Both the position numbers and the translations under genes were made by a program. From Deltaproteobacteria bacterium (GTDB lineage Bacteria > Myxococcota_A > Polyangia > Polyangiales > JADZFZ01): DNA of 64,000 nt. The stretch lies in NCBI GenBank assembly GCA_020854145.1, contig JADZFZ010001118.1:14067-78066 (forward strand), written 5' to 3'. This document shows, piece by piece, positions 1 to 64,000 of this stretch; the first letter of the stretch is position 1; the number at the start of each line of letters is the position of its first letter. The notes beneath the pieces are model-generated. The model did no database searches. It worked only from the letters and a program-made list of their open reading frames with translations, and was not told the origin of the DNA.

Positions 1-164
1 GCCACTCCGGCTGCGCGCGCGCGATCGTACGCCTCGACGAGAATTTCGTCGCGAAACTGCTCGCCCGAGAACGGTCCGTCGGTGCGATAACGCGCGCCCG
101 GGGTGCGCGTGAAATCCAGGACTCGAACTCGGACCGCGGAGGTGGAGATGTTCGGAGCAGCCAT
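1..164 (-). CDS. STAS-like (DUF4325-type) protein, first 54 codons only; gene runs off the left edge
   Basis: ATG at 164 lies 2 nt after the stop of 167..1306. Translation MAAPNISTSAVRVRVLDFTRTPGARYRTDGPFSGEQFRDEILVEAYDRARAAGV resembles the start of STAS-like partners of GHKL ATPases. Confidence 0.45.
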   Translation of the reverse strand, partial: MAAPNISTSAVRVRVLDFTRTPGARYRTDGPFSGEQFRDEILVEAYDRARAAGV

Positions 165-166
165 GT

Positions 167-1306
167 TCAATTCTCGCGCGGGTGCAGTTCCCAGTAGACC
201 AGCGTGCCGTGTAGGGGTTTCTTCAGCTTTCGATACACGCCGGGCTCGACGTCGGCGTGGGCGTCATTAGCAACAACCACGAGTCTCCGCACCTGCCCAC
301 TTCGGCAGGTCTTGACCATGCCTGGTAAGCCTCGGCCGCGGTATGGCAACTCGGTACGAGAAGGAATCTCACCCGTGAGCACCTCGCGCAGCAGGTCGGC
401 CGGCGTCGCGATCCCTAGTTTCAGCCACAACTTACGGGCCATTCGAATGTTGGCGCTCTTGAGGATGCCGACGCCGAAGTCCAGAAACGAAAACGCCGAG
501 ATGTTCGTCTCAGGATCGAAGTGCACCGCCACCCACCACGGTTGCCGGCCACCGAATTGCTCCGTCGCGTGGTTTCGGGTGTTCGCCATGCACTCCAGAA
601 GGCATCGGTACGACGGCTTGTGCTCGGGCCTGCTGATGCTCCGTGATGAGGCGAAGTTCACGAAGGTATCGACGAGCGTCGGGTCGGCGAGGCCTTCATC
701 GTTTCGGCGCCGACGAATTTGTCCGAGGTCGCCGCGCACGGGGGCGGGAGGAACCATCGGCGTCACATGCTCGAAGAAGCCCGATCGCACCAGCAGCGCT
801 CGAGCGGCCTCGGCGCGTGGTGACGTTCCTCGCACGATCAACTTCTTGCGCCGGAACATTTCCATCACCGCTGCGAGCATCGCGCACGTCTCGGGTGTGA
901 GCTGCTCCACGGGCCGCATGTCCAGCGCAACCCCCTGGCCGCGGCGCCGATAGTCCTCGAGCACCGCAAAGAAGGCTGTCGCCGGGTCGGGATCGTCTCG
1001 GAGCGACAGACGCGCCGGCGCTGTGATCGGGACCAGCGAGCTGGGAAGCACCGAGCGGGCGGGAGACGGCTCTTGACGTCGGAACCGCTTCCACATGCGA
1101 TGCCTCTGAGCTCGCAGGAACCGACGGTGGGCAGCGTTCGCGATGGCGCGCTGCCGCTTCGCTGATGGCCTGAAACGCTTCACGACGAGAAGGGGCCGGC
1201 AGTCTGGTCCGAGCCTGGCTCGACGTCCACGCCGCTCGACGACAGGCGTACGCGCTTCGCGTCGGCGGCGAGCCCCTCCCGAAGGAGGGAACGATTCTTC
1301 GGGCAA
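167..1306 (-). CDS. GHKL-type ATP-binding protein (histidine-kinase-like ATPase fold); start uncertain
   Basis: The C-terminal half has an N-box-like LLECMANTRNHA and a G1-box-like FSFLDFGVGIL. The first ~70 codons are Arg-rich, so the true start may be internal (ATG at 1096, MWKRF). Confidence 0.6.
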   Translation of the reverse strand: MPEESFPPSGGARRRREARTPVVERRGRRARLGPDCRPLLVVKRFRPSAKRQRAIANAAHRRFLRAQRHRMWKRFRRQEPSPARSVLPSSLVPITAPARLSLRDDPDPATAFFAVLEDYRRRGQGVALDMRPVEQLTPETCAMLAAVMEMFRRKKLIVRGTSPRAEAARALLVRSGFFEHVTPMVPPAPVRGDLGQIRRRRNDEGLADPTLVDTFVNFASSRSISRPEHKPSYRCLLECMANTRNHATEQFGGRQPWWVAVHFDPETNISAFSFLDFGVGILKSANIRMARKLWLKLGIATPADLLREVLTGEIPSRTELPYRGRGLPGMVKTCRSGQVRRLVVVANDAHADVEPGVYRKLKKPLHGTLVYWELHPREN

Positions 1307-1371
1307 TCCTGGCCTACCCGGGCCTTTCTGCGCTTCCCCGGTGCCGGGGTTCTCGGGCGCGATCCGAATTC

Positions 1372-1593
1372 TTAGGGCTTCGCGAGCTTCGCTCTGACCG
1401 CTGCGTCCTTCGCCTCGAGCAGCTTGCGGAGCGCGACGGTACGCTCGGGGTTGCGCGGCAGCGTCGCGAGGATGGTCGTCGCGAGCTCGGCGAACGGGCG
1501 TGAGACCTCCTGCAGCGCCGGCGGGAGGTGCGCGTAGGCGAAGAACTGCGCGATGTGCTCGAGTTGGTCGGTGGGCTTCGTGGTCTGGTCCAT
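1372..1593 (-). CDS. Small helical phage-type protein (73 aa), function unknown
   Basis: GAGGAG RBS 5 nt upstream of ATG 1593. Translation MDQTTKPTDQLEHIAQFFAYAHLPPALQ...LRKLLEAKDAAVRAKLAKP. The ORF track offers an alternative GTG start at 1614. Confidence 0.6.
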   Translation of the reverse strand: MDQTTKPTDQLEHIAQFFAYAHLPPALQEVSRPFAELATTILATLPRNPERTVALRKLLEAKDAAVRAKLAKP

Positions 1594-1827
1594 GGGTCTC
1601 CTCAGGTCGAGCACGAGCGTCGCGATGCGGGCGACCCGATGACGTGCGGTGATGCCGTTGCCAGCGGCGGCGTCGCGGCGCGCGGCGAAGGCCTCGGCCT
1701 CAATGGCTGCAGCAGCTCGTCGGCGGTCACGGCTTGACGTTGGGGTGCCCGAGCGCCGACCCTCGTCGTGCGCTGGGGGACGCTCGTGACGGGTGCCGGA
1801 GCGCGGAACCGCTTGGGGAGGACCAGG

Positions 1828-2193
1828 ATGCGAGCGCTCGGTAGGGCCTGGGTGTTGCTTTCGGTGACGACAGTGGGCGCGTGTTGTTGCCCGCCGCCGT
1901 CCGGCGCATCGTTGACGTCGCCGGGCGCATCGCTGCGATTCCAGGAAGGCGATCGACGTCCCGAGGGATCGAACGGCCAGTGGTGCTACGTGAACGTGAC
2001 CGCAACGGCCGGTGAGCCGATCACGCGCTTCACGCTGGTCAGCGCCTACGCTCAGGACACGGCGGGCACCGTGCTCGACACATCGACCGAGTCGATCACA
2101 TCACTCGGTGCAGGACAGTCGCAGGTGTTGGAGTTCCACTTCATGCGCACACCTTGCTCGCAGATCCAAACCGTGCGCGTCGAGAGCCGCTAG
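1828..2193 (+). CDS. Small secreted lipoprotein
   Basis: GGGGAGG RBS before ATG 1828. Signal peptide MRALGRAWVLLSVTTVGAC with lipobox VGAC; beta-rich mature part. The track ORF starts earlier (1768). Confidence 0.6.
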   Translation: MRALGRAWVLLSVTTVGACCCPPPSGASLTSPGASLRFQEGDRRPEGSNGQWCYVNVTATAGEPITRFTLVSAYAQDTAGTVLDTSTESITSLGAGQSQVLEFHFMRTPCSQIQTVRVESR

Positions 2194-2201
2194 CGCGGCA
2201 C

Positions 2202-2378
2202 CTACCCCGGCAGGCGTGCCATCAGCTCGCGAATCCGCCGGTACCTCGCGCGCGCCGTGGCCGCGTCGCCCTCTCGCAGATCCCTCCGCGACGCGAACGC
2301 CTCGGCCTCGATGCGCTCGAGAACGTCGATCTCGTCGAGCGGTCGCGTGGGCGCGCAGGTCGGAGGGTCGAGCCTCAC
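2202..2378 (-). CDS. Small hypothetical protein (58 aa)
   Basis: GTG start overlaps the stop of the upstream gene (GTGA). Protein-like C-terminus RPLDEIDVLERIEAEAFASRRDLREGDAATARARYRRIRELMARLPG. Confidence 0.4.
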   Translation of the reverse strand: MRLDPPTCAPTRPLDEIDVLERIEAEAFASRRDLREGDAATARARYRRIRELMARLPG

Positions 2379-2569
2379 GTGACCCTCACGCTCACGCGGA
2401 GGGCCGCGATGTCGAGCTCCTTGGAGATCTCCTTGTCGGGGTGCACGACGCTCTCCGCAAGCGCGCTCGTAATCAGCTCGCGCACAGCGACGAGCCCGGC
2501 TGGGTCCCCCGCAAGCTCGAGGCGCTCGGGCTGCCACGGGTGCGAGCGGCGGCGGGCGACGAGCTTCAC
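2375..2569 (-). CDS. Small hypothetical protein (64 aa)
   Basis: GTGA start/stop overlap with 2566..3387. Translation VKLVARRRSHPWQPERLELAGDPAGLVAVRELITSALAESVVHPDKEISKELDIAALRVSVRVT. Confidence 0.4.
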   Translation of the reverse strand: MKLVARRRSHPWQPERLELAGDPAGLVAVRELITSALAESVVHPDKEISKELDIAALRVSVRVT

Positions 2570-3387
2570 GCGGCGAGCTCCGGGTGTGCCTCGAGCTCCG
2601 CGTGGATCTCCTCGTCGGTGAGCGTGACCATGCGATGGCGCGGAGCGGCCGGGCCCTCGACGGTCAGGTACCGCTGCCACCGACGCCGGCGCGGCGACGA
2701 GGGCGCGACGACGTAGTAGCCGCCGGTCCCGGCGAGCCGATCGCCGCCGCCGACCATCGCGCGGAGCAGCCAGTTCCGTGTCGCGTGACCTCGCGTCGAA
2801 TGCGCGAGGATACGGATCCAGACGAGCCCGCGCGCGACGAGCATGTCGCGGAGCACGTCAGCGATGCCGCCGTCGCCACCCGGAGCGTCGTTTCGCCAGC
2901 CGTCCTTCGCCCGCGGGCCACCGGTCCAGCACGCAGCCAGAAAGACGCAGGCATGTGGCGACAGAATGCGGGCCAGCTCATCGGCGAGCTCGTCGAGGGT
3001 CTCGAGGTCATGCCCGGTCTGCAGCCACCGTACGCCACCGTGCATGCACAGTTCGAGGGCGTCGACGGGCCCGTTCTGGGCGCGGAGCCACTCGATCACC
3101 GTTGCGCGCCGGCGAGGCTTGGGCAGGTTCTGGTCGAAGAGGAAGAGCTCGGAAGGCGGCTGCCGCAGCCAGGCGCCGAGCGGTGGGCCGTCGGCCCACC
3201 CGCCGCGCGACCACACGTACCGATCGCCCTGCTGCACGAGCCGGCGAGCGTTCGGACGAGCGCCGGGAACCCACACGCGACGGCCGATGCCCTCGACCCC
3301 GAACGTCGCAAGGAAGTCGCGCGCCTCCGGCCGGAAGACGTGCAGGCCGTTGCCTCCCTGTGGCGCGATCGCGAGGACGCGCGTCAC
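2566..3387 (-). CDS. Hypothetical 273-aa protein with His-Gly / Ala-Cys dyad (possible cysteine-peptidase-like fold)
   Basis: GTGA overlap with the upstream small gene. Motifs ELCMHGG and VFLAACWTGG. The Arg-rich N-terminal extension of the 347-aa track ORF is excluded. Confidence 0.55.
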   Translation of the reverse strand: MTRVLAIAPQGGNGLHVFRPEARDFLATFGVEGIGRRVWVPGARPNARRLVQQGDRYVWSRGGWADGPPLGAWLRQPPSELFLFDQNLPKPRRRATVIEWLRAQNGPVDALELCMHGGVRWLQTGHDLETLDELADELARILSPHACVFLAACWTGGPRAKDGWRNDAPGGDGGIADVLRDMLVARGLVWIRILAHSTRGHATRNWLLRAMVGGGDRLAGTGGYYVVAPSSPRRRRWQRYLTVEGPAAPRHRMVTLTDEEIHAELEAHPELAA

Positions 3388-3596
3388 GTGCCGCCTCCGA
3401 CCCGACGCCGGGCGCGATCCTCCTCGAGCTCGGTCTCGGTTGGCTCGGCGACGCTCTTCGTCACCTCCGCGGCGAGCTCGCGGAACGCGGTCGACTTCGC
3501 CGCCTTCGACGCGAGCAGTGCCGGCGCGATGATCTTCGCCGCCTCGATGACGGCGAGAGCGCCGTCGATGAGCAGCTCCATGACCTTGGGGTTCAC
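3384..3596 (-). CDS. Small hypothetical protein (70 aa; alternative ATG at 3581)
   Basis: GTGA overlap with the lipoprotein gene stop. Helical translation VNPKVMELLIDGALAVIEAAKIIAPALLASKAAKSTAFRELAAEV... Confidence 0.4.
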   Translation of the reverse strand: MNPKVMELLIDGALAVIEAAKIIAPALLASKAAKSTAFRELAAEVTKSVAEPTETELEEDRARRRVGGGT

Positions 3597-4270
3597 GACG
3601 CACCTCCATCGGCCCAGGGGTCGCGCGCGCCGGCGTCGGTGCCGGCGTCGCGCGTCGGGGTCGGGGCCGGCGTCTCGCCTCGAGGCGGGCCCGTGGCGAC
3701 GTCGTCGACGCCGGGGCACTCCCCGAGAGCGAACGCCCGGGCGGTGCCGCCGTAGGGCACGAGCGCGGTCAACGCTTGCTCGGCGACGACGGGCAACTCG
3801 AGCTCGAGCTCGCGGAAGGCCTGCGCGAGGACCTGCAGGGCGGTCGCGGCGCATGACAGCCGCTCGCGTAGGTCTCGCGGCGCGTCGCCTTCCTCGGCCG
3901 CCCAGAGGGCGAGCACCGCGGCGGCCGCGGTGTCCCTCGTCACGCGGACGGCGCGAGCGAGCGAGATGTACCGCGTGTGCCCGGCGTCGAGCGGGATCAG
4001 CCGGGTCAGGCGCTCGAGGCGCACGCGACACTCGGCGAGCTGCTGCGACGTGTACGGAGCGCCCGAGGTCGGGCAGATCGTCTCGTACTGCGTGTGCGCG
4101 ACGTCGTCCGCGATCTCCGCAGCCGACCACGTGAGGCGAGCGGCCGCGTAGCGCGTCGAGGTGTCGCAGCCCGAGATCGCCGTCACGACGATCGCCGCGA
4201 GCACGATGGCGCCCACGGTCCAGAGGGCGGCCTCGAGCACGACGGGGAGCCACCATGCTCGGCGCATCAC
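3593..4270 (-). CDS. Lipoprotein (225 aa), possible spanin-like lysis accessory
   Basis: N-terminus MMRRAWWLPVVLEAALWTVGAIVLAAIVVTAISGC (signal/TM plus lipobox ISGC). Start overlaps the holin stop. Confidence 0.6.
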   Translation of the reverse strand: MMRRAWWLPVVLEAALWTVGAIVLAAIVVTAISGCDTSTRYAAARLTWSAAEIADDVAHTQYETICPTSGAPYTSQQLAECRVRLERLTRLIPLDAGHTRYISLARAVRVTRDTAAAAVLALWAAEEGDAPRDLRERLSCAATALQVLAQAFRELELELPVVAEQALTALVPYGGTARAFALGECPGVDDVATGPPRGETPAPTPTRDAGTDAGARDPWADGGAS

Positions 4271-4695
4271 GACTCACCTCCGGTCGGCACCGGCGTCGTT
4301 CGCTCGCTCGCCCCGTTGCTCGTCGGGCTCGGTCGCAGCGCGTTCTCGTGGCCGAGCCTCGACTCGATGAGCCGCACGAGCTCGTCGCGCCCGAGCTCCG
4401 GCAGCCGCCGCCGGCGGATCTCGGCCTGCGCGTACTCGAGCGACGCCTCGAGCAACGCGTTGCCCACCGGCCGCGGCCGAGCCTCGCGGACCGCCTTCCG
4501 CCCGAGTTGCTCCGCATACGCCACTGCATCCTGCGCGACGCCGTCGAGGGCGCGCTCGGTGCGTTCCGGGATGTCGATGCGCAACCGGCGCTCCAGGTAC
4601 CGCACGGCCAGCGCGAGCAGCGCGGTGAGAGCACCGCCCGCGATCGTCACGAGCGACGGGATCACCCATTCGGACACGATGTCGTTCCAGGTCAC
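4267..4695 (-). CDS. Phage holin, LL-H-like family
   Basis: N-terminal TM (WVIPSLVTIAGGALTALLALAV) followed by the AVAYAEQLGRK...LIESRL pattern typical of LL-H-type holins. Confidence 0.7.
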   Translation of the reverse strand: MTWNDIVSEWVIPSLVTIAGGALTALLALAVRYLERRLRIDIPERTERALDGVAQDAVAYAEQLGRKAVREARPRPVGNALLEASLEYAQAEIRRRRLPELGRDELVRLIESRLGHENALRPSPTSNGASERTTPVPTGGES

Positions 4696-4697
4696 GG

Positions 4698-5111
4698 TTA
4701 CCTCTCTCGTCGGTTCTGGCGCTCCTCGAGCTGCCGAAGCCGGGTCTGCATGTCGGTCAGGACCTCGCGCGTGCGGCGCGCTTCGGCGCGCAGCTCCGTG
4801 AGGCCATCGCGGATCTCCACCACGAGCTGATCGCTGCCGGTGTGGCGCGGCGCCGCCGCGTGCTCGTGGTACTCACGCGCCGTCGTGGCGGTTGCGCTCT
4901 CGGTGCGGATCGTCGTCACCGTGAGCCACGCGGCCCACGCGATGACCGCTGCGATGCTCGCGCCGGCGATCCACCGCAGGACCGCCAGGCTCGACGCCAT
5001 ACGCGCGATGTCACGCTGCACGCCGCCGAGCTCCTCTCGGATGCGCGCGACGTCGTCTGGCGAGGGCGCGATTGGGCAGGCGGCCGCGTGACGGCCGGTG
5101 TCGTCGGACAT
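4698..5111 (-). CDS. Membrane protein with flanking coiled coils (XhlA-like topology), lysis-associated
   Basis: GAGGTG RBS before ATG 5111 (MSDDTGRH). Central TM (VLRWIAGASIAAVIAWAAWLTV). The track start at 5150 is a GTG inside the palindrome. Confidence 0.55.
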   Translation of the reverse strand: MSDDTGRHAAACPIAPSPDDVARIREELGGVQRDIARMASSLAVLRWIAGASIAAVIAWAAWLTVTTIRTESATATTAREYHEHAAAPRHTGSDQLVVEIRDGLTELRAEARRTREVLTDMQTRLRQLEERQNRRER

Positions 5112-5133
5112 CGAATCACCTCGCGCGGTAGGT

Positions 5134-5151
5134 CGTGCAGACGTCTGCACG
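5134..5151. repeat. Palindrome copy 1: CGTGCAGACGTCTGCACG (intergenic, fibre / lysis-side junction)
   Basis: Perfect 18-bp palindrome, 22 nt upstream of ATG 5111. Confidence 0.95.
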
Positions 5152-5162
5152 CGTGGCAGGCG

Positions 5163-7109
5163 TCAGGCGGGCGCTACCCAGGTCGCGCCGTTGATGGTGC
5201 CGGTGTTCGCCGGGCTCGCGGCCCAGCCCGAGATCGTGGCGGCGTCGTCGGCGATGCTCGTGCCCGTGCCCTCGTCGAGCTTCCAGAGCGACGTCAGTCC
5301 GCGGATGACGCGACGACGTTGGTAGTTCTGCGCGGCCTCCGAAGCCGTGAGCGAGAACGCGTACCAGGCGATCTCGTTCAGGTCGCCATTCCAGTAACCG
5401 CTGGGCCCCGCCCATCGGCCGAGCTCGACGGCTTGCGCGACGTCCGGGAGCGTCGCCGGGATCGTGCCGGTGAACGCGAGCACCTGCGCGACGCCGTCGA
5501 CGTACACCTGCAGCTTGTCGGCGTCCGTCGCGCCGCCGCCCTGGTAGACGACGCAGAGGTGGTGCCAGACGCCCGTCGAGGGCGCCGTGCATTCCCCGTA
5601 GATCGTCGTCGTCGAGAGGCGAACCTGCAGAACGGGGCCCGTGTCCATGCAGACCACGAACGCGCTCGCGGGGTCGGGCCCGTGCGACGCAATGCAGCGG
5701 AAACCCGAGCTCGCGTCCTGCTTGAACCAACAGTCGAAGGAGAATGCGACCGCGTTGCTCAGCGACGACGCATCGGGAATCGAGACGTAATCGTCGGTGC
5801 CGTCGAATGAGAGGCACCAATCGCCGAACCCGTAGAGATCTGGGAGGCGCGATTGTCCGACCGGCTCGGTCGCCTCGACGAAGCCGGTCACGTAGCGCGT
5901 GCCACCGGCGTCGTTCCGCACGTACAGAGCTCCGTCGCTCGAGTCGGCGAAGAGAGCGACCTTCTTCGCGGCGTCGAGGAAGACGGCGTGATTCGGGGCC
6001 GCGACGACGTAGCCGGTCGGCGCGCCACCCGAGAATGTCATCGACGCAACCCGCGGCGCGCGAAGCCCGGGCCCGGTGAATCCCGCCGCATCCCAGCTCG
6101 AGGCGCCGTTGTGATTCATGTCGCCCGCCTCGCCCGGACGAATCTCCGACGTGTGCACGCGTCCCATGCCGGAGAGGAATCGCTGACGCCAATCGATTGA
6201 CGAATCGACCAGGCGCTCGACGCCATTCGCGAGCGTCGCGCCGAAGAATCGCTTGTGACTGCCGACGAGGGCCTGCCGTTGCTCGCGAGCGACGAACGCT
6301 CCGAGCGTCGCGCTCCAATCGTTCGTGCGGCGCGTGCCGGTCGCGGGAATCGCCGGGCCCACGAGACCACGATCCGGACGCGCCTGCGGGCCGAGCGGAA
6401 TGCAATCGCTGTCGAGCCACGAACCCGCGACGACCGCATTGCCGCCGCGGAGCTGCACGAGCATCGCGGGATCCTGCAGCAGGTTCAGGTCGGCGGGCGC
6501 GATGGTCTGCCCGTCGCTCGCGAGGAGCGCGGGCACGGCCGACGGTGCCGTGTAGCGGATGCCCAGCCGCTCGCTCGCCCAGATCACGAGACCGATCGTC
6601 ATCCGCTCGTGGCCGGCGGTCGGCGCGACCTCGAGCGCAAGCGCACCCTCTTTCGCATCCGGCGCCGCAGTGCCCACCGCGAAGAGGTGCACGCCCGTCG
6701 CGAGTCGAATGTGTTGCGCCGCGACCGACTGTCCGATGTTCACGCCGTCGCGCGTGTAGCCGACGAACCAACCGAGCGACTCGAAGTCCGCGTCGTTCGG
6801 GTGACCGGGCCATGCCGCCGGTCCGGTCGCGAGCACCGGATGATGGAAGGCCGCGACGACGAGCAGCCGATCGCGCCACTCGGTCGACGCGTCGAGGATG
6901 CACGTATCGGCCGACGCACCCGGACGCGTCATGACGCGCGTGAGGCCGAAGCGTCGGAGCCCCCCGATTCCCGCGTACGACGCCCACGCATCGACGCCCG
7001 CGCCCGCCGCTTTGCGGAGCGATGCCCGATCGCGGAGCGACGTCGCGAACGACGCCGAGAGCTGCGTCAGCGGGCCAGCCTCGGGAAACTGATAGAGGTA
7101 GCCGGGCAC
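5163..7109 (-). CDS. Tail fibre / receptor-binding protein with C-terminal LamG (concanavalin-like lectin) domain
   Basis: 648 aa. The C-terminal ~200 aa (DWCLSFDGTDDYVSIPD...WHHLCVVYQGG...LQVYVDG...GDLNEIAWYAFSLTASEA) match the LamG/Laminin_G_3 pattern. Confidence 0.8.
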   Translation of the reverse strand: MPGYLYQFPEAGPLTQLSASFATSLRDRASLRKAAGAGVDAWASYAGIGGLRRFGLTRVMTRPGASADTCILDASTEWRDRLLVVAAFHHPVLATGPAAWPGHPNDADFESLGWFVGYTRDGVNIGQSVAAQHIRLATGVHLFAVGTAAPDAKEGALALEVAPTAGHERMTIGLVIWASERLGIRYTAPSAVPALLASDGQTIAPADLNLLQDPAMLVQLRGGNAVVAGSWLDSDCIPLGPQARPDRGLVGPAIPATGTRRTNDWSATLGAFVAREQRQALVGSHKRFFGATLANGVERLVDSSIDWRQRFLSGMGRVHTSEIRPGEAGDMNHNGASSWDAAGFTGPGLRAPRVASMTFSGGAPTGYVVAAPNHAVFLDAAKKVALFADSSDGALYVRNDAGGTRYVTGFVEATEPVGQSRLPDLYGFGDWCLSFDGTDDYVSIPDASSLSNAVAFSFDCWFKQDASSGFRCIASHGPDPASAFVVCMDTGPVLQVRLSTTTIYGECTAPSTGVWHHLCVVYQGGGATDADKLQVYVDGVAQVLAFTGTIPATLPDVAQAVELGRWAGPSGYWNGDLNEIAWYAFSLTASEAAQNYQRRRVIRGLTSLWKLDEGTGTSIADDAATISGWAASPANTGTINGATWVAPA

Positions 7110-7112
7110 GTC

Positions 7113-8288
7113 TCACCGCTTCCCGAGGTCGGTCGAGCCGAGGAGCATTCCCGCCACGCGACGCGTGCCGCCGGTCGTGTTGATCACGCGGACGCCGTAC
7201 GGTGCTCCGCTGTTGACCTGAGCGACGAGATTCGCCTCGAGCACGAGCTCGTACGACGCGCCACCCGTGCCGGTGTACCAGAGAGCGCGGGTCTGGGCGG
7301 CCACGGCCGCATCGTTGAACGAGGTGTCGGCGGCCTGGCCCGGGCGGATGTCGGTGTCGTCGACGGCGAGCGCCACCACGACGAGCCGGTCTCGCCAATC
7401 GACCGAGGAATCGACCTCGGCGGTCGCGCCGTTCGCCACCGAGAGCGCGAAGGCGACCTCGTCCATTCCGACCATGCCGCCGAACGTGGTGACGTCCGCG
7501 TGTACGCCGTTGACGCTGCACGCGAGCAGTCGAGCCTGGATCTCGTTCAGGTCGCGCGAGCGGAGCTTCGAGAGGTTCCCGAAGTCGACCAAGCGCGCCG
7601 GCGGATGCGTCGGCGCCGTCACCGCGCTCGCACCACCGCGAGACGCTCGAAGCGCGTCGCGGTCGAGTAGGTGTGTCGCCTCTGCCCAGATCGCTCCGAC
7701 GGTGCCGACGACCGGATCCTCGACGCCCGACGCTACCGCGGGCTGCCCGTAGCGCGCGGGGAGCATCCGCCGCGCGAGCTGCCCGATTGCGCGCCGGACG
7801 TAGGGCGATCCGTAGTCCGCGAGCGAGAGCTGCAGCGCGACGAGGAAGATCGCGGCATCGGCCGTCTTCTCGTCGGCGACGACCGTTCGAAGCACGCTCG
7901 TCGCCTCGGCCGTGACGTCGGTCAGCAGGCGGATGCTCGCCTCGACGTGGGCCTCATCGGCGCCGGCGTTCGCACGCTCGAGCGCCGCGAGCCGGAGTTG
8001 CCTCTCTTGGTCGTCGCGTGCCGCGTCGTTCGGGAGGTAGACCTCACGCTCGAGCTCGTCGAGCATGTCGGTCGCCAGCGAAACGAACCCCTGTTGCCCG
8101 GCGCGTTCGATCATCGCGCCGCCCGTCGCGAGCGCGGTCGCGTACGCCTCGAGCTCGCGCGACCAATTCGAGTCGTCGTCGGTCGGATAGCCGCCCTCGC
8201 CGTGGAGTCGGCGCAAGAGCGCGTGCACACGCTCGACGGTCGAGCCGGCCCCGAACGGGTTGAGGCCGAGCGGCGAGGGCAGGGTCAC
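7113..8288 (-). CDS. Baseplate/tail protein, Mu gp48 (DUF2313/YmfQ)-like N-terminus with extra C-terminal domain
   Basis: The N-terminal 100 aa follow the DUF2313 pattern (NWSRELEAYATALA...ATDMLDELEREVYLP...ERQLRLAA). The C-terminus shares the VDSSVDWRDR...DIRPGQAAD module with 5163..7109. Confidence 0.7.
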   Translation of the reverse strand: MTLPSPLGLNPFGAGSTVERVHALLRRLHGEGGYPTDDDSNWSRELEAYATALATGGAMIERAGQQGFVSLATDMLDELEREVYLPNDAARDDQERQLRLAALERANAGADEAHVEASIRLLTDVTAEATSVLRTVVADEKTADAAIFLVALQLSLADYGSPYVRRAIGQLARRMLPARYGQPAVASGVEDPVVGTVGAIWAEATHLLDRDALRASRGGASAVTAPTHPPARLVDFGNLSKLRSRDLNEIQARLLACSVNGVHADVTTFGGMVGMDEVAFALSVANGATAEVDSSVDWRDRLVVVALAVDDTDIRPGQAADTSFNDAAVAAQTRALWYTGTGGASYELVLEANLVAQVNSGAPYGVRVINTTGGTRRVAGMLLGSTDLGKR

Positions 8289-8298
8289 GGGCTACGCC

Positions 8299-8580
8299 TC
8301 ACGCAGTCGCCGCGTCGCGCTCGACAACGTCGCGGGCGAGCTCGTCGGCGGCGGCCGACTCGACGAGGGCGCGGCGGCGCTCGAGGGCGGCCTCGACGAG
8401 CCGCTGGCGCGTCGCGGTGAGGGCCTGCCCCAGATCGACGACGGCGCGTTGCGCGATTGCCGCCGCAAGCTGCGCCTCGCGGGCCCGCGTCTCGGCTAGC
8501 GCGAGCTCGAGCTGCTCTTCTCGGGTCAGCTCCGACTGTTGGATCTCGATGGGGCCCGCGGCCCCGGTCGTCGGTGTCAT
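8299..8580 (-). CDS. Small coiled-coil protein (93 aa), fibre-associated
   Basis: ATG 8580 overlaps the upstream stop. Translation MTPTTGAAGPIEIQQSELTREEQLELALAETRAREAQLAAAIAQRAV... Confidence 0.45.
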   Translation of the reverse strand: MTPTTGAAGPIEIQQSELTREEQLELALAETRAREAQLAAAIAQRAVVDLGQALTATRQRLVEAALERRRALVESAAADELARDVVERDAATA

Positions 8581-9005
8581 CGGATGCGTCTCTCTTCCTC
8601 GGCCGGCGCGGCCGGTCGGTCCTCGTCTCGTGCCAGTTCGGTCGCCGAGACGCGCGCCGCTGCGGCGACCTCGACCCACGCCTCGGCGCGCCGCTCCCAG
8701 CGACGACGGCCGCCCTCGGCCGTGAGCACCACCGCGCCCAGGCCCGCGGCGTCCGCTGCAGCGATCCCCGCCCGTGCGCCGGCCTCGGCACCCCGGTCGT
8801 ACAGGTCGCGCGCGGTGACGGCGACCTCGCGCGCACCGGGCGACACGGCGGTCGGCGACACGTCGCCGTGATCGAGCACGACGACGGTCTCGCCGCGCTG
8901 CCGTGCCGCACGCCACGCCGAGGCGATGGTCTCGACCTCGGCGCGCACGTCGGACTCTGCCGAGTCGATGCCGCCCGCGTGGCGTCGCTCTACACGGAAC
9001 CGCAT
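8577..9005 (-). CDS. Hypothetical protein (142 aa), possible fibre assembly factor
   Basis: ATG 9005 overlaps the stop of the large fibre gene (ATGA). Only the last 142 codons of the 317-aa track ORF look protein-like. Confidence 0.45.
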   Translation of the reverse strand: MRFRVERRHAGGIDSAESDVRAEVETIASAWRAARQRGETVVVLDHGDVSPTAVSPGAREVAVTARDLYDRGAEAGARAGIAAADAAGLGAVVLTAEGGRRRWERRAEAWVEVAAAARVSATELARDEDRPAAPAEEERRIR

Positions 9006-12000
9006 CAGACGCTCTCTTTCAGCGCGATGTCTCCCAGCATGTATCGGGTCACGGTGTCGACCTCGGCCTGCGTGAGCTCCGACGTGTAGACGACCGCGTC
9101 GGAGATGTCGGCGCCGCCGTACGCGTAGCCCGCGTGCGACATCGACACGCCGACGCAGAATCGGCCGTTCGTCACCCCGTCGGGCAGCGTGAGCGCGCCC
9201 GACGTCCCCATCAGCACACCGTCGCGGTAGACCTTGACCACGCCCCCGCTGGAACGGGTGAACCCGAGCACGAAGCCCCTGCCAACGGCCTGGCAAAGCT
9301 CCGTCGTCTCGAATCGCCGCTGTGTCGGGCCCGCGCCCGAATACCACTCGACGATCACGCTCGCCGAGTAGCCGAACATCATGCGCCAAGCGGTGTTGTT
9401 CGCGCCGCCGGCCGCGTCGCTCGCACCACACTCCATGAGCACGCGATTGACCTGGTCGACCGTCGCGCGAACATCGGTGATCGGATTCACCCGGCAGAAC
9501 GCGGACATCGCGCCCGTGAGCTGGGCCCACCCCGAGTTACCCGACGTGAGCTGTAGGCCGTCGCCGTATGCGGTGACGAGCGTGCGCCACGCGCGTTTGC
9601 TCGGCGTCGGGCCCTGGCAGTAGCGATTCGTCGCGCCGCCCGCGAGCGCCAAGGTCGTGCGGCCCGAGCCCGACGAGTCCGCCAGGGAATTGTCGAGCGA
9701 ATAGAGGGCCGTCGGCGTAGGGGACGACAGCGGCGGTGAACGAGGTAGCAGGGCGTCGGCGTGCAGCGGGCACACGAACGCCCAGATCGTCGTGTTGCTC
9801 GACGCCGCGCCGAGGGCGATCCCCAGCGGCGCCCCACGGAGCGTGGCCGATCCGGTGAGGCCCCACGCATTCGCCGCCGTCGTGCTCGTGATAAGCGTGT
9901 CGCCGCGCGCGATGTTCACGTTGTCGGTCGTGCGGACGTTGACCTTGCAGACGCCGAATTGGCAGACCCAGACCGTCGCCTCGGCGGCACCCCCAATCAC
10001 CACGACGCCGAGAGGGCGCACGCCTGCGGTCGTCGTCGTCGTGCAGGCCTGGTCTGTCGCGCTCGTGTAGGGCACGACGACGTCGCCGGGATTGAGCGTG
10101 CCCCCCGACTTGTTCACGTAGGGCACGCAGATCGGGGCCGAGCGCGAAACAGCCGCGCCGAACTTCACCGCTCCCTGACGCCCCGTGCCCGTCGGAGTGC
10201 CAAGCAAGACCTCGATGTCGGATGCGTCGACGTTCCCGCCCGTGCCGGCGTTCTGCGTCTCGATCCGCACGCCACCGGCCGCCCCACCCGTGCTCGAGCC
10301 ATTGCCGCCCGCTCCGCTTTTCAGGATCGCCTGTCCGCCCGCGCCGCCCGTCGCCCCAGAGGCGCCGTTGCCGGCCACCGTCTGCCCCACGCCACCGGCG
10401 CCACCGGTGCCGGACGACGAAGCGCCGCCGGCACCACCCAGGACGCTCGCTTGACCGCCGATGCCCCCCGTGCCGGCGCCCGACGTGGCGCCTCCGGCGC
10501 CACCATTCACGGCGCCCGAGGCGCCAGCACCACCGGCGCCCGACGATGTGTTAGCCCCCCCCGGTCCGGCGGTGACAGCCGCGGTGCCGCCCGTGCCGGC
10601 GGTCTGCGAGGTGTTGGACGCACCCCCGTTGCCGCCAAAGTAGGAGACCGAACCCCCGTTGCCTCCGGACGCCGAGGCGCCAGCGGCGCCACCGGTGCCG
10701 CCGCTGACAATGAGCACTCCGCCCTGCCGACCGGCCTGCGTACCGGCCGCTGCGGCGCCATCGCCGCCGACCCACGTCAGTCCCCCGCCGATGCCGCCTG
10801 CTCGGTTATTGCCAGCGTCCCCCGCGCCCCCGGCTCCCTGCGTGACGACGATCCCGCCCCCGGCGCCACCACTTTGGGCCGAACTCGCCGCGCCTCCGAT
10901 GCCGGTCACGATCGCCAATTGACCGCCCGCGCCCCCCGCTGCGCCCGCGGTCGCCGCTCCCCCCGCGCTGGTCGTGAGGGTCAGCGGCGCACCGGCCGTC
11001 GCTGCCGCTCCCGCCCCGCCCGTCAGAGCGACCGCGGCGAGGCTCGAGACAACCAGCGCGGCAGTGCCCGACGGGCTCACACGCAGCAGATCGCCCGTCG
11101 CACCGGCCGACGACTCGATCTCGACGGCGCGTCCGGTCGTCGTCGCGCCCATCGACACATAGAGGGCGCGACCCGCGCCGGCGAACGTGCGATAGAGCTG
11201 CAGCAGATCGGTCGCGTCTGCGCTGTTGCGGAGGATGATGGCGCCGTCGGCTGACGTGATCGGCACGTCGTTGTCGCCGCCGTCCTCGTAGACCGATTGC
11301 AGCGACGGGGCGGCCGCGCCCGCTCCGCTCGTGCCCGCGATGCGCGTCCACGCGGTAGACGGGCTGTCGGCGCTCTTGACCCACAGTCGCCCCTGGCGAT
11401 CGAGCGCGAGGGATCCCGCGTTGGGGCCAGCGATCCCGTTCGGGTCGCCGTCCACGATCATCACGTCGACGGAACCCGTCACGAGCGACGCGGGATTGAT
11501 GCGGTAGCCGATCCCGTAGTTGCCGCCCTGCGCCGGGTCGACCATCGCGGGCACGGCCTGATAGACCGCCGGGCGTGCAGTGCCCGCAGCCGTCGCCGTC
11601 ACCGCGGGCGCCGTCGCCGTCGCGAGCGAGCTACCACCGACCGAGAGGAGCGAGAGCGCGTCGCTCGCGGCCGTGTAGGCGCTGTCGTTGATCTCGACCG
11701 GCCCGTCGGCGTCGGTCGCCGCGATTACTTCGCCAGCGTCGTAGGCGGTCTGCAGCGTAGCGCCGCCGCTGTCGACGCGATTCCAGACCGTCGACGGGCT
11801 GTCGCCAGCCTTGATGTAGAGCCGCTTGTTCGTGAGGTCGGCGGCGAGCGAGCCTGCGGTCGCAGCGGCAAGCTGCCCGTTCGGGTCGCCCTCGACGAGG
11901 ATGAGCGACCACGGCACCACCGCGCTCGCGGGCGACACCGAGAGCACCGTCGCGACGTCGCGCGTGCCCTCCGTGCCTCCGGGCGGGATGAGCGAGAGCG

Positions 12001-13024
12001 CGTCCGACTGCACCTGGACGAGCGTCGTCGCAGAGCTACCGGCGATGATCTGCCGAGCCGTCGACGCTCCGAGGTAGATGCGGCCCGCGAGCCCGGAGCC
12101 GCTCTTCGCGCCTGCGTCGAGCGTGAGATCCGCGCCAGCGGTGTTGCCCGTGCCACCCGCGCCCGCCGTGATCGCCACGGGCTCGCCAGGGAGTCCCGCA
12201 CCGCCCGTGCCGCCGACGAGCGTGATCTGCCCGTCGGTGTCGATGTCGAGCACGTTGACCGCGCCAATCGTCACGCGCGGCCGGTGCTCGTGGTCGGCCC
12301 GTGCGGGCCCGGTCGCTGCGCCTGCGGCCGATGCGCCCGCGCCGAGCTGCGCGGGCGACGCGGGAGCTGCGACCGAGTGTGTGTGATCGGCGCGCGCGAA
12401 CGATGTCGAGGCGCCCTCCGCGGCGCTGTCCCCGATCAGGATCGCGCCCGCCGCCGCTGCCGCAATCGCGTGCCGGTGATCGACGCGCGAGGCCTCGGCG
12501 CTGACGCCGGCGCTCGCCGTGGCGTCCGGCTCGATCGTGACCGGCAGGGTCGCGCCGACCGAGGCGCCGCCCGCCGCGCCGGTGATCGTGACGTCGACCT
12601 CACCGCCAGCCCCGTCGTCGGCCACCGTGAGCGTGATGTTGGCTCCCTCGATGAGGTTCAGCCGTCGACGCGTTCCGACGTCCGCCCCGTTCTTCCGCAC
12701 CGTGAGGCCGAGCCAGTCGACCGTGATGTCGACTTCGTTGTCGGCGGGGTCGTCGACGACCGTGAAGTCGATCCCGGAGCCCTCGATCAGATTCAGCCGC
12801 GGGCGCGACCCGACGTTCGCGCCTCCATTGACGCGGATCGCGACGGTCGAGCTGCCCCCGATGATGGCCGCCTGCAGCTCGAGGATCGCCGTGACGACGT
12901 TGTTCCAGACGTACGCCGGCACCTCATAATCAGGCGACGGCACCCCGCGACCCGGCGCGTTTTGCTTGATGCGCCCGAGCCCCTTCGCGAGGTCGTCGCT
13001 CCGCTCCCATTGTCCGAGCGTCAT
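9005..13024 (-). CDS. Large tail fibre (1339 aa) with Gly-rich central block and C-terminal LamG domain
   Basis: Repeated N-terminal fibre modules (RPRLNLIEGSGIDFTV / RRRLNLIEGANITLTV) and DH-x-H motifs (SRVDHRHA, ARADHTHS, ARADHEHR). Gly/Ala-rich ~260 aa. LamG-like C-terminus (AFCRVNP...KVYRDGVLMG...AVVYTSELTQAEV). Confidence 0.85.
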   Translation of the reverse strand: MTLGQWERSDDLAKGLGRIKQNAPGRGVPSPDYEVPAYVWNNVVTAILELQAAIIGGSSTVAIRVNGGANVGSRPRLNLIEGSGIDFTVVDDPADNEVDITVDWLGLTVRKNGADVGTRRRLNLIEGANITLTVADDGAGGEVDVTITGAAGGASVGATLPVTIEPDATASAGVSAEASRVDHRHAIAAAAAGAILIGDSAAEGASTSFARADHTHSVAAPASPAQLGAGASAAGAATGPARADHEHRPRVTIGAVNVLDIDTDGQITLVGGTGGAGLPGEPVAITAGAGGTGNTAGADLTLDAGAKSGSGLAGRIYLGASTARQIIAGSSATTLVQVQSDALSLIPPGGTEGTRDVATVLSVSPASAVVPWSLILVEGDPNGQLAAATAGSLAADLTNKRLYIKAGDSPSTVWNRVDSGGATLQTAYDAGEVIAATDADGPVEINDSAYTAASDALSLLSVGGSSLATATAPAVTATAAGTARPAVYQAVPAMVDPAQGGNYGIGYRINPASLVTGSVDVMIVDGDPNGIAGPNAGSLALDRQGRLWVKSADSPSTAWTRIAGTSGAGAAAPSLQSVYEDGGDNDVPITSADGAIILRNSADATDLLQLYRTFAGAGRALYVSMGATTTGRAVEIESSAGATGDLLRVSPSGTAALVVSSLAAVALTGGAGAAATAGAPLTLTTSAGGAATAGAAGGAGGQLAIVTGIGGAASSAQSGGAGGGIVVTQGAGGAGDAGNNRAGGIGGGLTWVGGDGAAAAGTQAGRQGGVLIVSGGTGGAAGASASGGNGGSVSYFGGNGGASNTSQTAGTGGTAAVTAGPGGANTSSGAGGAGASGAVNGGAGGATSGAGTGGIGGQASVLGGAGGASSSGTGGAGGVGQTVAGNGASGATGGAGGQAILKSGAGGNGSSTGGAAGGVRIETQNAGTGGNVDASDIEVLLGTPTGTGRQGAVKFGAAVSRSAPICVPYVNKSGGTLNPGDVVVPYTSATDQACTTTTTAGVRPLGVVVIGGAAEATVWVCQFGVCKVNVRTTDNVNIARGDTLITSTTAANAWGLTGSATLRGAPLGIALGAASSNTTIWAFVCPLHADALLPRSPPLSSPTPTALYSLDNSLADSSGSGRTTLALAGGATNRYCQGPTPSKRAWRTLVTAYGDGLQLTSGNSGWAQLTGAMSAFCRVNPITDVRATVDQVNRVLMECGASDAAGGANNTAWRMMFGYSASVIVEWYSGAGPTQRRFETTELCQAVGRGFVLGFTRSSGGVVKVYRDGVLMGTSGALTLPDGVTNGRFCVGVSMSHAGYAYGGADISDAVVYTSELTQAEVDTVTRYMLGDIALKESV

Positions 13025-14634
13025 GACGTCACGTGCTCGATGGTGAGGCGGCCCAGCACGAGGATCTCCTGTGCCGCGGGCTCGTCGCCGCTCGAGCTCG
13101 GCGCGACGACGACGACCTTCGCGGCGCCCTCGAGCGACGCGAGCGCGTTGTAGACGTGCGACGGATAGAGCTTGTGGTCTGGCCCGGTGCTCGGGTGCCG
13201 CGCGTACGTGACGCCACCCGTCGTAATGCCCGGCGTGAGCGCGTCGAAGAGCCCCTCGACGGCCTCGATGACGTCATCGCAGAGAGGCCCGCCCGGATGG
13301 ATCGTCAGCGGCGAGACGGGCGCAGCCGCCATCGCGACGACGTCGAGGTAGTACGGAGCCGCGCTCGCGTTGACCGCGAGCACCTCGACGTGTGCGAGAC
13401 GCGCGCGGCCCGCGACCGTGAGAGGCACGAGCACGCGGTCTCCGATCTCCACGGAGCTCGGCGCGGTCACGAGATAGATGCGGCTCGCCGTGCTCGCCGG
13501 CGCCGCTGCTATCGCGTTCGCCGACCAGGCACCGTCGGGCTCGTAGCCGACGCGCGGCAGGAGCTGCAGCGTGATCGGGGTCGGAGTCGCCTTGTACGTC
13601 GGCACCTTGACGGTGACGTCGTCGGCGAAGCCCGCGACCGTCGCGAGGTGCGTCGCCACCGCGGCCCGCGTCGTCTCGGTCGGCTGCCGTTCGCCCGTCG
13701 GCCCCCAGAGCACGACGTCGACGGTGCCCAGGCCGCGGAAGCCGGCGTACACGAACGCGTCGGCGATGCGCACGCCGGGCGTCTCCCGAGCCCACGAGCG
13801 GAAGTCCTCGGGGTTGCCCGAGCCGGGTCGGTTCGCCATGTAGGCGCGGACGCGGTCGCGGAGCTCGTCGTCGGTCTCGAGATCGCCACCGCCTGACAGC
13901 TCCTGCACGTAGGTCGCGGCCTGGAAGTCGTTCGGTGACGCGCCCGCGGGCGACGCGAGCGTCAGCGTGTCGCCGACGACCTTGTTGCCCGCAGCCTCCG
14001 CATCGTCGGCCTGCACAAGCGCGACGACTCCCCGACGCGCGGTGATCGCGGCGCCGGGGAGCGGGGACTGATTCAGGGGGTGATAGAGGTCGATCGCGTT
14101 GACGCTGCTGATCACCTCTCGAATGGCACGGGGCACGCCCGAGATGTCGAGCACGTCGCCGGCCGCCATCGTCGAGACGTCGGGATTGACGACGATGCGC
14201 GTCGGCGTCGAGCCGTAACCGACCGTCTTGCCGGTCCACGCCGGTTTCGCGCTCGTCGCGTCGGCCGTCGTGGTGTAGCCGCGACCGTCAGCGTGCGTGA
14301 GCACGGAGCCCGACGATTGCGTCGTGTTGGCGTTCGATGCTGGCGTCTCGTCGAAGACGAGCAGCACGCGACCCGAGGCGCGCGTCGGCTGCAATCGGCT
14401 CAGCCCGCGGATGGCTGCGTGCAGCTCGAGGAAGGCGGCCTCGGCCGTGCTCGGGAGCACCTGGTCGGCGATGTACAGGCCTCGACGTTGCGAGCCTTGT
14501 GCGACGATCGCGACCGCGCGCGCGAGCAGGTCATAGTCGCTCCCGGGCGAGACGTCCGCGCCGGTGATCCGGGTACGAATCCCGTCGAGCACGAGCGCGT
14601 GCAGCTCGTCGAACGTGAGCGTCTCGAGAGCCAT
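13021..14634 (-). CDS. Baseplate J-like protein (Mu gp47 / P2 gpJ family)
   Basis: The N-terminus MALETLTFDELHALVLDGIRTRITGADVSPGSDYDLLARAVA... is typical of Baseplate_J. Position follows the gp46-like gene. Confidence 0.85.
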   Translation of the reverse strand: MALETLTFDELHALVLDGIRTRITGADVSPGSDYDLLARAVAIVAQGSQRRGLYIADQVLPSTAEAAFLELHAAIRGLSRLQPTRASGRVLLVFDETPASNANTTQSSGSVLTHADGRGYTTTADATSAKPAWTGKTVGYGSTPTRIVVNPDVSTMAAGDVLDISGVPRAIREVISSVNAIDLYHPLNQSPLPGAAITARRGVVALVQADDAEAAGNKVVGDTLTLASPAGASPNDFQAATYVQELSGGGDLETDDELRDRVRAYMANRPGSGNPEDFRSWARETPGVRIADAFVYAGFRGLGTVDVVLWGPTGERQPTETTRAAVATHLATVAGFADDVTVKVPTYKATPTPITLQLLPRVGYEPDGAWSANAIAAAPASTASRIYLVTAPSSVEIGDRVLVPLTVAGRARLAHVEVLAVNASAAPYYLDVVAMAAAPVSPLTIHPGGPLCDDVIEAVEGLFDALTPGITTGGVTYARHPSTGPDHKLYPSHVYNALASLEGAAKVVVVAPSSSGDEPAAQEILVLGRLTIEHVTS

Positions 14635-14635
14635 G

Positions 14636-15010
14636 TCACCTCACGCGATGCGTGTAACGGACGGTCTGCGTCGAGCCACCGCGGTCGCGGAAGCTGGCCT
14701 CGACGAGGAGCGCGCCGCGAGACCGATCGGCCGTCGCCTTCGAGGCGAGGTCGCGGATGCGACGCGATGCGACGAGATCGGCGAGGGCCTCGCGGATGTA
14801 GTGGGCGGCCTGACGCTCGACGCCGCGGCCGAGCTTGCGGATCGTGTGAAGGCGCGAGCCGAAGGTGGTGAGGGTGGGGATCGAGCCGCGGCGCGTCGCG
14901 ATCCGTCGGAGCACGTCGGTCGCGAGCGTCGGGTCGCCCTTCGGCGCGCCATGCTCGAGCACGAAGTCGAGCGTCTCGGGATCGGCGTAGCGGCGAATCG
15001 CGAGCGCCAT
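14636..15010 (-). CDS. Baseplate protein, Mu gp46-like
   Basis: 124 aa with the GP46 pattern (DFVLEHG...DVLRRIATRRGS...GSRLHTIRK). Synteny between the gp45-like and gp47-like genes. Confidence 0.8.
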   Translation of the reverse strand: MALAIRRYADPETLDFVLEHGAPKGDPTLATDVLRRIATRRGSIPTLTTFGSRLHTIRKLGRGVERQAAHYIREALADLVASRRIRDLASKATADRSRGALLVEASFRDRGGSTQTVRYTHRVR

Positions 15011-15594
15011 CAGGTAGGTACTCCGAGCTTGCTCGAGCCGGCCGTCGCCATGGTCGCGATCGAAGCTGCGTCGGGAGGCGCCCCTGCACTCGCGTGGGTG
15101 TGCGCGTTGAACGCGTCGCGGACCTTCTCCCAGATCGCCGCAGAGAACCCACCTGGCTCGACGCGCACGAAGCTGGACGCATCGAGGAGCACCTGCGTCG
15201 CTTCGATCTTCACGACGCCCGAGGGCTGCAGCCGGATCACCGCCTGCGTCGCACCGTCGCGACCGAGCGCGTGCACTGCGACCTCACCCTCGATGACCGA
15301 CACTTGGAAGCGCAGGTCGCGCGACGCGACGCCGACGAGCTCGTCGCCCGGACGCAGGATGAGGACCTCGGCACTCCTAGTCTGACCGCCGCTCGCCGTC
15401 GGCGCTTTCGGCCGCGATTGCAGGCCGGCGACGCCCCAGACCTCGCAGTCAGGCGCTTCCTCGTTGCCCTCGCTCCCCTCGGTGCCGCGCAGCGTCGCGA
15501 GCACGGAGTTGCCCGAGGTGAGCCGGCTCGAACGCACGCGCGCGAAGTCGAAGAGCCCCCCGAACGCGCGCTCGACGTCGGACCATCCCAGCAT
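15010..15594 (-). CDS. Baseplate assembly/spike protein, Mu gp45 / gpV-like
   Basis: 194 aa. Pattern EVWGVAGLQSRP...EVLILRPGDELVGV. Synteny. Confidence 0.7.
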   Translation of the reverse strand: MLGWSDVERAFGGLFDFARVRSSRLTSGNSVLATLRGTEGSEGNEEAPDCEVWGVAGLQSRPKAPTASGGQTRSAEVLILRPGDELVGVASRDLRFQVSVIEGEVAVHALGRDGATQAVIRLQPSGVVKIEATQVLLDASSFVRVEPGGFSAAIWEKVRDAFNAHTHASAGAPPDAASIATMATAGSSKLGVPT

Positions 15595-15606
15595 GGCGCC
15601 TCGCTC

Positions 15607-16944
15607 TCACAGGACGATCGAGCCCTTCTCGACGAGCCCGAGCTCCGTGCGCGTGCCGTGCTCGCGGCTCTTCGTGAAGGTCCGGTCGGTGATGAAGTAC
15701 TCGCCTCGAATGCCGGCGATCTCGTCGTCCACAGCTGCGATCCGGTGCGTCGCATAGAGGGGGCCGGTGCCATCGCGCCGGCCCTGCCCGTGGTGAGAGA
15801 CCGTGTATCGGAGCACCAGCGCGTTCGCGCGGCCCTTCGCGAGCTCGCGCTTCGCTCGTCGCTCGGCCTCGGCCTGCGTGCGGATCTGATTGTCGTGCAC
15901 GATGAGCGGACGGTGGAGCCCGAGAGCGGTCATCTCGGGATCTTCGACGCTTGCCTGCACGGACGCGCGCTCGAGGTCATCGCCTCGCGTGCGTCCGTAG
16001 ACCGTGACCTTCGAGACGCGGTCGGCTGCGTTTCGTACGACCTCGCCAGAGAGGATGTTGTTCGGGTCGTTCGGGTCGCTGCGCTCCCGACGCACGAGTC
16101 GATAGAGCGCCTCCTGGTCGTAGCGGATCGAACCGAGAACGAGGCGCCCATCAGGCGCCATCCACATCAGGACGCCGAGCCGGCGCGCGTGCCGATCGAG
16201 GTACTCCCACACGCTCTCGCCGGCGCGCGGACGCGCCTCGCGCGTCGTGAGCCTCGCGATGTCGTCGGCGACGAGCCCCGACGCGCTCCCCGCTCGCGTG
16301 CGCGCATCGACCTCGGCCAGCGCGTACTCGGAGATCGGCGCTCGAGCGGCCTCCGCTGCGAGGCGCGCTCGACGCGAGAAGCGGTCCGACGGCAATCCGT
16401 GGGCGCGCGCCTGGCGCCCGCGTCGCCGCCCTGCATCGGTACCATCGCCCCGGCCCGTGAGAATGTCGCGCCCCACGGTGTCATCCGTCGCGACCGTCGT
16501 GAGTCGGTATGGGTCACCACTCCACGGTGAGATCGCAGCAGCGACGAGATCGACCAATCGAGTGCCCGCGCTGCGCAGGAGATCGACGGGAACGCTCGCA
16601 TCGACGAGCGCGCTCGCGAGGTCCCTGCCCTCGACCGAGAGCACCGTTCCGCCGCCGCGTTCGCCCGTGATCTTGAGGTCGTCGATGATCCCGGTGAGCT
16701 GCAGGCTCCCACGCTGGCGGATCGTCGCGCCGGTGCCGACGTCCGGCGAGCCGACGAAGAGCTCGATGCGCTTGCCGGGCGTGAGCCGGCGGCGCATGTC
16801 GTCGCGATCGAGGCGCGTCGATGCGCCCACCGACATGCGGAAGCCGTCCGCCGGTGTGAGCAGCTTCGAGTCGATCGAGTACTCGAGCCAGGTCCGGAGC
16901 GTGACGCCGTCGGCGACGAGCTCGACCTGGTCGCTGAAGCGCAT
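15607..16944 (-). CDS. Baseplate hub protein, Mu gp44 / P2 gpD-like (late control D family)
   Basis: 445 aa. The N-terminus MRFSDQVELVADGVTLRTWLEYSIDSKLLTPADGFRMSV fits the gpD family. Synteny. Confidence 0.8.
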   Translation of the reverse strand: MRFSDQVELVADGVTLRTWLEYSIDSKLLTPADGFRMSVGASTRLDRDDMRRRLTPGKRIELFVGSPDVGTGATIRQRGSLQLTGIIDDLKITGERGGGTVLSVEGRDLASALVDASVPVDLLRSAGTRLVDLVAAAISPWSGDPYRLTTVATDDTVGRDILTGRGDGTDAGRRRGRQARAHGLPSDRFSRRARLAAEAARAPISEYALAEVDARTRAGSASGLVADDIARLTTREARPRAGESVWEYLDRHARRLGVLMWMAPDGRLVLGSIRYDQEALYRLVRRERSDPNDPNNILSGEVVRNAADRVSKVTVYGRTRGDDLERASVQASVEDPEMTALGLHRPLIVHDNQIRTQAEAERRAKRELAKGRANALVLRYTVSHHGQGRRDGTGPLYATHRIAAVDDEIAGIRGEYFITDRTFTKSREHGTRTELGLVEKGSIVL

Positions 16945-17903
16945 CAGTCCTCGCGCACCACCCGGAGCACCGTGCCTCGCGGGATGAAGAGCGGATCCGG
17001 CACCACGTTGCGCGTGAGGATCTCCTCGGCGCGGAGGCTCGTGCGGTAGAGCTCGGCCGAGATCTCGTAGATGCTCATCATGTCGCGCACGTAGTAGTCG
17101 CCGATGGGCGGCGCCGTCCTGCGTGCAGCTTCGGCGACGTCGGTGACCGACGCGATGAGTCGCTCGGCCGAGTAGAGCAGCGACCAGTTTCTCGGCGACT
17201 GCGTCTCGGGGAGCGAGCGCACTGCGTCAATCCGGGAGCGGATCTCGTCGAGACGTGCCGCGACCTCGTCCTGCATGAGCGCGCCCTCGTCGAGCGCGCC
17301 GGTGAAGTCCGTCACGAGCGACGCAAAGACGTTGCCCGCGCTGAGATCGACGGGATCGGTGTCAGCCAACGGCACGCCGTAGGCCTCGAGCGTTGTGGCG
17401 ATGTCGTCCCCGTCGAGGCCTGCGTCGATGAGCGCGCTGTCGAGTTGCGTGGCGAGACGCGCCGAGGTGCCTTGCGCGTCGCTGTCGCGCATCGCGAGCG
17501 TGCCCTCGTCGAGCTCGGCCCGCTCGATCGTCAGCCGGAGTCGGCCCCCGTCTCGTTCGTCGGCCGTGGTCTCCCACGACCAGTCAGGGACGATGCACTG
17601 GATCGGACCGAACTCCGGGTCATCGAACTCGAAGTGGCCGCTCGACTCGGTGTCCTCGAGGAGCAGTCGAAGCGCATCCCACGTAGCGGGCCAGAGCTCG
17701 GTCGGCCACTCGACGCCGTTGAAGATCGGTGCCTCGATCTCGATGACGACGGGCTCCAGGCCCGTGTTCTCTCCAGCCTGACCGTCGCGGTACGCGTAGC
17801 GGTGGCGACCGTATGCGCGGCCGCCAGCAACGCGACGCGACGAGACCGGGAAGGTGATGCCATCGAGCGCGGCCTCCTGCAGCTCCTCCTCGAAGGTCGG
17901 CAC
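16944..17903 (-). CDS. DNA circulation protein-like tail protein (Mu gp43 family)
   Basis: The N-terminus LDGITFPVSSRRVAGGRAYGRHRYAYRDGQAGENTG matches the DNA_circ_N pattern. Follows the tape measure gene. Confidence 0.75.
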   Translation of the reverse strand: MPTFEEELQEAALDGITFPVSSRRVAGGRAYGRHRYAYRDGQAGENTGLEPVVIEIEAPIFNGVEWPTELWPATWDALRLLLEDTESSGHFEFDDPEFGPIQCIVPDWSWETTADERDGGRLRLTIERAELDEGTLAMRDSDAQGTSARLATQLDSALIDAGLDGDDIATTLEAYGVPLADTDPVDLSAGNVFASLVTDFTGALDEGALMQDEVAARLDEIRSRIDAVRSLPETQSPRNWSLLYSAERLIASVTDVAEAARRTAPPIGDYYVRDMMSIYEISAELYRTSLRAEEILTRNVVPDPLFIPRGTVLRVVRED

Positions 17904-17906
17904 AGG

Positions 17907-19958
17907 TCACCCCCGCGGGCCACGACGGCCACCCGAGCCGGCGGTCGGCGCAGGGGCGACGCGGGCCGTTCCAGCGCCAGACCCAGGCTCGCCCGGCATC
18001 TGGACGACCAGGTTAGAGAGGCCCTGCAGGGCGCCCTCACGCACCGCCTGCTGCATCGCACGCAGCTGCTCGGCCGGCAGCTCCGCCCGAACCGGCTCGA
18101 GCGAGCCGCCCGCGCTCGGGATGGACCCACGAGCACGCGTGAGGGCGCGATTGGCCTCCTCTGTCCGGTACGCGTCGGCTGTCGTCACGTCCATCGTGCC
18201 GAGCTCCTTGCGGTCCATGTAGAGGCCACCGAGCCCCGCGACCAGAAAGCCCGCCCCGACGATGCCTCCGAGCGCCGCGGCGCCCAACGCGCCGGCACCC
18301 GCCGCAGAGGCGATGCCGGCGCCGCCCGCTGTCCCTGCTCCACCAGCACCGAGCGCGCCGAGTACGCCGGTCCCTCCGGCGCCGCCGCCCTTCAGCGCGC
18401 CGCCGAGCAGGCCGCCGGCGCCCGCACCGCCTAGCGTGTCGGTCAACGCGCCGAGTGCCTCCGTGAGGAGCGGGAACTGCGTCTCAATCGACGTCTTGAG
18501 CTCGACGGCCGGCATCATCGCGTCGAAGAGACCCTGCGCGTTGCGCTGAAAGTTGACCTCGGCGTCCACGATAGCGCGATCGACGCGCCCGACGATCGGG
18601 TCGGCGTCGAGGCGTTGGTTGATGTCCCCGATGAGGCGCTGACCCGCTTCGGGATCCGAACCTTGCAGCCGCCGCACTGAACCCGGCTGAACGCGCTCCA
18701 TCTGCAGCAGCGCGCCGACTGCCGATCGGGCGCGCTCTTCCTTGAAGATCCGTTGCAGCGCGGCGGGCGTGGACGCACGCGGGTTGGCGATGAGCTGATC
18801 CACGATGTCGGCGAGCGGCAGAATCTCCCCACCGAAGCGGGCATTCCGAAGCGCGCGGCGACCGCGCAGCTGGCGAGCCTGCCCTCGGGTAGGGCCTTCG
18901 CCCGTCCCTTCGCGAACGATTCTCACGCCGGCTGCGGCTGCCGAGACCTGCGTATTGACGTCGTTCAGCTCAGTCAGCAGACGGCGAACGCGCGTCGCGG
19001 TCTCCTCTGCTCCGAAGTGCCCCGTCGCTGTGACCTCCGAGATGCCGACCGCCTGCCTCGCGCCCTCCATTCCGCGGAGCGGGGACTCGCGACCGAATGC
19101 GGCGACCACGGATCCGAAGGCATTCGCGAAGTCGGCGAACTCTACAGCCCCGTCGGCAGCTGCTTGTGAGACCAGGCCCAGGAATTCGGGCAATTGGTCA
19201 TCGCGGAGCTGCAGTTGCTGTCGCGCGATGCCCCATGTTGCAACGACGTCCGCGATCTCGGCGTTCGCAGCACGGGCAGCGGCCGCGATCGCAGCGAGCC
19301 CCTCGCCACCATTCGCCACGAGCCCAGGAACTGCCTCGGGCGTTCGCGCCTGCGCGGCCTCGAGCCCACCCAGCAAAGCCGTCGGTGATGTGCGCGTGTC
19401 CGTGGCGACGTTGCGGATGGTCGAACCGAGTCCACTGCGGCCCGACTGGCGCTCGAGTCGAATCAGTCCGCGCTGAAATGCGATCGAGCGGCCGACGAGC
19501 TCGTCGCGCGATGGGATGCCGGCGGCGGACGCGAAGCCGCTCGTGCGGTTGACCGCCGTCGCACCCAGAGCGAGCGCACCGCCACCGAGAGCGCCGAGAA
19601 GAGCGCCGCGGCGGCCTCCTCCACCCGAAGATCGACGCTGCTCGCGACGCGCCTGCTGGTCTGACCGCCGCTGCGCGCGGTAACTCTGCTCGGCCTCGCG
19701 GAGCGTGTCCCGGATGGCCCTCTGCTTCCGGCGCTCCGCTTCGACGAATCGCTTTGCGACCGCTTCGATCGCCGTCGTCGCGACGTTGCGCTGCTGCTGC
19801 GCGGATGCTGCCGTGTCGCTCGCCGTGCGCCTCTGCTCGCTCCGAATCTTCGACTGCGCGCCCCGAGCATCCGAGACGGTGCCGTTCAGGACGGCGCGGA
19901 CGCGCTCACGGCCGACGGCGCGGAGCTCGATGCGAGCTAGCGCGCTTCGATTTGCCAT
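17907..19958 (-). CDS. Tail tape measure protein
   Basis: 683 aa, helical and Ala/Gly-rich with a C-terminal Gly-rich hydrophobic stretch. Lies between the chaperone and baseplate genes. Confidence 0.8.
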   Translation of the reverse strand: MANRSALARIELRAVGRERVRAVLNGTVSDARGAQSKIRSEQRRTASDTAASAQQQRNVATTAIEAVAKRFVEAERRKQRAIRDTLREAEQSYRAQRRSDQQARREQRRSSGGGGRRGALLGALGGGALALGATAVNRTSGFASAAGIPSRDELVGRSIAFQRGLIRLERQSGRSGLGSTIRNVATDTRTSPTALLGGLEAAQARTPEAVPGLVANGGEGLAAIAAAARAANAEIADVVATWGIARQQLQLRDDQLPEFLGLVSQAAADGAVEFADFANAFGSVVAAFGRESPLRGMEGARQAVGISEVTATGHFGAEETATRVRRLLTELNDVNTQVSAAAAGVRIVREGTGEGPTRGQARQLRGRRALRNARFGGEILPLADIVDQLIANPRASTPAALQRIFKEERARSAVGALLQMERVQPGSVRRLQGSDPEAGQRLIGDINQRLDADPIVGRVDRAIVDAEVNFQRNAQGLFDAMMPAVELKTSIETQFPLLTEALGALTDTLGGAGAGGLLGGALKGGGAGGTGVLGALGAGGAGTAGGAGIASAAGAGALGAAALGGIVGAGFLVAGLGGLYMDRKELGTMDVTTADAYRTEEANRALTRARGSIPSAGGSLEPVRAELPAEQLRAMQQAVREGALQGLSNLVVQMPGEPGSGAGTARVAPAPTAGSGGRRGPRG

Positions 19959-19970
19959 CGGCCTTCCGAT

Positions 19971-20531
19971 TCAGCTCGGCGAGGGCGAGCCCGAAGAAGA
20001 GGACTTGCTCGTTGGTGCATTCGCGCGCAGTTGCGACGCCATAGAAAGACACAAGCGCCGGAGCGTGTTGGCATCGAAGGCCGAGAAGGTTGCCTCCGGC
20101 TCGAGCCCTTTTCCCAGGGCGTCGATCAGCGCCTTCTGCCCTCCTTCATCGAGCGCTACGAGCGGTGAGACCCACTCCTGGTGCTCGCGGTAGACGTTGA
20201 AGAGCGCCCGCACCGTCACGCTGTCGAGCACGCGGACGTCGCGGTCGGACGGGAAGAACGGGGGCAGCTCCGGATCGTCGGGCACCACGAACGCGCGCCA
20301 GATCACCTGTCGCTCGATCTCGCGATCGAGGAGCTCGGGATCCACGTCGAGGTCGGCGCCGAGCTTCTTCACGTATCGCTGCGCCTCGATGCGTGCGTGA
20401 TCGAGGTCCACGTCGAGGAGGATCCGAACGCCGAGCGCGACGCTATCGGCCCCCGGGAACGGAACGCGACGCACGTCGCGACGGCCGCGGAGGATCGCCT
20501 GCAGACGCTCGTCGGTGAAGTCCGGGGGCAT
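19971..20531 (-). CDS. Tail assembly chaperone (positional call)
   Basis: 186-aa acidic protein between the tube and tape measure genes. No frameshift signal examined. Confidence 0.5.
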   Translation of the reverse strand: MPPDFTDERLQAILRGRRDVRRVPFPGADSVALGVRILLDVDLDHARIEAQRYVKKLGADLDVDPELLDREIERQVIWRAFVVPDDPELPPFFPSDRDVRVLDSVTVRALFNVYREHQEWVSPLVALDEGGQKALIDALGKGLEPEATFSAFDANTLRRLCLSMASQLRANAPTSKSSSSGSPSPS

Positions 20532-20908
20532 CAGGTTGAGCCGCGCGGTTTGCCGACGAACGAGAGGTTGGCCGACGCTGCGTCATCGACGCTGTTCGAT
20601 GCCTCGTACTGCGTGAATCGCCCGACGTGCGTACGACGCTTGCCCCCGTGCACGACGACGAGGCGGATCGGCGTGCGCGCGATGGTGATCTCCTCCCAAT
20701 CGACGGGGAAGCCAGCCTTCGGCACCGCTTGCTCGATGCTGGCCTCGCTCCTCGTGGGCCCCTTGGAGAAGCCCGCGAGGCCCTTCGTCATGGTGGTGAC
20801 CTCGCGGTCGTTCGTCGTGGTGGTCACACGGACGTTGCGCGCCTCGGCGATGAGGCGCCCGTTCGCGTAGACCTCGCCCGGGCCCTCGTAGTTGTCCAAG
20901 TCGGCCAT
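20531..20908 (-). CDS. Tail tube protein (positional call)
   Basis: 125-aa beta-rich protein immediately after the sheath gene. Its stop overlaps the next start. Confidence 0.6.
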   Translation of the reverse strand: MADLDNYEGPGEVYANGRLIAEARNVRVTTTTNDREVTTMTKGLAGFSKGPTRSEASIEQAVPKAGFPVDWEEITIARTPIRLVVVHGGKRRTHVGRFTQYEASNSVDDAASANLSFVGKPRGST

Positions 20909-20921
20909 TCGATGCCTCCGC

Positions 20922-22436
20922 TCACGCCACCTGGCGAACGTCGATCGCGAACTGGTGCGCGCCCTCGATCACGTCGAGCGGCACCGAGCAGTTGAATCGC
21001 CCCGCCGGAGCCGGCGCGAGCTCGACCACGATCTCGCTCTTGCGCAGCTCGACCGAACCGGGCTCCAGGAGCCCAGCGGCCTCGTGCCCGAGGAGCCGTG
21101 CATACATCCAGTCCTTCAGCATCAGCGGGGTGACGACGCCGTCGGGCGGCGGGTCGCCGTCCGGATCGTCGGCGCCAGCCTTGAAGCCGGGCGTCGTGCC
21201 ATGCGCCCCGAACTCGGCGGGCACTCCCACCGCGAAGTCGTCGGCGACGAAATCCGGCACCGTCACCTTCGTGGTGTCGAGCACCGAGTACGACGGGTTT
21301 GCAGCGGCGTCCTGCGAGCGCGTCGTGATCGAGCGCGTCAGCAGCTGCTCGCCCGCCGACACGCGCAGCGGAGTGATGCCGTTGTTGAGCGCGCTCTTGA
21401 GATTCGCGCCCGTCGGCCAATCCGCTGGGCTGTAGCTCGGCGCGATCCCCGACACGATGAGGTCGTCGAGGTTCACTCCCGGATCGCTCGACTCGTGTCG
21501 CGCACGGAGCGCGGCGGCCGCCGCGGCGATCTGCAACGGGAGCTGCTCGGGCTTCTTCTGCCACACGCACTGCATGCGCGCGGCGTTCATCCCCGTCGCG
21601 ACCGTCGTGGCATCCGCGAGCGTGCCCCCGAAGCCGAAGATCACCACCTGGCGCTTGCCGTGATCGGGCCCGGCGTACGTGTTGACGTGCGTCCGGTACC
21701 GCGTGAGGTCGGCCGTGTCCGGCGTCGCGCTCGCACCCTCGCCATCGCTCGCCGCGACGATGTAGTGATGCCGGAGCGCCGCCACTGCATCGAGTGCGTT
21801 CTGCGAGTTGTCGGGAGTCGCGCCGCCGGTCAGGTAGCCCGTCGCGGGACCCGTGATCGTGATGCCTGGCGTGTTGCTCACGACGCGCAAGCTCGCGCGG
21901 TTGCCGCGAGGGCCTTTGTGGATGAACGTAACCGTGCAGTTGGCCGCTGCCGCCATCGCGGTGCCCTTGTCGAGCGGCCAATCGGTCATGTCCTCGAGGG
22001 CGGCCTCGAGCGCGACCGCAACGTTCGCGGCCGTCGTGCCCGACGCGATGGGCACGTTGATAGTCTGACCGCAGTAGCTGACGTCGATGGTGCCATCGGC
22101 AGTCGCGGTACCGGAGGCGGCCAGCACTCCCGTTGCGGCCGTGCCGCCGCTCTCGGCGACCGCAATCGCGTACAACGGCACGCCCGGCCAGACTGCGAAT
22201 GCTGCCTGGCAGCCGAGCAGCAGCTCGGAGCCCGCCCCGAAGAGCGTCCGAGCGTCGTCTTCCGACGTGACCGCGTAGCGGGTCGCTACCGTCGCGGTCC
22301 CCGCCGCCGTCTTGTTGCCGCAGAGCAGCACGAGGCGCGGTGCATCGGCAGCGCTCGTGGCTCCGACGCCGAGCGTCACCTGCAGGAAGGTTCCCGGCCG
22401 CTTGTCGTCGGCCGAGAGGATGCTCGCGAGGGTCAT
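20922..22436 (-). CDS. Contractile tail sheath protein
   Basis: 504 aa. The N-terminus RPGTFLQVTLGVGATSA...LVLLCGNKT is typical of sheath proteins. Synteny. Confidence 0.8.
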   Translation of the reverse strand: MTLASILSADDKRPGTFLQVTLGVGATSAADAPRLVLLCGNKTAAGTATVATRYAVTSEDDARTLFGAGSELLLGCQAAFAVWPGVPLYAIAVAESGGTAATGVLAASGTATADGTIDVSYCGQTINVPIASGTTAANVAVALEAALEDMTDWPLDKGTAMAAAANCTVTFIHKGPRGNRASLRVVSNTPGITITGPATGYLTGGATPDNSQNALDAVAALRHHYIVAASDGEGASATPDTADLTRYRTHVNTYAGPDHGKRQVVIFGFGGTLADATTVATGMNAARMQCVWQKKPEQLPLQIAAAAAALRARHESSDPGVNLDDLIVSGIAPSYSPADWPTGANLKSALNNGITPLRVSAGEQLLTRSITTRSQDAAANPSYSVLDTTKVTVPDFVADDFAVGVPAEFGAHGTTPGFKAGADDPDGDPPPDGVVTPLMLKDWMYARLLGHEAAGLLEPGSVELRKSEIVVELAPAPAGRFNCSVPLDVIEGAHQFAIDVRQVA

Positions 22437-22723
22437 CCGGTCCGCTCCTCACGTCCGCCGCGCGCGGACTTGGCGGGCGCCGTGGGCGCCAGCGCGAGAT
22501 CTCCGTCGGTCAGTGCCTGACGGATCTCGCGCGTGTTGGGCAGCTCCTGCGGCCCGTCGTCGACGTACTGGTCGCCGCCCGGCACCGCGTACACGACGGG
22601 CGGCGTACCCGCCTCGAGCTCGCGCGCGAGCGCGCGCCGCACGCCGACGAAGCGTCTGCCGGGACGAGGGTCCGGATAGACCTTCCCCGGCACCCGCACG
22701 ACGCGGATGGTCTCGTTGCTCAT
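22433..22723 (-). CDS. Small tail-associated protein, FluMu gp38 (DUF2635)-like
   Basis: GGAGAGGA RBS before ATG 22723. Translation MSNETIRVVRVPGKVYPDPRPGRRF...REIRQALTDGDLALAP. The track ORF start at 22798 is rejected. Confidence 0.55.
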   Translation of the reverse strand: MSNETIRVVRVPGKVYPDPRPGRRFVGVRRALARELEAGTPPVVYAVPGGDQYVDDGPQELPNTREIRQALTDGDLALAPTAPAKSARGGREERTG

Positions 22724-22742
22724 GGTGTCCTCTCCTCGTCGG

Positions 22743-23462
22743 TCAGAGCGCGACGAGCAGCAGCTCGACGCCGGCGACGACATGCGCGGCCCCGCCATCG
22801 GAGATCGCGCGGAACATGATGTCAGTCTTCTGCGTGAACGCCTCGAGCGCGCGTGCGTTCGAGCCTCCGTGCGGCGACGTCGTGCGATGCTCGCGCCGCA
22901 TCTGCCGTGCGGATGTCGCGCCCGATGCCCGACGGTAGAGGCGACCGGTCGCTGCGCTCGAGCTCTCGATCCACTCGCGCAGCAGCAGTGCCTGGTAGCC
23001 GGCCGGCACCGTCCAGAGCGCCTGGGGCGACTCGCCGAGGCCCGCGGGGATGTGCGCCTGCAGTGAGCCGCCGATCGACACGGAGATCGCGCCGGCGTTC
23101 ACCTCGCCGCTGCCCGCCTCCTTCACCCGCACGCGCTGCACGCGGAGTCCGAGCTCGGTCGTCACAACGGGCGTCGCACCCGCCAGCGCGACGACCTTCG
23201 TCTGCTCGAGGTAGTCGCCGTCGAGGTAGTCGATCTCGACGCTGCGCGCGCCCGTGCCGGCTGCTGCGTCGTCCGCCGAGCTCGACACGATCGACATCGC
23301 GCCCGCGCTCGAGGGCACTGCGCGCGTGGTCGTGCCGCCGCTCTCGCCGCCCGTCCAGACGTCGTGCTCCGACGTCGAGAGGTCGGTGCGGCGCCCGACG
23401 ATCGTCACCGTGCGGTGACCGATGACCGAGCCCTTTGCGACGTCGATGAGCGATGCCGTCAT
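22743..23462 (-). CDS. Virion structural protein of unknown role (239 aa)
   Basis: Protein-like beta-rich translation (MSIVSSSADDAAAGTGARSVEIDYLDGDYLEQTKVVALAGATPV...). 4-nt overlap with the upstream gene. Confidence 0.55.
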   Translation of the reverse strand: MTASLIDVAKGSVIGHRTVTIVGRRTDLSTSEHDVWTGGESGGTTTRAVPSSAGAMSIVSSSADDAAAGTGARSVEIDYLDGDYLEQTKVVALAGATPVVTTELGLRVQRVRVKEAGSGEVNAGAISVSIGGSLQAHIPAGLGESPQALWTVPAGYQALLLREWIESSSAATGRLYRRASGATSARQMRREHRTTSPHGGSNARALEAFTQKTDIMFRAISDGGAAHVVAGVELLLVAL

Positions 23463-24154
23463 GTGTCCTCGTCGAGCTCGTCGTCGGTCTGCTCATCGGA
23501 ATCGACGAGCGAGCCGTGAAGCGGAATGCGGTCGTGCACGATGGGCTGCTCACCAGCCGGATGCGCCGGATCCTCGCGGTTCAGGTACCGGACCTCGACC
23601 GACAGCAGGTCCGAGAACGCCGATAGGTCCGCGGGTGGGCGCACGCGGAGCACGAACGCGCCCCGGAAGCCCGGATAGGCGACTCCCGGCGCGCCGGTGC
23701 GCTCGTAGTCGTAACGAACGTCCTCGTGATCGAGCGTGGGGTCGCCCATCGAGGTGGCAACGACGCCGACGAGCTGGAGCAACGGCGCATCGGAGCTCGC
23801 CGCTGGATGCCGGCCTCTGGCGAGGATCTCGATGAGGTGCTCCCAGACCATCGAGAGCAGGTCCCATCGCGGCGCGACCTTGTTGTGCCCGCGCATCGGC
23901 GACACGAAGTCGAGCCCGAGGATGATCTCCTGCTCGCGGCGCAGTCCTCGGCGCACCGACTGCTGTCGAGCCCGGTAGACCGAGAGCGCCGGCATGTCCG
24001 TGTCGGCGAGACCGAACTCGAGCGGGCGCGGGTGCCCGAAGACGGTCCGGATCGCATCGGTGCCGAGCGACGACGCTAGCTCGGCATTGACCCCGAGCTT
24101 CGCCAGCGTCGCGACGGCCGCAACGACGACATCGCTCGCAGCGTCGAGGCCCAT
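23459..24154 (-). CDS. Neck / tail-completion protein (positional call)
   Basis: 231 aa with an acidic C-terminal tail. Lies between the gp10-like head-tail gene and the tail genes. Confidence 0.5.
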   Translation of the reverse strand: MGLDAASDVVVAAVATLAKLGVNAELASSLGTDAIRTVFGHPRPLEFGLADTDMPALSVYRARQQSVRRGLRREQEIILGLDFVSPMRGHNKVAPRWDLLSMVWEHLIEILARGRHPAASSDAPLLQLVGVVATSMGDPTLDHEDVRYDYERTGAPGVAYPGFRGAFVLRVRPPADLSAFSDLLSVEVRYLNREDPAHPAGEQPIVHDRIPLHGSLVDSDEQTDDELDEDT

Positions 24155-24534
24155 CAGAAGCCCGAGCGCTCGAGCATGTCGTCGAGCTTTCCGACCATCG
24201 CGTCGGTCGCACGGCCAAGCTCCTGCTCGATCGCCGGCGCGAGGAACGGTCTCGGCGCAACATGCTTCGTGCCGCCCTCGAGGAACAGCGCGTGCCCCGC
24301 GTCGGCCGTCACGAAGCCCGATGCACCGAACGCGGTCTCACGGACATCGTCCACGGCCTGGATCGATGCACGCAGTCGGCCAGTGCGGTCGTGAAACGCG
24401 GTGGTCGCGCGAGCGTTCTCGGCGACGGGCTCGAGACCGGCTTCGATGCCGTCCACGATGGCGCCGTCGAGCTCGCGGGCGGCCTCGTGAGCGGCCCGCT
24501 CGATTCCGGAGACATCGATCGAAAATTCGAGCAT
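24154..24534 (-). CDS. Head-tail joining protein, HK97 gp10-like
   Basis: 126 aa from ATG 24534 (MLEFSIDVSG...FHDRTGRLRASI...ALFLEGGTKHVAPRPFLAPA), which fits the HK97 gp10 pattern. Confidence 0.65.
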   Translation of the reverse strand: MLEFSIDVSGIERAAHEAARELDGAIVDGIEAGLEPVAENARATTAFHDRTGRLRASIQAVDDVRETAFGASGFVTADAGHALFLEGGTKHVAPRPFLAPAIEQELGRATDAMVGKLDDMLERSGF

Positions 24535-24545
24535 CGAAGCCTCCG

Positions 24546-24857
24546 TTACGCGACCAGTGGACCCGCCGGGATCGTCTTCCGGAGGCGCTCCCACTCGGCG
24601 AGGTAGGTCGACGTCGTCGGGGGCTCTCCGTTGACGTCGGTCGTCATCCGCGCCTTCTCGCCGAACGACGAGATCGCGAGTGCGTGAGCTGCCCGCAGGC
24701 GCACCGAATAGGCGAGCTTCGCGGCGCTGTAGAGCTCGGCTGAGTGCCAGAGCTCGGCGTCTGCGAGAGCGGCCTCGACGGCGGCCTGCGGGAACTCCTC
24801 GACCTTGGCGAACTCGGGGTGCTTCGTGACGAAGTCGGCGTACGTGACGACGGCCAT
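24546..24857 (-). CDS. Head-tail connector protein (DUF4054-like)
   Basis: 103 aa. Translation MAVVTYADFVTKHPEFAKVEEFPQAAVEAALADAE... GAGGTG RBS. Confidence 0.65.
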   Translation of the reverse strand: MAVVTYADFVTKHPEFAKVEEFPQAAVEAALADAELWHSAELYSAAKLAYSVRLRAAHALAISSFGEKARMTTDVNGEPPTTSTYLAEWERLRKTIPAGPLVA

Positions 24858-24874
24858 CGGAGCACCTCATCGAG

Positions 24875-24896
24875 CGCGTGCAGACGTCTGCACGCG
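24875..24896. repeat. Palindrome copy 2: CGCGTGCAGACGTCTGCACGCG (intergenic, head / neck junction)
   Basis: Perfect 22-bp palindrome between stop 24907 and ATG 24857. Confidence 0.95.
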
Positions 24897-24906
24897 GGTT
24901 GGGCGG

Positions 24907-25254
24907 TCAGCGACCGCGGGGACCGCTGGTGCGGCGCGGAGACGACGGCTGCGTGCGCTCACCAGCCGGCTCCTCCGGCTCCGGAGCCCTGACGACGATC
25001 GGCGCCGGTGGCCCGATGACGACGGGTGCCGACCTGGCGCCGCGTGACGGCTTCGGCGCCTGAATCCCATCGACCGCCACCATCTTGCCGGCAACGTAGA
25101 TTCGCAGGCCGGGATTCTCGAGCATCTTCGCGGCCGACTCCTCGTCGATCTCGACCGACGCGCCGGGCTGCAACGTGTAGCCGGACGCGTGTTGCGTGTC
25201 TGGCACACCAGGCAGACCGACATCGGCGGTGTGCACGTTCGTGAAGGTGACCAT
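24907..25254 (-). CDS. Hypothetical head-associated protein (115 aa)
   Basis: ATGA overlap with the capsid gene stop. Folded N-terminal ~65 aa, then a Pro-rich tail. Confidence 0.5.
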   Translation of the reverse strand: MVTFTNVHTADVGLPGVPDTQHASGYTLQPGASVEIDEESAAKMLENPGLRIYVAGKMVAVDGIQAPKPSRGARSAPVVIGPPAPIVVRAPEPEEPAGERTQPSSPRRTSGPRGR

Positions 25255-26318
25255 CAGAGACCGTCCATGTACGCGGCGGCCTTCGGCCGGATGAAGTCCA
25301 CACCTCCCAGCCGCATCTCACAGGGGATGACGAACTGGAAGTTGCGAAGCTGTGGCGGCATCGCGACGAACTCGAGCGTCACGTGCCAGAAGAGGACCTT
25401 CGGATCCTTCACGTAGGCGACCGCGCGAGGTCCGTCGTTCTCCGCGTCGGCCAGGTCGGCAGCGACCCACGACGTGATCATGAGGTCACGACCCGTCGCC
25501 GCCCTCCACTGGTCCTTCAGCGCCTGCAAGACCGTGATGCGGTTCGTGGTGTCGACCTCCTTGACCGCGGCGAGGTTGTACTCGTCGGTGCCGAGGATGA
25601 GCGCGTTCGGGTAGTGGATGTTCTTCGTCGCTGCCGGAATCGAGTTGAGGAGCTTCGTGAGATCGCCCAGCATCTGCGCCGAGGTGGTGCTCGCCGTCCA
25701 GGTCCCCGTGACAGGCGAGACCGTCGGCACGTTGCTGTTCTTGAAGAGGCCGACGAGGCCGAACTCCGAGTCGCCGACGGCTGCGACATCGTCGGCGGTT
25801 CGCTCCATGATCTCGCGACACGCGTCGCCGCGCATGCGATCGATCGGACGGCCCGTCATCACCGCTTCACGCAGCTCGTCGGTGTCGTAGGCGTACCCCA
25901 GACGCAGGCCGACGATGGGCGAGCTGGCCTCCGCTCCCGTGGTTTGCACGAGCGGAATGTCGTCGCCCTTCGCGTTGCCGAGCCGCGCCTTTCCCTGAAC
26001 GTTCCAGATCTGGTGCGTCACGGTACGAGCACCGGGACCAGCTTCGCCGTTGATCGGGATGAGCTGGCGCGCCTTCAGCTCCGGGTACTCCTGCATGTAG
26101 AGCGTCCGGAGCACATGTTCGAGCTCGCGGGAGAACGTGGACGTATCGCCAGCGTCGTTGCGCCCTTCTCCCCCGATGATGCCCCCCTGCATGCCGAGCA
26201 TGCGGAGGACCTCGCGATGACGCTTGGGAGAGAAGATCTGCGGCGGCGCCTCGTCCTTGCGAATGAGGCGGCGTGCCGGCTTCTCGCCGACGAGCGGCGT
26301 GGCGTTCTGAGTCTGCAT
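25254..26318 (-). CDS. Major capsid protein (DUF2184-type)
   Basis: 354 aa. Sits in the typical portal / DUF2213 / capsid trio. Translation FSRELEHVLRTLYMQEYPELKARQLIPI... Confidence 0.8.
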   Translation of the reverse strand: MQTQNATPLVGEKPARRLIRKDEAPPQIFSPKRHREVLRMLGMQGGIIGGEGRNDAGDTSTFSRELEHVLRTLYMQEYPELKARQLIPINGEAGPGARTVTHQIWNVQGKARLGNAKGDDIPLVQTTGAEASSPIVGLRLGYAYDTDELREAVMTGRPIDRMRGDACREIMERTADDVAAVGDSEFGLVGLFKNSNVPTVSPVTGTWTASTTSAQMLGDLTKLLNSIPAATKNIHYPNALILGTDEYNLAAVKEVDTTNRITVLQALKDQWRAATGRDLMITSWVAADLADAENDGPRAVAYVKDPKVLFWHVTLEFVAMPPQLRNFQFVIPCEMRLGGVDFIRPKAAAYMDGL

Positions 26319-26336
26319 GATCGTCTGTCCCTTTCC

Positions 26337-27173
26337 TCAGCCCGCCGCCAGGTCGAGCTCGATCTCGCTGACGCCCGCTGCAGTGATCGTCCGAGCCCAG
26401 CGCGCGCCCCTCAGGAGACATGCGTCGGGCGCACCCGCCGAGCCGTCCGCGTCCTTTCGGAACGCACCGCGAACCTCGGCACCGCCGGCCACGAAGCGCA
26501 CCCAGACGGGCTCGCCCTTGGTCGTGACCGTCTCGCTCGTTACGAAGAGGTTCCCCTTCCGGCGCACCGAAACGACATCGTCCTCGGCGTAGTCCGTCTG
26601 TGTGACCTTGCCCGAGTCGTACATCGACGCGCCCACGACGTCGCGGCCGCTGATGGGCCCCATGTCGGTGCCGATGCCGATCGTCACCGCGCCACCCACG
26701 CCAGCCATCGGCGAGAGGCGCGCCTCGAGGAAGTACTCGAAGCACACCTTCCCGACGAGGGTCGTGTTGCCGGCATCGGGCACGTAGAGCGTCTCCTCGA
26801 CGACGTCACCCGCGGGCGTGATGCCCTTCAGGAGGAGCGTGCCGGCATCGACGTCGGCGTGGCTCGAGAACGTCGCGGTCAGGTTGCGAGGGGGCCAGAT
26901 CCTCGTCGCTCCGATGGCGCCGTTCGCGTCCGCCGTGCCCTTCGTGACTGCGGTCGCGGCCGTCGCGAAGCCCGACGCGATGATCGCCGTCGCGGACGCG
27001 GCCGCGGGAGCGGCCGGCTGTTTGACCTGCTCTTCGGCGGTACCGCGCACGACGGCGATACCGACGGGGACGGTACCCTCGGCTGCGAGAGCGAGGTCCT
27101 TCTTGATCCCGCAATCGGCCGGCGAACCGTTGAGCCCGATCGCGGGAGCGGTGAGGTAGCTCGTCTGCGGCAT
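26337..27173 (-). CDS. Head structural/decoration protein (278 aa)
   Basis: Lies between the protease/scaffold and capsid genes. Beta-rich, protein-like translation. Confidence 0.6.
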   Translation of the reverse strand: MPQTSYLTAPAIGLNGSPADCGIKKDLALAAEGTVPVGIAVVRGTAEEQVKQPAAPAAASATAIIASGFATAATAVTKGTADANGAIGATRIWPPRNLTATFSSHADVDAGTLLLKGITPAGDVVEETLYVPDAGNTTLVGKVCFEYFLEARLSPMAGVGGAVTIGIGTDMGPISGRDVVGASMYDSGKVTQTDYAEDDVVSVRRKGNLFVTSETVTTKGEPVWVRFVAGGAEVRGAFRKDADGSAGAPDACLLRGARWARTITAAGVSEIELDLAAG

Positions 27174-27175
27174 GG

Positions 27176-28336
27176 TCAGTTCCCCTTCTGCGCGTCGTAG
27201 CGCGCTGCGCGCTCGCGGATCGCATCGGCGCGAACCTGTTCGATCGATGGCTCGGCGTCGCGCTGCCCGACTCCCTCGGAGCCGGCATCGAACGTCACCG
27301 ATCGAGCGTGGTGGCGATGAGCGCGGACGCTGGCCTCGTACGCGCCGACCAGGAAGTCACCGCTCTTGCCGTCGAGCTTCGCCTCCGGATCGACTGCGAG
27401 GATCACCTGACGGCGTACCTCGTCGTCGGAGAGAGCATCGAACGTCGGTTCCTTGCCCGTGTCGTCGGGCCCGATGACCCGGGCTGCGTCCCGCTCGAGC
27501 TGCACGCGCGCACGCACGCGGCCGTCGAATCGCTTCGGGTCGCTCGCCTCAGCGAGCGCGGCCTCGGCCTTGTCGGCGCGCGCCTTTTCCGCGGCCGCCG
27601 TGCCCTCGGCCTTGTCGGCGCGGGCCGTGGCGCCGTCCGCCCTCTTCGTCTGCTCGTCCAGGTCCGCGAGCACACGCTCGATGAGCGGTGCGACGGACAC
27701 GGCGAGCTCGACGTCGACACCGTCCACGCGGACGGCCTTCGTCTTGTCGCTCATGTCGATCTCCTTGCCGTCGCGGTGCGCGGCCGGTTGCTCGATCGCG
27801 TCTCTCGCGTCGAGATGCATTCGGACCTCGGGTCCAGCGCGTCCCCACTCGCGCGGCCCGACCGCGACGTGGTTGTGGACGATGCCGCGCTGGATCGCGT
27901 CGTACTCCTCACCGTCGGCCGTCACGCCTGGCGTCGGATCGACGGTGCACGTGTAGCCACACGACACCTCAACGCGGTCACCGCGGAGGACCGCTGCACG
28001 CGTCGTCTCGGCGTGAATGACCAGGCTCGCCGCGACGTACTTCTCATCCCGGCGTGGATTCTCCACGTGCCCGACCGCGTACTGCTTCCAGTTAGTCGGC
28101 GAGACGAGCTCGTCGGGGTGGAGGTCGGTCACCGACACGCCACGAAGCGACTTCACCGCATCGTCCGCGAAGACCTCTTCGGGCAGTCGCAGCTCGCGCA
28201 CCTTCGAGTTGTCACCGCGCGTGTAGGTGAAGACACCCGTGCGCGTCAGGAACGCAGGGACGCGGATCCCCCCGTCCGCCATCGTCTCGACCTTGCCCGT
28301 CGAGCCGCGGTCGTAGCGGTTCACCCGCTCGGTCAT
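27176..28336 (-). CDS. Prohead protease/scaffold protein (DUF2213-type)
   Basis: The N-terminal half (GIRVPAFLTRTGVFTYTRGDNSKVRELRLPEEVF...VSCGYTC...HNHVAVGP) fits DUF2213. The C-terminal half is coiled-coil and scaffold-like. Confidence 0.75.
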   Translation of the reverse strand: MTERVNRYDRGSTGKVETMADGGIRVPAFLTRTGVFTYTRGDNSKVRELRLPEEVFADDAVKSLRGVSVTDLHPDELVSPTNWKQYAVGHVENPRRDEKYVAASLVIHAETTRAAVLRGDRVEVSCGYTCTVDPTPGVTADGEEYDAIQRGIVHNHVAVGPREWGRAGPEVRMHLDARDAIEQPAAHRDGKEIDMSDKTKAVRVDGVDVELAVSVAPLIERVLADLDEQTKRADGATARADKAEGTAAAEKARADKAEAALAEASDPKRFDGRVRARVQLERDAARVIGPDDTGKEPTFDALSDDEVRRQVILAVDPEAKLDGKSGDFLVGAYEASVRAHRHHARSVTFDAGSEGVGQRDAEPSIEQVRADAIRERAARYDAQKGN

Positions 28337-28347
28337 GTGTGCTCCTC

Positions 28348-29898
28348 TCAGGGAGTGACCCGGCCAGGCGTGCTGCCGTCGCTGGGCTCCGACGTCCCGG
28401 CGTCGGGTGATTGCGGACGTTCTGCCGCGCCCGTAGGAGCGACGGGCGGCGCGGGCGGATTGCGGGCCACCTCGAGACGCCGTTTCATGTCGAGCTCCCG
28501 GAGCTCGTGCCGAGCGTGGCGATCGATTGTCGTCTCCGGACTCCAGCCGTGATCGGTGAACCGGGACAGCGCGACCTCGTGCGGGGAGAGAATCTGTGCC
28601 TGGACGTACAGGGCATCTCTCTTCGCGATCGCCTCTTGCTCTGCCGCCCTGTCCTTCGGCGTACCCGTCCAGAGCGGGGGAAACGCGATCGACAGGCGCC
28701 GCGGCACACGGCCACCGGTCGGCCCATCTTGGGCGAGCAGGAGAATCGAGATTGCTCGCTTGATCGGTCGGCGCAGCCGTTGCCGTTGGTACTGTCCGAC
28801 GGTGTCGTACCAGACGGTTTGATCGCTCGTACCCGTAGCGTCGAACCCCGTCGGCGATTGACCCATGAGCACAGTCACCGGCATCTCGAATGCCGCCGCG
28901 AGCCGGAGCCAGGTCTTGTCGGCGAGCTTGTCGGCGCCGCTCATCTCCGAGCTGCGGCGCTCGAAGCTCTCATGCTCCTTGTCGACCGCGATGGCCCGAT
29001 TCGACGCCCGATTCTTGTCGAGGAACTCGAGCCGCTTCTGCACGACGGCCTCCTGGCCGCTGCGGATGAGCTCGACGAGGTCTTTCAGGCCGAAGACGCC
29101 CTGCGAGAAGTCGTGCATCAGGTGGCAGATCGATTGCCAGTTTGCGCTGCACGAAACGAGGGTGGCGTACACCCTCACGAGAACCGAGTCGTCCCATCCA
29201 CCGTTCTGCCAGAAGCGGAAACGCGTCGTCGCAGCACCACCGAAGACGACGAGCCTCGACTCGTGAATGACGCCGACCCGACCTTCCTCCTCGGCAATCG
29301 GATGGTGCCAGTAGGTCTCGGCCTGTCCGGCCTTCTGGTGAGGGGCGCGGTACCGCGACCTGACCGTGAACGAGCGCCGGTCATATGCGTGGATCCCGTC
29401 GATCGCGCGGATGCTCGACTCATCGAGCGGTTCGTGTGGATAGCGGCCGTCGTCGCAGTCGAAGTACAGAATCCCGCCGCCGAACAATCGACCCCATCCG
29501 GCACAATCGACGAACTTCGTATCGAGGTCCCACTCGTCGAGGTCCTCGATGATGTCACCGGCGAGCTCCTGTGCCTCCCCCGGATCGTCCTCGCTCTTCG
29601 CCGTGCTCGGGCGCACGACAACGTTGTAACCGAGCTTGAAGGCCTCTTTGACGATGGCGCCGACCCCACGATGCGCGAAGTCGTCCTCGGAGTAGAGCGC
29701 ATCGAGCTGGTAATCGGTGAGATAGAGGCCCGGCGCGAACTCGTGATAGGTCGCCTTGTCCCGAGACGTGCCGAGGCCGGTGACGAGGTTCTGCCAGCCG
29801 TCGCGGCGCGACGGATGCATCGACGCCGCGTAAGCCTCGCCGGGGCGCAGCCGGGCCGCATCCTCGACGAGTCGCAGGCTGGCTCTCGACATGCTCAA
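28348..29898 (-). CDS. Portal protein (DUF1073-type)
   Basis: 516 aa. Translation RRDGWQNLVTGLGTSRDKATY...LDALYSEDDFAHRGVGAIV. Follows terL with a 4-nt overlap. Confidence 0.85.
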   Translation of the reverse strand: MSMSRASLRLVEDAARLRPGEAYAASMHPSRRDGWQNLVTGLGTSRDKATYHEFAPGLYLTDYQLDALYSEDDFAHRGVGAIVKEAFKLGYNVVVRPSTAKSEDDPGEAQELAGDIIEDLDEWDLDTKFVDCAGWGRLFGGGILYFDCDDGRYPHEPLDESSIRAIDGIHAYDRRSFTVRSRYRAPHQKAGQAETYWHHPIAEEEGRVGVIHESRLVVFGGAATTRFRFWQNGGWDDSVLVRVYATLVSCSANWQSICHLMHDFSQGVFGLKDLVELIRSGQEAVVQKRLEFLDKNRASNRAIAVDKEHESFERRSSEMSGADKLADKTWLRLAAAFEMPVTVLMGQSPTGFDATGTSDQTVWYDTVGQYQRQRLRRPIKRAISILLLAQDGPTGGRVPRRLSIAFPPLWTGTPKDRAAEQEAIAKRDALYVQAQILSPHEVALSRFTDHGWSPETTIDRHARHELRELDMKRRLEVARNPPAPPVAPTGAAERPQSPDAGTSEPSDGSTPGRVTP

Positions 29899-31355
29899 CC
29901 TGCTTTCCTACCAGTCAGGCGCTCGACGAACTCGACATAGCGAGAGATGTCCGCCGGCGCGAGCTCGACGATGCCATGACATGCAGAGTCGACGCGGTCG
30001 TCGAGCTTCAGCCGCGGCCAGCCCACATGCTCGTCGATGAAGGCCTGATTCCAGGATCCGCGCAGCAGGTAGCCGTTGCCCGCTTGCCAGATTGCCGACG
30101 ACGAATGGGCGCGGGTGGCCTTGTTTCCATTCTCGACAGCTACGAATCCCGGAACCTTCCGCCGCATCGTCTGCACGCACGCCGCGCCGTTGGCCTGCCG
30201 CTCGACTGCCGACTTGAGAACCTTCGGCCACTTCTGTCGGGCGCGCGCCATTCGCACGAGCGTCTCATCGAATGTCGAGCGGCCCCAATCCACGTCAACG
30301 ACGTAGATGTCCGACTCGATGAGAACGAGAGTGGTGCCGACAACGGGATCCCGCTTGTCCGGATCGTCTTTGTCGCCGAAGTTGCAGTCCCACGCCTGGA
30401 TCCACACCCCCGGCTTGTTGGGCAGCTCATCGACGATCTTGAACCAGGCGCGCTGGAAGACTCCCCCGCTCTTTGCCTGAGGTCTCTGCTGTAGCTGAGC
30501 GGCGACGTTCGCCGGCGTGCGTAGCTTCCGCTTCAGGCGCTCGACAGCCTCTCGATCGAGACGCTCGGGACAGAGCAGCTCATAGGGGTCGCGCCGCCAG
30601 TCCTCGCCCCAGGGCGTCGCGCTGTGCTCCTCCGGGTCGTACTCCATCGGCAGCACGAGCTGCACGGTGTCTTCGTCTTCGATGACGACGCCCGTCAGGT
30701 CCATCTCATGGACGCGCTGTTGGACGATCACCGAAGTGACGTGCGAGGGCTCGCCGCGCGTGCCCCACGTGCCCGACCACGCATCCGCGGTCGCCTCTAG
30801 CGCCTTCTTGGTGACTCCCTTGGTCGCGTCCGCTTCCTTCGGCGGATTGGGGTCGTCAGCGACCTTGAAGTCTGGGTGCCAGCCGGTGACCTGACCGACC
30901 ATGGTCGTTGCGAAGCGCAACCCCCCGGCCGTCGTCGAGTACTCCTGCCCGCTCTCGGTCGTGTCGTGATCCAGCCGCGCAGACCAGCGAGCTCGGTACC
31001 ACTCCGAGCTAACGAGCTTGTGTGTGCGTTTCGAGTCGCGTCGGCTGAGACGCTCGCTGTAACTGCCGAATATCCACTTGGCGGATGGGTCGATCTCGGC
31101 CCAATGCCAGGCCGTCCACGCCCTGCAGATCAGCGACGACTTGCCGAGACCCGGGGGGATGTTGATGACGAGCGTCCGGCCCCGGAGCTCGCCCCGGGAA
31201 GCGGCCTCGAGGTGCCGGCAGATCAGCTCGAGGTGTCGCGCTCCGACGAAGGGCCGACCTTGCTCGATGATCGGCCAACACAGCCGGAGGAACGCGTAGA
31301 GCCCGCCGCGCCGGACCTCGTCGCGGTCGAGCTCGACTTGACTCGGCAGTCGCAC
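29895..31355 (-). CDS. terL: Terminase large subunit
   Basis: 486 aa. Walker A-like VINIPPGLGKSS and a nuclease-type C-terminal half. Position between the terS-like and portal genes. Confidence 0.9.
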   Translation of the reverse strand: MRLPSQVELDRDEVRRGGLYAFLRLCWPIIEQGRPFVGARHLELICRHLEAASRGELRGRTLVINIPPGLGKSSLICRAWTAWHWAEIDPSAKWIFGSYSERLSRRDSKRTHKLVSSEWYRARWSARLDHDTTESGQEYSTTAGGLRFATTMVGQVTGWHPDFKVADDPNPPKEADATKGVTKKALEATADAWSGTWGTRGEPSHVTSVIVQQRVHEMDLTGVVIEDEDTVQLVLPMEYDPEEHSATPWGEDWRRDPYELLCPERLDREAVERLKRKLRTPANVAAQLQQRPQAKSGGVFQRAWFKIVDELPNKPGVWIQAWDCNFGDKDDPDKRDPVVGTTLVLIESDIYVVDVDWGRSTFDETLVRMARARQKWPKVLKSAVERQANGAACVQTMRRKVPGFVAVENGNKATRAHSSSAIWQAGNGYLLRGSWNQAFIDEHVGWPRLKLDDRVDSACHGIVELAPADISRYVEFVERLTGRKAG

Positions 31356-31356
31356 G

Positions 31357-32013
31357 TCACGCCACCTGCGGCTTCGCTATCCGCGCCTTCGCGCAAAGCG
31401 CTCGGAGCGTCGCGGCTTCCTCGTCGGTCAGACGAGAGAGGTCGTACTCGACGTGCGCGTCGGCTATCTCTCGCTCGCGACGCTGGCGCGCGACGTCGGT
31501 CGCCGTCGCTGCGATCTTCTGCAGCTCGTTTGCCGTGTACGCGCCCTCGCGGCCGAGCTCGCGGCGAAGTGTCGTCTCGACGACCTCGAGCAGGTCACCT
31601 GTGCAGACGTCTGCACGCACGCGCGTGGCGTCGTCATTCGCTGCGCTCGCGGAAGTCAGCCCCGCAGACCCGCTCGCTTCGTCGGGGGTACTAACCGTAG
31701 TGGTGGCCCCCCCCGCAGGTCCGCCGTGCAGCGGGATGACGGCCGCCAGCGTCTGTTGCGGGGACCTCGGGCGGCCGTCCTCCGCGTCGATCCTCGCCTG
31801 CCAGCGCCATCGCAGCGACATCCGCTTCAGTGTCGTGATCGAGCGGCCGTCGCGAACGAGCCGCTTCAGCGATCGCGAGCTCGGCGGCAGTGCCGCGTAC
31901 TCCCGAAACGCGTCCCACGCGTCGCCGGGCTCCGACGGATCGCGCGTGGTCACTGGTACCAGCGTCCCTGGTACTGGTACCTGGTACCGGAATCGGCTCG
32001 GTACCAGAAACAC
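31357..32013 (-). CDS. Terminase small subunit-like DNA-binding protein; start uncertain (GTG 32013 or GTG 31953)
   Basis: Lies immediately upstream of terL. HTH-like SLKRLVRDGRSITTLKRMSLRWRWQARI. The first 20 codons of the long form are translated GGTACC repeats. Confidence 0.55.
   Translation of the reverse strand: MFLVPSRFRYQVPVPGTLVPVTTRDPSEPGDAWDAFREYAALPPSSRSLKRLVRDGRSITTLKRMSLRWRWQARIDAEDGRPRSPQQTLAAVIPLHGGPAGGATTTVSTPDEASGSAGLTSASAANDDATRVRADVCTGDLLEVVETTLRRELGREGAYTANELQKIAATATDVARQRREREIADAHVEYDLSRLTDEEAATLRALCAKARIAKPQVA
31601..31616. repeat. Palindrome copy 3: GTGCAGACGTCTGCAC (inside the terS-like gene)
   Basis: Perfect 16-bp palindrome. Translated RADVCT. Confidence 0.95.
31953..32005. 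repeat. Cluster of five GGTAC(C) motifs, including the 10-bp palindrome CTGGTACCAG
   Basis: TGGTACC at 31954, 31975 and 31982; TGGTAC at 31969; GGTACC at 32000. All read directly from the sequence. Confidence 0.95.
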
Positions 32014-32659
32014 GCTTGATCCACGGCACGAGCACTATTCGAGGAAGGCATTTTGATTGTCATGTCGATCACTTCCGACATGCCCCGTGTGCCACTCTAC
32101 CTATCGTGCACCGTGGTCGCTCCCCGCGCGATGGGCCACGCGGGGAGCACGGTATCGATGCAGCGTCTCGCGACAGCGGCACCCGTGCTCTGCATCGGGG
32201 TAACAGCCCGACCGGGCTGGTGCTCGTCCTCAAGGAGCTCGCGTCGATGTCCGATCTCCCGCTCCATGGGAGCTGCCCACCCTGCGGGGCCGACAGTCCG
32301 GACTTTGTAGGTAGCGGCGCCGAGAGTCGCACTCGCAGCCCGAGGGTATGAACCTCAGTGGGGCACTCGCCCCTGCACCGCAGTAGTCCCCAGCGTCGAG
32401 CGGGCCGTGGGATGCACGGACACCGCTCGACGCCAGGAGGGCCGAACCGAACCGCTCACGAAGGAGGTTGCGAGGAGGGCACCGAGCTGACGCCCACGTC
32501 TCGCGAGAATGAGCAGGTGATAGCCCTGTTCCGGGTGCGCGCAACTGGCCCGGACGCGCGGAACCCCGTGGAACCGGGCAATGCCCCGTGGTTCCCCGTG
32601 GTTCGGCGCGGAAATTCGACTGTCAGAGAGCATCGGGGCCCTGTACCGGGCTGCCCGAC
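32014..32659 (-). other. ~650-bp non-coding, hairpin-rich leader between the regulator genes and terS (candidate structured RNA / pac region)
   Basis: No protein-like ORF in any frame. Stems include 32061..32082, 32119..32148 (10 bp), 32156..32197 (8 bp) and 32394..32432 (10+5 bp). Confidence 0.5.
32564..32603. repeat. Three direct CCCCGTGG(A/T)(A/T)C repeats at 20- and 10-bp spacing
   Basis: CCCCGTGG occurs at 32564, 32584 and 32594, just downstream of the 32660..32920 HTH gene. Confidence 0.9.
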
Positions 32660-32920
32660 CTACCGATTCTGCTCGTGGTGCGTCGTCAGCCAGGCCGCCA
32701 GCTCGGTGCTGTAGGCCACGGCCATGCGGCTATCGCCTTCACGATAGACCGGAAGCGGGTGCTTTCGCTTCCTCGATTGCTTCACGCACCACCACTCGGA
32801 ACGCCCGAGGAACGCCGCGATTGCCGGCCAGCCCTTCAGGTCGCGCACGCCGACGTCGCGGCCGACGATGAGCCGCCGAGGTGCGCCGGCGTCCGGCGTG
32901 GGCTGCTCGGGCGCGGCCAT
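32660..32920 (-). CDS. Small HTH DNA-binding protein (86 aa)
   Basis: ATGA overlap with the upstream stop. Translation LKGWPAIAAFLGRSEWWCVKQSRKRKHPLPVYREGDSRMAVAYSTELAAWL (excisionase/MerR-like HTH pattern). Confidence 0.55.
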   Translation of the reverse strand: MAAPEQPTPDAGAPRRLIVGRDVGVRDLKGWPAIAAFLGRSEWWCVKQSRKRKHPLPVYREGDSRMAVAYSTELAAWLTTHHEQNR

Positions 32921-33684
32921 CACTCGCCGTGCTCCCGCAGCTCGTCGGCACGAGCCCGGATTGCCTGCAGCAGCCCCGTTCGCGGGTCTGGCATCGGCAG
33001 CAGGTCGCGCGCGGCGAGCTCGACGACGACGACGCGTCGGCCATGCTCGACGACGGCATGCACGGCGTGCTCTGCGAGGCCGTGCACGGCCGCGAGCTCG
33101 CGCAGCTTCACCACACGTCGATAGCTGCGCTTCGTGACCTCGGGCAGCCCGCAGACGGCCTCGACGAGCAGCTCGACGCACTTCTCGTAGCGCAGTCCCT
33201 GACGGGCTTCGTAGGTCGGCGCGGCCGGTCGGTACGCCTCGAGGAGCGCACGCTCGATGGGTGTGCTGGACATGCCACGCACGAGCGCCGTCTCGGTCCC
33301 GTCGCTCCGGTGCGATCCGCAACCGACGGTACCGCCCTCGAGCGCGGCGAGCTGACGACCGAGCGCGCTCGCAGAGGGGTCGTAGCTCCGACGCGCGGCG
33401 AACGTCAGGAGGGCAGCGTGCAGCGACGGCCACCCACGCTCGACGCCCTGACAGCGCGGCCCCCTCCACTCACCGAGGACCTCGTCGCAGAGCCCCTCGA
33501 GGACCTCGCGCCACAGGGCAGCCTGGCGCGGCGCCAGGGGCTCGTGCAGCGACCGCGGCCACCGCAGATCGTCGGGCTCCGGAAAGCGGTCGCGGGCGCG
33601 CGGAGTGCCGCGCGCCTTCCGCTTCGCCGGCTTCCTGGGCGCCTCGATCCCGAGGACGTCGAGCAGCTCTTCTTGCGTCGGCAT
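32920..33684 (-). CDS. Hypothetical protein (254 aa), possible late-gene regulator
   Basis: ATG 33684 overlaps the primase stop. C-terminal HTH-like RSYRRVVKLRELAAVHGLAEHAVHAVVEHG. Confidence 0.5.
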   Translation of the reverse strand: MPTQEELLDVLGIEAPRKPAKRKARGTPRARDRFPEPDDLRWPRSLHEPLAPRQAALWREVLEGLCDEVLGEWRGPRCQGVERGWPSLHAALLTFAARRSYDPSASALGRQLAALEGGTVGCGSHRSDGTETALVRGMSSTPIERALLEAYRPAAPTYEARQGLRYEKCVELLVEAVCGLPEVTKRSYRRVVKLRELAAVHGLAEHAVHAVVEHGRRVVVVELAARDLLPMPDPRTGLLQAIRARADELREHGE

Positions 33685-36600
33685 CAGCGGCCCTCCTTCG
33701 GTGGCTCGGCGAGCACGGCGAGCACGAGCTCGGCGCGGTGCGTCGCGATGTGTGCGCGCAGCTCGGCGTCGACGACGCCCTCGACGACCAAGCACTTGTC
33801 ACGGTCGCGCACCCAGACGCGGAGCCCGAGCACCCGCAGCTCCTCGAGGAGCACGGCACCGTTGCCGACTTCCTCGGGATCCTCTTCGGCCTCGCCGCGC
33901 CCGAAGAAGTGCTCCCCGCTTTGCGGGGTTGCGGGTGTTTGCGGAGTCTGTTCCCCCTCGCGTGCGCGTGTGTCTATCTCAGTCTGCGCCACTGCCGCTG
34001 GCAGTGGCCCTGATTGAATCTCTCGCGCGTGGGGGTTTGGAGACTCCGCAAGACCCCGCACCCCCGCAATCGTCCCTCCGGTGCCGGCCGCCCTGACGTT
34101 CTCCTCGGTCGCCTCGACGACCTGCCACTGCAGGATCTTCTCGTGGCTCTCGTAGACCGAGGAAAGGACAAGACCGGCAACAACCCGTCCGCGGAGCTTC
34201 TTGAGCGCCTGGCCGACGCGCGTCGAGCTCGGGACCTGGCCACTCTTGAGCCGACACAGCTCCTCGACGCTCTCTCGCAGGCCCGCGAAGTCCGCCGGCG
34301 GCGACCCTTCGGGGAAGAGGACCTCGATGGCGCGCTTCGCGCTGATGGCCGGCTCCTTGAGCCGTTCCTGCAGGCGCGCCCAACCCTCGAAGAGGCGTGC
34401 ATGCGTGGCCCCGCGCGAATCGGCCGAGGCCCGTAGACCTGGGCGCGTCTTGCCAGGGTCGTCGAGACCAGCCCACACAACCGCTTCGCGTACGAGCGCG
34501 CCCCAATCCTCGTACGTGTTCCACCCATCGAGCCCTTGCGACGGGCGTCCAGCGACGTGGTAGCCGCGGAGGATGGTGAGCGCGGCGCAGAGCAGCTCGG
34601 CTCTCTTGGCGCGCACGTAGGGCATCAGGGGGAAGTGCTTGAAGTCCGTGCGCTCCTCGGGTCGCTCCACCTTCGACAGCAGGCGCACGTGGCAGACACG
34701 GCGGTGCATGTCGTCGCTGATCGAGACGTTGTTTCCGGTCGCGTACCAGGTCACGACGAGCGGGCCCGTCCAGCTCGTGTTGCCGCCGAGGACTCGACCC
34801 CCGTACGCGGTTGCCGTGAGGGCGTTCTCGAAGCTGGCGCCCCCCATCGTCGTGTTGACGTTGTCGAGCAGGATCACCCGTTCGCCCGCCATGGCCCACG
34901 AGAGGATCCGCTTGTCCATCTCGTCGTCCTCTTCCGCGAACTTCGAGCGCGCCGGCGGGCGCGCGAGCGCGATGAGACCGACGACGTCGGCGAGCAGGCC
35001 CTTGCCCGTGCCCGGCGTAGTTGCGTCGATGAGGAACAGCGGCGAAGGCCCCCGAAACGCGAATCGTGCGATCGGCGTCAGGACACTGGCGACCCACGCG
35101 GCCAGGTGCGCGGAGCTCTCGAAGATGAAGTCGCACACGACCTCGCAGAGCAGCTCGACGGCCGCGAGGACCTGCGCGCGCGTCGGCGCCTCCGGTACCG
35201 GAGGCATCCGATCGTCGAGCAGGAACAGCCCCGTGGTGGCGTCGTAGCCCTTGGTCGCGAGCACGCTCCCATCGGGGCGCAGCACGGGACACTCGACGAT
35301 CGCCTCGAGGTGCCGGAGGTTGGGCCAGTCTCCGCGCGCCATGATCTCCTGCACGGTCCACTCGGGCACGTGCGCGGCGCGGTCCCATACCTCGCCATCG
35401 CGCGTCATGCGCTCCTCGACGAACCTGGCGACGCTCGAGAGGATCTCGCGCACGCGGGCCTGCGGAGCAGCGACGATCGACGGCGCGTCAGGGTCGCGAA
35501 TGAGCCCGCGCGGGAGCTTGCGGGGCTTGTGGATCGTGACGAGCGCCGAGCCACGCCGAAACAGTGGACGCGCTCTAACGAGCGCGCCGAGGGCTTCTTC
35601 GGTGACTTCGTCCTCTTCCGTTCGCACGACGATGCGGGTGCGTTCATCGGGCGCGGGCCCGTTTCCGTCGCCCGACGAGCTCGGCGGCGGCGCACCAGTG
35701 CCACCGCTCGCGCCCTGGCTGCCCGCTGGCTCGCGACCCTTTCCTGCGCGCGTGCGCAGCGATACGGGAGCGCGACGCGGCTGCTTCATTCCCGCCTCGA
35801 GCGCGCGGCCGAGCAGGTCCTCGAGCTTCTTCGCGGGCCACGCGCCCTGGCGATTCGCAGCGTCGCGCAGCGTCGCCCGCGCTTCCTCGAGATCGATCTC
35901 GTCGCCGGCGACGAGCTGTCCGATCGCGAACGCTTGCTCGTTCACCGTGTCATTGCGCGTTCCCTCATCGGCTCGCACGACGATCGCGAAGGCACGCTCG
36001 AGCGCGCCGCGGCCGTACTTCGTCGTGCGCTCGGACGCCGCTGGCGTGGTGCGAGCTCGCGGTGTGTCGGCGCCGACGCCGACCATCAGATCGTACAGCC
36101 AGCGCGGTAGCTCCGCGATCTCGGCCTCGACCGTCCACGCGTACCGGCCGCCGCTCTTGTGCACCGACGGCGCAACGACGATCTGCCCACCCTGCGCGCG
36201 CGCGTCGAGACCCCGCCCGATCTTGCCGGCGCGATTCTTCACGTGCGGCAGCTCGAGCGCCTCGGGACATCGGAAGATCCGGTGCTCGCCCCCATCGGCG
36301 CGGCCGCTCCGCGAGGTCAGCGTGACCGGCAACGGGCCGTGCGCCGCCTCGAGCGCGGCGAGGCTCTCGCGTCCGGGCGCACCGTCGACGTCGAGCGCCA
36401 CGAGACGCTCGTCGCCGCCCATCGCCATCCCGACGTTGCTGCCTGGCCATCGCGCCCACCACGCGCGGACGGTCTTCCGATCGCGTGACGCGTGCTTCTG
36501 CCACTCCTTGATCCGCGGATGCTTCCCCGCCGCGTCGTGCACCTTCTGATTGCACTGACAGCGCCCGGACGGCACGTTTGCAATCCCAAAGAGCGGCAAC

Positions 36601-37247
36601 ACGCGGAACCCGATGTGCGCGTAGTACTCGGCGGCCTTCGCGACCTCGAAGTCGTTCGCGCGGGTGATGCGGACCACGCAGGGCGCACCTGACCCGGGCC
36701 GGGCGGGTGACGGATTCGGTGACGGGTTCGCACCCCCGGAATCCGTCACCGGTGACGCATTCTCACCCTCGGGTGACGGATTCGCACCCCCAGATACCGT
36801 CACCGGTGACGCATTCTCACCCTCGGGTGACGGATTCGCACCCCCAGATACCGTCACCGGTGACGCATTCTCACCCTCGGGTGACGGATTCGCACCCCCG
36901 GATACCGTCACCGGTGACGCATTCGCACCCCCGGAATCCGTCACCGGTGACGCATTCTCACCCCCGGAATCCGTCACCGGTGACGCATTCTCACTCGGAC
37001 CCACGGAATCCGTCACCCGGAAGCGGATCCCCTGCCGGAGGGCGCCGTGCTTGGTACGCACCGGCGGGCCGACGACGACCGTAAGCGCGCGCGCGAGGGC
37101 GTTGTCGCTCAGCTCGACGCGGCCGTCCCAGCACCGCCACAGCGCGAGCAGGGCTGATGTCGAGACGCTCGACTCGGGGTCACGCTCGCAGCACTCGGCC
37201 ACGAATCGGGACACCACGACCTCGATGTCGTCGACGGAGCTCGACAT
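33684..37247 (-). CDS. Replicative primase-helicase: N-terminal small domain, repeat linker, PrimPol domain, P4/D5-type NTPase
   Basis: PrimPol-like GFRVLPLF...GKHPRIKEW...LVALDVDG...HRIFR...VVAPSVH. Walker A DATTPGTGKG. 1187 aa continuous. Confidence 0.85.
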   Translation of the reverse strand: MSSSVDDIEVVVSRFVAECCERDPESSVSTSALLALWRCWDGRVELSDNALARALTVVVGPPVRTKHGALRQGIRFRVTDSVGPSENASPVTDSGGENASPVTDSGGANASPVTVSGGANPSPEGENASPVTVSGGANPSPEGENASPVTVSGGANPSPEGENASPVTDSGGANPSPNPSPARPGSGAPCVVRITRANDFEVAKAAEYYAHIGFRVLPLFGIANVPSGRCQCNQKVHDAAGKHPRIKEWQKHASRDRKTVRAWWARWPGSNVGMAMGGDERLVALDVDGAPGRESLAALEAAHGPLPVTLTSRSGRADGGEHRIFRCPEALELPHVKNRAGKIGRGLDARAQGGQIVVAPSVHKSGGRYAWTVEAEIAELPRWLYDLMVGVGADTPRARTTPAASERTTKYGRGALERAFAIVVRADEGTRNDTVNEQAFAIGQLVAGDEIDLEEARATLRDAANRQGAWPAKKLEDLLGRALEAGMKQPRRAPVSLRTRAGKGREPAGSQGASGGTGAPPPSSSGDGNGPAPDERTRIVVRTEEDEVTEEALGALVRARPLFRRGSALVTIHKPRKLPRGLIRDPDAPSIVAAPQARVREILSSVARFVEERMTRDGEVWDRAAHVPEWTVQEIMARGDWPNLRHLEAIVECPVLRPDGSVLATKGYDATTGLFLLDDRMPPVPEAPTRAQVLAAVELLCEVVCDFIFESSAHLAAWVASVLTPIARFAFRGPSPLFLIDATTPGTGKGLLADVVGLIALARPPARSKFAEEDDEMDKRILSWAMAGERVILLDNVNTTMGGASFENALTATAYGGRVLGGNTSWTGPLVVTWYATGNNVSISDDMHRRVCHVRLLSKVERPEERTDFKHFPLMPYVRAKRAELLCAALTILRGYHVAGRPSQGLDGWNTYEDWGALVREAVVWAGLDDPGKTRPGLRASADSRGATHARLFEGWARLQERLKEPAISAKRAIEVLFPEGSPPADFAGLRESVEELCRLKSGQVPSSTRVGQALKKLRGRVVAGLVLSSVYESHEKILQWQVVEATEENVRAAGTGGTIAGVRGLAESPNPHAREIQSGPLPAAVAQTEIDTRAREGEQTPQTPATPQSGEHFFGRGEAEEDPEEVGNGAVLLEELRVLGLRVWVRDRDKCLVVEGVVDAELRAHIATHRAELVLAVLAEPPKEGR
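36706..37020. repeat. Nested tandem repeats (54-bp x3, then 33-bp units) inside the primase gene, each carrying the palindrome GTCACCGGTGAC
   Basis: GTCACCGGTGAC occurs at 36745, 36799, 36853, 36907, 36940 and 36973. In frame it encodes ENASPVT(D/V)SGGAN(A/P)SPEG repeats. Confidence 0.95.
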
Positions 37248-37323
37248 GGGCGCCTACGCGCTTCCCGCCGACGACGAGCAGCAGCTCGGGATCTCGACCA
37301 CGTCGAGCTCGCGGGCCTGCGTC

Positions 37324-38163
37324 CTACTTCCCGCCGACGACGAGCAAGAGACCCGCCGGGACCTCGAGCTGCTTCGCGATCACGAAGCCAGCCAGCTCGA
37401 GGACCTCGATCGCGGGATGACGACCACGCGGCAGATCGGCGACGGTGGCGACCGCGGGGCGCGCGGGCGCGCGACGACGGCGCGGCGGCTTCTCGGCCGA
37501 CGACGCCGGACGACCCGATGCGCTGCGCGGTGCGAGGATCTCGGCTGGCGGCTTCCCCCGCGACAGCCGGTAGTGGATCAGCGATTCACCGAGCCCCTTG
37601 ATCTTCGCCCACTCGGCCACGGTGTGCGTCTGTCCCTCGTGGGTGATCGTCGCTGGCTTTTTCGACATCGGCTCCTCCTCCGGTTGCGGTTCCATCGGGT
37701 CCGTTCGGTTCCAGTCGTCGGGGTTCGCCAGGGACGTCGTCAGGCGGCGCGCGGGCACGGGCGGCGGCGGCGCGATGCCGGAGTCCTCGGAGTCGTCCTC
37801 GACGAGAGGCAGGTAGACGCGCGGGGGGTCGGGGCGGCGGACGCCCTTGAGCTCATCCGCGTGAATCGCTCCGACCGGGCATCCGCGGCAGGCGGCGAAC
37901 TTCAGGGCGCCTGCGGCGCGACCGTGCGCCGACTCGAGCGCCGCTGACACGAGGCCGCGATCGCTGGTGCGCAGCGCGCCCGCCTGACGCCAGCGGGTGG
38001 CGCAGTCGAAGCGCGTCAGCTTGCACCGCAGGTCCTCGCAGACGAACCGTTCGACGCCGGCGACGACGTCGAGGGTGGTCGGTCGCTCGCGCATCAGGCG
38101 CGGCGGGGTCACCGATGCGGGCGGAGCAGCGATCCCGCTGCGCGTGCGGCCGAAGGTCGGCAT
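37324..38163 (-). CDS. Hypothetical protein (279 aa) with Cys cluster and small HTH-like motif
   Basis: Motifs FVCEDLRCKLTRFDC...KFAACRGCP and HTVAEWAKIKGLGESLIHYRLSRG. Confidence 0.5.
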   Translation of the reverse strand: MPTFGRTRSGIAAPPASVTPPRLMRERPTTLDVVAGVERFVCEDLRCKLTRFDCATRWRQAGALRTSDRGLVSAALESAHGRAAGALKFAACRGCPVGAIHADELKGVRRPDPPRVYLPLVEDDSEDSGIAPPPPVPARRLTTSLANPDDWNRTDPMEPQPEEEPMSKKPATITHEGQTHTVAEWAKIKGLGESLIHYRLSRGKPPAEILAPRSASGRPASSAEKPPRRRRAPARPAVATVADLPRGRHPAIEVLELAGFVIAKQLEVPAGLLLVVGGK

Positions 38164-38166
38164 CGC

Positions 38167-38799
38167 TCACCACCACTCGACCTTCGGGCGATCGGCCTCG
38201 CCTGGCGCGCGCGGGAGCGGGCGAGACGAGAGCTCGAAGACCGCGAAGTCGCTCAGCGGGGAGCCCGACACGGGGCCCTCGAAGCGCGGCCGCTCCGCGA
38301 GCTCGACGACGCGGAGCAGCTCGGCCCATCGCCACACCTGGTTACGGCGACGAGCACCGTGGCGGAACGCGGAGCGCAGCAGCGCGACGACGCGCGGTGC
38401 GTGCTCGAGCGCGTGGAGCACGAAGCCGATGTCGCGGTCGTCCTCGTACGGCGGATTCTGCAGCGCCAGGTCGCAGCGGCCGACGTCGGTCGCGAGGAAG
38501 TCGCAGTGTCGAACGTCCACGTTCAACCCGTGGTAGCGGGCCCGCAGGACCTCGACGTTGGCCTCGTCGAGCTCGCACGCGACGACTTCGATCGCACGCG
38601 ACTCGAGGAGCGGCACGAGCGGGTCGATGAGCGCACCCCGCCCGGCGGCGGGCTCGAGGATACGCATCCCGATCGCCGGCAGCGACCACCGCACGATCCG
38701 TCGAGCGAGCTCGGGCGCCGTGTACCACTGCGAGAGCTCGGCGCACGGATGGTGCTCCGGCTCGAGCCCGCCAAGGAACGGCTGCGTCATGCTGGGCAC
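38167..38799 (-). CDS. DNA methyltransferase, N6-adenine type (orphan)
   Basis: SAM motif ILEPAAGRGAL and catalytic LQNPPY. No adjacent endonuclease. Confidence 0.8.
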   Translation of the reverse strand: MPSMTQPFLGGLEPEHHPCAELSQWYTAPELARRIVRWSLPAIGMRILEPAAGRGALIDPLVPLLESRAIEVVACELDEANVEVLRARYHGLNVDVRHCDFLATDVGRCDLALQNPPYEDDRDIGFVLHALEHAPRVVALLRSAFRHGARRRNQVWRWAELLRVVELAERPRFEGPVSGSPLSDFAVFELSSRPLPRAPGEADRPKVEWW

Positions 38800-39008
38800 G
38801 TCCCCCCCCGGCGGGGTGCACGAGCACCTGGGCGTCGCGGAGCGACGCGCGAACGGCCCCGTTCGGTCTCGATGGTCTCGATGAGCCTGAGCACGACCGC
38901 TGCCGGCAGCACGGCCATGGCAGGGCCGTCACCGGAATGCTCGCGCAGCTCGCACTCGATGTTGCTGCGGAGCTCCGCGAGCTCGACATCGGTGAGGACG
39001 GCGCTCAT
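38787..39008 (-). CDS. Small hypothetical protein (73 aa)
   Basis: ATGA overlap with the upstream stop. The N-terminal 50 aa are protein-like (MSAVLTDVELAELRSNIECELREHSGDG...). Confidence 0.4.
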   Translation of the reverse strand: MSAVLTDVELAELRSNIECELREHSGDGPAMAVLPAAVVLRLIETIETERGRSRVAPRRPGARAPRRGGTCPA

Positions 39009-39556
39009 CGCGCCTTCCGGGGGCCGCCGCGGCCGACGTCCAGCTCGGCCACGCGCGCCGTCAGCCGGCGCTCCATCACGACGCCGGCGGCGATGCTCTC
39101 GCGCACCTGGCGACGCGCCTCGAGGAGCGCGCTGCGATCCGTCGTGCGCAGCGTCGAGCCGAAGTGCGAGACCGCCTCACCGTACTCCTTCGCCCCGCTG
39201 CCGAGCGTGTCGACGTCGTCGTCGCCGCTGGCCACGTGCGGCAGCTGCGCGACGATCGCCCGCCCTTCCATCGCGAGCTCGCCCATGAGCCCGAGCCCGA
39301 GCGCACGGAGCCGCGGCACCTCCGATCGGAGCAACGCCAGGAGCGCGAAGGTCGGCAGCGTCTCGGTCTCGGCATCGCTGGCCCACCGCGAGACACGCGA
39401 TTGCTCGACGCCGACGCACGTGGCGAGCTCGAGCTGATGGACCTCGTGCAGGTGCAGCTGCGACCGGAGCAGCTGCGAGCTCCAGCGCTGCAGCTCGCGT
39501 CGTGGCGCGTCGTCCGGGCTGATCTCTCGTGCAGCGATTCCCGTCGGTGCCCTCAT
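39005..39556 (-). CDS. HTH (XRE-like) DNA-binding protein (183 aa)
   Basis: ATG 39556. Translation LHEVHQLELATCVGVEQSRVSRWAS. The Arg-rich upstream part of the 431-aa track ORF is rejected. Confidence 0.6.
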   Translation of the reverse strand: MRAPTGIAAREISPDDAPRRELQRWSSQLLRSQLHLHEVHQLELATCVGVEQSRVSRWASDAETETLPTFALLALLRSEVPRLRALGLGLMGELAMEGRAIVAQLPHVASGDDDVDTLGSGAKEYGEAVSHFGSTLRTTDRSALLEARRQVRESIAAGVVMERRLTARVAELDVGRGGPRKAR

Positions 39557-39963
39557 GCCTGGTCTCCACTCGGTTTCCGCGTGACGCTCGGCGTGTGGCC
39601 GAGCAGCTCGAGCAGGCCCTCCAGCAGGTCGGCCTCGGTGGACCAGGTCGCGCTCGCGGCCTCGTGCGCGACGCGATCGAGGCCTCCGGTGCTCGCCGCG
39701 CGCGTTCGGTGCCCGGCGGCGACGTTGCGCGCGTAGTCGCGCTGGACTGCGATCCGGACCGGAGCGGGGCGCCCGTCGTGCGCGCTCCGGTCGCTCGCTG
39801 CGAGCTGGCGCATCGCCCGCACGCGCAGCACCACGTCGAGGTCCTCGTCGTCGAGGCCGAGCACGAGGAGCGCGGCCCGTCGCTGCGAGAGCACGATGCG
39901 ATCGCACTCGTCGCAGCCCTCGCGGGCGCGGTCGTGGACGCAGTGCCGCACGCGACCGCTCAC
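39553..39963 (-). CDS. Hypothetical protein (136 aa)
   Basis: GTG 39963 overlaps the upstream stop. Its stop overlaps the next ATG. Confidence 0.45.
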   Translation of the reverse strand: MSGRVRHCVHDRAREGCDECDRIVLSQRRAALLVLGLDDEDLDVVLRVRAMRQLAASDRSAHDGRPAPVRIAVQRDYARNVAAGHRTRAASTGGLDRVAHEAASATWSTEADLLEGLLELLGHTPSVTRKPSGDQA

Positions 39964-40136
39964 GACGCGTCTCCATCGATCGGCGCGAGCAGCTCGCGCC
40001 CGCGCGCGCGGAGAACCTCGACGAGCTCGACGAGCTCGCACGCGATGACGGTCGTCGGCGCCACGACGCACCAGCCGAACGTCGCGATCCCGACGATGGT
40101 GCAGTCGATGACGAGCTCGCGGAGAGGGCGGCGCAT
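39960..40136 (-). CDS. Small membrane protein (58 aa)
   Basis: Translation MRRPLRELVIDCTIVGIATFGWCVVAPTTVIACELVEL... Hydrophobic core. Confidence 0.4.
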   Translation of the reverse strand: MRRPLRELVIDCTIVGIATFGWCVVAPTTVIACELVELVEVLRARGRELLAPIDGDAS

Positions 40137-40137
40137 G

Positions 40138-40305
40138 TCAGCCCTCCCCACCGAAGTCGACGAGGACCTCGTCGAGATCCGGAGCAGCCGACGCGGACAC
40201 CGCGACGCGCTCGAGCACGATGTACTCGTGCGACCACGGCGCGTCCGCGCGCACGTCGGCCGCAAGGTCGAACAGCCACTCGCCCAGGTCCTCGGAGCAC
40301 CCCAT
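40138..40305 (-). CDS. Small acidic protein (55 aa; below track cutoff)
   Basis: Hand translation MGCSEDLGEWLFDLAADVRADAPWSHEYIVLERVAVSASAAPDLDEVLVDFGGEG. Fills the gap between flanking genes. Confidence 0.35.
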   Translation of the reverse strand: MGCSEDLGEWLFDLAADVRADAPWSHEYIVLERVAVSASAAPDLDEVLVDFGGEG

Positions 40306-40308
40306 CTC

Positions 40309-40653
40309 TCAGCCCTCCTCGAGGACGAGCTGCGACTGCCCGATGAGCGCGCGCGTTCGGCGCGCCTCGACGGACGACACGCTGGACGCCGCGGAGGCGA
40401 TGGCCGCGGGCGCACCCGGGCGCCCGGGAGCGACGTCGCGCAGGCCTCCGCGCAGCGTCTCGACGCGCCTCGCCTCGGTGATACGCGCCTTCGCGGAATC
40501 GAGCGCCGCCTGCTCACGCAGCGCGCGCTCGATCCAGTGCCGCCAGCAGCGGCGGTCACCGGCCTCGAGCGCATGGCGTGCGCGCGAGTCGTAGAGAGCC
40601 ATCCGTGCAGCGATGGCATTGGCGGCGGTGACGAGCTGCTCGACGGTCGCCAT
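40309..40653 (-). CDS. Hypothetical helical protein (114 aa)
   Basis: Protein-like translation. Second gene of the leftward early operon. Confidence 0.5.
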   Translation of the reverse strand: MATVEQLVTAANAIAARMALYDSRARHALEAGDRRCWRHWIERALREQAALDSAKARITEARRVETLRGGLRDVAPGRPGAPAAIASAASSVSSVEARRTRALIGQSQLVLEEG

Positions 40654-40656
40654 GGG

Positions 40657-40878
40657 TCAGCTCGCGGCTCGCTGCTCGACGGCCTCTGCAGGCTCGCAGA
40701 GCTCGGCGATGCTGACCGCCCCCCCGGTGGCTTCCGAGATTCGCTTGGCGGTCGCGTACTCGCCGATCAGCTCGCCGCGGCGGGCCCGCATCAGCGTCGT
40801 GTAACCGACGCCGGTGTCCCGCTGGATCCGGGTCATTACGCCGTGGCCCTGACTGTCCACCCACTCCGGAAAGCGCAT
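40657..40878 (-). CDS. Cro-like HTH regulator (YdaS/Cro family)
   Basis: 73 aa. Translation VMTRIQRDTGVGYTTLMRARRG...ISEATGGAVSIAEL. Divergent from the cI-like gene. Confidence 0.7.
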   Translation of the reverse strand: MRFPEWVDSQGHGVMTRIQRDTGVGYTTLMRARRGELIGEYATAKRISEATGGAVSIAELCEPAEAVEQRAAS

Positions 40879-40906
40879 CTCTCACCTACCGCAAGCGGTC
40901 TACCGA

Positions 40907-40947
40907 ATAGGGTCCACCGTGTCAAGCATTGCTGAGATAGACCCTAT
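40907..40947. promoter_or_regulatory. Candidate operator: inverted repeat ATAGGGTC (40907..40914) / GACCCTAT (40940..40947) in the cro/cI divergent region
   Basis: Read directly from the sequence. A third related half-site, ATGGGGTC, follows at 40946..40953. Confidence 0.4.
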
Positions 40948-41548
40948 GGGGTCGATTGCTCGCGGTCGGCCGCCTTGGGATGGTGCCCTCGTGGGTCGCT
41001 CCGACGTTGACCAGGCTCGCGGTGTTCGGCTGCGCGACGCGCGGGAAGCCGCCGGCAAGACCATTGCCCAAGCTGCCGATGCGATCGGAGCCCGGTGGCA
41101 CACGGTCAAGCGGTACGAGCAGGGAATGGCACCGTCGCCCGAGCGCCTGGTGTTGCTGGCGCAGTTCTACGGCACGACCGCCGAGCGCCTAATGGGTCAG
41201 GACGGCGCAGCGGGTGCGCCGGCAGTCGCCCACGTCGAGGCCGAGCTCCCGGTGATTTTCGCAGCGTTCTACGCATCACCCATCGGGGCCGACACGACCG
41301 ACGAGGAAAAGCAGCGACTGCAAGATCGGCGGTGGCGCGAAGGTCTCGAGCTCACACTCGAGGACCTCTTCTCGTTCCGCACGATGATCCGGAACGCGAA
41401 GAAACGCGGGCTCCCTCCCCTCACCGAGCAGGAGCAGGAGCTCGAGCGCACCCGCATCGCGAAGGGCCGCCCCCGCAACGTGCTCGTCGGCGACGGGAAG
41501 TCACCGCCGCCGCCCCGACCTCGCACGAAGCCCCGTCCCAAACGCTGA
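40919..41548 (+). CDS. cI-like repressor, XRE-family HTH (start uncertain)
   Basis: Translation GVRLRDAREAAGKTIAQAADAIGARWHTVKRYEQGMAPSPERLVLLAQFYGTTAERLMG. Basic C-terminal tail. Confidence 0.75.
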   Translation: MSSIAEIDPMGSIARGRPPWDGALVGRSDVDQARGVRLRDAREAAGKTIAQAADAIGARWHTVKRYEQGMAPSPERLVLLAQFYGTTAERLMGQDGAAGAPAVAHVEAELPVIFAAFYASPIGADTTDEEKQRLQDRRWREGLELTLEDLFSFRTMIRNAKKRGLPPLTEQEQELERTRIAKGRPRNVLVGDGKSPPPPRPRTKPRPKR

Positions 41549-41552
41549 CCGC

Positions 41553-41840
41553 TTGCAGCACGCCCCACGCGCGGGCCATGCTGCCAGGGTGACCACCGCC
41601 GCCGAGCGAGTCCGCGCCGAGACGATGCTCTTCAGAGCCGCGCTCCCTGGTCTGTTGACGACGCACGCCGGCAAGTGGGTCGTGTTCCGCGACGGACACA
41701 TCCAGAGCGTCCACGACGACGAAGGCGATGCCTACAGCGCTGGCATCGATGCGTTCGGTGTCGATGGCGGCTTCGTCGTGGCACCTGTCGTGCCGATCAA
41801 GCCGACTCTCATGACGGCTGCGCTCGCCTTCGGTCGGTGA
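41553..41840 (+). CDS. DUF5678-like small protein (start may be GTG 41589 or ATG 41625)
   Basis: Translation HAGKWVVFRDGHIQSVHDDEGDAYSAGIDAFG. Its stop overlaps the start of the protease gene. Confidence 0.55.
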   Translation: MQHAPRAGHAARVTTAAERVRAETMLFRAALPGLLTTHAGKWVVFRDGHIQSVHDDEGDAYSAGIDAFGVDGGFVVAPVVPIKPTLMTAALAFGR

Positions 41841-42385
41841 CTCGAATCGCGCACTGGGGCGCCGTCAACGATCCTCCCCACGGGCTCGTCGCGATCGGGC
41901 CGCTCGTCAACGTCAGGCTGGTGGCGCATCCCAAACATCGCGCTTCGGTGCCCGACGTCGGCCCGGTCCGCCTGATGATCGACACAGGCGCACAGCGCAC
42001 CCTCGTCGACGACGCGTTGTGCGTGAAACTCGGGCTGCCACCGATTCGGTTCGACGAGATCGTTGGTGTCTCTGGCAAACCCGAGAGCTGGCCTGTGTAT
42101 CTGTTGGGCGTTCGTCTCGGTCTGAGCTCCCATCCCAAGGCGCAGGAGAACGCGTTCGCGGTATTTGGCGCGGAAGTGATCGGCATGCCCGTCGGGCCCC
42201 ACGACCAGCACCGCGGGTTGCTGGGGCGCGATTTCCTCGCGAATTTCGAGCTCGGGTACGATGGCCCCAACGGGAGCTTCGCGATCATGGTACCGGCGAC
42301 GCGAGCCGCTGCCCTCGCGGGCCCGACCGCCACGCCAAATCGCGCAGAGCGACGACGATTGGCGCGGCAGAAGACGGGCCCCTAG
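41837..42385 (+). CDS. Retropepsin-like (clan AA) aspartic protease
   Basis: GTGA overlap start. Motifs VRLMIDTGAQRTLVD (D-T-G-A) and GLLGRDFLANFEL, typical of bacterial retropepsin-like domains. Confidence 0.7.
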   Translation: MTRIAHWGAVNDPPHGLVAIGPLVNVRLVAHPKHRASVPDVGPVRLMIDTGAQRTLVDDALCVKLGLPPIRFDEIVGVSGKPESWPVYLLGVRLGLSSHPKAQENAFAVFGAEVIGMPVGPHDQHRGLLGRDFLANFELGYDGPNGSFAIMVPATRAAALAGPTATPNRAERRRLARQKTGP

Positions 42386-42428
42386 GGGACGGCTTGACCG
42401 AACGGCCGCCTCCTGGCTCGATCGGGCG

Positions 42429-43142
42429 GTGCGCCATCGGGGGACCCGCGGACATCTCGCGACCGACGAGGCGCACCTCGAGGCGATCGCCGAGCGCTGG
42501 CGCGCCGAGACCCACTGCGAGCCTCCGGTCTCCGGTGCCGAGGAGCTCTGGATCGCCGGCGTGCGCGTGATCCCCGACGCGGCGCGGGCCGCTGGGCGCG
42601 CCTGCCTCGACGGCGGCGTCGTCTACTACCACCCGGGATGGCCCCCCGACGTCGTCAACTTCGCTCTGCTCCACGAGCTCGGCCACCTGCTCGCCCAGCG
42701 CGATCGCTGCGACGGCGAGGCGGCTGCCAGCTACGTCGCGGCCGCCCTTGCGATGCCCCGTGCGCAGGTCCTCCGCGTCGTGCGTCGGGTCGGGCGCGAC
42801 ATCCCAATGGTCCGCTGGGCCTTCGGTGACTCCGTTAGCCACGAGGTCGTCGGACGCCGGCTCGTGGACGTGTACCCCGAGCTCGTGCTGTCCGTGTGGC
42901 CGGAGGGACGACTCCTGGTCCGCTACGAGCGCGGCATCGCGGCACCGCTGTCGGTGACCGAGCGGGACGCCGTTGCACAGGGCGTGACGGCCGGCGAGCC
43001 CGGTTGGCGCGACGACATCGGCGCCGGAGCGTGGGTCGTCGAGGAGCGACGCGGGCGCGTCACCTACGTCCTCGTCGACCGCGAGCAGCTCGACTCACGC
43101 GGGGCGCGCGCTGCATACGACGAGGCCGTCGGCGAGGGCTAG
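42429..43142 (+). CDS. ImmA/IrrE-family zinc metallopeptidase (start approximate)
   Basis: HEXXH in FALLHELGHLLAQ. The in-frame GTG at 42429 is chosen because the track ORF start (42261) overlaps the protease gene. Confidence 0.7.
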   Translation: MRHRGTRGHLATDEAHLEAIAERWRAETHCEPPVSGAEELWIAGVRVIPDAARAAGRACLDGGVVYYHPGWPPDVVNFALLHELGHLLAQRDRCDGEAAASYVAAALAMPRAQVLRVVRRVGRDIPMVRWAFGDSVSHEVVGRRLVDVYPELVLSVWPEGRLLVRYERGIAAPLSVTERDAVAQGVTAGEPGWRDDIGAGAWVVEERRGRVTYVLVDREQLDSRGARAAYDEAVGEG

Positions 43143-43429
43143 CGATAGACGGCCGGCGCCCGGCTGCTGCGTTCGAAGGTGTTGCACGCGCCCATCCCGC
43201 ACGCCGTGCACGAGCCCATCACGAGACCCGCCATCGCGAACACGGGGATCAGCTTGAAGGCTAGACCGATGCTGGACCCGAAGCTGATGTCCACGTCCGT
43301 CACGGTGACCTTCACGACGTTGTTCGAGTCACGCGGAACGGCGAGATCGACCACGGGCGGGCCGACCGGTGGAGGCGCAGACGGGCGCGGTGGCTGGTCT
43401 CCGAAACCCTGGCGATCCCCCGTTTCCAT
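43139..43429 (-). CDS. Small membrane protein (96 aa), antisense to the flanking operons
   Basis: ATG 43429. C-terminal TM region IGLAFKLIPVFAMAGLVMGSCTACGMGAC. Only the tail of the 333-aa track ORF is protein-like. Confidence 0.5.
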   Translation of the reverse strand: METGDRQGFGDQPPRPSAPPPVGPPVVDLAVPRDSNNVVKVTVTDVDISFGSSIGLAFKLIPVFAMAGLVMGSCTACGMGACNTFERSSRAPAVYR

Positions 43430-43534
43430 GTTTGCACGGTCGCCGGTCCACCGCGGCTGATCAATCGACCCGTCGAGGTGTACCCTTGACGGTATACCGT
43501 TACGGGGATACTCATCGGGCCTGGAGGTGCACAC

Positions 43535-44035
43535 ATGCCCAGGCCCGCTTCGTCCCCGTCCATCTCGCGCGCTGAGCGCGTGCTCCGCGCGATCGACCAA
43601 GGCTCTGGTCACGAGCTCTCGGTACTCGCGGCGGTCGTCGTCTGCGCGCCCGACGCGCGATCCGTCATCGTCGAGCAGCACACGTCGTGGAGCAGCGCCC
43701 TCGCCGACGCGGGCGCGATCGCCGTCGAGCTCGCGCTCGCGGGGGAGCGCAACGCCGGCGTCGTCGTGATCTCGACGCTGTTCCGCGCGTCCACGTCGGA
43801 AGGCTGGCCGACTCGCGCCGATCGCCAGGTCCTCGTCGCCGACGTCGCCGCGGTGATCGCGTTCGCGCGCTTCATCGCGTGGCTCGTCGAGCAGCTCCAG
43901 ATTCGCGCGATGCAGGCGGGCGCTTACGACCACCCCCGCGCGCAGACGAGCAACCTCGAGCTCTTCGGCCAGCTGATCGGCCGTGGCTTCCCCGCTGACG
44001 CGGCCGCTGCGATCGCGACGGGGAGGGTCCAGTGA
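43535..44035 (+). CDS. Hypothetical protein (166 aa), first gene of the rightward early operon
   Basis: GGAGG RBS 8 nt before ATG 43535. Protein-like translation. Confidence 0.5.
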   Translation: MPRPASSPSISRAERVLRAIDQGSGHELSVLAAVVVCAPDARSVIVEQHTSWSSALADAGAIAVELALAGERNAGVVVISTLFRASTSEGWPTRADRQVLVADVAAVIAFARFIAWLVEQLQIRAMQAGAYDHPRAQTSNLELFGQLIGRGFPADAAAAIATGRVQ

Positions 44036-45771
44036 ACGCGCTCGCGCCCCCGGAGACGGCGGTGGCTGGAGCGACGACGACGCCATTGCCAACCTCATCG
44101 GTGGCGTCGTCAACGAAGCCCTCGACGAGCTCGTCATCACCGGGCGAGTACATCGAGCGCTTCCCTCTCAAGCGCCTGCGCGAGAGCGCGACGAACCCGC
44201 GACGCATCTTCGGCAAGCTCGACGAGCTCGCCGTCAGCATCAAGCGACACGGCGTGCTCGAGCCGCTGCTCGTGCGCCCGGTGCCGGGCAAGCCCGACAC
44301 CGAGATCGTCGCAGGACACCGGCGGTTCCGCGCGGCCACCATCGCCGGCGTCGAGCACGTGCGCGTCATCCTGCGCGAGCTCTCCGACTCCGACGCTCTC
44401 GAGATCCAGCTCATCGAGAACGTGCAGCGCGAGGACCTCCACGAGCTCGACGAGGCCGACGGCTACGCGCAGCTCATCGAGCGGTGCGGCTACACGCCGG
44501 CGACGCTCGCCGAGAAGGTCGGCGTCTCGAAGGCGACGATCCACGCGCGCCTCAAGCTGCGCTCTCTCGGGCAAGCGTGTCGTGACGCATGGCTGAACGG
44601 CGAGCTCGACGCGAGCCGTGCGCTGTACCTCGCGCGCATCCCGACGCAGGCGTTGCAGGAGCAGGCGCTCGAAGAGATCACCAAGGGCACTTTCAACGAT
44701 GGCCCAATGAGCGCGCGCGAGGCGCAAGCTCACATCGCGCACCACTACACCATCGCGCTCGATGAGCGCGCTCGCTTCGACACTGCAGACGAAACGCTGG
44801 ATCCCGTCGCTGGGCCCTGCATCACGTGCCCGAAGCTGTCGGGGAACGCGCGCGACCTGTTCCCCGAGATCCAGCGTGCAGACGTCTGCACGGACCCCGA
44901 GTGCTTCAAGGGCAAGAGCCAAGCGCACTGGAATCGCACCGCCGAGAAGGCGGCCAGGACCGGGTTGCGCGTGCTGAGTGCGAAGGAAGCCAAGAACGCG
45001 ATCGACCCATATGGCCCCACCGGACGCCCCAAGGAGACCTCGGGATATGCCGCCCTCGACCAACAGGCCCCGTGGGTCATCGGCAGAGGCAAGACCTGGA
45101 AGCAGCTGCTCGGGAAGAAGGCCCCCGCTCCGACTGTGATCGCGAGAGACCCTCGCACCGGCGACGCCGTGCAGCTCATCGAACGCAACAGACTCGAGGC
45201 GGTCGCTAAGGAGCACGGCATCGGTCAACCGACCGAAGAAGAGCGGCGAGCGCGAGACGAGGCCAAGGCCAACCTAGAGCGCGCGAACAAGAAGGCTGAG
45301 GCCGACCAGCGAGCACAGCGCGACGTTGCGCTCGCCCTGGTCGCTGCGGCAGAGGCGGGGGGCGGCGAGCAGCTCTGGCCGCTGGTCGCGGCACACCTGA
45401 TCACGATCGAGCGCGAGGGCTACTCCGACAACCTCGACGAGACCGAGATGGCGCAGCGGCGAGGCCTCGACGGCGCGGAAGACGCCTCTGCGCTGCTGCG
45501 TGCTCTGCCGACGATGAAGTCGGCCATCGCGCGTGGGGTCGCCGTCGAGGTCCTCGCGCTCACTGACTACACGGGCGCGATGCGGAGCGAGCTCTGCAAG
45601 CTGCTGGGCGTCGACCCCAAGCGGCCCAAGACGCCAGCGAAGAAGTCGACGGCGAAGGCCGCCAAGAAGACGCCAGCGAAGAAGTCGACGGCGAAGGCCG
45701 CCAAGAAGACGCCAGCGAAGAAGTCGACGGCGAAGGCCGCCAAGAAGACGCCAGCGAAGAAGGGCCGCTGA
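44032..45771 (+). CDS. ParB/Spo0J-like protein with Cys cluster and Lys/Ala-rich repeat tail
   Basis: ParB N-domain (LEPLLVRP...IVAGHRRFRAA; IENVQREDL), HTH (ATLAEKVGVSKATIHARLKL), Cys cluster PCITCP...CTDPECF, and TPAKKSTAKAAKK x3.5. Confidence 0.85.
   Translation: MNALAPPETAVAGATTTPLPTSSVASSTKPSTSSSSPGEYIERFPLKRLRESATNPRRIFGKLDELAVSIKRHGVLEPLLVRPVPGKPDTEIVAGHRRFRAATIAGVEHVRVILRELSDSDALEIQLIENVQREDLHELDEADGYAQLIERCGYTPATLAEKVGVSKATIHARLKLRSLGQACRDAWLNGELDASRALYLARIPTQALQEQALEEITKGTFNDGPMSAREAQAHIAHHYTIALDERARFDTADETLDPVAGPCITCPKLSGNARDLFPEIQRADVCTDPECFKGKSQAHWNRTAEKAARTGLRVLSAKEAKNAIDPYGPTGRPKETSGYAALDQQAPWVIGRGKTWKQLLGKKAPAPTVIARDPRTGDAVQLIERNRLEAVAKEHGIGQPTEEERRARDEAKANLERANKKAEADQRAQRDVALALVAAAEAGGGEQLWPLVAAHLITIEREGYSDNLDETEMAQRRGLDGAEDASALLRALPTMKSAIARGVAVEVLALTDYTGAMRSELCKLLGVDPKRPKTPAKKSTAKAAKKTPAKKSTAKAAKKTPAKKSTAKAAKKTPAKKGR
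44875..44892. repeat. Palindrome copy 4: CGTGCAGACGTCTGCACG (inside the ParB-like gene)
   Basis: Perfect 18-bp palindrome. Translated RADVCT and overlaps the CTDPECF Cys motif. Confidence 0.95.
45631..45765. repeat. 39-bp perfect tandem repeat x3.5 (encodes the TPAKKSTAKAAKK tail of the ParB-like protein)
   Basis: Units at 45631..45669, 45670..45708 and 45709..45747, plus a partial copy. Confidence 0.95.
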
Positions 45772-45772
45772 C

Positions 45773-46345
45773 GTGGGCGCAGCGGCCGCTCCGCGCGTCC
45801 CGCTCGTGCGGGCGCGCACCATCGCCGAGCAGCTCGTGCGCATCCTCGCGCCGGCCTGCGAGCGCATCGTCATCGCCGGCGCGATCCGTCGGCGCAAGCT
45901 CGAGGTCGCCGACATCGACATCGTCGCGCTGCCGAGGGTCCGACGCGACCTCGCGGGCCTCGTGCTCGACGACGATCTCGAGCCGCTCGTGACGCGGCTC
46001 CGAGCAGCCGGCACGCTGCGATGGCGACGCCGAGGCGACGGCGGCTACATGGCGACGGGCCCTCGCCGCTATGCCCTCGTGCACGAGGACAGCTGGATCC
46101 CGATTGACCTGTTCAGCGTCCGCCCGCCCGCGCAGTGGGGGGCAATCCTGGCAATTCGCACCGGCCCCGCGGAGTACTCCCAGGCGCTCGTAGTCGGCGC
46201 ACGCAAGCGGGGCCTCCGGTGCGAAGACGGCCGGCTCATCCGGAACGACGACAGTGTCCCTCCCGTCGAGCGTGCGACGCCGGAGGAACGCGACTTCATT
46301 GCAGCCTGCGGATTCCCGTGGGCCGACCCCGAATGGAGGCGATGA
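45773..46345 (+). CDS. Pol X (DNA polymerase beta)-like nucleotidyltransferase, minimal palm/thumb
   Basis: Motifs RIVIAGAIRRRKLEVADIDIVAL (GS-x-RRG-x-x-x-x-D-x-D pattern) and IPIDLFSV...RTGPAEYSQALVVGARKRGL. Confidence 0.7.
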   Translation: MGAAAAPRVPLVRARTIAEQLVRILAPACERIVIAGAIRRRKLEVADIDIVALPRVRRDLAGLVLDDDLEPLVTRLRAAGTLRWRRRGDGGYMATGPRRYALVHEDSWIPIDLFSVRPPAQWGAILAIRTGPAEYSQALVVGARKRGLRCEDGRLIRNDDSVPPVERATPEERDFIAACGFPWADPEWRR

Positions 46346-46602
46346 CAATGGCTCGACCCCGATTGACCAATCGAGTGATGGATGGCCTCGCCCGCCTGGC
46401 GCGGGAGGTCGATGCGAAGCGCGACGAGCTGCTGCAGCAGATCGAGGAGATCCGGGATCCCCGTGAACGTCGCGAGGCGAGGCGCGAATACGCGTCGATG
46501 GAGCACGCGCGCAATTGGATCGAGCGGATGCGCGTCGCTCGCGCAGAGGGCTGCGCCTACGACGAGATTGGCGCGGAACACCAGGCGGCGGCGCATGGGT
46601 AA
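46342..46602 (+). CDS. Small hypothetical protein (86 aa)
   Basis: GGAGG RBS. Helical translation MTMARPRLTNRVMDGLARLAREVDAKRDELLQQIEEI... Confidence 0.45.
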   Translation: MTMARPRLTNRVMDGLARLAREVDAKRDELLQQIEEIRDPRERREARREYASMEHARNWIERMRVARAEGCAYDEIGAEHQAAAHG

Positions 46603-46831
46603 GCGGCGCAAGCGCCGACGATTGCACGTCGTCGAGCACGGCACGATTCGCATCCGGGCCTATCCCGTCATCGAGCGCGCCGTGAATGAGGGCCTCTCCG
46701 CTGGCTGGCGTCGGGCGCACAAGCACACGGACACACCAACCGTCGAGGCGATCCTCGAGCAGCTCGAGCGCGACGTGCTCGCGTGCCTCGACGGAGTCGT
46801 CGCCTTCGATCCGCACGAGCCCGCACCGTGA
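46595..46831 (+). CDS. Small hypothetical protein (78 aa)
   Basis: ATG 46595, in frame with the track ORF 46382..46831. Only the last 78 codons are protein-like. Confidence 0.45.
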   Translation: MGKRRKRRRLHVVEHGTIRIRAYPVIERAVNEGLSAGWRRAHKHTDTPTVEAILEQLERDVLACLDGVVAFDPHEPAP

Positions 46832-47241
46832 CGCGCCAGCTCCCGGCCATCCTCGTGGAGCCCGACGTGCTCGATCACCTCGAGGAGAAAGTTGTCGTCG
46901 TCTCACGTCGAGCACGGCCACATCCGAGCGGCACACGGGTCGTCTACATCGGACGACCCAGCGCGCTCGGCAATCCCTACCGCATCGCCCCCGGATACGA
47001 CGTCGCGCGGGATCCCGACGATGTCCTCGGGCGGTACGCCCGATGGCTCGAGCGGCAGCTCGACACGGACACGGCGGCGAGGCGCGCCATCCTCGAGATC
47101 ATCGCGGCCGTCTGTATCGGCGAGACGATCGCCCTCGAGTGCTGGTGCGCTCCGGCGCGATGCCACGGCGACGTCGTACGCAGCCTGGTGCTCGACACCA
47201 TTCGAGGCGCGATGCACGACGTGCTCGCGCTCGAGCAATGA
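46828..47241 (+). CDS. DUF4326-domain protein
   Basis: Translation VVYIGRPSALGNPYRI...LGRYARWL...ALECWCAPARCHGDVV. GTGA overlap start. Confidence 0.7.
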   Translation: MTRQLPAILVEPDVLDHLEEKVVVVSRRARPHPSGTRVVYIGRPSALGNPYRIAPGYDVARDPDDVLGRYARWLERQLDTDTAARRAILEIIAAVCIGETIALECWCAPARCHGDVVRSLVLDTIRGAMHDVLALEQ

Positions 47242-47711
47242 CCGCCGACCTCCCGCGGTGGCTCACGGCCGACGAGGTCGCGACGATGTTGCACTACCGG
47301 TCGCGCGCCGGCGTGCACATGGCCGTGAGGCGCGGCGAGCTCGTCGGCTATCGCCGCGGCCGCCGCGTGCTGTTCCTGCTCGAGGACGTCGATCGTATGC
47401 TCCGGGGCCGTCCGGTCGTGCGCCCCAGAGGAGAGGACTCCAATGGGCACCACGACGAAACCGAACCGACGAATCGCACCGGGTCTCTGGCAATTGGATA
47501 CGGAGAGGTGGCTCATTCGCGTCAAGGCGCGGAGCCGCAAGACGGGGAGAATCGGGGAGCGCCTCGAGCAGTTTCGGGGGACGCGAGCGGAGGCGATTGC
47601 CACGCGCGAGCAGTGGCGACTCGAGCTCGTCGGCGACGTCGTCCAGCGCGAGAGGCAGACGCTCGAAGCTGTCGCGAAATCGTGGCTGCAGCTCAAGATC
47701 GCACGCGGTGA
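47238..47711 (+). CDS. xis: Excisionase-like HTH protein; ORF tail overlaps int out of frame
   Basis: Translation WLTADEVATMLHYRSRAGVHMAVRRGELVGYRRGRRVLFLLEDVDRML. No stop until 47711, 269 nt into int. Confidence 0.6.
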   Translation: MTADLPRWLTADEVATMLHYRSRAGVHMAVRRGELVGYRRGRRVLFLLEDVDRMLRGRPVVRPRGEDSNGHHDETEPTNRTGSLAIGYGEVAHSRQGAEPQDGENRGAPRAVSGDASGGDCHARAVATRARRRRRPAREADARSCREIVAAAQDRTR

Positions 47712-48606
47712 TCTCGCGACGAGCACCGCCGACCGATACGCGCGCGCTCTCGACGATCACATCCTGCCCGCCCTCGGTGACGTCTTCCTCGAGGAGCTCA
47801 CGCGTGCGGATGTCGATCGATGGCTCGCCGGCGTCGGCCAGGAGCCGAGCACGTGCAATGGGTACCTGCGAGTACTTCGCTCCGTGCTCGAGGGCGCCGT
47901 CGCCGACGAGCTCGTGCCCGCAAACGTCGCGACGCGCGTCGCACCGCTGAAGGAACGCACGCGCGACGAGCCGAACGCGCTCACGGCCGACGAGCTCCGG
48001 CGCGTGCTCGAGCACTGGCGCGCGACGCGGCCGGAGCAGTATCCGCTCGTGCTCGCGCTCGCGCTCACGGGAGCGCGGTGGGGCGAGATCACGGCGCTGC
48101 GATGGAGCGACATCGACGCCGCGGCCGCGGAAGGCGCGCTGACGATCCGTCGCGCCCACCATCGCGGAGAGGTGAAGGAACCGAAGACGGGCGTGCGGCG
48201 CATCGTGCCCTTCCCTCGCGTGCTCGCGCGCGTCCTCGAGGAGCACCGCAAGCGGTGCCTCCGGGAGCAGCGACCGGGCTTCGAGGACGGTTGGGTGTTC
48301 ACCTCGAGCGAGGGGACGCTCCTCGACAATGGTCGATTGTCGAAGCCCTGGCGCGAGGTCCTCGGCGAGCTCGAGATCGCGAAGCGAGTCACCATGCACG
48401 GGCTCCGACACACGATGACCGACCTGCTGCGGCACGCGCGCGTCGACCAGGTGACCTCGGCCGCTCTCATCGGCCACACCACCGAGCAAATGCGGCGACG
48501 CTACTCCACCGTTCTGCCCGCCGAGGCGCGCGCTGCCGGCGACCAGGTCGTGAGAATGGCCGGGCTCGCGGGTGGGAGAATCGGTGGGAGCCGGCGACGG
48601 AAATGA
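47443..48606 (+). CDS. int: Tyrosine integrase
   Basis: GGAGAGGA RBS. Motifs ALALTGARWGEITALRWSDID, HGLRHTMTDLL and IGHTTEQMRRRY (R..HxxR..Y). Confidence 0.9.
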   Translation: MGTTTKPNRRIAPGLWQLDTERWLIRVKARSRKTGRIGERLEQFRGTRAEAIATREQWRLELVGDVVQRERQTLEAVAKSWLQLKIARGDLATSTADRYARALDDHILPALGDVFLEELTRADVDRWLAGVGQEPSTCNGYLRVLRSVLEGAVADELVPANVATRVAPLKERTRDEPNALTADELRRVLEHWRATRPEQYPLVLALALTGARWGEITALRWSDIDAAAAEGALTIRRAHHRGEVKEPKTGVRRIVPFPRVLARVLEEHRKRCLREQRPGFEDGWVFTSSEGTLLDNGRLSKPWREVLGELEIAKRVTMHGLRHTMTDLLRHARVDQVTSAALIGHTTEQMRRRYSTVLPAEARAAGDQVVRMAGLAGGRIGGSRRRK

Positions 48607-48610
48607 AAAA

Positions 48611-48648
48611 GGCCCCCGAGACCCTAATGGTCTCGGAGGCCTACTTTT
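48611..48648 (+). terminator. Intrinsic terminator-like hairpin (A-run upstream, T-run downstream: possibly bidirectional)
   Basis: aaaaa-GGCCCCCGAGACC-ctaat-GGTCTCGGAGGCC-tactttt, immediately after the int stop. Confidence 0.6.
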
Positions 48649-48666
48649 CCGGGGCGATCACGCCGG

Positions 48667-48732
48667 AGCGGGAGAAGGGATTTGAACCCTCGACTTCAAC
48701 CTTGGCAAGGTTGAGCCCGTTTCCACTGAGCA
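48667..48732 (-). pseudogene. tRNA-Gly(GCC) remnant lacking the 5' acceptor strand (att-site fragment)
   Basis: Minus strand reads D arm GCTC-AGTGGAAAC-GGGC, anticodon arm CAACC-TTGCCAA-GGTTG, T arm GAGGG-TTCAAAT-CCCTT and 3' acceptor CTCCCGC-T. The 7 nt 5' of the D arm (TGTAGAA) cannot pair. Confidence 0.7.
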
Positions 48733-48751
48733 CTTCTACACATTCTTGAAA

Positions 48752-50068
48752 TCACTTCGCTTCTTGAGCCATGTCGTGCCGGCGCGCCTCGGCGTCTTCG
48801 CCTCGGTGGACACCGGAGTGGACACCTCCGGGGATGAGCCGCAGCGCTTGCTCGCCTGCGGCGCGAGCTTCGTCGGGCCGCACCTTCGAGTACCGCCTCT
48901 GCATCGCGTCGCTCTCGTGCCCGACGATGGACTGTCGGATGAACGAGTCGACTCCCGCCTGCCGCAGCAGGTCGACCATCGTGTGCCGCAGTCCGTGGAA
49001 CGTGACGCGCCGCTCGATGCCCACGGCCTTCAGGACGTCACGCCACTCCTTTGACAGGCTCCCGTTGACGAGCAGCGTGCCTTTCTCCGTCGTGAAGAGG
49101 TAACCCGCCGCGATGCCGGGATGCTCGACGGCAACCATCCACCGCCGGTACTCGCGGAACAGCTCGGAGAGCGCGTGGGGCCATGGAACCGAGCGCCGCC
49201 GCCGCCCCTTGGTGCCCTTGAGCTGACCTCGATAGTGCGCGCGCCGAACCAAGAGCGCCCCCTCTCGCTCCGCCTTGTCGAGATCGGCAGGTTGCAGCGC
49301 GGTGACCTCCCCCCACCGCATACCGGTGACGGCCGCGGCAAGCACTATCAGGAAGCCCTGCACCTTGAGATCACGGCGGTGCCGCCCGTGGAATCGAGGG
49401 TGGAGGTACTCCGGCGCGTCGGGCCACACGAGAGCGCATCGCCGTCGCCACTCCTCGATGATCGCACCCAGCTCCTCGGGCTCGAACGTGTTGTCGCCGT
49501 CGTCGGGGTGCTCGTCCTCGGGGATCGGCTTGACCAGGGCGGCCACGTTGCGGGCGATGAGTTTGTCGCCCACGGCGTCGTTCAGCAGGCTTACCAGCAC
49601 CCGCAGCCAGCCGTTGCACGACGTGGCTTGCCATCGCTCTGCTTCTGCCTTGAACCACGCCACCACGTCGGCCTTCTCGAGCCTGGCTAGGATCATCTGC
49701 CCGAGCGCCGGCCTAATCTGTCCGTCGAGCCCGACCGTGTTCAGGATGTGCTGGTCCAACGCGGTGGTGTAGCGGTCCACCGTGCTCGGCGACCATCTTC
49801 GAAGTGCGAGCCCGGTGCTCATCCACGACCGCGCGAATGACTCCACGGTTTCGCGGCTCTGTACTTTCACCGGCTCGTTTGCCGCCAGTTCGGCCCGCAC
49901 CTTCTCGCGTTCGATCAGCGCCTCCGCCTTCGTTCCGTCGAACTGCTGCCACCGGCTTCCGACGAGGCCGGTCTTCGAGCTGCGCGCCTTCACGCGAAAC
50001 TCGAACTTGTCCTTCTCCAATTGCCAAAGACCCGGCGCTACGCGCCTCTTCTTGCTTGTGCGTGCCAT
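48752..50068 (-). CDS. int: Tyrosine integrase (paralogue of 47443..48606)
   Basis: N-terminus RRVAPGLWQLEKDKFEFRVKARSSKTG versus RRIAPGLWQLDTERWLIRVKARSRKTG in int1. Motifs HGLRHTMVDLL and VGHESDAMQRRY. Confidence 0.9.
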   Translation of the reverse strand: MARTSKKRRVAPGLWQLEKDKFEFRVKARSSKTGLVGSRWQQFDGTKAEALIEREKVRAELAANEPVKVQSRETVESFARSWMSTGLALRRWSPSTVDRYTTALDQHILNTVGLDGQIRPALGQMILARLEKADVVAWFKAEAERWQATSCNGWLRVLVSLLNDAVGDKLIARNVAALVKPIPEDEHPDDGDNTFEPEELGAIIEEWRRRCALVWPDAPEYLHPRFHGRHRRDLKVQGFLIVLAAAVTGMRWGEVTALQPADLDKAEREGALLVRRAHYRGQLKGTKGRRRRSVPWPHALSELFREYRRWMVAVEHPGIAAGYLFTTEKGTLLVNGSLSKEWRDVLKAVGIERRVTFHGLRHTMVDLLRQAGVDSFIRQSIVGHESDAMQRRYSKVRPDEARAAGEQALRLIPGGVHSGVHRGEDAEARRHDMAQEAK

Positions 50069-50294
50069 CGATCAACTCCCCGGCGCGCACGACCGATCGA
50101 GGACGAATCATAGCGTCCAAATCCTCGCGCCGAAACAGCAAGATGCGTCCACGCTTGCCGACCGCTTTGAGGGCGCCGCGGCGAACGGCCATGAGCACGC
50201 CCCCGCGCGATTGGTAGCGGAGGTAGAGCGCCGCCTCGGCCGTCGTCAAGAACGGCGAAGTTGTCGGCGAAGCCTGCGAGTCGGAGAGAAGCAC
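49713..50294 (-). CDS. xis: Excisionase-like HTH protein (paralogue of 47238..47711); tail overlaps int out of frame
   Basis: Translation FLTTAEAALYLRYQSRGGVLMAVRRGALKAVGKRGRILLFRREDLDAMI. The int ATG (50068) lies inside this ORF. Confidence 0.55.
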   Translation of the reverse strand: MLLSDSQASPTTSPFLTTAEAALYLRYQSRGGVLMAVRRGALKAVGKRGRILLFRREDLDAMIRPRSVVRAGELIDGTHKQEEARSAGSLAIGEGQVRVSREGAQLEDRPRRKPVAAVRRNEGGGADRTREGAGRTGGKRAGESTEPRNRGVIRAVVDEHRARTSKMVAEHGGPLHHRVGPAHPEHGRARRTD

Positions 50295-50743
50295 CGAGAC
50301 GCAGATTTGTGCGGATCCACGACCGAGTCTTCAGACACAATTCAACGTCCGAGGTCCGGTCCAGAATGCGGCCCCAAATCAGATCCTCGAGAGACCCGCG
50401 GCGAGGCCACTGAACGCCTGTTTACCCACCCAGACCGCACTTGAACAACGCAACATCACCGCGGCGGGTCGCCCGCGGCCCGCCCTCCTAGGGGACCCTG
50501 GGGTCACTTTTCTCCAGCCGTTTCGCGCCGTTACCAGGGCCACGGCCAGTGCCCGGGGGGATCCCTTCCAACGTAGAAGGGGGGCCGCGGTGGCTAGATT
50601 CTTAACTCGAAAGGCTCCCCAGCCGGATGCCCCAAGGGCCTCAAGCTGGCGTGGAGCCCAGGGCGGCTTCTGAACGGCAGCGCGCGGCGGTCCTCGAAGT
50701 CGCCAGCGACATGCGAGAAGGCAGTCCAAGAGTATTCCACTCC

Positions 50744-50759
50744 TCTCTAGATCTAGAGA
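50744..50759. repeat. 16-bp perfect palindrome TCTCTAGATCTAGAGA
   Basis: Read directly from the sequence. Overlaps the stop codon of 50753..51943. Confidence 0.95.
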
Positions 50760-51943
50760 CCCGGTGGACGGAATCGCCAGCTCGCACAGGGGAGTTGCCT
50801 CCGAACGAAAGGCACAAGCCCACGCTGAGTGGCCAACACCTCCTGGTGGGCGTCACACGCCCAGCCGACGCGCTCGATTGGGCCCAATTGGGCGCCCAGG
50901 TAGGGACTCCCGGCGGCGCGTCGAGACCGACCACGCCGAAAGCCAAAGATGCACTCGTGCGAACAGACTGCACCGCAGATCTCGCAGTGTGCATGGGGAC
51001 CCGGTGGCAGAGCGTCAGGGTCAGAGGACACCGGAGGGCAGCAATTCGGCCACGCCGCCGGCATACCCATCACCGGCAAGGAGGGCGCGCGCCTGGGGCG
51101 ATGAAGCGCGATACCGCCCCTGTCCAAACGCCCCTTTGGGTCCGAATCACCTTGCCCAACGGCCCCATTCGATGGGCCGGCAGACGGCCGACTGTCCGTC
51201 CAACTGCCAGCAGGGGTGCGCCCGCCTCGGTCCGACTGCGATTGCTCGGCACTCGGCTCGACCTCTCGAAACGGTCTGCTGAGACGGTCCTTTGCCTTCT
51301 GTAGCTTAAACGCGGTCGTACGCAGCGCCCGAGCTAGCGCAGCCGCCTCCGGGCTCTCGCGAACACCGTCGGCGCGTCGCCGAACACTGGTCTTGCGCGA
51401 GGCCTCGTGGTCCCAATAATCGTCAAGGCCACCAAGCAGCGTCGTGATGCTCCGAAAGTGGTTTCCCCGGCCCGACGACGTCCGAGTGGCCTCCAGCCAA
51501 GCCAGTGCACGATCGAGTTCTCCGCGAAGCCCGGGATACTCGCGACGGACGATAGCGACGGACAGCCTAGCAATTACCATCACTCCTGTGTCCGCGCCCT
51601 CGCCCCACAACTCCTCCACCAGCCTCCACACATCCACAAGTTGCTGTCCAGGCTTGGGCCCTCTGGCGCTCTCGAGGGGCGCGCCGGGAACCTCCATCGT
51701 GTAGGCCACCCGGATCGCGGGCGTCTCTGGTCTCGCTGCGAACCTCCAGGCAACTCCAACGAACGTGCCTATCGCACCCGCGATACTCCAGTTTCCAGAA
51801 CGGCGCACAAAGGGCACGATCCCACCGGAACTAGCCTCCGCGCCCTCCTCCGCGGTGGTCCCAGCGTGCGGCGCGCCGCTATCGCCTCCCCCACCGGCCT
51901 TAGCGACAAATGTGTCTGTTGAACAATCGTCTGACTTCGACAT
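50753..51943 (-). CDS. Hypothetical protein (396 aa) with one hydrophobic segment and a C-terminal Cys/His cluster
   Basis: Long ORF in a lower-G+C stretch. Motifs WSIAGAIGTFVGVAW and HAHCEICGAVCSHEC...WACDAH. The C-terminal third is less protein-like. Confidence 0.45.
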   Translation of the reverse strand: MSKSDDCSTDTFVAKAGGGGDSGAPHAGTTAEEGAEASSGGIVPFVRRSGNWSIAGAIGTFVGVAWRFAARPETPAIRVAYTMEVPGAPLESARGPKPGQQLVDVWRLVEELWGEGADTGVMVIARLSVAIVRREYPGLRGELDRALAWLEATRTSSGRGNHFRSITTLLGGLDDYWDHEASRKTSVRRRADGVRESPEAAALARALRTTAFKLQKAKDRLSRPFREVEPSAEQSQSDRGGRTPAGSWTDSRPSAGPSNGAVGQGDSDPKGRLDRGGIALHRPRRAPSLPVMGMPAAWPNCCPPVSSDPDALPPGPHAHCEICGAVCSHECIFGFRRGRSRRAAGSPYLGAQLGPIERVGWACDAHQEVLATQRGLVPFVRRQLPCASWRFRPPGL

Positions 51944-52011
51944 TGTGCTCTCCTACAGCGCCATTGCGAGCAACGTATGTTGTTGCTTCTTTTGGCGTGT
52001 AAGGAGACAAT

Positions 52012-52233
52012 ATGACAACAAACGCGAAGCAATGCCAATCCATGCTAAGAGTAGTCGAGGCCGCCGCCCGAACCGGGCTGTCGCCCGCAACTATCTACCG
52101 GATGATGAGGAGTGGACAGCTGCGTGCTTGGACCGTCGCTGGACGAGCGCGTATCGCAGCGGAAGACCTGGACGAGCTGTTCACACCAGTCCTGCGACCC
52201 GCAAACGACGGGCGGAAGGGTGCGGCGGAGTGA
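52012..52233 (+). CDS. AlpA/excisionase-family HTH regulator
   Basis: AAGGAG RBS. Translation MLRVVEAAARTGLSPATIYRMMRSGQLRAWTVAGRARIAAEDLDELF. Confidence 0.7.
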   Translation: MTTNAKQCQSMLRVVEAAARTGLSPATIYRMMRSGQLRAWTVAGRARIAAEDLDELFTPVLRPANDGRKGAAE

Positions 52234-52361
52234 GGGGGCCTGGCGCGTCTCTTCGCGAATAACGCTGCACTGAACGGTGCGGCGAGAGACTGGGCTCCAA
52301 AAACTGCGCGAGCCGGGGCACCGCCCGACCCGCGCTGCACAACCCCTACTGCTGAGGGATC

Positions 52362-53021
52362 ATGTACACCTACTCTGTTTCTCATGTCGAAAATGCGCAA
52401 CCACATGCCAGTCCGGCTCCGACGGCGAACGCCGCCGTGTCGTCCGCCCCGCTCCTGTCCGCAGATCACCTAGCGTTCCTCGCGGCTCGGGGCATCTCGC
52501 CGGACCTCTCGGCGAGCGCCGAGCTGTACTCGGTCGACCCGCAGCAAGCCTCGGAGCTACTGGGGGACACCGTCGCGTCCTGGGGCATCGCCGTCGCATG
52601 CTGGATCTCCGACGCGTCAGGACTGGGGCACCGGGAGATCTGCTGTGTCCGGCTGGACCACGTCGCGCCGGGAGAGGCGCACTGCGCGCGCCCGCGTGGG
52701 AGGCCTCGTCCCACCTACCTCCCGACCGTCGTGACCCGAGAGACATGGCGCGATCCCACTGCTGAGCTGGTCGTGGTCGACTCGCCCATCGCAGCGCTAG
52801 CCCTGGCAGCCGCCGGAATCGCGGCTCTCGACATTGGCGACGACGGTGCGCCGAGCGTCGAGTGGCGCGGGCGGCGCGCCACTCTCCTCTACAGCGGCCG
52901 CCGGGCGTGGAACGCGGACGTCGCTCTGCGTGAGGTGCGGGTCGCCCGCGACCTCCTGGGACGCGGCGCCAAGGTGCTAGTCGCGGAGCTGCCAACCCTG
53001 GAGCGAGGAGGTGCGCTGTGA
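52362..53021 (+). CDS. DUF3854/Toprim-like domain protein (primase-associated)
   Basis: Motifs LSADHLAFLAARGISPD and LVVVDSPIAALALAAAGIAALDIG. 4-nt overlap with the helicase gene. Confidence 0.6.
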   Translation: MYTYSVSHVENAQPHASPAPTANAAVSSAPLLSADHLAFLAARGISPDLSASAELYSVDPQQASELLGDTVASWGIAVACWISDASGLGHREICCVRLDHVAPGEAHCARPRGRPRPTYLPTVVTRETWRDPTAELVVVDSPIAALALAAAGIAALDIGDDGAPSVEWRGRRATLLYSGRRAWNADVALREVRVARDLLGRGAKVLVAELPTLERGGAL

Positions 53022-55267
53022 GTAAGCCCATCCCGTCGCTTCCGGTTGCCTGGTCGCCGCGCGGTCGAGACGATCTCTGCCCCGATGACCTGGTCGCCCA
53101 GTCCAGCGTGGAGCGAGTCCGAGGGCTCCTGGCGGTAGCTCGTCCCGCCACGGCGCGGGAGCACGCCGTGGCGGTCCTCGAGCGCGAAACCGATCACGAG
53201 CGCAGGAGCGCGCGTGCGCGCGAATTGCTAGATGATCTGCCGTACGTGGCAGCGCTCGCCCTCGAGGACCGCGCCGAACGCGAACGCGCCATCAAACTGC
53301 TGACGAAGAGAACGAGCGTCACCAAGGCTGCAGTCGAGGAGCGCCTACAGGCGTTCGAGCGCGCGACCGAGGGCCAAGACTCGGACGAGGGACAGGGACA
53401 GGACGGGAGCACCCACCCCGCCGTCGACAGCGTCAGCCTCGAGGCCGGCTGGCTCTGCGCGACAGGCCACCGCGGGAAACCACTGCGGCTGGCTAACTTC
53501 GACGCGCGGATTGAGGCGGAGGTCACGCACGACGATGGTGTTGACCGTCGGAAGCGCTACCGCATCACAGGCAGCCTCCTCGCGACGGGCGAGGCACTCG
53601 AGGCAGTAGAGGTGCCCGCCGCAGACTTTTCTGCGATGAAATGGGTACACCCAGCCTGGGGCGCACGTGCGGTGGTCGGTGCTGGTCCTGGCGTCGGAGA
53701 CAGGCTGCGCGAGACGATCCAGCTCCGCTCCACCCCGACCCGCGAGACAGTCTACTCGCATCTCGGCTTCCGGAAGGTCGATGGCGTCTGGACCTATCTC
53801 GATGTCGGGGGCAGCGCCTCGAGCGTAGCGGCGCGTGTCGAGGTGCCGCACGATCTACGTCGGTTCCAGCTGATCCGCTCCACTGCTACCGCGGCCGATG
53901 CGCTGCGTGCGTCGATAGGGATCCTGGCGTGCGCACCGCTGGCGATCACTGTCCCGCTGCTCGGTGCTGTGTACGCTGCACTCCTCGCGTCCATCCTCCC
54001 GATCGACGTGGTGCTCTGGCTGTTTGGGCAGTCGGGCACTCGGAAAAGCAGTCTCGCAGCGATCGCACAGGCGCACTACGGCTCGGCGATGATTGACCGC
54101 CGTAACCTCCCGTGCTCCTGGACGTCGACGGCCAACGCGCTCGAGGAGACCACGTTCCTCGCGAAGGACGCGCTGGTCGTGTGTGACGACTATGCGCCGG
54201 CCTCGAGCGCAGCTGCGCGCCAAGAGCAAGACGCGAAGGTGGAGCGCATCGTGAGGAACGCGGGCAACCGGGCTGGACGACAGCGCATGCTCGCAGACCT
54301 GAGCCTCGCACCGGCACATCCACCACGATGTCTCCTCCTCTCGACCGGGGAGGATGCGCCGAGGATTGCCTCGATCCGCGCGCGCACCTTGCTGGTCGAG
54401 GTGCAGGATGTCGACCTGAATGCCCTGTCTGCGGTGCAGCGGTACCCCGAACTCCTCCCGCACGCCCTCGCCGAAGTCGTCGCCTCGATCTGCGGTCACT
54501 ACGATGCGTGGGTGGCGTACGCGCGAAGCCAGCAGGCCGAGGCCACCAGGAACCTATCGGCGCGGCTCGGCCCCAAGGCGCACTCCCGCACCGCGGGCAA
54601 CGTCGCGCAGTTGTACGTCGGCATCCTCTTGGTGAGCGACGTCGCCAACCAGGCGGGTGCTCTCGATGCCGCCGAGAGAGACCGACTCCGGAACGATGCG
54701 TTCGAGGCGCTCGTCGCTGTCGGCCGGCGACAAGCCTCGCTCGCCGAGGACGAGTCGCCCGCGGAGCAGTACGTCCGGACGCTCAGCGGCCTACTTGCAT
54801 CGGGTGCTCTCTGGCTCGCCCCACGGAGCGCGAGCGTGGCGGCGGAGCCTCCCCGCGGCGCCAGGACGGTTGGGTGGCGTGACGACGAGTGGGGGTACGT
54901 GCTGCCTACGGTCGCTTGGGAGGAAGTCAGTCGCGCGCTGAAGGTCAGTGGCGCCGGCCTCCCGGTCTCGCCTCGCATGCTCTATCAGGAGATGCTCGCC
55001 CGAGAATGGCTGGTAGCCGATCCCGACGGCAAGCACCAGGGCCGTGTCCTGAACGTCGGAGGCAAGTCGAAGCGTGTGTTGAAGCTCCCGATCGAGGTGC
55101 TTGAGGGTGCTCCTGGGAGCGACGCCGAACGCATCGAACCCGGGCCGAGTACCACAAGTACCAGTTCCACAGTGGAGGGGAGATCTACCGACCAATGCGA
55201 TGTACGAGACGATGCCGTGAGAACTCGTTGGCAGCGATGCCTTGCGCGAGACTCTCCTACCTCTTGA
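53018..55267 (+). CDS. DUF927-type replicative helicase/initiator
   Basis: 749 aa. Walker A LFGQSGTRKSS and Walker B-like ALVVCDDY. Confidence 0.8.
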   Translation: MSKPIPSLPVAWSPRGRDDLCPDDLVAQSSVERVRGLLAVARPATAREHAVAVLERETDHERRSARARELLDDLPYVAALALEDRAERERAIKLLTKRTSVTKAAVEERLQAFERATEGQDSDEGQGQDGSTHPAVDSVSLEAGWLCATGHRGKPLRLANFDARIEAEVTHDDGVDRRKRYRITGSLLATGEALEAVEVPAADFSAMKWVHPAWGARAVVGAGPGVGDRLRETIQLRSTPTRETVYSHLGFRKVDGVWTYLDVGGSASSVAARVEVPHDLRRFQLIRSTATAADALRASIGILACAPLAITVPLLGAVYAALLASILPIDVVLWLFGQSGTRKSSLAAIAQAHYGSAMIDRRNLPCSWTSTANALEETTFLAKDALVVCDDYAPASSAAARQEQDAKVERIVRNAGNRAGRQRMLADLSLAPAHPPRCLLLSTGEDAPRIASIRARTLLVEVQDVDLNALSAVQRYPELLPHALAEVVASICGHYDAWVAYARSQQAEATRNLSARLGPKAHSRTAGNVAQLYVGILLVSDVANQAGALDAAERDRLRNDAFEALVAVGRRQASLAEDESPAEQYVRTLSGLLASGALWLAPRSASVAAEPPRGARTVGWRDDEWGYVLPTVAWEEVSRALKVSGAGLPVSPRMLYQEMLAREWLVADPDGKHQGRVLNVGGKSKRVLKLPIEVLEGAPGSDAERIEPGPSTTSTSSTVEGRSTDQCDVRDDAVRTRWQRCLARDSPTS

Positions 55268-55270
55268 GAA

Positions 55271-55302
55271 GTGGTAATGAGGTAATGGTAGTAATGGTAA
55301 GA
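55271..55302. repeat. Iteron-like GTAATGG repeats just after the helicase stop
   Basis: The sequence gtGGTAATGaGGTAATGGTAGTAATGGTAAGag carries copies at 55273, 55281 and 55291. It is locally A/T-rich. Confidence 0.9.
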
Positions 55303-55429
55303 GTCCCGACGCGGGGGAACATGCACGAGCGGGTGACCAATTGCCAGGAAAGCCGGGGCTCGGGACACCGTCCCGGCCCGTGACACCCACGACACCTCCC
55401 AACTTGCGTCACAGAGCGCGAGGCGACCG

Positions 55430-55753
55430 ATGGAACCGGAACCACATCAGCACGGAAGCCGCCGATCCAACACGGCGAATGAAACGCTCGGAACATTGGA
55501 TAGGCGTGATCCCCGAATCCTTGGCGCCATGGCGGCGCTTGCCGCAGCTGCAAGGCGACTCACAGCGCTGAAGCGGAAGGGAGCCAAGGCGCAGCACCTC
55601 GTGGACGAAGCCGTCGGGTGCCTTCGCACGTTGGGTGTGCCGTGGCGCCGGATTACCCACGCTGTGGCCCGGGCAACGGGCCAGCCTGCCGACCAGGAAC
55701 TGCGACAGTGCCTACGTAAGCGCGAGTCCCGTCGCCGGCACAGACGCCGCTGA
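55430..55753 (+). CDS. Possible small basic protein (start uncertain)
   Basis: The C-terminal 75 aa are moderately protein-like (MAALAAAARRLTALKRKGAKAQHLVDEAVGCLRTLGVPWRRITHAV). Weak support. Confidence 0.3.
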   Translation: MEPEPHQHGSRRSNTANETLGTLDRRDPRILGAMAALAAAARRLTALKRKGAKAQHLVDEAVGCLRTLGVPWRRITHAVARATGQPADQELRQCLRKRESRRRHRRR

Positions 55754-56057
55754 CAGTGGTGGGATGTGAGCCCGGAGTCGGGGTGGAAGCCGCCGTCTGC
55801 CCGCGTCACCGGGTGCGCGGAGGCCAATAACCGGCTGACCACCCGAGAGGCGTTCCTCGTTCCCCCATCGAGACTATCACATCAAGAGTACGCACTCAGC
55901 GCGAGGAGTCTCATTGCGACGGCGTGGCTCGCATCAGGACGCAAGTCGAACCAGCCAAGAATTCGGTGACAGCCGTCACGCAATTCCACTCGACCCGACC
56001 CGTGGACGCTGGCCAATCGGACGGCGGGGCGATATTGACTCCTTCATAGGAGGCACA

Positions 56058-56222
56058 ATGCCAAGGATTATCCGCCGGAAGACAACGACTGTCGAGTGGT
56101 TCGAGAAGAACGTCGACGAGGACGACGACGTGAGCGAGGCTGAGGCCGACGGCGACGACGACGATCTCGACGACGACGATCTCGACGACGATCTCGAGGA
56201 CGACGAGGAAGACGACGAGTGA
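56058..56222 (+). CDS. Hyper-acidic 54-aa protein
   Basis: AGGAGG RBS 5 nt before ATG 56058. Translation MPRIIRRKTTTVEWFEKNVDEDDDVSEAEADGDDDDLDDDDLDDDLEDDEEDDE. Confidence 0.6.
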   Translation: MPRIIRRKTTTVEWFEKNVDEDDDVSEAEADGDDDDLDDDDLDDDLEDDEEDDE

Positions 56223-56225
56223 TCG

Positions 56226-57023
56226 ATGTTGCCGTGCTTCGCTCGAGCGGGACCGCGCCCGTCGGCCGAGACCGATGAAGTGACGGTGGTGCTAGAGCGC
56301 CTGGACCCCCGATCGTCGAGGCGCACGATGGCGTCGGCGATGGATCTCATCGCCCGAACGCTGAGCAATGATCAGTTGCTTACAAGGCACTCACTCGCGT
56401 GGGCGCGGATCAGCTCGCCGGTCGGCAACTACGTTCTACGTAGGCTTGCAGATCAGGGGTACTCCCGAACTACCGTCGCACGCTGCGCATATGCGCTGCG
56501 TTCCATGCGACGGCTGTACCCCGATCTACCGCCGCTCGAGTTGGAGCCGCTTCCCGTCACGCAGCCGGCAAGCCGTGTCGTTCAGCCCGTCGGCTACGCT
56601 ACGCTTGGCCGGCTGCGTGACGGCTGCGACGACGGGACCCCTCTGGGGTGCCGGGATGGTCTGGTGGTCGAGTTGCTGCGCGAGAAACTGAGCGCAGGCC
56701 AGATCGTCCGCCTCCGACTCGGCGATTGGGAGGACCGGAAACTCGTTGTCCGGCTGCCGAAGTCAGTGCGTCGCATTCGGCTCGCGGACCCGACGATCGA
56801 CGCGATGGAGGCGTGGGTCGCGCACCGCGGCCCGGAGGACGGTCCGCTGATCGCGCCGGTCCGTCGCCACACCGGCGCGCCGGTGCTTCGCGCCCTCCGA
56901 CCGGAGGCGGTCGGCGAGATCCTTCGACGTCGCGCACGCCTCGCCGGGCTCGCGCGGGTGCCCAGGGTGGTAGACGTCCGCGGTCCAGCTCTTCGAGCCG
57001 GTTGCCACGATGGGCAAGGCTAG
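56226..57023 (+). CDS. Tyrosine-recombinase-like protein lacking the C-terminal HxxR/Tyr region
   Basis: SAM-like N-domain (YSRTTVARCAYALRSMRRL) and the first half of the catalytic domain (LSAGQIVRLRLGDWED...VRLPKSVRRIRL). Ends before any HxxR...Y. Confidence 0.6.
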   Translation: MLPCFARAGPRPSAETDEVTVVLERLDPRSSRRTMASAMDLIARTLSNDQLLTRHSLAWARISSPVGNYVLRRLADQGYSRTTVARCAYALRSMRRLYPDLPPLELEPLPVTQPASRVVQPVGYATLGRLRDGCDDGTPLGCRDGLVVELLREKLSAGQIVRLRLGDWEDRKLVVRLPKSVRRIRLADPTIDAMEAWVAHRGPEDGPLIAPVRRHTGAPVLRALRPEAVGEILRRRARLAGLARVPRVVDVRGPALRAGCHDGQG

Positions 57024-57112
57024 GCGCAAGGTCGCGCACAGCCTCGGATGTTTCCTTTCGACGCCAGGGCGTCAAACCCAGGAAGGCGCGGCGCGCCAGA
57101 GCGGAATGCCAA

Positions 57113-57991
57113 ATGACTGCACTGCGTATTGCACTGGTACAGGCGGACGCCGGAGGGGATTGGTCCCTGAGGATAATGCCTACGTATCTGAAGGTTGCCG
57201 CCGACCTCAAGGCTGATGTCGTCGTGTTCCCCGAGACTTTCCCCTTCTGGCGCGACAAGTGTCTGGCCCCGAGCACGGCAGAAGCGCACAAGGCGCTCGC
57301 GTCGGTCGATTGCCCGCCAGGCGTCGCTTTCGTTGCGGGTGGGTACGTGTCCTTCTCTGACGGATTGGGTAATGCGGTGTTCCACGTTCACGGGGGGGTC
57401 GTGTCGTACACATACAGCAAGCGAACGCCGTGGCGAGGCTTGGGGAGGGATGAGAACTCTTGGCCTTACTTGACTATCCCGGGGGTGGACCGCTCCACCA
57501 TTTGGAGCTGGCCATCTGGGTCTTGCGTGCCGCTGATCGGCGCTGACATCTACGGGTCCGAAGACGCCGCCTATGGTGCGCACCTGGACTGGGTGCGACG
57601 TGCGCTCCAATGCGCGGTGCCGTCGAAGCCGGACGTCTTCCTCGTGTCGGCAAGGGCGAACTACCCGAGCGACGGGAGGTGGCCGAGCCGCCTCCTCGAG
57701 GTGGCCGGAAAGGCACAGATTCCGGTCGTGTTCTGTAACGCGGTTGGGCCCGCCGAGCAGGGCTTCGGCGGCGGGGGCAGCGCGGCCTATTTCCCGGACG
57801 GCACGACGGATCCTCCGACTCCGCCGGCTGGTCCCGGGGTCTTCGTTGTCGAAGTTCCGAAGCGAAACTGGGGCTCTCCGGCGGAGGGCTGGTGTTGGCG
57901 CCCGGAATTTCCCAATCCGCAGGATCAGTGGGCGGGCGCTCCTAAGCCACCCCCCCGCGGCAATCGGGAACTGCCCCCCAAACGGCCGTGA
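57113..57991 (+). CDS. Carbon-nitrogen hydrolase (nitrilase superfamily)-like protein, catalytic Cys position apparently Gly
   Basis: Translation MTALRIALVQ...VVVFPETF (Glu), YSKRTPW (Lys). PLIGADIY sits where the family has l-I-C-y-D. Confidence 0.7.
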   Translation: MTALRIALVQADAGGDWSLRIMPTYLKVAADLKADVVVFPETFPFWRDKCLAPSTAEAHKALASVDCPPGVAFVAGGYVSFSDGLGNAVFHVHGGVVSYTYSKRTPWRGLGRDENSWPYLTIPGVDRSTIWSWPSGSCVPLIGADIYGSEDAAYGAHLDWVRRALQCAVPSKPDVFLVSARANYPSDGRWPSRLLEVAGKAQIPVVFCNAVGPAEQGFGGGGSAAYFPDGTTDPPTPPAGPGVFVVEVPKRNWGSPAEGWCWRPEFPNPQDQWAGAPKPPPRGNRELPPKRP

Positions 57992-58257
57992 CGCAGACGG
58001 CGCGCGAGTCAGCGCGCCTGGGTGGCCTCCGCAGATCCGCATGCAAGCCGCTCGATGTCGTCGGGCGGAGGAGCACCTGTCACGGTAAACAGAAGCCTAC
58101 CGTGGTCGTTGCCGAGATCTCTGTCGTTGACGCCGACGAGGAGCTGGCCGTGGAGGTGTGCGAGGAATTCCAGCAGGGCTCCGGCGGGGCGCCGTCCGTT
58201 ACGCTGATCGCCCGCACGCCCGGACCGGAGCCGGGTAATACGACGGCGGAGCCGTGA
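57988..58257 (+). CDS. Small hypothetical protein (89 aa), coupled to the nitrilase-like gene
   Basis: GTG overlaps the upstream TGA. Translation KPTVVVAEISVVDADEELAVEVCEEFQQG. Third-position G/C bias is shared with a mirror minus-strand ORF, so the call is uncertain. Confidence 0.4.
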   Translation: MTQTARESARLGGLRRSACKPLDVVGRRSTCHGKQKPTVVVAEISVVDADEELAVEVCEEFQQGSGGAPSVTLIARTPGPEPGNTTAEP

Positions 58258-58904
58258 GGTGCACCTTGCAGCTCGCGGTGCTCGAGCCCAGCAGGGGCCA
58301 GGGAATCGGGGGAGGCGTAGGAAGCGAATGTCCAGTTCGGCCGCACGGTGTCGAACAACACGGACGACTCCACGGCCGGGGTCGCGCCTGATGAGTCCAA
58401 CGTCATGCGAACGAAGGGCGTGGCCGGTGCGTCGGCGGGCGCTGGAGAGGACGAAAGCGCCGAGAACGCCGAGAGCGCCGAGAAGAGTGGGCCGAGAGCG
58501 GGATGCGCCAGGCCCAGCAGCCCGGCAATCGCCTCGGTCGATTAGGCGTCTCGCTCCGCGGTGGCCGCGGAAGGATCCTGGTTCCAGGTTCCTCCGGACA
58601 AGAGCGTCTCCGAAATACGGGCCGACTCTATGCTGACGAGCACCCAGCGATTCGACATTCCACCGGCGGTAGAGCATCCCGAAGGAACGACGGCCAGCGC
58701 CCATCCGCACGCGCTCCTCACTGCCGCCCCAGTCCCCCCGACGATACCACGACCCGCCGGCCGGCTCAGAAGTGTCAGTGGTGCCGTCGCCGACGATCGT
58801 GTCGGGGTTTCTTCATGCAAGTCGGACGGGCGCCGAGGCGTCCAGCCCGGGCGATCGTTCCCAATCGGCACCCGAGGGTCGCAGGCAGCTCCGACGCAAC
58901 GACC

Positions 58905-59864
58905 TCACTTCTTCTCGTATTCGTCGACCAAGAGACGGGCGGCCGCATCTCCGACTTCGCGGGCGGCATCGTCGTAAAGTTCGGTCGACCGACTGCTCTT
59001 GTGGCGTCCGAAGTGCTGCGCCGTTCGGAGGTTCCCAGTGGCGTTGAGCACTGCCGTAATCGCGGAGTGGCGAAACGAATGCGGGTGCACGACGACGCCG
59101 ACGCGCGCGCCAGCCTCGCGAATGATCTGGAAGATCGCGCTGCCAGTCAGCCGCTTGCCTTTGCTGGCGGAATGAACGCCGCAGAACACCGGTCCGGGCG
59201 CGTCACCGCGGATCCGAAGCCACGCGACGAGCGCCGCCTCGGTCGCGGCAGGCAAGGACCAAGTCTCAAACTCGCCCTCTCGCTGACCTTTGAGGCGCAT
59301 GGACACTTCGTGTTTCGCGAGGTTGACGCGCTCCCGGTCGAGGGACATCACGGAACCCCGTCGGACGCCGAGATCGCTGAGCAGCCTGAGAATCGCGAAA
59401 TTGCGCACGTCCCGCGGCGCGCCGGCAGCCGCTGCTTCTCGAGCCTTGTTGAGCATGTCACGCACGACGCCGAACGCCGGTCCCTTCGTGTTGTAACGGA
59501 CGCGAGTCCCGGGGACTTGCGCCACGTCGAGATGCCAGTCCACGACGCCCAATTCCCTTCCCACGCCGACGACCGAACGGATTGACGCCAATCGCCGATT
59601 GACCGTCGGGGGACTCAACCCGCGCGCGATCATCGCGTCTCGGTAGTCGCCCACGGCGGCGTTGGCGTCGCCACGCGCGAGCGACAAGAGTCGCATGACG
59701 GCTCGTGTCGAATCTCGCTCCCCCATGAAGGCGGCGAAGTGCTGAAGGTCTTTCCGGTAGGCGCTAATCGTCTCGCGGCTCTTCTCAGTCTCGAGGCGCG
59801 CCATGAGTTGCCCCAGCCGCGACTGGGAGTCCGGCGGCTCCCACCGACTGATTGAATCCGCCAT
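58905..59864 (-). CDS. Tyrosine recombinase, XerC/D-like, apparently intact
   Basis: SAM-like N-domain (ETISAYRKDLQHFAAFM). Motifs ILRLLSDLGVRRGSVMSLDRE, HPHSFRHSAIT and GRHKSSRSTELY. Confidence 0.85.
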   Translation of the reverse strand: MADSISRWEPPDSQSRLGQLMARLETEKSRETISAYRKDLQHFAAFMGERDSTRAVMRLLSLARGDANAAVGDYRDAMIARGLSPPTVNRRLASIRSVVGVGRELGVVDWHLDVAQVPGTRVRYNTKGPAFGVVRDMLNKAREAAAAGAPRDVRNFAILRLLSDLGVRRGSVMSLDRERVNLAKHEVSMRLKGQREGEFETWSLPAATEAALVAWLRIRGDAPGPVFCGVHSASKGKRLTGSAIFQIIREAGARVGVVVHPHSFRHSAITAVLNATGNLRTAQHFGRHKSSRSTELYDDAAREVGDAAARLLVDEYEKK

Positions 59865-60312
59865 TGTCGAAGATTGTCACGGAATTCAATTGTGGCACGC
59901 CGGATCGGCTTCGGAGCCACCGCCAAAGTGCCCCGATCGGCCCCCGAAATTGTTGACCCTGTTTCCCGGCGTGACCCGTGTCAGCTTGCAGAAATGACCT
60001 ATTGACGACAGCTCCCGAATCGCGGTTTGGCCTGGGGTCAACAGGGTCCAAGGCGATCGGCGGCCCCTCCGCTTCGGGGTCCTGTGCGGGGATGGGAAGC
60101 GGGTCATCGAGCACGGGAGCGGCCCGCCGTTCGAGTTGCGAACTCGCCGTCGGGCGCCGGGCCACTGGCCGCGCGCAGCCGTCGGGAACGCCGCCCGCCC
60201 ACGGGCCGCTGTCGCGTTGCGACTCGGAGCGACGCTCGTGCAACGCCGTGCCTCCATGGTCCCCGGATGTAACGCAGGAGACTTCGGCGACGGACACCGC
60301 GCCGCCAGTCGT

Positions 60313-61122
60313 TCAGATGTCGTCTTCGTCACCGCGATCGTCGTCGTCCCTGCCACCCGCGTCGCCGATATCGTCCACATGGCGACGCGGGTACTCGTCA
60401 CGCGGACGAGGGGGCCACTCGTAGACGCCGACTCGGAGCCTGCCAGAAAGGTAGCTGGTGAGCGTGTGCTCGGCGTCTTTGAGCCGTACCTCCCTCGACT
60501 GTCGCGGCTTCGCGTCGATGTCTGCGCGATCTTCTACGATGGCACCATCCGTCGGATGGGGGCACGGCCTGTGAAAGGTGTAGCCGCCGCCCGAAAGCAA
60601 CTCGGCGTAGTTTCCATCGAGGAAGCGATGATATCCGGCATGCTGGAGCACACCATCAGTGACGAGGTGATGTAGCGCCTGGGCCTTCAAGGCGTAGAGC
60701 GACTCCTTCCTTCGCTTCGACGATGACGCGAACTGATGCGCACGCTTGTTGTACTGCCCTCGCGCGGCGTTGCGCCAGCGCTTCGCGGAACGGTTCGCGG
60801 CCCAGAGGGCAGCCAGCAAGTCGACGGTCTTGGCGGGGCTGTGCTTCCGCTGAGCCTTGGGGAGCACCTGATCGTCGCGGTAGACGTGCCACGACCTCGT
60901 CTTGCCGCCGGCCGCGCCGCCAACGTGACCGGTCAGGGTGGCGTGAGGCTCGGCGTCATCGCGAACCCGGCAGCCCTTCTCGCCCCACGCAGTGGCGGAG
61001 AGCGCGGCCTTCGGGTCTCGCGCAAGCAGCTGTCCTTTCAGGGTGATCTGCTCCCCTCCGTACTCGCCTTTGCGTAGCTCCCGAAACCCAGCGCTCTTGG
61101 CAGCTTTGATGGTGCGAAACAT
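60313..61122 (-). CDS. Hypothetical protein (269 aa) with acidic C-terminal tail; distant paralogue of 63070..63999
   Basis: Shares NR-x-AK...(E/S)(I/L)Y-x-LK...L-x-x-L and F-x-(W/F)-H-(Q/R)-P motifs with 63070..63999. Tail DDIGDAGGRDDDDRGDEDDI. Confidence 0.6.
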   Translation of the reverse strand: MFRTIKAAKSAGFRELRKGEYGGEQITLKGQLLARDPKAALSATAWGEKGCRVRDDAEPHATLTGHVGGAAGGKTRSWHVYRDDQVLPKAQRKHSPAKTVDLLAALWAANRSAKRWRNAARGQYNKRAHQFASSSKRRKESLYALKAQALHHLVTDGVLQHAGYHRFLDGNYAELLSGGGYTFHRPCPHPTDGAIVEDRADIDAKPRQSREVRLKDAEHTLTSYLSGRLRVGVYEWPPRPRDEYPRRHVDDIGDAGGRDDDDRGDEDDI

Positions 61123-61673
61123 GAGTCCTCCGCGGTTACGAGCCTACCTCTGCCGTCGTCACGAAGCATCCGGCTTTGACCTGAACCACGTTCGCCGTTG
61201 TATGGCCGGTGTCTCGGTGTCGAGTGCCCGAAACCGCGCTGCCACGATCGAGGGCATTCGGGGGTAGAGAATCCAACCAGCAGGCCAAAGGCGCCGTCGC
61301 CGTCGGGTGCCAGTGCGGACCGAACCGTCGGATCAACGTGACGTGCTCCGTCCGTAGCGACGCTTCGGTGCCGGTCGTCGCCCGCGTCTCCGCGAGGGCG
61401 GAGAGCGGCACGCTCGGCGTCAACAGTCGTGGTTCCGGCAGCGTCTGGGTGGGGCCCCGGTCGAGCACGCTCGTCTCCGTGAGCACGAGGCTGGGTTGGC
61501 TGCTGCCGGTCGCCAACTGCGCGAGCGCCACGAACTGCCGCTGCTCACTCGCGGGAGCTGATGTCGCGGAGTGACGGCCGCAGCGCCAGCTCCTGTCCGT
61601 TGGGGTCGGGCTCGCTCGAGGCTGCTGGTGACGTTCGGCTTTGCCATCGCGCTCGGCGAGCACCGGCTGTAGC

Positions 61674-62597
61674 TCATTCAGGCGCGACGGTTGATGCAGC
61701 ACCGGTTCGCCGCCGAACGACTCTTGCGGGAGCGCATCGCGCGTGAATGAGCTTCCAACCATTGCGCGCGCCACTCGCTTCTTCGACAATCGCCCCGAGT
61801 TGATTCAGATCGACGTGGTGTTCGGAGATGCCGGGGTCTCTGCGATACTCGGCCCCAAGGGCGAGGCGTTCCTTCGGCGACCTCGCCCGCTCTACAATTC
61901 GCGAGAACGCCTCGCACGAATAGGCGAATAGTTCTCGTTTTCGGTACTCGATATCGAGCAGCCACTGGCGACGTCGCGTCTCCTTGAGCCCGACCGTGCC
62001 GCGCTTGCAGTTGTGGAAGATGTGGGCGACCTCGTGAACGAGGAAATCAGCGAAGGGATCGTCGTCCTCGAAGTACTCGGCCGACACGTAGCAGGTCGTC
62101 TCCGGATCGTCGTCCTCGAAGTACTCGGCCGACACGTAGCAGGTCGTCTCCTCGGAGAGACCGACAAGTCGTGGCGCGTCGTCGCCAAGCACGTCGGCGC
62201 CAATGCTGACCAGGAAGAGATTCGCGAGGACCCAGCTCGAATGAAGCCAATGGGAATCTCGCAAGAGCCGACCGATGTTCTCCCTGGTGAGGAAGACGAC
62301 CGACTTCTCCAACACGGCCAGCACGGGGTCTTGCTCGGCCCGCGGGAATAGCCCGCGAACCATGGGGGCGACCTTCCGTCGTGTGAGCGCGACGGTGTCG
62401 ATGCTGGGTATCGTGCGCAACCGCGGTGCCGCATCAGCGCGACGTTCCACCTCGGCCGCCAGCGCGTCGGTGAGATCGTCGTGGGCGCGCTTCGAGCCTT
62501 CGAAGAAGCCTCCCGGCCACGCAGCGTGATGCGTCTCGTACTTGCCGGTGCGGATGTACCGCTCGATCTCGTCGGCGATCGTCGGCCGCTGCGTCAT
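61674..62597 (-). CDS. HEXXH-motif protein (putative zinc metallopeptidase), contains a 16-aa perfect tandem duplication
   Basis: Motif FLVHEVAHIFHN. ATG 62597 (MTQRPTIADEIERY) is preferred over the track start 62702, which overlaps the upstream gene. Confidence 0.65.
   Translation of the reverse strand: MTQRPTIADEIERYIRTGKYETHHAAWPGGFFEGSKRAHDDLTDALAAEVERRADAAPRLRTIPSIDTVALTRRKVAPMVRGLFPRAEQDPVLAVLEKSVVFLTRENIGRLLRDSHWLHSSWVLANLFLVSIGADVLGDDAPRLVGLSEETTCYVSAEYFEDDDPETTCYVSAEYFEDDDPFADFLVHEVAHIFHNCKRGTVGLKETRRRQWLLDIEYRKRELFAYSCEAFSRIVERARSPKERLALGAEYRRDPGISEHHVDLNQLGAIVEEASGARNGWKLIHARCAPARVVRRRTGAASTVAPE
62056..62151. repeat. Perfect 48-bp tandem duplication (2 copies)
   Basis: 62056..62103 equals 62104..62151. 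Encodes ETTCYVSAEYFEDDDP twice, just N-terminal of the HEXXH motif. Confidence 0.95.
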
Positions 62598-62677
62598 GGT
62601 CGGCGATGGTACACGCGGCGTGACCCCCCTGCGTAAGCCCCCGTGCGAGACGCTCGGCTCGGCATCACGAAGCCCGC

Positions 62678-63073
62678 TCACCGGCGTCGTCTGGGTCCCC
62701 ATTTGTCACCGTACTGGGGAGGATCAGGAATCCGCTGAACAGGCTCGCTCGCTCGTTCCGCGATGAAAGTGCTGCCGTCGCCATTCGTGATCTTGATGCG
62801 ACCGCGGAGCCTGCCGTCCTTGCCGAGCCTGACGCTGCCCGTGCCGGTCATCTCGTCGTACTCCCAGGCGCCCTCCCAGGTGAACGACGCCCCAGTCTTC
62901 GTGGGTGTCACGTTCACGTACGCGAGCAAGCAATGCATCCGAAGTCGGTCCGCGCCGCCAGTGATGGAGATCATCGCCGGGCCCAGGTCGTCGAGCCCGT
63001 CGTTCACCCAGGTTGAGGTGTCCGTGATTCGCCACCAGCCGCACAGACCCGGATCCAAGCCCTTGCTCGTCAT
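62678..63073 (-). CDS. Small beta-rich hypothetical protein (131 aa)
   Basis: ATGA overlap with the upstream stop. Translation CGWWRITDTSTWVNDG...ASFTWEGAWEYDEMTGTGSVRLGKDGRLRGRIKITNGDGSTFIAER. Confidence 0.55.
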   Translation of the reverse strand: MTSKGLDPGLCGWWRITDTSTWVNDGLDDLGPAMISITGGADRLRMHCLLAYVNVTPTKTGASFTWEGAWEYDEMTGTGSVRLGKDGRLRGRIKITNGDGSTFIAERASEPVQRIPDPPQYGDKWGPRRRR

Positions 63074-63999
63074 GACGGGGGATTGCTGCGCGCCCGACGC
63101 GATTCACCGATGACCCAACCGACGAGGTCCTTCGCCTCCGCGAACCTCCTCCTCGGCATCGGAGTGGGCTTCCCGCCTGGTTCGGGCGTCCACTCCGAAG
63201 ACTCGGTCGGCTGGGGATACTCCCAGCCGACCTCGATCGAGGGCTGGTGCCACGCGAACCGCCGACCATCCACCACGAACCTGAACGCCACGTAGCGCAC
63301 GATTCGAGGTGGAAGGTACCAACCGGTACCTGCGCACCGTCGGCACGACGAATGGCCGGCCGAGCCGTCATCCTCCACCCCGTCGGGATTGCACGCCCGA
63401 CACGACTTGCCGGCCTGATGCTGATCGTGGTGCTTCACCTCCACGACCATCCCTTCCTCGCAGAGGAGGTGGAGCAGACCTGACTTGAGGCTGTAGATCT
63501 CGTCCCGGTGTTCTGGGCGACAACTGGCGTGCTTCGCGTACCGATTCAGCGAGAACATCGCCTCGGCGGCGTCCCGAAGGGCAGTGCGCCAATCGCCGTA
63601 GCGCTCCCGGAACTCTGCTCGACGCTTCTCAGGCTTGAGTGCTCGAGCCTCTTTGGCCCGCCGCGATCGCTCAAGGACCGCGGTTACCTCGGGACCAGCC
63701 ACGAGCGCCGCGATGGGCTCGGGAGGCCAGAGCGGGCATTCGGGACCCGTGAGATGGTTTGGATTCCGATACCAGCTTTCCGGCTTCAGGGCGAGGTCGG
63801 TGGCGAGCTTGCGGAACTGGGACGCTGTCAGGCCCAGCCGTTCGGCCGCTACCGGTGTGGGGAGCAGGAGCTTGCGTCGCTGCCACTGCCGCTCCTCTTC
63901 CGCTTTCTGCGATTCTCGCTCGGCTGCCTTCTGCTCGGCCTTCTGCTTCTCACGTCGGACCTTCTGCTTCTCACGTTCCGCGAGGCTCGCCCGTGCCAT
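63070..63999 (-). CDS. Hypothetical protein (309 aa): Lys/Glu coil, HTH-like segment, CxxC..CxxC insert
   Basis: ATG at 63999; could start beyond the window edge. Motifs AAERLGLTASQFRKLA, SLNRYAKH...EIYSLKSGLLHLL and CRACNPDG...CRRCAGTGWY. Confidence 0.6.
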   Translation of the reverse strand: MARASLAEREKQKVRREKQKAEQKAAERESQKAEEERQWQRRKLLLPTPVAAERLGLTASQFRKLATDLALKPESWYRNPNHLTGPECPLWPPEPIAALVAGPEVTAVLERSRRAKEARALKPEKRRAEFRERYGDWRTALRDAAEAMFSLNRYAKHASCRPEHRDEIYSLKSGLLHLLCEEGMVVEVKHHDQHQAGKSCRACNPDGVEDDGSAGHSSCRRCAGTGWYLPPRIVRYVAFRFVVDGRRFAWHQPSIEVGWEYPQPTESSEWTPEPGGKPTPMPRRRFAEAKDLVGWVIGESRRARSNPPS

Positions 64000-64000
64000 G

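Follow-up and report, generated by a model that had tools for sequence, protein, structure and literature searches.

The prophage studied here raises the question of why a perfect 16-bp palindrome, GTGCAGACGTCTGCAC, should be repeated along an integrated phage genome and why one of its copies should lie inside a gene for a ParB-like protein. We propose that the orphan ParB-family protein encoded by the prophage is loaded onto DNA at the four palindromes, which would be parS-like sites, a reading to which we assign a probability of about 0.68; binding is inferred, and the links between protein and sites are correlative. The window (the whole stretch of DNA that was analysed, 64,000 nucleotides) carries the following features:

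5135..5150, no strand: site 1, an exact copy, an 18-bp palindrome with its flanks (5134-5151), in a 51-bp gap between a fibre-like gene (5163..7109, minus strand) and the next gene (4698..5111, minus strand)
24878..24893, no strand: site 2, an exact copy, a 22-bp palindrome with its flanks (24875-24896), in a 49-bp gap preceded by the major-head-protein gene (25254..26318) plus an ORF of 115 aa and followed by a DUF4054-like virion gene (24546..24857)
30168..30182, no strand: half-site with flank, CGTCTGCACGCACGC, in terL, identical to 31608-31622
31601..31616, no strand: site 3, an exact copy of 16 bp inside the terS-like gene (31357..32013, minus strand), in frame as R-A-D-V-C-T
44032..45771, plus strand: orphan ParB-family gene, 579 aa, the proposed binder of the palindromes
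44876..44891, no strand: site 4, an exact copy, 18 bp with its flanks (44875-44892), inside the ParB-like gene
45773..46345, plus strand: 190-aa ORF directly downstream of parB
47443..48606: tyrosine integrase gene, adjoining tRNA-Gly (48665..48739)

A motif count gave exactly four copies of GTGCAGACGTCTGCAC in the window, all within the prophage and none outside it, and no further copies were found in a search of the window that allowed up to 3 mismatches; the chance expectation is 0.04 at up to 2 mismatches and 0.73 at up to 3. In this sense, the four exact copies that the earlier note had claimed are found again, at 5135, 24878, 31601 and 44876, with the extended palindromes of 18, 22, 16 and 18 bp that it described, two of them in intergenic gaps of about 50 bp and two within genes where both translate as R-A-D-V-C-T, the frame having been checked from the ORF coordinates. 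The gene identities proposed at that time also hold (ParB_N plus HTH_ParB, terS-like, terL, portal, major head protein and tail sheath). At sites 1 and 2 the flanking genes share one strand (minus), and a GAGGTG Shine-Dalgarno sequence followed by ATG is present downstream of both, at a spacing of 12 nt for site 1 and 8 nt for site 2. Neither a sigma-70-like promoter nor an intrinsic terminator pattern was found at these two sites. The recurrence of CGTCTGCACGCACGC in terL was confirmed too, with its second position corrected from 31610..31624 to 31608-31622. The copy at 30168 is a half-site only, without the full palindrome; it is not a degenerate full site, and its significance is doubtful.

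The ParB-like protein consists of a ParB_N domain, a ParB-type HTH, four cysteines in a ribbon-like motif, a C-terminal region of helices and a repeat tail rich in Lys, Ala and Pro. It matches PF02195 (E=9e-23) and PF17762 (E=9e-15) in Pfam, and TIGR00180 with 123 bits against a cut-off of 58.45, and the PDB sequences nearest to it are those of Spo0J/ParB/Noc. The GxRRxRA and ENxQR nucleotide-binding motifs are intact, and residues G95, R97, R98, A101, E129, N130 and R133 are invariant across 40 homologues. In the AF2 model (pLDDT 84.9), the N-terminal ~200 aa superpose on the Caulobacter ParB-parS structure 6t1f with a TM score of 0.83-0.86 and an rmsd of 2.3-2.5 Å. The GKS[KR] DNA-contact segment is conserved; N178 and R204, which contact DNA in chromosomal ParB, are not, and therefore the geometry of DNA binding may differ from that of chromosomal ParB. 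No Pfam domain was matched C-terminal of the HTH; residues ~290-525 are confidently helical in the model, and none of the PDB matches listed corresponds to this region. Site 4 covers the (R)ADVCT codons of the conserved four-Cys motif (C263/C266/C286/C291), in the protein context QRADVCTDPECF. A CTPase clamp is expected to have a ParB/Srx nucleotide-binding domain, a ParB-type HTH and a cognate palindrome on the same replicon; the protein meets the first two and the four exact sites in the prophage meet the third. The reading that fits best is an orphan ParB clamp with dispersed parS-like loading sites, comparable to KorB-OB or BisD-bisS, for which CTP dependence, binding and sliding are inferred; related folds can bind ATP or GTP in place of CTP (PMC12704722).

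The prophage is of myovirus type, about 47 kb long and integrated at tRNA-Gly. A ParABS partition system would call for an adjacent ParA, a ParA-interacting motif in ParB and an autonomous low-copy replicon. No ParA motif (KGGxGK[ST]) occurs in any frame of the whole window, the ParB-like protein has no ParA-interacting motif of the form [LFI]G[KR]G[LFI], and the prophage is integrated, so that these expectations are not met. Profile searches gave no family match for the ORFs neighbouring parB, the 190-aa ORF included; the latter adjoins parB also in the closest relatives (58% identity) and is a possible operon partner. As to a defence system at the locus, the PADLOC models yielded a single match, a spurious one of ParB_N to a methyltransferase, and the idea was dropped.

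Evidence that the in-gene copy matters as DNA comes from homologues. We collected 80 viral loci by ParB homology alone (ParB-first sample), and in 19 of them the exact 16-mer is found at the xADVCT codons of the four-Cys motif, many more having it with 1-2 mismatches. The amino-acid motif ADVCT by itself fixes about 10 of the 16 bases of the palindrome, and the remaining choice is strongly biased: the Ala codon is GCA in 79% of cases at the site and in 10% elsewhere in the same genes (p=8e-29), and the codon before it ends in T in 65% versus 13% (p=4e-27). Both biases are repeated in metagenome loci (p=2e-10 and p=4e-14), and the rare GCA and xxT codons are used at the site even at 70% GC. Synonymous positions are thus constrained in favour of the palindrome, which shows that the in-gene copy is selected as DNA.

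The copies outside the gene are also linked to parB. GTGCAGACGTCTGCAC is the commonest perfect 16-bp palindrome in the 80 ParB-first loci, with 25 copies against 4 for the next one. Extragenic copies around these loci number 4, 13 and 20 at 0, 1 and 2 mismatches, where a uniform expectation gives 0.0003, 0.015 and 0.33. For 300 control palindromes matched in half-site composition the means were 0, 0.06 and 1.0, compared with 20, 29 and 35 for the real motif. The extra copies around parB genes are about 100- to 10,000-fold enriched, the metagenome sample reproduces the results from viral loci, and ParB lineages with an altered recognition helix are without sites. Sites are mostly at gene junctions; in prophages of the L010 type, they stand where the structural operon begins, behind a terminator. 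When ParB loci were searched de novo for repeated palindromes, the yield was mostly GC-rich coding noise; one locus alone (L290) gave a clean alternative, GGAAGATCGATCTTCC, which is present 4 times in the locus and about 14 times along the 92-kb contig and, being a single case, is suggestive and not decisive.

In wider scans, at least 120 stretches of viral contigs and at least 120 stretches of bacterial genomes carry GTGCAGACGTCTGCAC, and a control 16-bp palindrome was found in only 11 viral contigs. Among the matches listed, the GC content of motif-bearing viral contigs and prophages runs from 0.37 to 0.74, the hosts in the genome scan are Beta- and Deltaproteobacteria, Acidobacteria and others, and no contig, even among multi-Mb chromosomes, has more than 3 motif stretches. 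The parB gene is present in 16-19% of the motif-selected stretches, which cover only parts of each contig. Since exact extragenic sites usually lie more than 10 kb from parB, this low share is compatible with a parB gene elsewhere on the contig. For one motif contig, no ParB was found in stretches totalling ~25 of 31 kb, with possible overlap between stretches. The motif appears to recur together with this ParB type in hundreds of temperate phages that are unrelated to one another. A text search of the literature for GCAGACGTCTGC gave irrelevant matches only, and no description of the association of motif and ParB was found in the literature searched.

Relatives of the prophage carry the same arrangement. 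The two closest ParB relatives (49% and 43% identity) each have the exact in-gene site and one more, and a related prophage (L323) has an exact copy in the gap equivalent to that of site 1, which may reflect shared ancestry of a well-conserved intergenic region. The earlier note had reasoned that homologous prophages lacking the motif would refute its proposal; these two relatives and the 19 of 80 loci with an exact site speak otherwise. The same ParB type is encoded by the cultured phages VarioGold and Aval, which are siphoviruses, unlike the myovirus-type prophage of the window; the orthologues are VG_p35 in VarioGold and gp06 in Aval. Dispersed sites number 6 in VarioGold and 5-6 in Aval, and in both one site follows directly after the major capsid gene, comparable to site 2. 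Both encode an integrase, VarioGold with an annotated attP; in the VarioGold paper, ParB is named only as a domain match and the repeats are not mentioned. The many contigs of 35-42 kb with the motif had suggested a Mu-like transposable phage, an idea that we rejected because VarioGold, Aval and the window prophage all encode integrases and have lambdoid or other layouts.

A second site class also follows the protein. Class B, GTGCACACGTGTGCAC, occurs in 78 viral stretches and goes with one ParB clade, in which 9 of 11 ParBs from class-B loci have Phe or Tyr at the equivalent of window residue A194; class-A ParBs have Ala, Pro or Ser there. The in-gene site of class B is a hybrid, GTGCAGACGTGTGCAC, with Val encoded as GTG, in 8 of the 9 ParB genes read. 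Window A194 aligns with Caulobacter ParB A200, next to G201, which reads position 6 and separates parS from NBS specificity (PMC7383237). On the evidence of these alignments, residue 194 is a candidate specificity residue between two natural site classes. There are two exceptions (L396 and L418), and the co-variation is effectively one evolutionary event, as it is confined to one ParB clade. Co-variation of an outer-position variant, TTGCAGACGTCTGCAA, with a G-to-K change in the GKSR segment (L254 group) was also considered and did not convince, since many lineages have T at position 1. Codon constraint, parB-linked enrichment and class A/B co-variation together support the parS- or KorB-operator-like reading of the palindromes that had been offered earlier as inference.

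Other explanations need to be weighed against the same data. The palindrome could be bound by another dimeric sequence-specific protein, a phage regulator or a conserved host factor, the copy in parB being incidental and arising from ADVCT codons that are near-palindromic anyway. About 10 of 16 bases are indeed set by the peptide, most motif-selected stretches are without parB in the DNA covered, and no binding data exist for ParB. Nevertheless, the synonymous codons are constrained as well, the extragenic copies cluster near parB and are missing where the recognition helix is altered, and the site class shifts together with a DNA-binding residue of ParB and the in-gene Val codon; a single host factor is made unlikely by the range of hosts over Beta- and Deltaproteobacteria, Acidobacteria and others. 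We regard this explanation as unlikely, while recognising that it retains some weight. Another possibility is that the motif is a short repeat, mobile or spread genome-wide (REP/MITE-like), or is left over from duplicated parB fragments, and has no phage-specific function. The 16-mer does occur in many bacterial genomes, in three tandem copies in a Myxococcota MAG and with some flanking similarity among cyanobacterial matches. However, enrichment is specific to the ParB neighbourhood, and the flanks of different copies are unrelated, so that neither duplicated fragments nor a transposing unit can account for them. A host-wide REP-like repeat, which was to count as refutation, did not materialise either, with at most 3 stretches per genome contig among the matches listed and all window copies confined to the prophage; we consider an origin of this kind very improbable.

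The copies could also act as hairpins (a terminator or attenuator, an RNase III or mRNA-stability stem-loop, or a DNA cruciform at operon junctions) and not as protein sites at all. Sites 1 and 2 are intergenic between co-directional genes, GGCC/GGCC and a T-run border the exact post-capsid copy of VarioGold in the manner of an intrinsic terminator, complementarity at positions +-9 and +-10 exceeds what base preferences predict (94 vs 59 and 88 vs 55), and RNA folding yields stems of 6-9 bp. Yet a T-run accompanies only 9% of non-ParB copies, sites 1 and 2 have no terminator-like pattern, folds at 3 of the 4 window sites are no more stable than shuffled sequence, and two window copies and many others lie in coding sequence. 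Furthermore, a structural element has no need of an invariant 16-mer across GC contents of 0.37 to 0.74, and the ParB link and the class A/B co-variation would be left unexplained. As the sole explanation, hairpins seem improbable to us; a hairpin function is not excluded, given the complementarity at +-9/+-10 and the copies in terminator-like hairpins, and hairpin and protein-site functions could coexist if the sites evolved inside pre-existing stems.

Returning to the palindromes as loading sites for ParB, a mechanism may be sketched on the model of ParB, Noc, KorB and BisD. The phage protein, as a dimer, would recognise the 16-bp dyad through its HTH domain, bind CTP through the GxRRxRA and ENxQR motifs, close as a clamp and slide off the site; with a site each 7-20 kb, the protein could be loaded over the whole ~47-kb phage genome. 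One site is retained in parB itself, at the codons of the conserved ADVCT motif; the others would have arisen separately in phages of different backbone, mostly between genes, where a fixed 16-mer or an existing hairpin stem is tolerated. With no ParA, an integrated prophage and a parB gene that belongs to the early leftward operon in related lambdoid phages, the purpose is likely not plasmid partition. More likely, though again by inference, the protein would control or organise phage DNA along the whole genome once the prophage is induced or a cell infected, possibly by long-range control of late transcription as with KorB and BisD, or by compacting or marking phage DNA while it replicates.

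A recent study noted that orphan ParB-like proteins are abundant on prophages and that their function is unknown (PMC12704722). To this our study adds a concrete candidate cognate DNA site for one large subfamily of them, for which no binding data exist, together with two natural specificity classes and a residue that may set the specificity; VarioGold and Aval are cultured phages suited to tests of both. The four-Cys orphan ParB family comprises about 4,500 clusters at 50% identity. A more ambitious proposal is that GTGCAGACGTCTGCAC, with its variant GTGCACACGTGTGCAC, is the conserved 'phage parS' of this very large and uncharacterised family, serving dispersed loading on temperate-phage genomes across phyla and morphotypes, so that the protein would coat or switch the entire phage chromosome, with a CTP-gated 'phage chromatin' acting in late transcription, anti-silencing or defence evasion and not in segregation, and with the in-gene site as a locked anchor; we hold it only tentatively, at somewhat less than an even chance. 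If the link between the sites and the protein is confirmed, CTP-clamp biology would reach beyond the segregation of chromosomes and plasmids and the regulation of plasmids or ICEs and include the genome-wide control of integrated temperate phages, the conservation of one 16-mer in phages of several bacterial phyla would be explained, and a sequence signature for spotting such prophages would be available.

Among known systems, the PRTRC ParB profile (TIGR03734) matches residues 52-306 and runs through the four-Cys region, but its score (120.3 bits) is far under the cut-off of 278.6, and no PRTRC cassette genes were seen in the window. Chromosomal ParB-parS and Noc-NBS share with the phage protein the GxRRxRA and ENxxR motifs in ParB_N and a homologous HTH, in which GKS[KR] stands at the equivalents of G170, K171, S172 and R173. 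Likewise, the phage site is a 16-bp perfect palindrome whose central ACGT is common to parS (class B has CACGTG), and one copy lies inside the phage's own parB gene; the spo0J gene of B. subtilis carries a parS site in the same manner. The phage system differs in having neither ParA nor a ParA-binding motif, in sites dispersed over the genome and not clustered near the origin, with another half-site sequence, and in the four-Cys motif, the long helical C-terminal region and the Lys-rich tail, which seem to stand in for the usual C-terminal dimerisation domain, some homologues having an H-NS domain at the tail. In N15-type plasmid prophages (cited in PMC3235114), SopB has four dispersed centromere sites, so that one inverted repeat scattered through early and late phage regions is bound by a ParB-family protein. 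N15 persists outside the chromosome as a linear plasmid prophage, has a SopA ATPase and undergoes true partition, whereas the present phages integrate and are without ParA.

KorB of the IncP plasmid RK2 acts on 12 dispersed OB operators as a CTP clamp, with long-range repression together with KorA (PMC11790492). It resembles our case as a ParB-family protein of a mobile element with palindromes across the whole replicon, several of them beside operon starts. As far as sequence comparison tells, the phage ParB is much closer to chromosomal ParB/Noc than to KorB (E=1e-6 for KorB vs 1e-29 for Spo0J), the OB sequence is unrelated, and KorB has the ParA partner IncC and the co-repressor KorA, neither of which was found for the phage ParB. 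BisD of ICEclc is an orphan ParB-like CTPase that loads at palindromes within genes and spreads across ~50 kb; its C-terminus carries an additional domain that ParB lacks, and its role is gene regulation, not partition (PMC12409273). Its site bisS is a different sequence, GAGCTATCCCCnGGGGATAGCTC, with just two copies separated by 2 kb, ICEclc is an ICE and not a phage, and BisD works with BisC as an activator, a partner whose like was not identified for the phage ParB. The phage ParB and BisD are alike as orphan proteins of integrated elements with palindromes inside genes.

The reading best supported by our analysis is that the integrated temperate phage encodes an orphan ParB-family clamp, for which parS-like loading sites are scattered over the phage genome. 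The earlier note had inferred parS/KorB-like sites for the ParB-like protein, and comparative evidence supports this inference; binding has not been shown biochemically. As claimed there, the perfect palindrome GTGCAGACGTCTGCAC (class A) occurs exactly four times in the 64 kb, and with flanks its dyads reach 18, 22, 16 and 18 bp (sites 1-4), within the proposed 16-22 bp. All four copies lie in the prophage:

5135, site 1: 51-bp gap with co-directional genes on either side, 12 nt upstream of GAGGTG-ATG
24878, site 2: 49-bp gap with co-directional genes on either side, 8 nt upstream of GAGGTG-ATG
31601, site 3: within terS, read as R-A-D-V-C-T
44876, site 4: within parB, read as R-A-D-V-C-T

No further copy was found in the window, even allowing three mismatches, and dinucleotide-preserving shuffles of this ~70% G+C sequence gave chance expectations of 0.04 matches at up to two mismatches and 0.73 at up to three. 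A half-site repeat also described before exists at 30168, as a half-site only; its second copy is at 31608 and not at 31610.

Genes were called by GC3 and annotated with Pfam and PHROGs. The prophage is of myovirus type, with its structural genes on the minus strand of the window, and its map is as follows:

5163..7109, minus strand, fibre-like Laminin_G_3 protein
20922..22436, minus strand, tail sheath
25254..26318, minus strand, major head protein
27176..28336, minus strand, protease
28348..29898, minus strand, portal
29895..31355, minus strand, terL
31357..32013, minus strand, terS-like gene
33684..37247, minus strand, prim-pol of 1187 aa, early region
early region, HTH regulator and M78-like protein
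44032..45771, plus strand, ParB-like gene, early region
47443..48606, tyrosine integrase, early region, abutting tRNA-Gly
48665..48739, minus strand, tRNA-Gly, adjoining the integrase

The tRNA-Gly is likely the attachment end of the prophage. Past it (48665..64000), two further tyrosine recombinases (48752..50068 and 58905..59864) are encoded along with a DUF927 protein (53018..55267), suggesting that another element is integrated in tandem. Within the prim-pol gene, a tandem array (36718..36994; 54 bp x4, then 33 bp x3.5, 95% matches) lies in the 5' part, and the near-palindrome CCGTCACCGGTGACGC occurs in it six times; the array resembles iterons and may be the origin of phage replication. 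A small methyltransferase-like protein (38167..38799) was recognised by weak matches.

The ParB-like product, of 579 aa, has ParB_N and HTH_ParB domains and scores above the curated cut-off for ParB/RepB/Spo0J. Among proteins of solved structure, Thermus Spo0J, Caulobacter ParB and Noc are closest to it (E 1e-29 to 1e-25), with KorB far behind (1e-6). Over the first ~200 residues it superposes on Caulobacter ParB bound to parS with TM 0.83-0.86. The nucleotide-binding motifs GxRRxRA and ENxQR and a four-Cys motif (C263..C266..C286..C291) are invariant among 40 homologues. The post-HTH four-Cys module as sole query retrieved 4,537 clusters (50% identity) at E<=1e-3 and 2,033 at E<=1e-10, so the family is large. 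The C-terminal region is confidently predicted to be helical (AF2 mean pLDDT 84.9) and ends in a Lys/Ala/Pro-rich tail (TPAKKSTAKAAKK x3) encoded by a perfect 39-bp x3.5 tandem repeat (45628..45762), which explains why A so strongly exceeds T at 44-46 kb. The tail resembles histone H1 and probably binds DNA without sequence specificity. In eight homologues (P0016, P0018, P0025, P0027, P0029, P0035, P0057, P0067) the Lys-rich tail is replaced by an H-NS DNA-binding domain (PF00816), a hint that the function may lie in nucleoid silencing or anti-silencing. Neither a ParA-type Walker box anywhere in the window nor a ParA-binding motif in ParB was found. The ORFs on either side are conserved with parB in the closest relatives: downstream, a 190-aa ORF (45773..46345; 58% identity) whose orthologues weakly match DNA_pol_B_thumb (Pol-beta-type), and upstream, a 166-aa ORF (43535..44035; 33% identity) that overlaps the ParB start and ends in an IGRGF/VARGL motif similar to the ParA-binding consensus.

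Since ADVCT fixes about 10 of the 16 bases, the free positions were tested in 78 distinct homologues. Ala is GCA in 79% at the site versus 10% elsewhere in the same genes (p=8e-29), the preceding codon ends in T in 65% versus 13% (p=4e-27), Asp is GAC in 93% versus 69% (p=2e-6) and Val is GTC in 71% versus 44% (p=6e-5). AGT-GCA is used even where GC is 70% (loci L241 and L252). Metagenome loci gave the same picture for GCA (17/24 versus 13%, p=2e-10) and for the preceding T (24/39 versus 11%, p=4e-14). These p-values ignore shared ancestry; most of the proteins, however, are less than 50% identical pairwise. Judged from these codon choices, selection is acting on the in-gene site as DNA, beyond the protein alone.

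In 80 viral loci picked solely by ParB homology (up to 10 kb fetched on each side), the commonest perfect 16-bp palindrome is GTGCAGACGTCTGCAC, with 25 copies versus 4 for the next. The exact 16-mer stands at the xADVCT codons of 19 of the 80 ParB genes, and most others are one or two mismatches away. Outside parB there are 4 exact copies, 13 with one mismatch and 20 with two, against uniform expectations of 0.0003, 0.015 and 0.33; 300 half-site-permuted control palindromes gave means of 0, 0.06 and 1.0 versus 20, 29 and 35 for the real one. Where the in-gene sequence has decayed by four or more mismatches, extragenic copies are almost never present in these loci, and lineages with an altered recognition helix (e.g. 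SQTKTYVAQR for GKSRAYIYAR) have none. An independent ParB-first metagenome sample (39 distinct genes) yielded six exact in-gene sites and nine with one mismatch, and 2, 4 and 9 extragenic copies at 0, 1 and 2 mismatches. A 92-kb viral contig (IMGVR_UViG_3300044464_000108; L290, L330-L347) encodes a diverged ParB with an altered recognition helix (GKDASYVYSRIKL) and no in-gene site. Another palindrome of 16 to 20 bp, (TC)GGAAGATCGATCTTCC(GA), is dispersed over this contig in ~14 copies; it may form a second specificity pair with the diverged ParB, or it may be a repeat of the host.

The exact GTGCAGACGTCTGCAC was found in at least 120 stretches of the viral collection and at least 120 of the genome collection, while the unrelated palindrome GGAAGATCGATCTTCC occurs in just 11 viral contigs. 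Among the matches listed, GC ranges from 0.37 to 0.74; many are viral contigs of 31-45 kb with 2-5 copies, and others come from regions resembling prophages in Betaproteobacteria, Myxococcota, Acidobacteria and further groups. A REP-like host repeat, which would have refuted the proposal, can be set aside, since no genome contig among these matches, chromosomes of several Mb included, has more than three stretches. On inspection of the flanks one context recurs, ...GTGCAGACGTCTGCAC(t/c/g)GA(c/t)CC..TG(c/t)TT, coding ADVCTDPxCF at the same position in the ParB-like gene as site 4. In a Myxococcota MAG (JBPOHC010001045.1; L154 6666..6723) three tandem intergenic copies with a 22-bp period (two helical turns) are arranged like an operator or centromere array; that 8-kb stretch showed no ParB gene.

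Homologous prophages lacking the motif would likewise have spoken against the proposal. Related high-GC prophages encode the two closest ParBs (49% and 43% identity), and both genes retain the exact in-gene site. One of these prophages has a further exact copy in the fibre-to-next-gene gap matching site 1; the intergenic region there is generally conserved, so this copy may reflect inheritance and not independent selection. Within the collection of cultured phages, homologues spanning the Cys motif are confined to Variovorax phage VarioGold and Acidovorax phage Aval. Both are lambdoid siphoviruses that encode an integrase, with parB in a leftward early operon between a CI-like repressor and int. 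VarioGold has six sites (up to two mismatches) spaced 2.4-9.8 kb apart, and Aval five or six of a variant, GTGCACACGTGTGCAC (class B). The occurrence of the same protein and site together on myovirus and siphovirus backbones implies repeated acquisition of the sites.

Class B differs from class A symmetrically, at positions 6 and 11; 78 viral stretches carry it, and a single 31-41-kb contig often has several. Loci selected by class A hold 129 A and no B sites; those selected by class B hold 85 B and 2 A sites. In 8 of the 9 class-B-locus ParB genes where it was read, the in-gene site is GTGCAGACGTGTGCAC, with the Val codon switched to GTG, so that the right half-site matches class B; the left half is unchanged because Asp prevents it. 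The residue equivalent to A194 of the window protein is Phe/Tyr in 9 of 11 class-B-locus ParB genes, and in class-A and unbiased ParBs it is small or polar (Ala, Pro, Ser or others), but for three: Aval (itself class B), L304 (Phe, no sites) and L201 (Trp). By phmmer alignment A194 corresponds to Caulobacter ParB A200 and S195 to G201, the latter among four specificity residues, contacting half-site position 6 and separating parS from NBS (PMC7383237). The Phe/Tyr ParBs form one clade (62-87% identity), so that in essence the change arose once in evolution; L396 and L418 are exceptions. Despite this, the co-variation, as far as sequence comparison can tell, links extragenic sites, a synonymous parB codon and a DNA-binding residue.

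Apart from the copies in parB, most sites of the window, VarioGold and Aval fall between genes or no more than ~40 nt from the end of one, though coding density is high. One recurrent position is just after the major capsid gene: directly in Aval, 31 nt after it for the exact site of VarioGold, within a GGCC...GGCC-T-run hairpin, and one ORF further on in the window. Another is the head of the structural operon, where a group of betaproteobacterial prophages has a site after a terminator-like T-run, 3-20 nt before the first gene and ahead of terS and terL; in the window one copy lies in terS. A third is upstream of a Dam-like methylase, identified by reading the ORF sequence; in L012, L086 and L202 the copy lies 84 nt upstream of that gene. 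A structural (hairpin) role of the palindromes is not excluded, as the bases flanking the site at +-9 and +-10 can form Watson-Crick pairs in 94 and 88 of 213 sites, versus 59 and 55 expected from base frequencies. Such a role cannot account for the invariant 16-mer or the link to ParB; a T-run follows just 9% of sites, and no terminator or promoter pattern matched the window sites. Our inference is that a hairpin stem already present between genes can accommodate a site, and is perhaps where one evolves most easily.

For the ParB clamp, the mechanism is inferred from the family: the sites would be recognised by the HTH, clamp closure would be gated by CTP, and the loaded clamp would slide along the DNA. 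The lack of ParA, integration, the location of parB in an early operon and the spacing of sites across the genome all speak against classical partition; by analogy with KorB and BisD, they make it more likely that phage DNA is regulated or organised over long distances. A recent survey lists orphan ParBs on prophages as uncharacterised (PMC12704722); the GTGCAGACGTCTGCAC motif is described neither there, nor in the VarioGold paper, nor in results of a full-text sequence search. In the present system the site is well defined and conserved widely, and the candidate specificity determinant is open to test. Dispersed centromere sites are known from the plasmid prophage N15 and RK2, as cited in PMC3235114. 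Long-range regulation or organisation has been shown for KorB on RK2 (PMC11790492) and for BisD on ICEclc, which spreads over ~50 kb and has two intragenic bisS sites, their sequence being unlike GTGCAGACGTCTGCAC (PMC12409273).

Follow-up and report, generated by a model that had tools for sequence, protein, structure and literature searches.

A hairpin-rich non-coding gap upstream of prophage terminase genes as a candidate composite control region and packaging site

Directly upstream of the terminase genes of the prophage considered here lies a hairpin-rich gap in which no gene is found, and the locus raises the question of what such a gap is for. The gap occupies positions 31954-32659 (706 nt) of the window, i.e. 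the whole 64-kb stretch of DNA that was analysed, which has a GC content of ~70 % and whose proteins match a contig of 93,982 bp labelled 'MAG: Deltaproteobacteria bacterium'. An initial annotation had offered three candidate roles, namely a large structured phage RNA, an antitermination or riboregulatory leader, and a pac or cos region; among these, the cos/pac role is the best supported, for the part of the gap that is nearest to terS. The wider reading that is, on balance, favoured here is that the gap is a composite patchwork of DNA control sites and not a single RNA element, an arrangement whose general kind is known, within a phage lineage that is unstudied.

Limits and genomic setting of the gap

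All of the genes around the gap lie on the minus strand. In the direction of transcription, the flanking region consists of a prim-pol/helicase gene (33684-37247, 1187 aa), an ORF of ~254 aa as counted from its homology-supported start (32920-33684), a gene for an 87-aa small protein that was taken from the ORF list (32660..32923), the gap itself, and then terS, terL and the portal gene. The terS product (31357..31953, 198 aa) matches the terminase small-subunit family phrog_6299 (E 1.6e-6), that of terL (29895-31355) matches phrog_38 (E 1.9e-70) and, among terminase families, Terminase_6C only, and the portal gene (28348-29898) matches PF06381 (E 7e-55). The integrase gene (47443-48606) abuts a tRNA-Gly gene (48665-48739), so that this is an integrated prophage; both lie 15 kb from the gap.

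The lower limit of the gap had initially been placed at 32014. The true limit is 31954, because terS starts at the conserved GTG at 31953, as indicated by an alignment of terS with three close relatives and in agreement with the NCBI terS model of 198 aa. The same model and the same alignment rule out the GTG at 32013 as the terS start. The claim that the gap lacks a protein-like ORF has held up. Eight ORFs within the gap gave no Pfam or PHROG match better than E 0.02, no sustained GC3 frame signal runs through it, and no gene is called at its position in relatives, so that homologous phages carry no ordinary gene there and the non-coding claim stands. A blastn search of phage GenBank sequences with the gap returned no match.

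Modules shared with related phages

Relatives were obtained by searching a set of 5.8 billion proteins with terL and then fetching the contigs that encode the matches, which yielded three related lineages. In the first (L005/L006), terL is 90 % identical to that of the window and the gap is 433 nt long; in the second (L008/L009 and L034), the values are 69 % and ~435 nt; and in the third (L010), they are 55 % and 267 nt. Searches with terS in IMG/VR, the 5.8-billion-protein set and JGI metagenomes recovered the window's own protein or nothing, and searches with terL in GTDB genomes recovered relatives at 25-32 % identity only, which were left out of the comparison. An E-INS-i alignment of the four lineages, combined with direct reading of the sequences, gives the following order on the minus strand: a conserved box, phased repeats, a promoter-like block, a hairpin, an insert that is found in the window only, the module AAATGCCTTCC-N20-GGATCA, and an array of CTGGTACCAG-type sites. 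Apart from the insert, this order is the same in the gaps of all relatives, and the blastn identity of the non-coding modules (70-75 %) compares with 67-76 % for the flanking genes. Neither the conserved box nor AAATGCCTTCC-N20-GGATCA gave anything but chance matches in pattern scans of IMG/VR, and these matches are located in unrelated or AT-rich coding DNA.

The conserved box, GCTCTCTGACAGTCGAATTT (32612..32631, minus strand), lies 28 nt past the stop codon of the small gene and is nearly identical in L005, L034 and L010; any other match to its 13-nt core, CTCTGACAGTCGA, in the window has at least two mismatches. The box has a TTGACA-like core, and no -10 element was read at the right spacing from it. 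It is followed by six phased units of 10-11 nt (32554..32614, minus strand), identified by repeat scans, for which the window's repeat unit is AACCACGGGG. Three of the six units carry CCACGGGG, which is CCCCGTGG on the plus strand, and the three copies of the latter that had been reported at 32564, 32584 and 32594 are indeed present. Relatives have between four and six units at the same place and with the same 10-nt period; the units read TTTGCACGG in L005, TTCCGCACGG in L034 and TTTCCGCGCG in L010, such that a CACGG-type core is common to them and the flanks differ. The window contains no second cluster of the repeat motif. As judged by eye, the spacings within the phased repeats do not fit a sigma-54 or ECF promoter.

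Next in order is the promoter-like block (32495..32544, minus strand), in which the hexamers TTGCGC (32544-32539) and TATCAC (32522-32517) are separated by a 16-nt spacer and conservation extends to 32495. Its segment GGGCTATCACCYGCTCATYYTCGCGAGACGTG is identical to that of L005 at 30 of 32 positions and is partly kept in L034; the spacer between the hexamers varies between the window and L005, the hexamers themselves being kept. The hexamers were read by eye, and TTGCGC-N16-TATCAC is missed by the consensus promoter scan, because its -10 hexamer does not have a T at position 6. The block is a putative promoter, of which TATCAC would be a non-canonical '-10' element.

Homologues of the 87-aa protein that is encoded next to these elements are found at the corresponding position in the relatives (62, 54 and 38 % identity). 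The protein matches no Pfam family and no PDB sequence. A profile search gathered 231 remote relatives, and ten that were sampled likewise fall in no Pfam family. In the AlphaFold2 model, whose mean pLDDT is 71, the core is helix-helix-hairpin-helix, and the best Foldseek matches of the model, all of them weak (E 0.5-1.7, TM ~0.6 on the target), are a chain of a viral packaging motor (7lwr), Xis proteins or excisionases, including Pukovnik Xis and RdfS, and the MerR-type protein CarH. On the basis of this model, the protein is probably a winged-helix DNA binder, and the 'HTH' label that its gene had been given thus finds weak backing at the level of fold but none from any sequence family. The protein is also the candidate binder of the phased repeats, a pairing that is suggested by the fact that a divergent protein adjoins a repeat whose sequence drifts. 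By the same reasoning, TerS pairs with the GGTACCA motif, since the TerS N-terminus is highly conserved and adjoins an invariant motif. A role for the small protein in excision is unlikely, because the integrase and tRNA-Gly genes are 15 kb away.

A GC-rich, two-tier hairpin (32388..32438, minus strand), in which an internal loop separates a lower stem of 11 bp from an upper stem of 5 bp, begins 48-56 nt past the conserved block in the window, L005 and L034. Its folding energy is -39.7 kcal/mol in the window (z -6.2), -40.2 kcal/mol in L005 (z -6.6) and -39.7 kcal/mol in L034 (z -5.3), and the three hairpins have the same two-tier shape with unrelated sequences; L010 has a weak hairpin only. 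This appears to be the sole element of the gap in which structure, not sequence, is under selection. No U-tract follows the hairpin in the window, L005, L034 or L010. None of the strong hairpins in the window, including the intergenic one at 24875-24896, has a U-tract either, and U-tract terminator motifs are fewer in 20 kb than in shuffled sequence, so that the lack of a U-tract counts but weakly against a role as terminator.

The insert and the question of a structured RNA

The window-only insert is ~300 nt long (32090..32387, with approximate limits) and is absent from L005, from L034 and L008 taken together, and from L010. It holds most of the stems on which the notion of a densely structured gap had been built, i.e. 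those at 32119-32148, 32156-32197, 32204-32219 and 32360-32373. Of the strong stems, the 10-bp one at 32119-32148 is confirmed (-31.7 kcal/mol, z -5.0) and is the one strong stem inside the insert, as is the one outside it at 32393-32433 (11+5 bp), whereas that at 32156-32197 (z -0.68) is no stronger than expected by chance. The 706 nt contain three perfect stems with a length of 9 bp or more, against about one per 1.7 kb across the window. In the same vein, the gap as a whole folds more stably than its shuffles (minus strand, z -3.35; plus strand, z -3.0; only 20 shuffles per strand), but its middle 330 nt (32066-32395), which contain most of the listed stems, do not (z -1.37 minus, -0.43 plus).

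These figures bear directly on the idea that the entire gap is one large structured non-coding RNA with a function of its own, which we regard as extremely improbable. The whole-gap z-scores, which range from -2.5 to -4.5 in the relatives, and the several strong local stems are what such an RNA would lead one to expect, but palindromic and inverted protein-binding repeats are by themselves enough to explain low z-scores. Moreover, the length of the gap varies from 267 to 706 nt, and its middle 300 nt are confined to the window and fold no better than shuffles. Within 31800-32900, Rfam gave nothing at the gathering threshold, and even at E<=10 the scan that had been proposed as a check produced no family match, only microRNA models far below their thresholds. 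RNAalifold supported no covariation in the conserved modules: the covariation term was +0.44 in the 5' module and -1.1 in the 3' one, where the pairs that it drew lie between invariant palindromic sites. The proposal of a large structured phage RNA is, accordingly, not supported. A different account of the insert takes it to be a decayed gene (an HNH endonuclease or a moron) or a small mobile element situated just inside the chromosome end. That it is an insertion relative to three lineages accords with this account, as does the occurrence of HNH genes at the same position in other cos phages, e.g. the IMG/VR family found in this work. Yet, none of its ORFs or frames has a Pfam or PHROG match, there is no GC3 frame signal, terminal inverted repeats are lacking, and no other copy occurs in the window or in any fetched locus, all of which leaves the account very unlikely.

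The terS-proximal module and the probable chromosome end

Beyond the insert, the module AAATGCCTTCC-N20-GGATCA (32017..32053, minus strand) is unique in the window. Both of its motifs and their spacing are kept in L005, and a degenerate form is present in L010; the spacing is 20 nt in the three lineages other than that of L008/L009 and L034. It is succeeded by an array of five palindromic sites of the CTGGTACCAG type (31953..32007), the last of which overlaps the terS start codon. Four of the sites, all of them within 31955-32005, contain GGTACC, and the remaining one, which lies between them, has a GTACC core. The array is the sole stretch of the 64 kb that contains at least four GTAC per 60 nt, and CTGGTACCAG with up to one mismatch clusters nowhere else in the window. 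As the strongest repeat feature of the locus, it was missing from the initial annotation, having fallen just outside the coordinates that had been assigned to the gap. Relatives have three or four sites, and the geometry relative to GGATCA is kept in all four lineages. Counted from the terS start codon, the sites of L008 are at -81, -64, -51 and -29; in L005, they are at -64, -51 and -29 with an extra one at -37, and GGAACC stands at the -81 position of L008. Compared with its relatives, the window has a 30-nt deletion next to the start codon. The CTGGTACCAG-type sites are candidate TerS-binding, i.e. cosB-like, sites.

The lineage of L008, L009 and L034 adds an observation of another kind. 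The L034 contig (SRR24928198), which carries the small gene, ends 18 nt past GCCTTCC, and the contigs L008 (SRR24928196) and L009 (SRR24928199), which carry terS-terL, begin exactly at GGATCA; three contigs are on record for each side of the break. Since the spacing is 20 nt in the other lineages, the end of L034 and the start of L008/L009 would be ~2 nt apart. The two ends have no overlap and no shared sequence, ~2 nt being unaccounted for, and, in both, homology to the window and L005 extends to the last base, with no foreign sequence. Homology to the last base makes a repeat, an insertion or a graph branch an unlikely cause of the break, as far as can be argued from how de Bruijn assemblies behave. 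A physical chromosome end, produced by a cos cut, is therefore probable at about 32022-32025 of the window, where the evidence consists of assembly contig ends from three samples of one relative lineage and an artefact of the assembly graph is possible. The candidate cut would precede the first GGTACC site by 15 nt and terS by ~70 nt. With a conserved module, a unique array and the contig ends of a relative all falling within it, the terS-proximal ~110 nt are supported as a cos/pac site, and it is to this portion of the gap that the earlier suggestion of a pac/cos region now applies.

Several observations temper this assignment. The conserved module could be a promoter or operator instead of a cut site, because the last GGTACC overlaps the start codon and the sole sigma-70-like match is located there. 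That match, ATGACA and AATAGT with an 18-nt spacer (32034..32063, minus strand), points at terS and is the only one on either strand between 20000 and 39999; given that its hexamers are not conserved in relatives, it would be either window-specific or a chance match. A search of metagenomes with the pattern of the GGTACC array gave >120 matches, none of which comes from relatives of the phage; most have a GC content of 38-46 % and little coding capacity and are probably eukaryotic repeats. Arrays of CTGGTACCAG are thus not diagnostic of packaging sites, as unrelated low-coding contigs carry them. HMM searches found no DNA-binding protein that is common to the phage and to an IMG/VR family of ~17 kb with the same arrays. 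Homology also does not predict the packaging mode, because, among characterized phages, the nearest terL is at most 34 % identical. The Terminase_6C family includes many headful (pac) packagers. Upon reading of the four aligned sequences, no conserved WATCAANNNNTTR-like IHF motif was seen; a possible IHF site at AATCAAAATG was set aside, as it is not conserved in relatives.

Combining these parts, the explanation that we favour, with modest confidence, is that the gap is a composite control region plus a packaging site, located where the right end of the phage chromosome meets the left. According to this explanation, the first ~170 nt past the small gene would most likely be the binding array of the small protein together with a late promoter. 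The hairpin that follows ~50 nt further on would most likely act on the transcript, either at the 3' end of early-operon RNA, as a terminator or an end structure, or as a barrier that has to be read through in late transcription, and the ~300-nt insert would be lineage-specific and have no conserved role. Within the last ~110 nt, i.e. the packaging site, TerS would bind the CTGGTACCAG repeats beside its gene and position TerL to cut ~15 nt upstream, near 32022-32025, thereby generating the ends of the virion chromosome. Of all this, the layout of the gap, the way in which it is conserved and the positions of the contig ends are observed; the pairing of proteins with sites, the promoter, the function of the hairpin and the kind of chromosome end are inferred.

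The main competing view is that the gap is a late-operon leader under processive antitermination, in which the small protein, working in the manner of AlpA or Q, loads onto RNA polymerase at the promoter-like block beside its binding repeats, the polymerase then reads through the hairpin and the window's extra stems into terS-terL-portal, and the GGTACC module serves as an operator, or belongs to the 5' UTR, and is not cos. In three lineages, the order of regulator, repeats, promoter-like block, hairpin 48-56 nt on, and late genes is what this view anticipates; AlpA is a member of the Xis/MerR class, which the predicted winged-helix fold resembles; and, with co-directional genes on both sides, the separation of early from late expression needs some logic of termination or antitermination. 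But, in sequence, the small protein resembles neither AlpA nor Q nor any Pfam family, the repeats are upstream of the -35-like hexamer, whereas the AlpA and Q elements sit between -35 and -10, no U-tract follows the hairpin, which is weak in L010, and the contig ends of the relative are left unexplained. We consider this view unlikely as an account of the gap, and it is partly compatible with the composite explanation and not exclusive of it. What survives of the earlier suggestion of an antitermination or riboregulatory leader is that such a role is possible for the hairpin at 32388-32438 alone, whose structure is kept and whose sequence is not. The gap might also contain a replication origin, made up of the phased repeats, the box and the hairpin, in which the repeats would be iterons bound by the upstream primase-helicase or its partner, with the packaging site adjoining. 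The prim-pol/helicase gene does lie ~1 kb upstream of the four to six direct repeats with 10-nt phasing, relatives with the common repeat core have homologous replication proteins (61 and 37 % identity), and other iteron-like arrays are nearby in L010. Nevertheless, the array has a GC content of 0.66-0.70 and no AT-rich unwinding stretch beyond AATTT, the motif does not cluster a second time in the window, and a position between a small DNA-binding gene and a promoter-like block fits a transcriptional role at least as well; an origin is thus given a very low probability. A mosaic test of origin versus late control is uninformative, because the replication genes, too, are homologous in the relatives.

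A more speculative reading, and one that we hold to be quite unlikely, is that the small protein, the phased CACGG repeats and the hairpin form an undescribed antitermination or attenuation switch that operates across the chromosome end into the packaging operon. Were it true, the switch would gate the packaging operon in a high-GC phage lineage, and it would do so by means of a protein family with >200 remote relatives and no Pfam model.

Significance and relation to known systems

The value of these results is mainly one of annotation, since they mark a probable chromosome end, candidate TerS sites and a putative boundary between early and late genes, and correct the terS start. They also illustrate that hairpins may abound in a gap that is no RNA gene but is made up of separate DNA sites and a lineage-specific insert. 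Further, two elements stand out, namely the hairpin that is kept in structure only and the uncharacterized small, predicted winged-helix family next to its phased repeats; the latter could reveal how late-gene switching occurs in such phages.

The probable packaging site invites comparison with cos of phage lambda, where cosB has three TerS-binding R sites (R3, R2 and R1) between cosN and the TerS gene; simple cosB types without an IHF site also exist (PMC4669245). As in lambda, the site here, of ~100-200 bp, immediately precedes the small-terminase gene, lies inside the integrated prophage, has repeated candidate TerS sites between the probable cut and terS, and would have to be crossed by late transcription. 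Unlike in lambda, there are 3-5 palindromes of 10 bp in place of 16-bp R sequences, with no sequence similarity between the two, no IHF-like site was seen, and TerL belongs to a different family, matching Terminase_6C only.

The other half of the gap is reminiscent of antitermination by AlpA and Q. The small winged-helix protein AlpA bypasses terminators ahead of its target operons and so offers a functional precedent for a regulator that sits beside a promoter with a terminator downstream, and the binding elements of both AlpA and Q lie between -35 and -10 (PMC7969949). The prophage resembles these systems in having a small regulator gene by a promoter-like block, followed by a strong hairpin ahead of an operon, and, in the case of AlpA, in the predicted winged-helix fold of the Xis/MerR class. 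It differs from them in that there is no detectable homology, the repeats form a phased array upstream of the -35-like hexamer, and the hairpin is without a U-tract; in addition, the system described here is known from sequence and a predicted fold. Finally, Xis-type winged-helix proteins use direct repeats with one-helical-turn phasing. The small protein and its surroundings are akin to them both in the fold matches and in the adjacent direct repeats, which are likewise phased at one helical turn, the difference being that the repeats of the prophage are not at an attachment site.

A palindromic array at the start of terS

The most striking repeat of the locus (window 31953-32007) consists of five closely packed palindromic sites of the CTGGTACCAG type; this array lies directly upstream of the small terminase subunit gene, terS, and overlaps its start codon. 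The array falls just beyond the non-coding gap (32014-32659) that the initial annotation had reported ahead of the terminase genes. The longest terS ORF (31357-32013) encodes 218 aa from a GTG at 32013, and extends past the conserved start at 31953. For the large subunit gene, terL (29895-31355), the public annotation gives only 335 aa, i.e. 69 % of the 486-aa ORF, whereas the protein is 481-487 aa long in relatives.

Other repeats, a hairpin and the integrase genes

In L010, a phage relative whose terL is 55 % identical, two inverted triple arrays of GCTGACGAT (positions 100-300) stand on either side of approximately 100 nt, upstream of the small winged-helix gene, and look like an operator or origin. 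Within the window, tandem 33/54-nt repeats with 95 % matches occupy 36718-36994, in the N-terminal part of the prim-pol/helicase gene, where they code for repeated GENASPVT(D/V)SGGANPSPE-like units. A perfect palindromic hairpin of 9 bp (CGCGTGCAGACGTCTGCACGCG) occurs at 24875-24896, in a 49-nt spacer after the gene following the capsid-region genes; this hairpin, too, lacks a U-tract, and it may be a terminator or an mRNA-stabilizing stem. Between 47443 and 50068 there are two tyrosine-integrase genes, and since one lies on each side of a tRNA-Gly (48665-48739), the arrangement suggests that two elements have integrated in tandem at the same tRNA-Gly.

Similar arrays in other contigs

Arrays of CTGGTACCAG in the form GGTACCAGTTTCTGTCTGGTACCAGATTCTGGTACCAG are present in >100 metagenome contigs (many of L045-L162, e.g. 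L068, L075, L134 and L152). Their GC content is 38-46 %, long ORFs are almost absent, and they resemble a family of eukaryotic repeats, not phage DNA. GGTACCA arrays far denser than that of the window were found in viral contigs of ~17 kb and 57-64 % GC, mostly ~63 % (L037-L042, L044, L046, L073, L080, L089, L090, L110 and L135). In one of these, L040, the arrays (355-580) are followed immediately by an HNH-endonuclease gene, a small ORF, terL (phrog_9) and the genes for portal and protease/capsid proteins. This ~17-kb family is unrelated to the window's phage, and in it neither the window's terS nor its small winged-helix protein has a detectable homologue. The GGTACCA motif that the two have in common may reflect convergence or a common binder.

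Follow-up and report, generated by a model that had tools for sequence, protein, structure and literature searches.

A candidate cargo cassette of a small protein and a retropepsin-like protease inside the immunity operon of a tRNA-Gly-integrated prophage

The prophage and its immunity switch

The DNA analysed here (the window, 64,000 nucleotides) comes from a Myxococcota-type MAG with a GC content of ~70% and carries a prophage whose genes for TerL, portal, major head protein, primase-polymerase and integrase were recognised in the window. The integrase adjoins a tRNA-Gly gene, and the prophage is tRNA-Gly-integrated; an attL repeat of the tRNA-Gly region was sought within the window, and no exact match of 14 nt or more was found elsewhere in it. 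The region at 40919-43142 is the lysogeny arm of the prophage, and it contains, together with its immediate surroundings, the following features:

40657..40878, minus strand: cro-like small gene, 73 aa, GC3 0.86-0.88, divergent from the XRE gene
40885..40969, no strand: inverted repeat with 30-nt arms (40885-40914 and 40940-40969; 77% complementary) in the divergent control region
40919..41548, plus strand: XRE-family repressor, HTH at residues 35-92 followed by a C-terminal domain of ~110 aa
41549..42428, plus strand: variable cargo slot from the repressor stop to the M78 start, here holding the small gene and the protease gene
41589..41840, plus strand: DUF5678-like small acidic protein, 83 aa, pI 5.8, directly upstream of the protease
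41837..42385, plus strand: retropepsin-like clan AA aspartic protease, 182 aa, pI 9.9, with a basic C-terminal tail
42429..43142, plus strand: ImmA/IrrE-type (Peptidase_M78) metallopeptidase, 237 aa, HELGH at 42672-42686
43139..43429, minus strand: convergent small gene, 71-96 aa (96 aa in the Logan call), hydrophobic C-terminus, GC3 0.89

The frames of the four co-oriented ORFs (XRE, small gene, protease and M78) are backed by third-position GC, and the stop of the convergent gene overlaps that of the M78 gene and marks the end of this rightward four-gene unit. In profile searches the repressor matches HTH_31 (E=7e-10) and HTH_3 (E=3e-8), and it also matches PHROG repressor and regulator families, the matches to capH and RmrA being N-terminal. 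Its true start is probably later than 40919, at GTG 40991 or ATG 40946, since both the frame plot and the homologue in a sister prophage (L043) point there. The C-terminal domain shows 76% nucleotide identity to that of L043 and is conserved in another relative, L045. On the other side of the control region, the cro-like gene is the first of the leftward early/replication operon; its matches to repressor-type PHROG families are weak, and the syntenic position in L043 is occupied by a 70-aa HTH_3 protein. The inverted repeat lies between the start of the cro-like gene and the probable start of the XRE gene and is a candidate operator.

The metallopeptidase scores 21.7 bits against Peptidase_M78, which is borderline (the cut-off is 22), and two of its three homologues (P0215 and P0217) have a precomputed PF06114 assignment. 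The HELGH motif and the downstream E...A..A..L.MP motif are invariant among the four M78 sequences (H82, E83, H86, E97, A..A.(M/I)PR), and the motif region aligns with the M78-like part of M. tuberculosis PrpR. The gene has 71% nucleotide identity to its L043 counterpart. The ImmA-type HEXXH assignment made in the preliminary description thus stands, the Pfam score being borderline.

The XRE repressor, the cro-like gene, the inverted repeat and the M78 peptidase together are a typical immunity switch of the ImmR/ImmA kind, as had been proposed in the preliminary description; the repressor and peptidase genes are directly adjacent in L045 and in a more distant relative, L052, and in the window and L043 the two genes share an operon. 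The combination of an XRE repressor and a co-oriented HEXXH M78 peptidase is found in ImmR/ImmA of ICEBs1, DdrO/IrrE of Deinococcus and CapH/CapP of CBASS, and the likeness extends to the divergent cro-like gene, the integrase downstream and weak matches to capH and capP. By analogy with ICEBs1 ImmA, Deinococcus IrrE and CapP, the M78 peptidase would cleave the XRE repressor upon an induction signal. Unlike in systems of the ImmR/ImmA type, however, two foreign genes part the repressor from the peptidase in the window, and the M78 domain is divergent and carries a C-terminal extension of ~130 aa.

A variable slot between repressor and peptidase

The sister prophage L043 is syntenic with the window over the methyltransferase, the early genes, the XRE repressor, the M78 peptidase, ParB, the pol-beta-thumb gene and the integrase. 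The blastn homology between the two ends at 41488 and returns at 42438. Where the window has the small gene and the retropepsin-like protease gene, L043 has an unrelated 65-aa gene and a gene for a ClpP-like serine protease of the SDH type (74 bits). In L045 the XRE gene is followed directly by the M78 gene with 47 bp between them, i.e., the slot is empty, and the distant L052 likewise has XRE and then M78 directly, without a second protease. The sequence CTTGACC...GATCGG..GGTG just upstream of M78 is common to the window and L045, which places the insertion point immediately after the repressor stop. This comparison is made on three relatives of the M78 gene: when metagenomes were scanned with the M78 profile, just two more turned up, both distant, so the survey of the slot rests on the three close relatives. 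In IMG/VR, neither the M78 peptidase nor the serine protease of L043 had any relative. A PADLOC search of the L043 cassette gave no match.

The pair of genes is thus present or absent at a fixed position between conserved flanks, the pattern by which a moron is recognised, and on this comparison it is very probably an independent cargo cassette in a variable slot. Its GC3 (0.79-0.80) is below that of M78 (0.88) and of most phage genes. The same trend of lower GC3 was seen for the pair at other loci. Terminator-like sites were sought between the four genes and none was found, and a promoter scan with the sigma-70 consensus, a poor guide for this organism, detected none for the pair. Given the short gaps and the absence of a detectable terminator, the pair would be expected to be co-transcribed with the repressor in lysogens.

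Both occupied slots, those of the window and of L043, hold a small gene and a protease gene (n=2). That both encode proteases may point, on two cases, to some functional link with the switch.

Cargo expressed in lysogens from immunity operons has precedents, such as rexA-rexB behind lambda cI and the genes for prophage-mediated defence beside the repressor of mycobacteriophages. The pair resembles cargo of the cI-rexA-rexB type in that it would belong to the same transcription unit as the repressor and be expressed in the lysogen, is atypical in composition and is absent or replaced in sister phages. It differs from such cargo in its content, an aspartic protease with a DUF5678-like partner, and in that the sister phage has a serine-protease cassette instead. 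To our knowledge, neither an aspartic protease of this type nor a DUF5678-like partner is tied to exclusion or defence.

The small protein and the protease as a two-gene unit

The protease starts with a GTG within the GTGA overlap with the stop of the small gene; this start, giving 182 aa, is backed by conserved N-terminal residues, and the 145-aa NCBI call is too short. DTGA lies at 41981-41992 and GLLGRDFL at 42215-42238. The protein matches Asp_protease_2 with 31.4 bits (cut-off 24.3) and gag-asp_proteas with 29.5 bits (cut-off 28.2), Pfam models of the retropepsin type match 22 of 23 homologues, and D49-T50-G51-A52 as well as G127 and G130-R131-D132-F133-L134 are invariant among the 23. 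The retropepsin signature and the start overlap pointed out in the preliminary description are therefore sound, both with regard to HMM support and with regard to conservation of DTG. The AF2 model, built from a 10-sequence alignment, has a pLDDT of 48, so the fold assignment rests on the HMMs and motifs; profile matches to Ddi1 and ApRick in the PDB are weak (E=0.02-0.3) and cover the DTG region only. The window protease, a clan AA enzyme of a single domain, resembles RimB, APRc/ApRick, SpoIIGA, PerP and eukaryotic Ddi1 in its one DTG(A) motif for each chain and in a second motif of the GxDFL type. It lacks the membrane domain of APRc, SpoIIGA and PerP, and it differs from the characterised bacterial retropepsin-like proteases in having no rimAK neighbours, an obligate DUF5678-like partner gene and a basic C-terminal tail.

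The partner gene probably starts at GTG 41589, on which the alignments of homologues agree with the genes called by NCBI and Logan; TTG 41553, the start originally taken, is probably too early. The window protein has no match to DUF5678 (PF18929) even at E<=10. PF18929 does match 41 of 56 members of its family at that cut-off (best E=3.1e-6, most of them below threshold), and the precomputed Pfam field is empty in all 58 homologues (58/58). The original label 'DUF5678-like' is thus valid at the level of the family only, which comprises 1066 representative clusters at E<=1e-3. Main texts of the literature on DUF5678 yielded nothing relevant. The AF2 model of the small protein (pLDDT 80) has a helix at 4-26, a beta-hairpin at 30-42, a helix at 45-56 and a strand at 63-66; the tail, residues 67-83, is of low confidence in the model and conserved in sequence across the family alignment, with the consensus PTPITAA..FG. 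A PDB structural neighbour was sought for the model and none was found, and profile searches for HTH, RHH, AbrB and Phd families detected none in the small protein.

The two genes travel together. At every one of the 21 loci with a protease homologue above 64 bits (the window included), the small gene lies immediately upstream, and the 4-nt overlap is the usual arrangement, seen again in L001, L002, L035-37, L039 and L051. Pairwise identities of the small proteins and of the proteases are correlated across 31 loci, some of them near-duplicates, with r=0.87, a value that none of 2000 permutations reached in a Mantel test. The association is asymmetric: the small gene persists at a locus that has no protease (L034) and at one with a truncated protease (L041), whereas all 16 close genome loci retrieved by the protease query also have the small gene. 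Fusions of the two proteins were sought among longer representatives, and none of ten candidates had a protease domain.

The neighbourhoods of the pair are unrelated to each other and mostly non-phage: they include TsaD/RseP housekeeping genes, HigBA, genes of giant Ig-like proteins, CinA, FHA, kinases, type I R-M genes, a methyltransferase-Mrr fusion and an integrase with HNH. In the first 33 loci, phmmer found no relative of the window XRE or M78. Relatives of the protease were sought in IMG/VR, the GenBank phage collection and PLSDB plasmids, and none was found. Judged by these comparisons, the small gene and the retropepsin gene form an autonomous, co-evolving and horizontally mobile two-gene cassette.

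A system made up of all three genes was considered and rejected: the pair occurs elsewhere without XRE or M78, and XRE-M78 occurs without the pair. The protease trio of the preliminary description is thus better understood as a switch operon with a passenger cassette in it than as an induction machine of three parts.

Possible roles of the pair

Several traits of the pair are toxin-antitoxin-like, namely an acidic small protein (pI 5.8) facing a basic protease (pI 9.9), the conserved disordered tail and the orphan small genes. The likeness to type II TA systems includes the order and overlap of the genes, with the small acidic one upstream and sharing 4 nt with a larger basic one, the co-evolution of the two proteins, and a mobile and patchy occurrence, among other places beside HigBA, integrases and R-M genes. 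In contrast to type II antitoxins, the small protein has no recognisable DNA-binding domain of the sort usual in them, and the candidate toxin is a retropepsin-like protease. We know of no retropepsin-like aspartic protease that is a characterised TA toxin or phage-defence effector; a search of the literature for such effectors found only regulatory or eukaryotic examples.

A related cassette is PDC-M08 of PADLOC, a two-gene phage defence candidate proposed through guilt-by-embedding; the loci in which it was found are those of BREX, DISARM or type I R-M systems and not the immunity operons of prophages (bioRxiv 10.1101/2024.01.29.577857). Its component PDC-M08B matches 16 of 19 members of the protease family (best E=7e-5), with a weak match to the window protease (E=0.027), whereas component A (PDC-M08A) matches none of 27 members of the small-protein family. 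Main texts of the literature on PDC-M08, or on retropepsin-like proteins with an antitoxin, yielded nothing relevant. The earlier view that the arrangement was undescribed is therefore correct for the exact pair and has to be qualified by the related retropepsin two-gene cassette that is already listed as a candidate.

Of the options first considered for the pair, which were a second induction input, a protease cascade and a toxin-antitoxin or abortive-infection pair riding in the immunity operon, the last is favoured by the autonomy of the module and by the slot being empty or swapped in relatives. The best explanation of the whole, to which we give slightly better than even chances, is a mobile pair in an immunity operon that acts as an inhibitor-held protease and constitutes an addiction or defence module. 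Taken by itself, an inhibitor-protease, toxin-antitoxin-like relationship of the two proteins is an evenly balanced proposition; an anti-phage or addiction role is a tentative one, and we infer from sequence features that the module may be expressed in the lysogen. The protease would be the effector and, with its single DTGA per chain, would act as a homodimer. The small acidic protein, its production coupled to that of the protease through translation across the GTGA overlap, would bind the protease and keep it inactive, and its conserved, intrinsically disordered C-terminal tail is the best candidate for a pseudo-substrate in the protease cleft. Were the small protein lost or turned over, as might happen when a second phage infects, when the element is lost or when the operon is shut off, the released protease would cut targets of the host or the phage; growth arrest, abortive infection or addiction would be the result.

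The main alternative is that the pair is regulatory and not toxic, the protease being a specific processing enzyme in the manner of RimB, SpoIIGA or PerP and the small protein its substrate, chaperone or adaptor; the enzyme could, for example, release a C-terminal peptide, and for the phage the pair would be a means of lysogenic conversion, changing the physiology of the host. SpoIIGA and PerP are specific regulatory enzymes of the bacterial retropepsin-like kind. RimB is likewise a specific regulator (PMC11957791). The conserved tail could equally well be a cleavage site as an inhibitor, and many neighbourhoods of the pair are housekeeping ones and not defence islands, which makes a physiological regulatory role conceivable. 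The patchy distribution with integrases, HigBA or restriction genes among the neighbours, the asymmetric decay in which the small gene outlives the protease and never the reverse, and the acidic/basic pairing together with the similarity to PDC-M08B are, however, a better fit to a conflict module, and we consider the regulatory alternative unlikely, if still a serious one. We give much less credence to the idea that the retropepsin is an integrated second protease of the switch, cutting the XRE repressor or processing and activating the M78 peptidase as a second input or cascade. It would suit this idea that the pair lies within the operon of repressor and M78, where the gaps are short and no terminator was found, and that the L043 slot likewise has a small gene with a protease, there of a different catalytic class, yet more than 20 other pair loci, mostly outside phages, have no relative of this XRE or M78, the composition of the pair is unlike that of M78, and L045 and the distant L052 do without a second protease, so the switch works without one. 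The presence of proteases in both occupied slots (n=2) is the sole hint in its direction, and the second input and the cascade proposed originally are left unsupported.

An artefact was considered as well, in which the small ORF or the protease ORF is a chance frame and its motifs coincidental. Long spurious ORFs are abundant in six frames at 70% GC, and the GC3 of both genes is below that of the neighbours. Conservation across many homologues with invariant motifs in both proteins nevertheless rules it out for practical purposes; the Pfam matches of the protease exceed their cut-offs, the GC by codon position fits a coding sequence, and NCBI and Logan call both genes independently, which leaves this explanation a negligible chance.

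A bolder extension of the preferred reading, the lysogen-expressed addiction or defence module, is that the position between repressor and M78 is a dedicated slot for modules of a small protein and a protease whose catalytic class is interchangeable, and that the pair belongs to a widespread aspartic-protease TA or defence family. The aspartic protease of the window and the ClpP-like serine protease of L043 would then perform a protease-based, lysogen-expressed conflict or switch function joined to the XRE/M78 circuit, for instance as a guard set off by interference with the switch on the part of an invading phage or an anti-repressor. We regard this as rather improbable. Were it true, the pair would be the founding example of a family of at least 1000 clusters at 50% identity with control by a pseudo-substrate tail.

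The result carries the caution that three adjacent proteolysis-related genes need not form one machine. The three states of the slot, i.e., empty, with an aspartic cassette and with a serine cassette, offer a clean natural experiment for studying the way in which temperate phages take up lysogen-expressed cargo at the junction of a repressor gene and the gene of its cognate peptidase. If the pair is a TA or defence module, it would represent a new catalytic class among such modules, so far only hinted at by the PADLOC candidate, and it would provide a role for a part of the DUF5678-like protein space.

Organization of the immunity region

The window, with a GC content of ~70%, carries a prophage encoding the terminase large subunit, portal, major head protein, a primase-polymerase and integrases, with a tRNA-Gly beside the integrase. 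Its proteins are 99-100% identical to those of a 'Deltaproteobacteria bacterium' MAG. Four co-oriented genes, the frames of which were confirmed by codon-position GC, lie within 40919-43142: an XRE-type repressor, a small DUF5678-like gene, a retropepsin-like protease gene and an ImmA/IrrE-type (M78) metallopeptidase gene.

Features of the immunity region (positions within the window)
40657-40878; divergent from the four genes; cro-like gene
40885-40969; inverted repeat, 30-nt, 77% complementary, TAGGGTC...GACCCTA core, in the divergent cro-like/XRE control region; candidate operator
40919-41548; co-oriented with the other three; XRE repressor (HTH_31 E=7e-10, HTH_3 E=3e-8)
41837-42385; co-oriented with XRE; protease, starting in a GTGA overlap with the small-gene stop
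42429-43142; co-oriented with XRE; M78 peptidase (21.7 bits, cut-off 22)

The XRE protein also matches phage repressor PHROGs. Its longest-ORF start is overlapped by the inverted repeat, and the frame plot together with the 192-aa homologue from the sister prophage L043 suggests that the start probably lies later than 40919, at GTG 40991 or ATG 40946. No terminator-like sites were found between the four genes in a scan of the XRE-to-M78 stretch, and the unit is closed at 43139 by a convergent gene; we infer that the small gene and the protease (the pair) are transcribed with the repressor in lysogens. The preliminary description had assigned the last gene to the ImmA/IrrE type, and this assignment holds with a borderline score of the protein itself: a large protein collection contains only three homologues, two of which carry PF06114, and neither HELGH nor the E...A..A..L.MP motif downstream of it varies among the homologues. 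On the source contig, NCBI tags the small gene as IT379_39555 and the M78 gene as IT379_39565. We take the four-gene layout to be that of an ImmR/ImmA-type immunity switch, like those of ICEBs1, DdrO/IrrE and CapH/CapP, from which the window differs by two extra genes midway between repressor and peptidase.

A perfect 39-bp tandem repeat of 3.5 copies (45628-45762) at the 3' end of a ParB-like gene (44032/44101-45771) encodes the lysine/alanine-rich PAKKSTAKAAKKT repeat tail of the ParB-like protein. Between ParB and integrase are a pol-beta-thumb-like protein (45773-46345; weak PF14791 match), which is also kept in L043, and a DUF4326 protein (46828-47241). The tRNA-Gly(GCC) (48665-48739, minus strand) has tyrosine integrase genes on both sides (47494-48606, plus strand; 48752-50020, minus strand), an arrangement suggesting that two elements share an integration hotspot at 47494-50020; a search of the rest of the window for exact repeats of the tRNA-Gly region found none of at least 14 nt. 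The structural arm also contains a 1339-aa ORF (9005-13024, minus strand) for which PHROG gave nothing at E<=1e-3; its product is possibly a tail-fibre or tape-measure protein from a phage group that is poorly sampled.

The small gene and the protease

The start at TTG 41553 initially ascribed to the small gene is too early: homologue alignments and both NCBI and Logan gene calls support GTG 41589, which gives a protein of 83 aa. The name DUF5678-like, given to it in the same description, is valid at the family level only, since a profile-HMM search gave no DUF5678 match to the window protein even at E<=10, while within the family 41 of 56 proteins give a PF18929 match (best E=3.1e-6). At E<=1e-3 the family takes in 1066 representative clusters, of which 288 remain at E<=1e-10. 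With a pI of 5.8, the small protein is acidic. In its AF2 model (pLDDT 80) a helix, a beta-hairpin, a second helix and a strand make up the folded core; residues 67-83 form a tail of low confidence, the sequence of which is kept across the family (consensus PTPITAA..FG). Such a conserved tail, modelled with low confidence, is the pattern expected of a segment that becomes ordered only on a partner. No PDB neighbour of the small protein was found by structure or by sequence, nor was a DNA-binding domain found in it. A distant 158-aa member with a coiled-coil C-terminal extension (L046:1576-2052 / L047), located among short overlapping genes without any protease, represents another architecture of the DUF5678-like domain.

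The protease passes the curated cut-offs of both Asp_protease_2 (31.4 bits versus 24.3) and gag-asp_proteas (29.5 versus 28.2), models which are also matched by 22 of its 23 homologues, and D49-T50-G51-A52 and G130-R131-D132-F133-L134 are invariant across the 23. The retropepsin call, made earlier from the sequence, thus survives the HMM and DTG conservation checks, and the GTGA overlap reported with it is borne out. A length of 182 aa, and not the 145 aa of the NCBI call, is supported by conserved N-terminal residues. The protein is basic (pI 9.9). Since its structure model failed (pLDDT 48), the fold is assigned from HMMs and motifs only. Conservation across homologues excludes a chance-ORF artefact.

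In every close protease locus (21 of 21 scoring >64 bits, window included; genome scan and contig look-ups) the small gene lies immediately upstream, and many of them repeat the 4-nt overlap; the protease query recovered 16 close genome loci, and each of them has the small gene. A distant protease subfamily (24-30 bits) is without it. The pairwise identities of small proteins and proteases are correlated (r=0.87 over 31 loci, some of them near-duplicates), and none of 2000 permutations in a Mantel test reached this value. Small genes are left where the protease is absent (L034:194-505, though the otherwise similar L001 context has one) or truncated (L041:6001-6935, where the downstream protease is cut off after the DTGA region).

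A variable slot between repressor and peptidase

The slot between the XRE stop and the M78 start was compared in three relatives. L043 is a syntenic sister prophage, which by blastn matches the window in the methyltransferase, early genes, the XRE C-terminal domain (76% identity), M78 (71%), ParB, the pol-beta-thumb gene and the integrase. The homology breaks off close to the XRE stop (41488) and restarts at the start of M78 (42438), and the L043 slot is occupied by a different cassette:

L043:7171-8351 (Logan SRR28523965 contig); 65-aa gene, then a 326-aa ClpP-like SDH-type serine protease

The serine protease matches PF01972 (74 bits), and the 65-aa gene is unrelated to the small gene of the window; the cassette has no PADLOC match and no relatives in IMG/VR. 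In another relative, L045, 47 bp is all that separates the end of the XRE C-terminal domain from the M78 start, and in the distant low-GC prophage L052 the XRE and M78 genes overlap. Because the sequence immediately 5' of M78 is common to the window and L045, the insertion lies right after the repressor stop. M78 (0.88) and most phage genes have a higher GC3 than the pair (0.79-0.80), which weakly fits a separate ancestry.

Elsewhere, the pair is adjoined by TsaD/RseP/DUF465 housekeeping genes or a HigB/HigA module, and its neighbours include giant Ig-like proteins, an integrase with an HNH gene, a methyltransferase-Mrr fusion and a mixture of CinA, FHA, kinase, type I R-M and resolvase genes. 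By phmmer, no relatives of the window XRE or M78 were found in the first 33 loci; the M78 genes present in L004 are unrelated to that of the window and lie on the opposite strand. No protease relatives were found in IMG/VR, the GenBank phage collection or PLSDB plasmids. The comparison shows that the immunity operon carries the pair as cargo, in a slot of variable content: the predicted XRE/M78 switch is a canonical one, interrupted by a mobile DUF5678-like/retropepsin pair, and the trio is not a system.

Possible functions of the pair

The preliminary description had offered a protease cascade, a second induction input or a toxin-antitoxin/abortive-infection pair riding in the immunity operon. 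The first two, by which the pair would be wired into the switch, are disfavoured because L045 and L052 have switches without any second protease and the pair occurs without the switch; their sole support is that both occupied slots, in the window and L043, encode proteases (n=2). What stands of the third is the riding cassette, given the independence of the pair elsewhere and the variable slot in L043 and L045.

The acidic and basic pI of the two proteins, the conserved low-confidence tail, the surviving small genes and the PDC-M08B matches lead us to infer an inhibitor-effector, toxin-antitoxin-like relation. PADLOC PDC systems are 145 guilt-by-embedding candidates (bioRxiv 10.1101/2024.01.29.577857), of which PDC-M08 is a two-gene cassette. 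Its B component is like the protease family, 16 of 19 members of which match the PDC-M08B models (best E=7e-5), whereas its A component is unlike the small protein, which gave no match with the PDC-M08A model. A dimeric aspartic protease would be kept inactive by the co-translated small protein, whose tail would most likely serve as a pseudo-substrate; loss of the small protein would release the protease, and the result may be addiction or abortive infection to the benefit of the prophage. A serious alternative is that the protease is a non-toxic processing enzyme with the small protein as its substrate or adaptor, as known bacterial retropepsin-like enzymes, for example RimB (PMC11957791), are specific regulators and many contexts of the pair are housekeeping neighbourhoods.

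One of two points of interest is the phage lineage with its three-state cargo slot. If the toxin-antitoxin-like or defence reading is true, a widespread module may have an aspartic protease as its effector.
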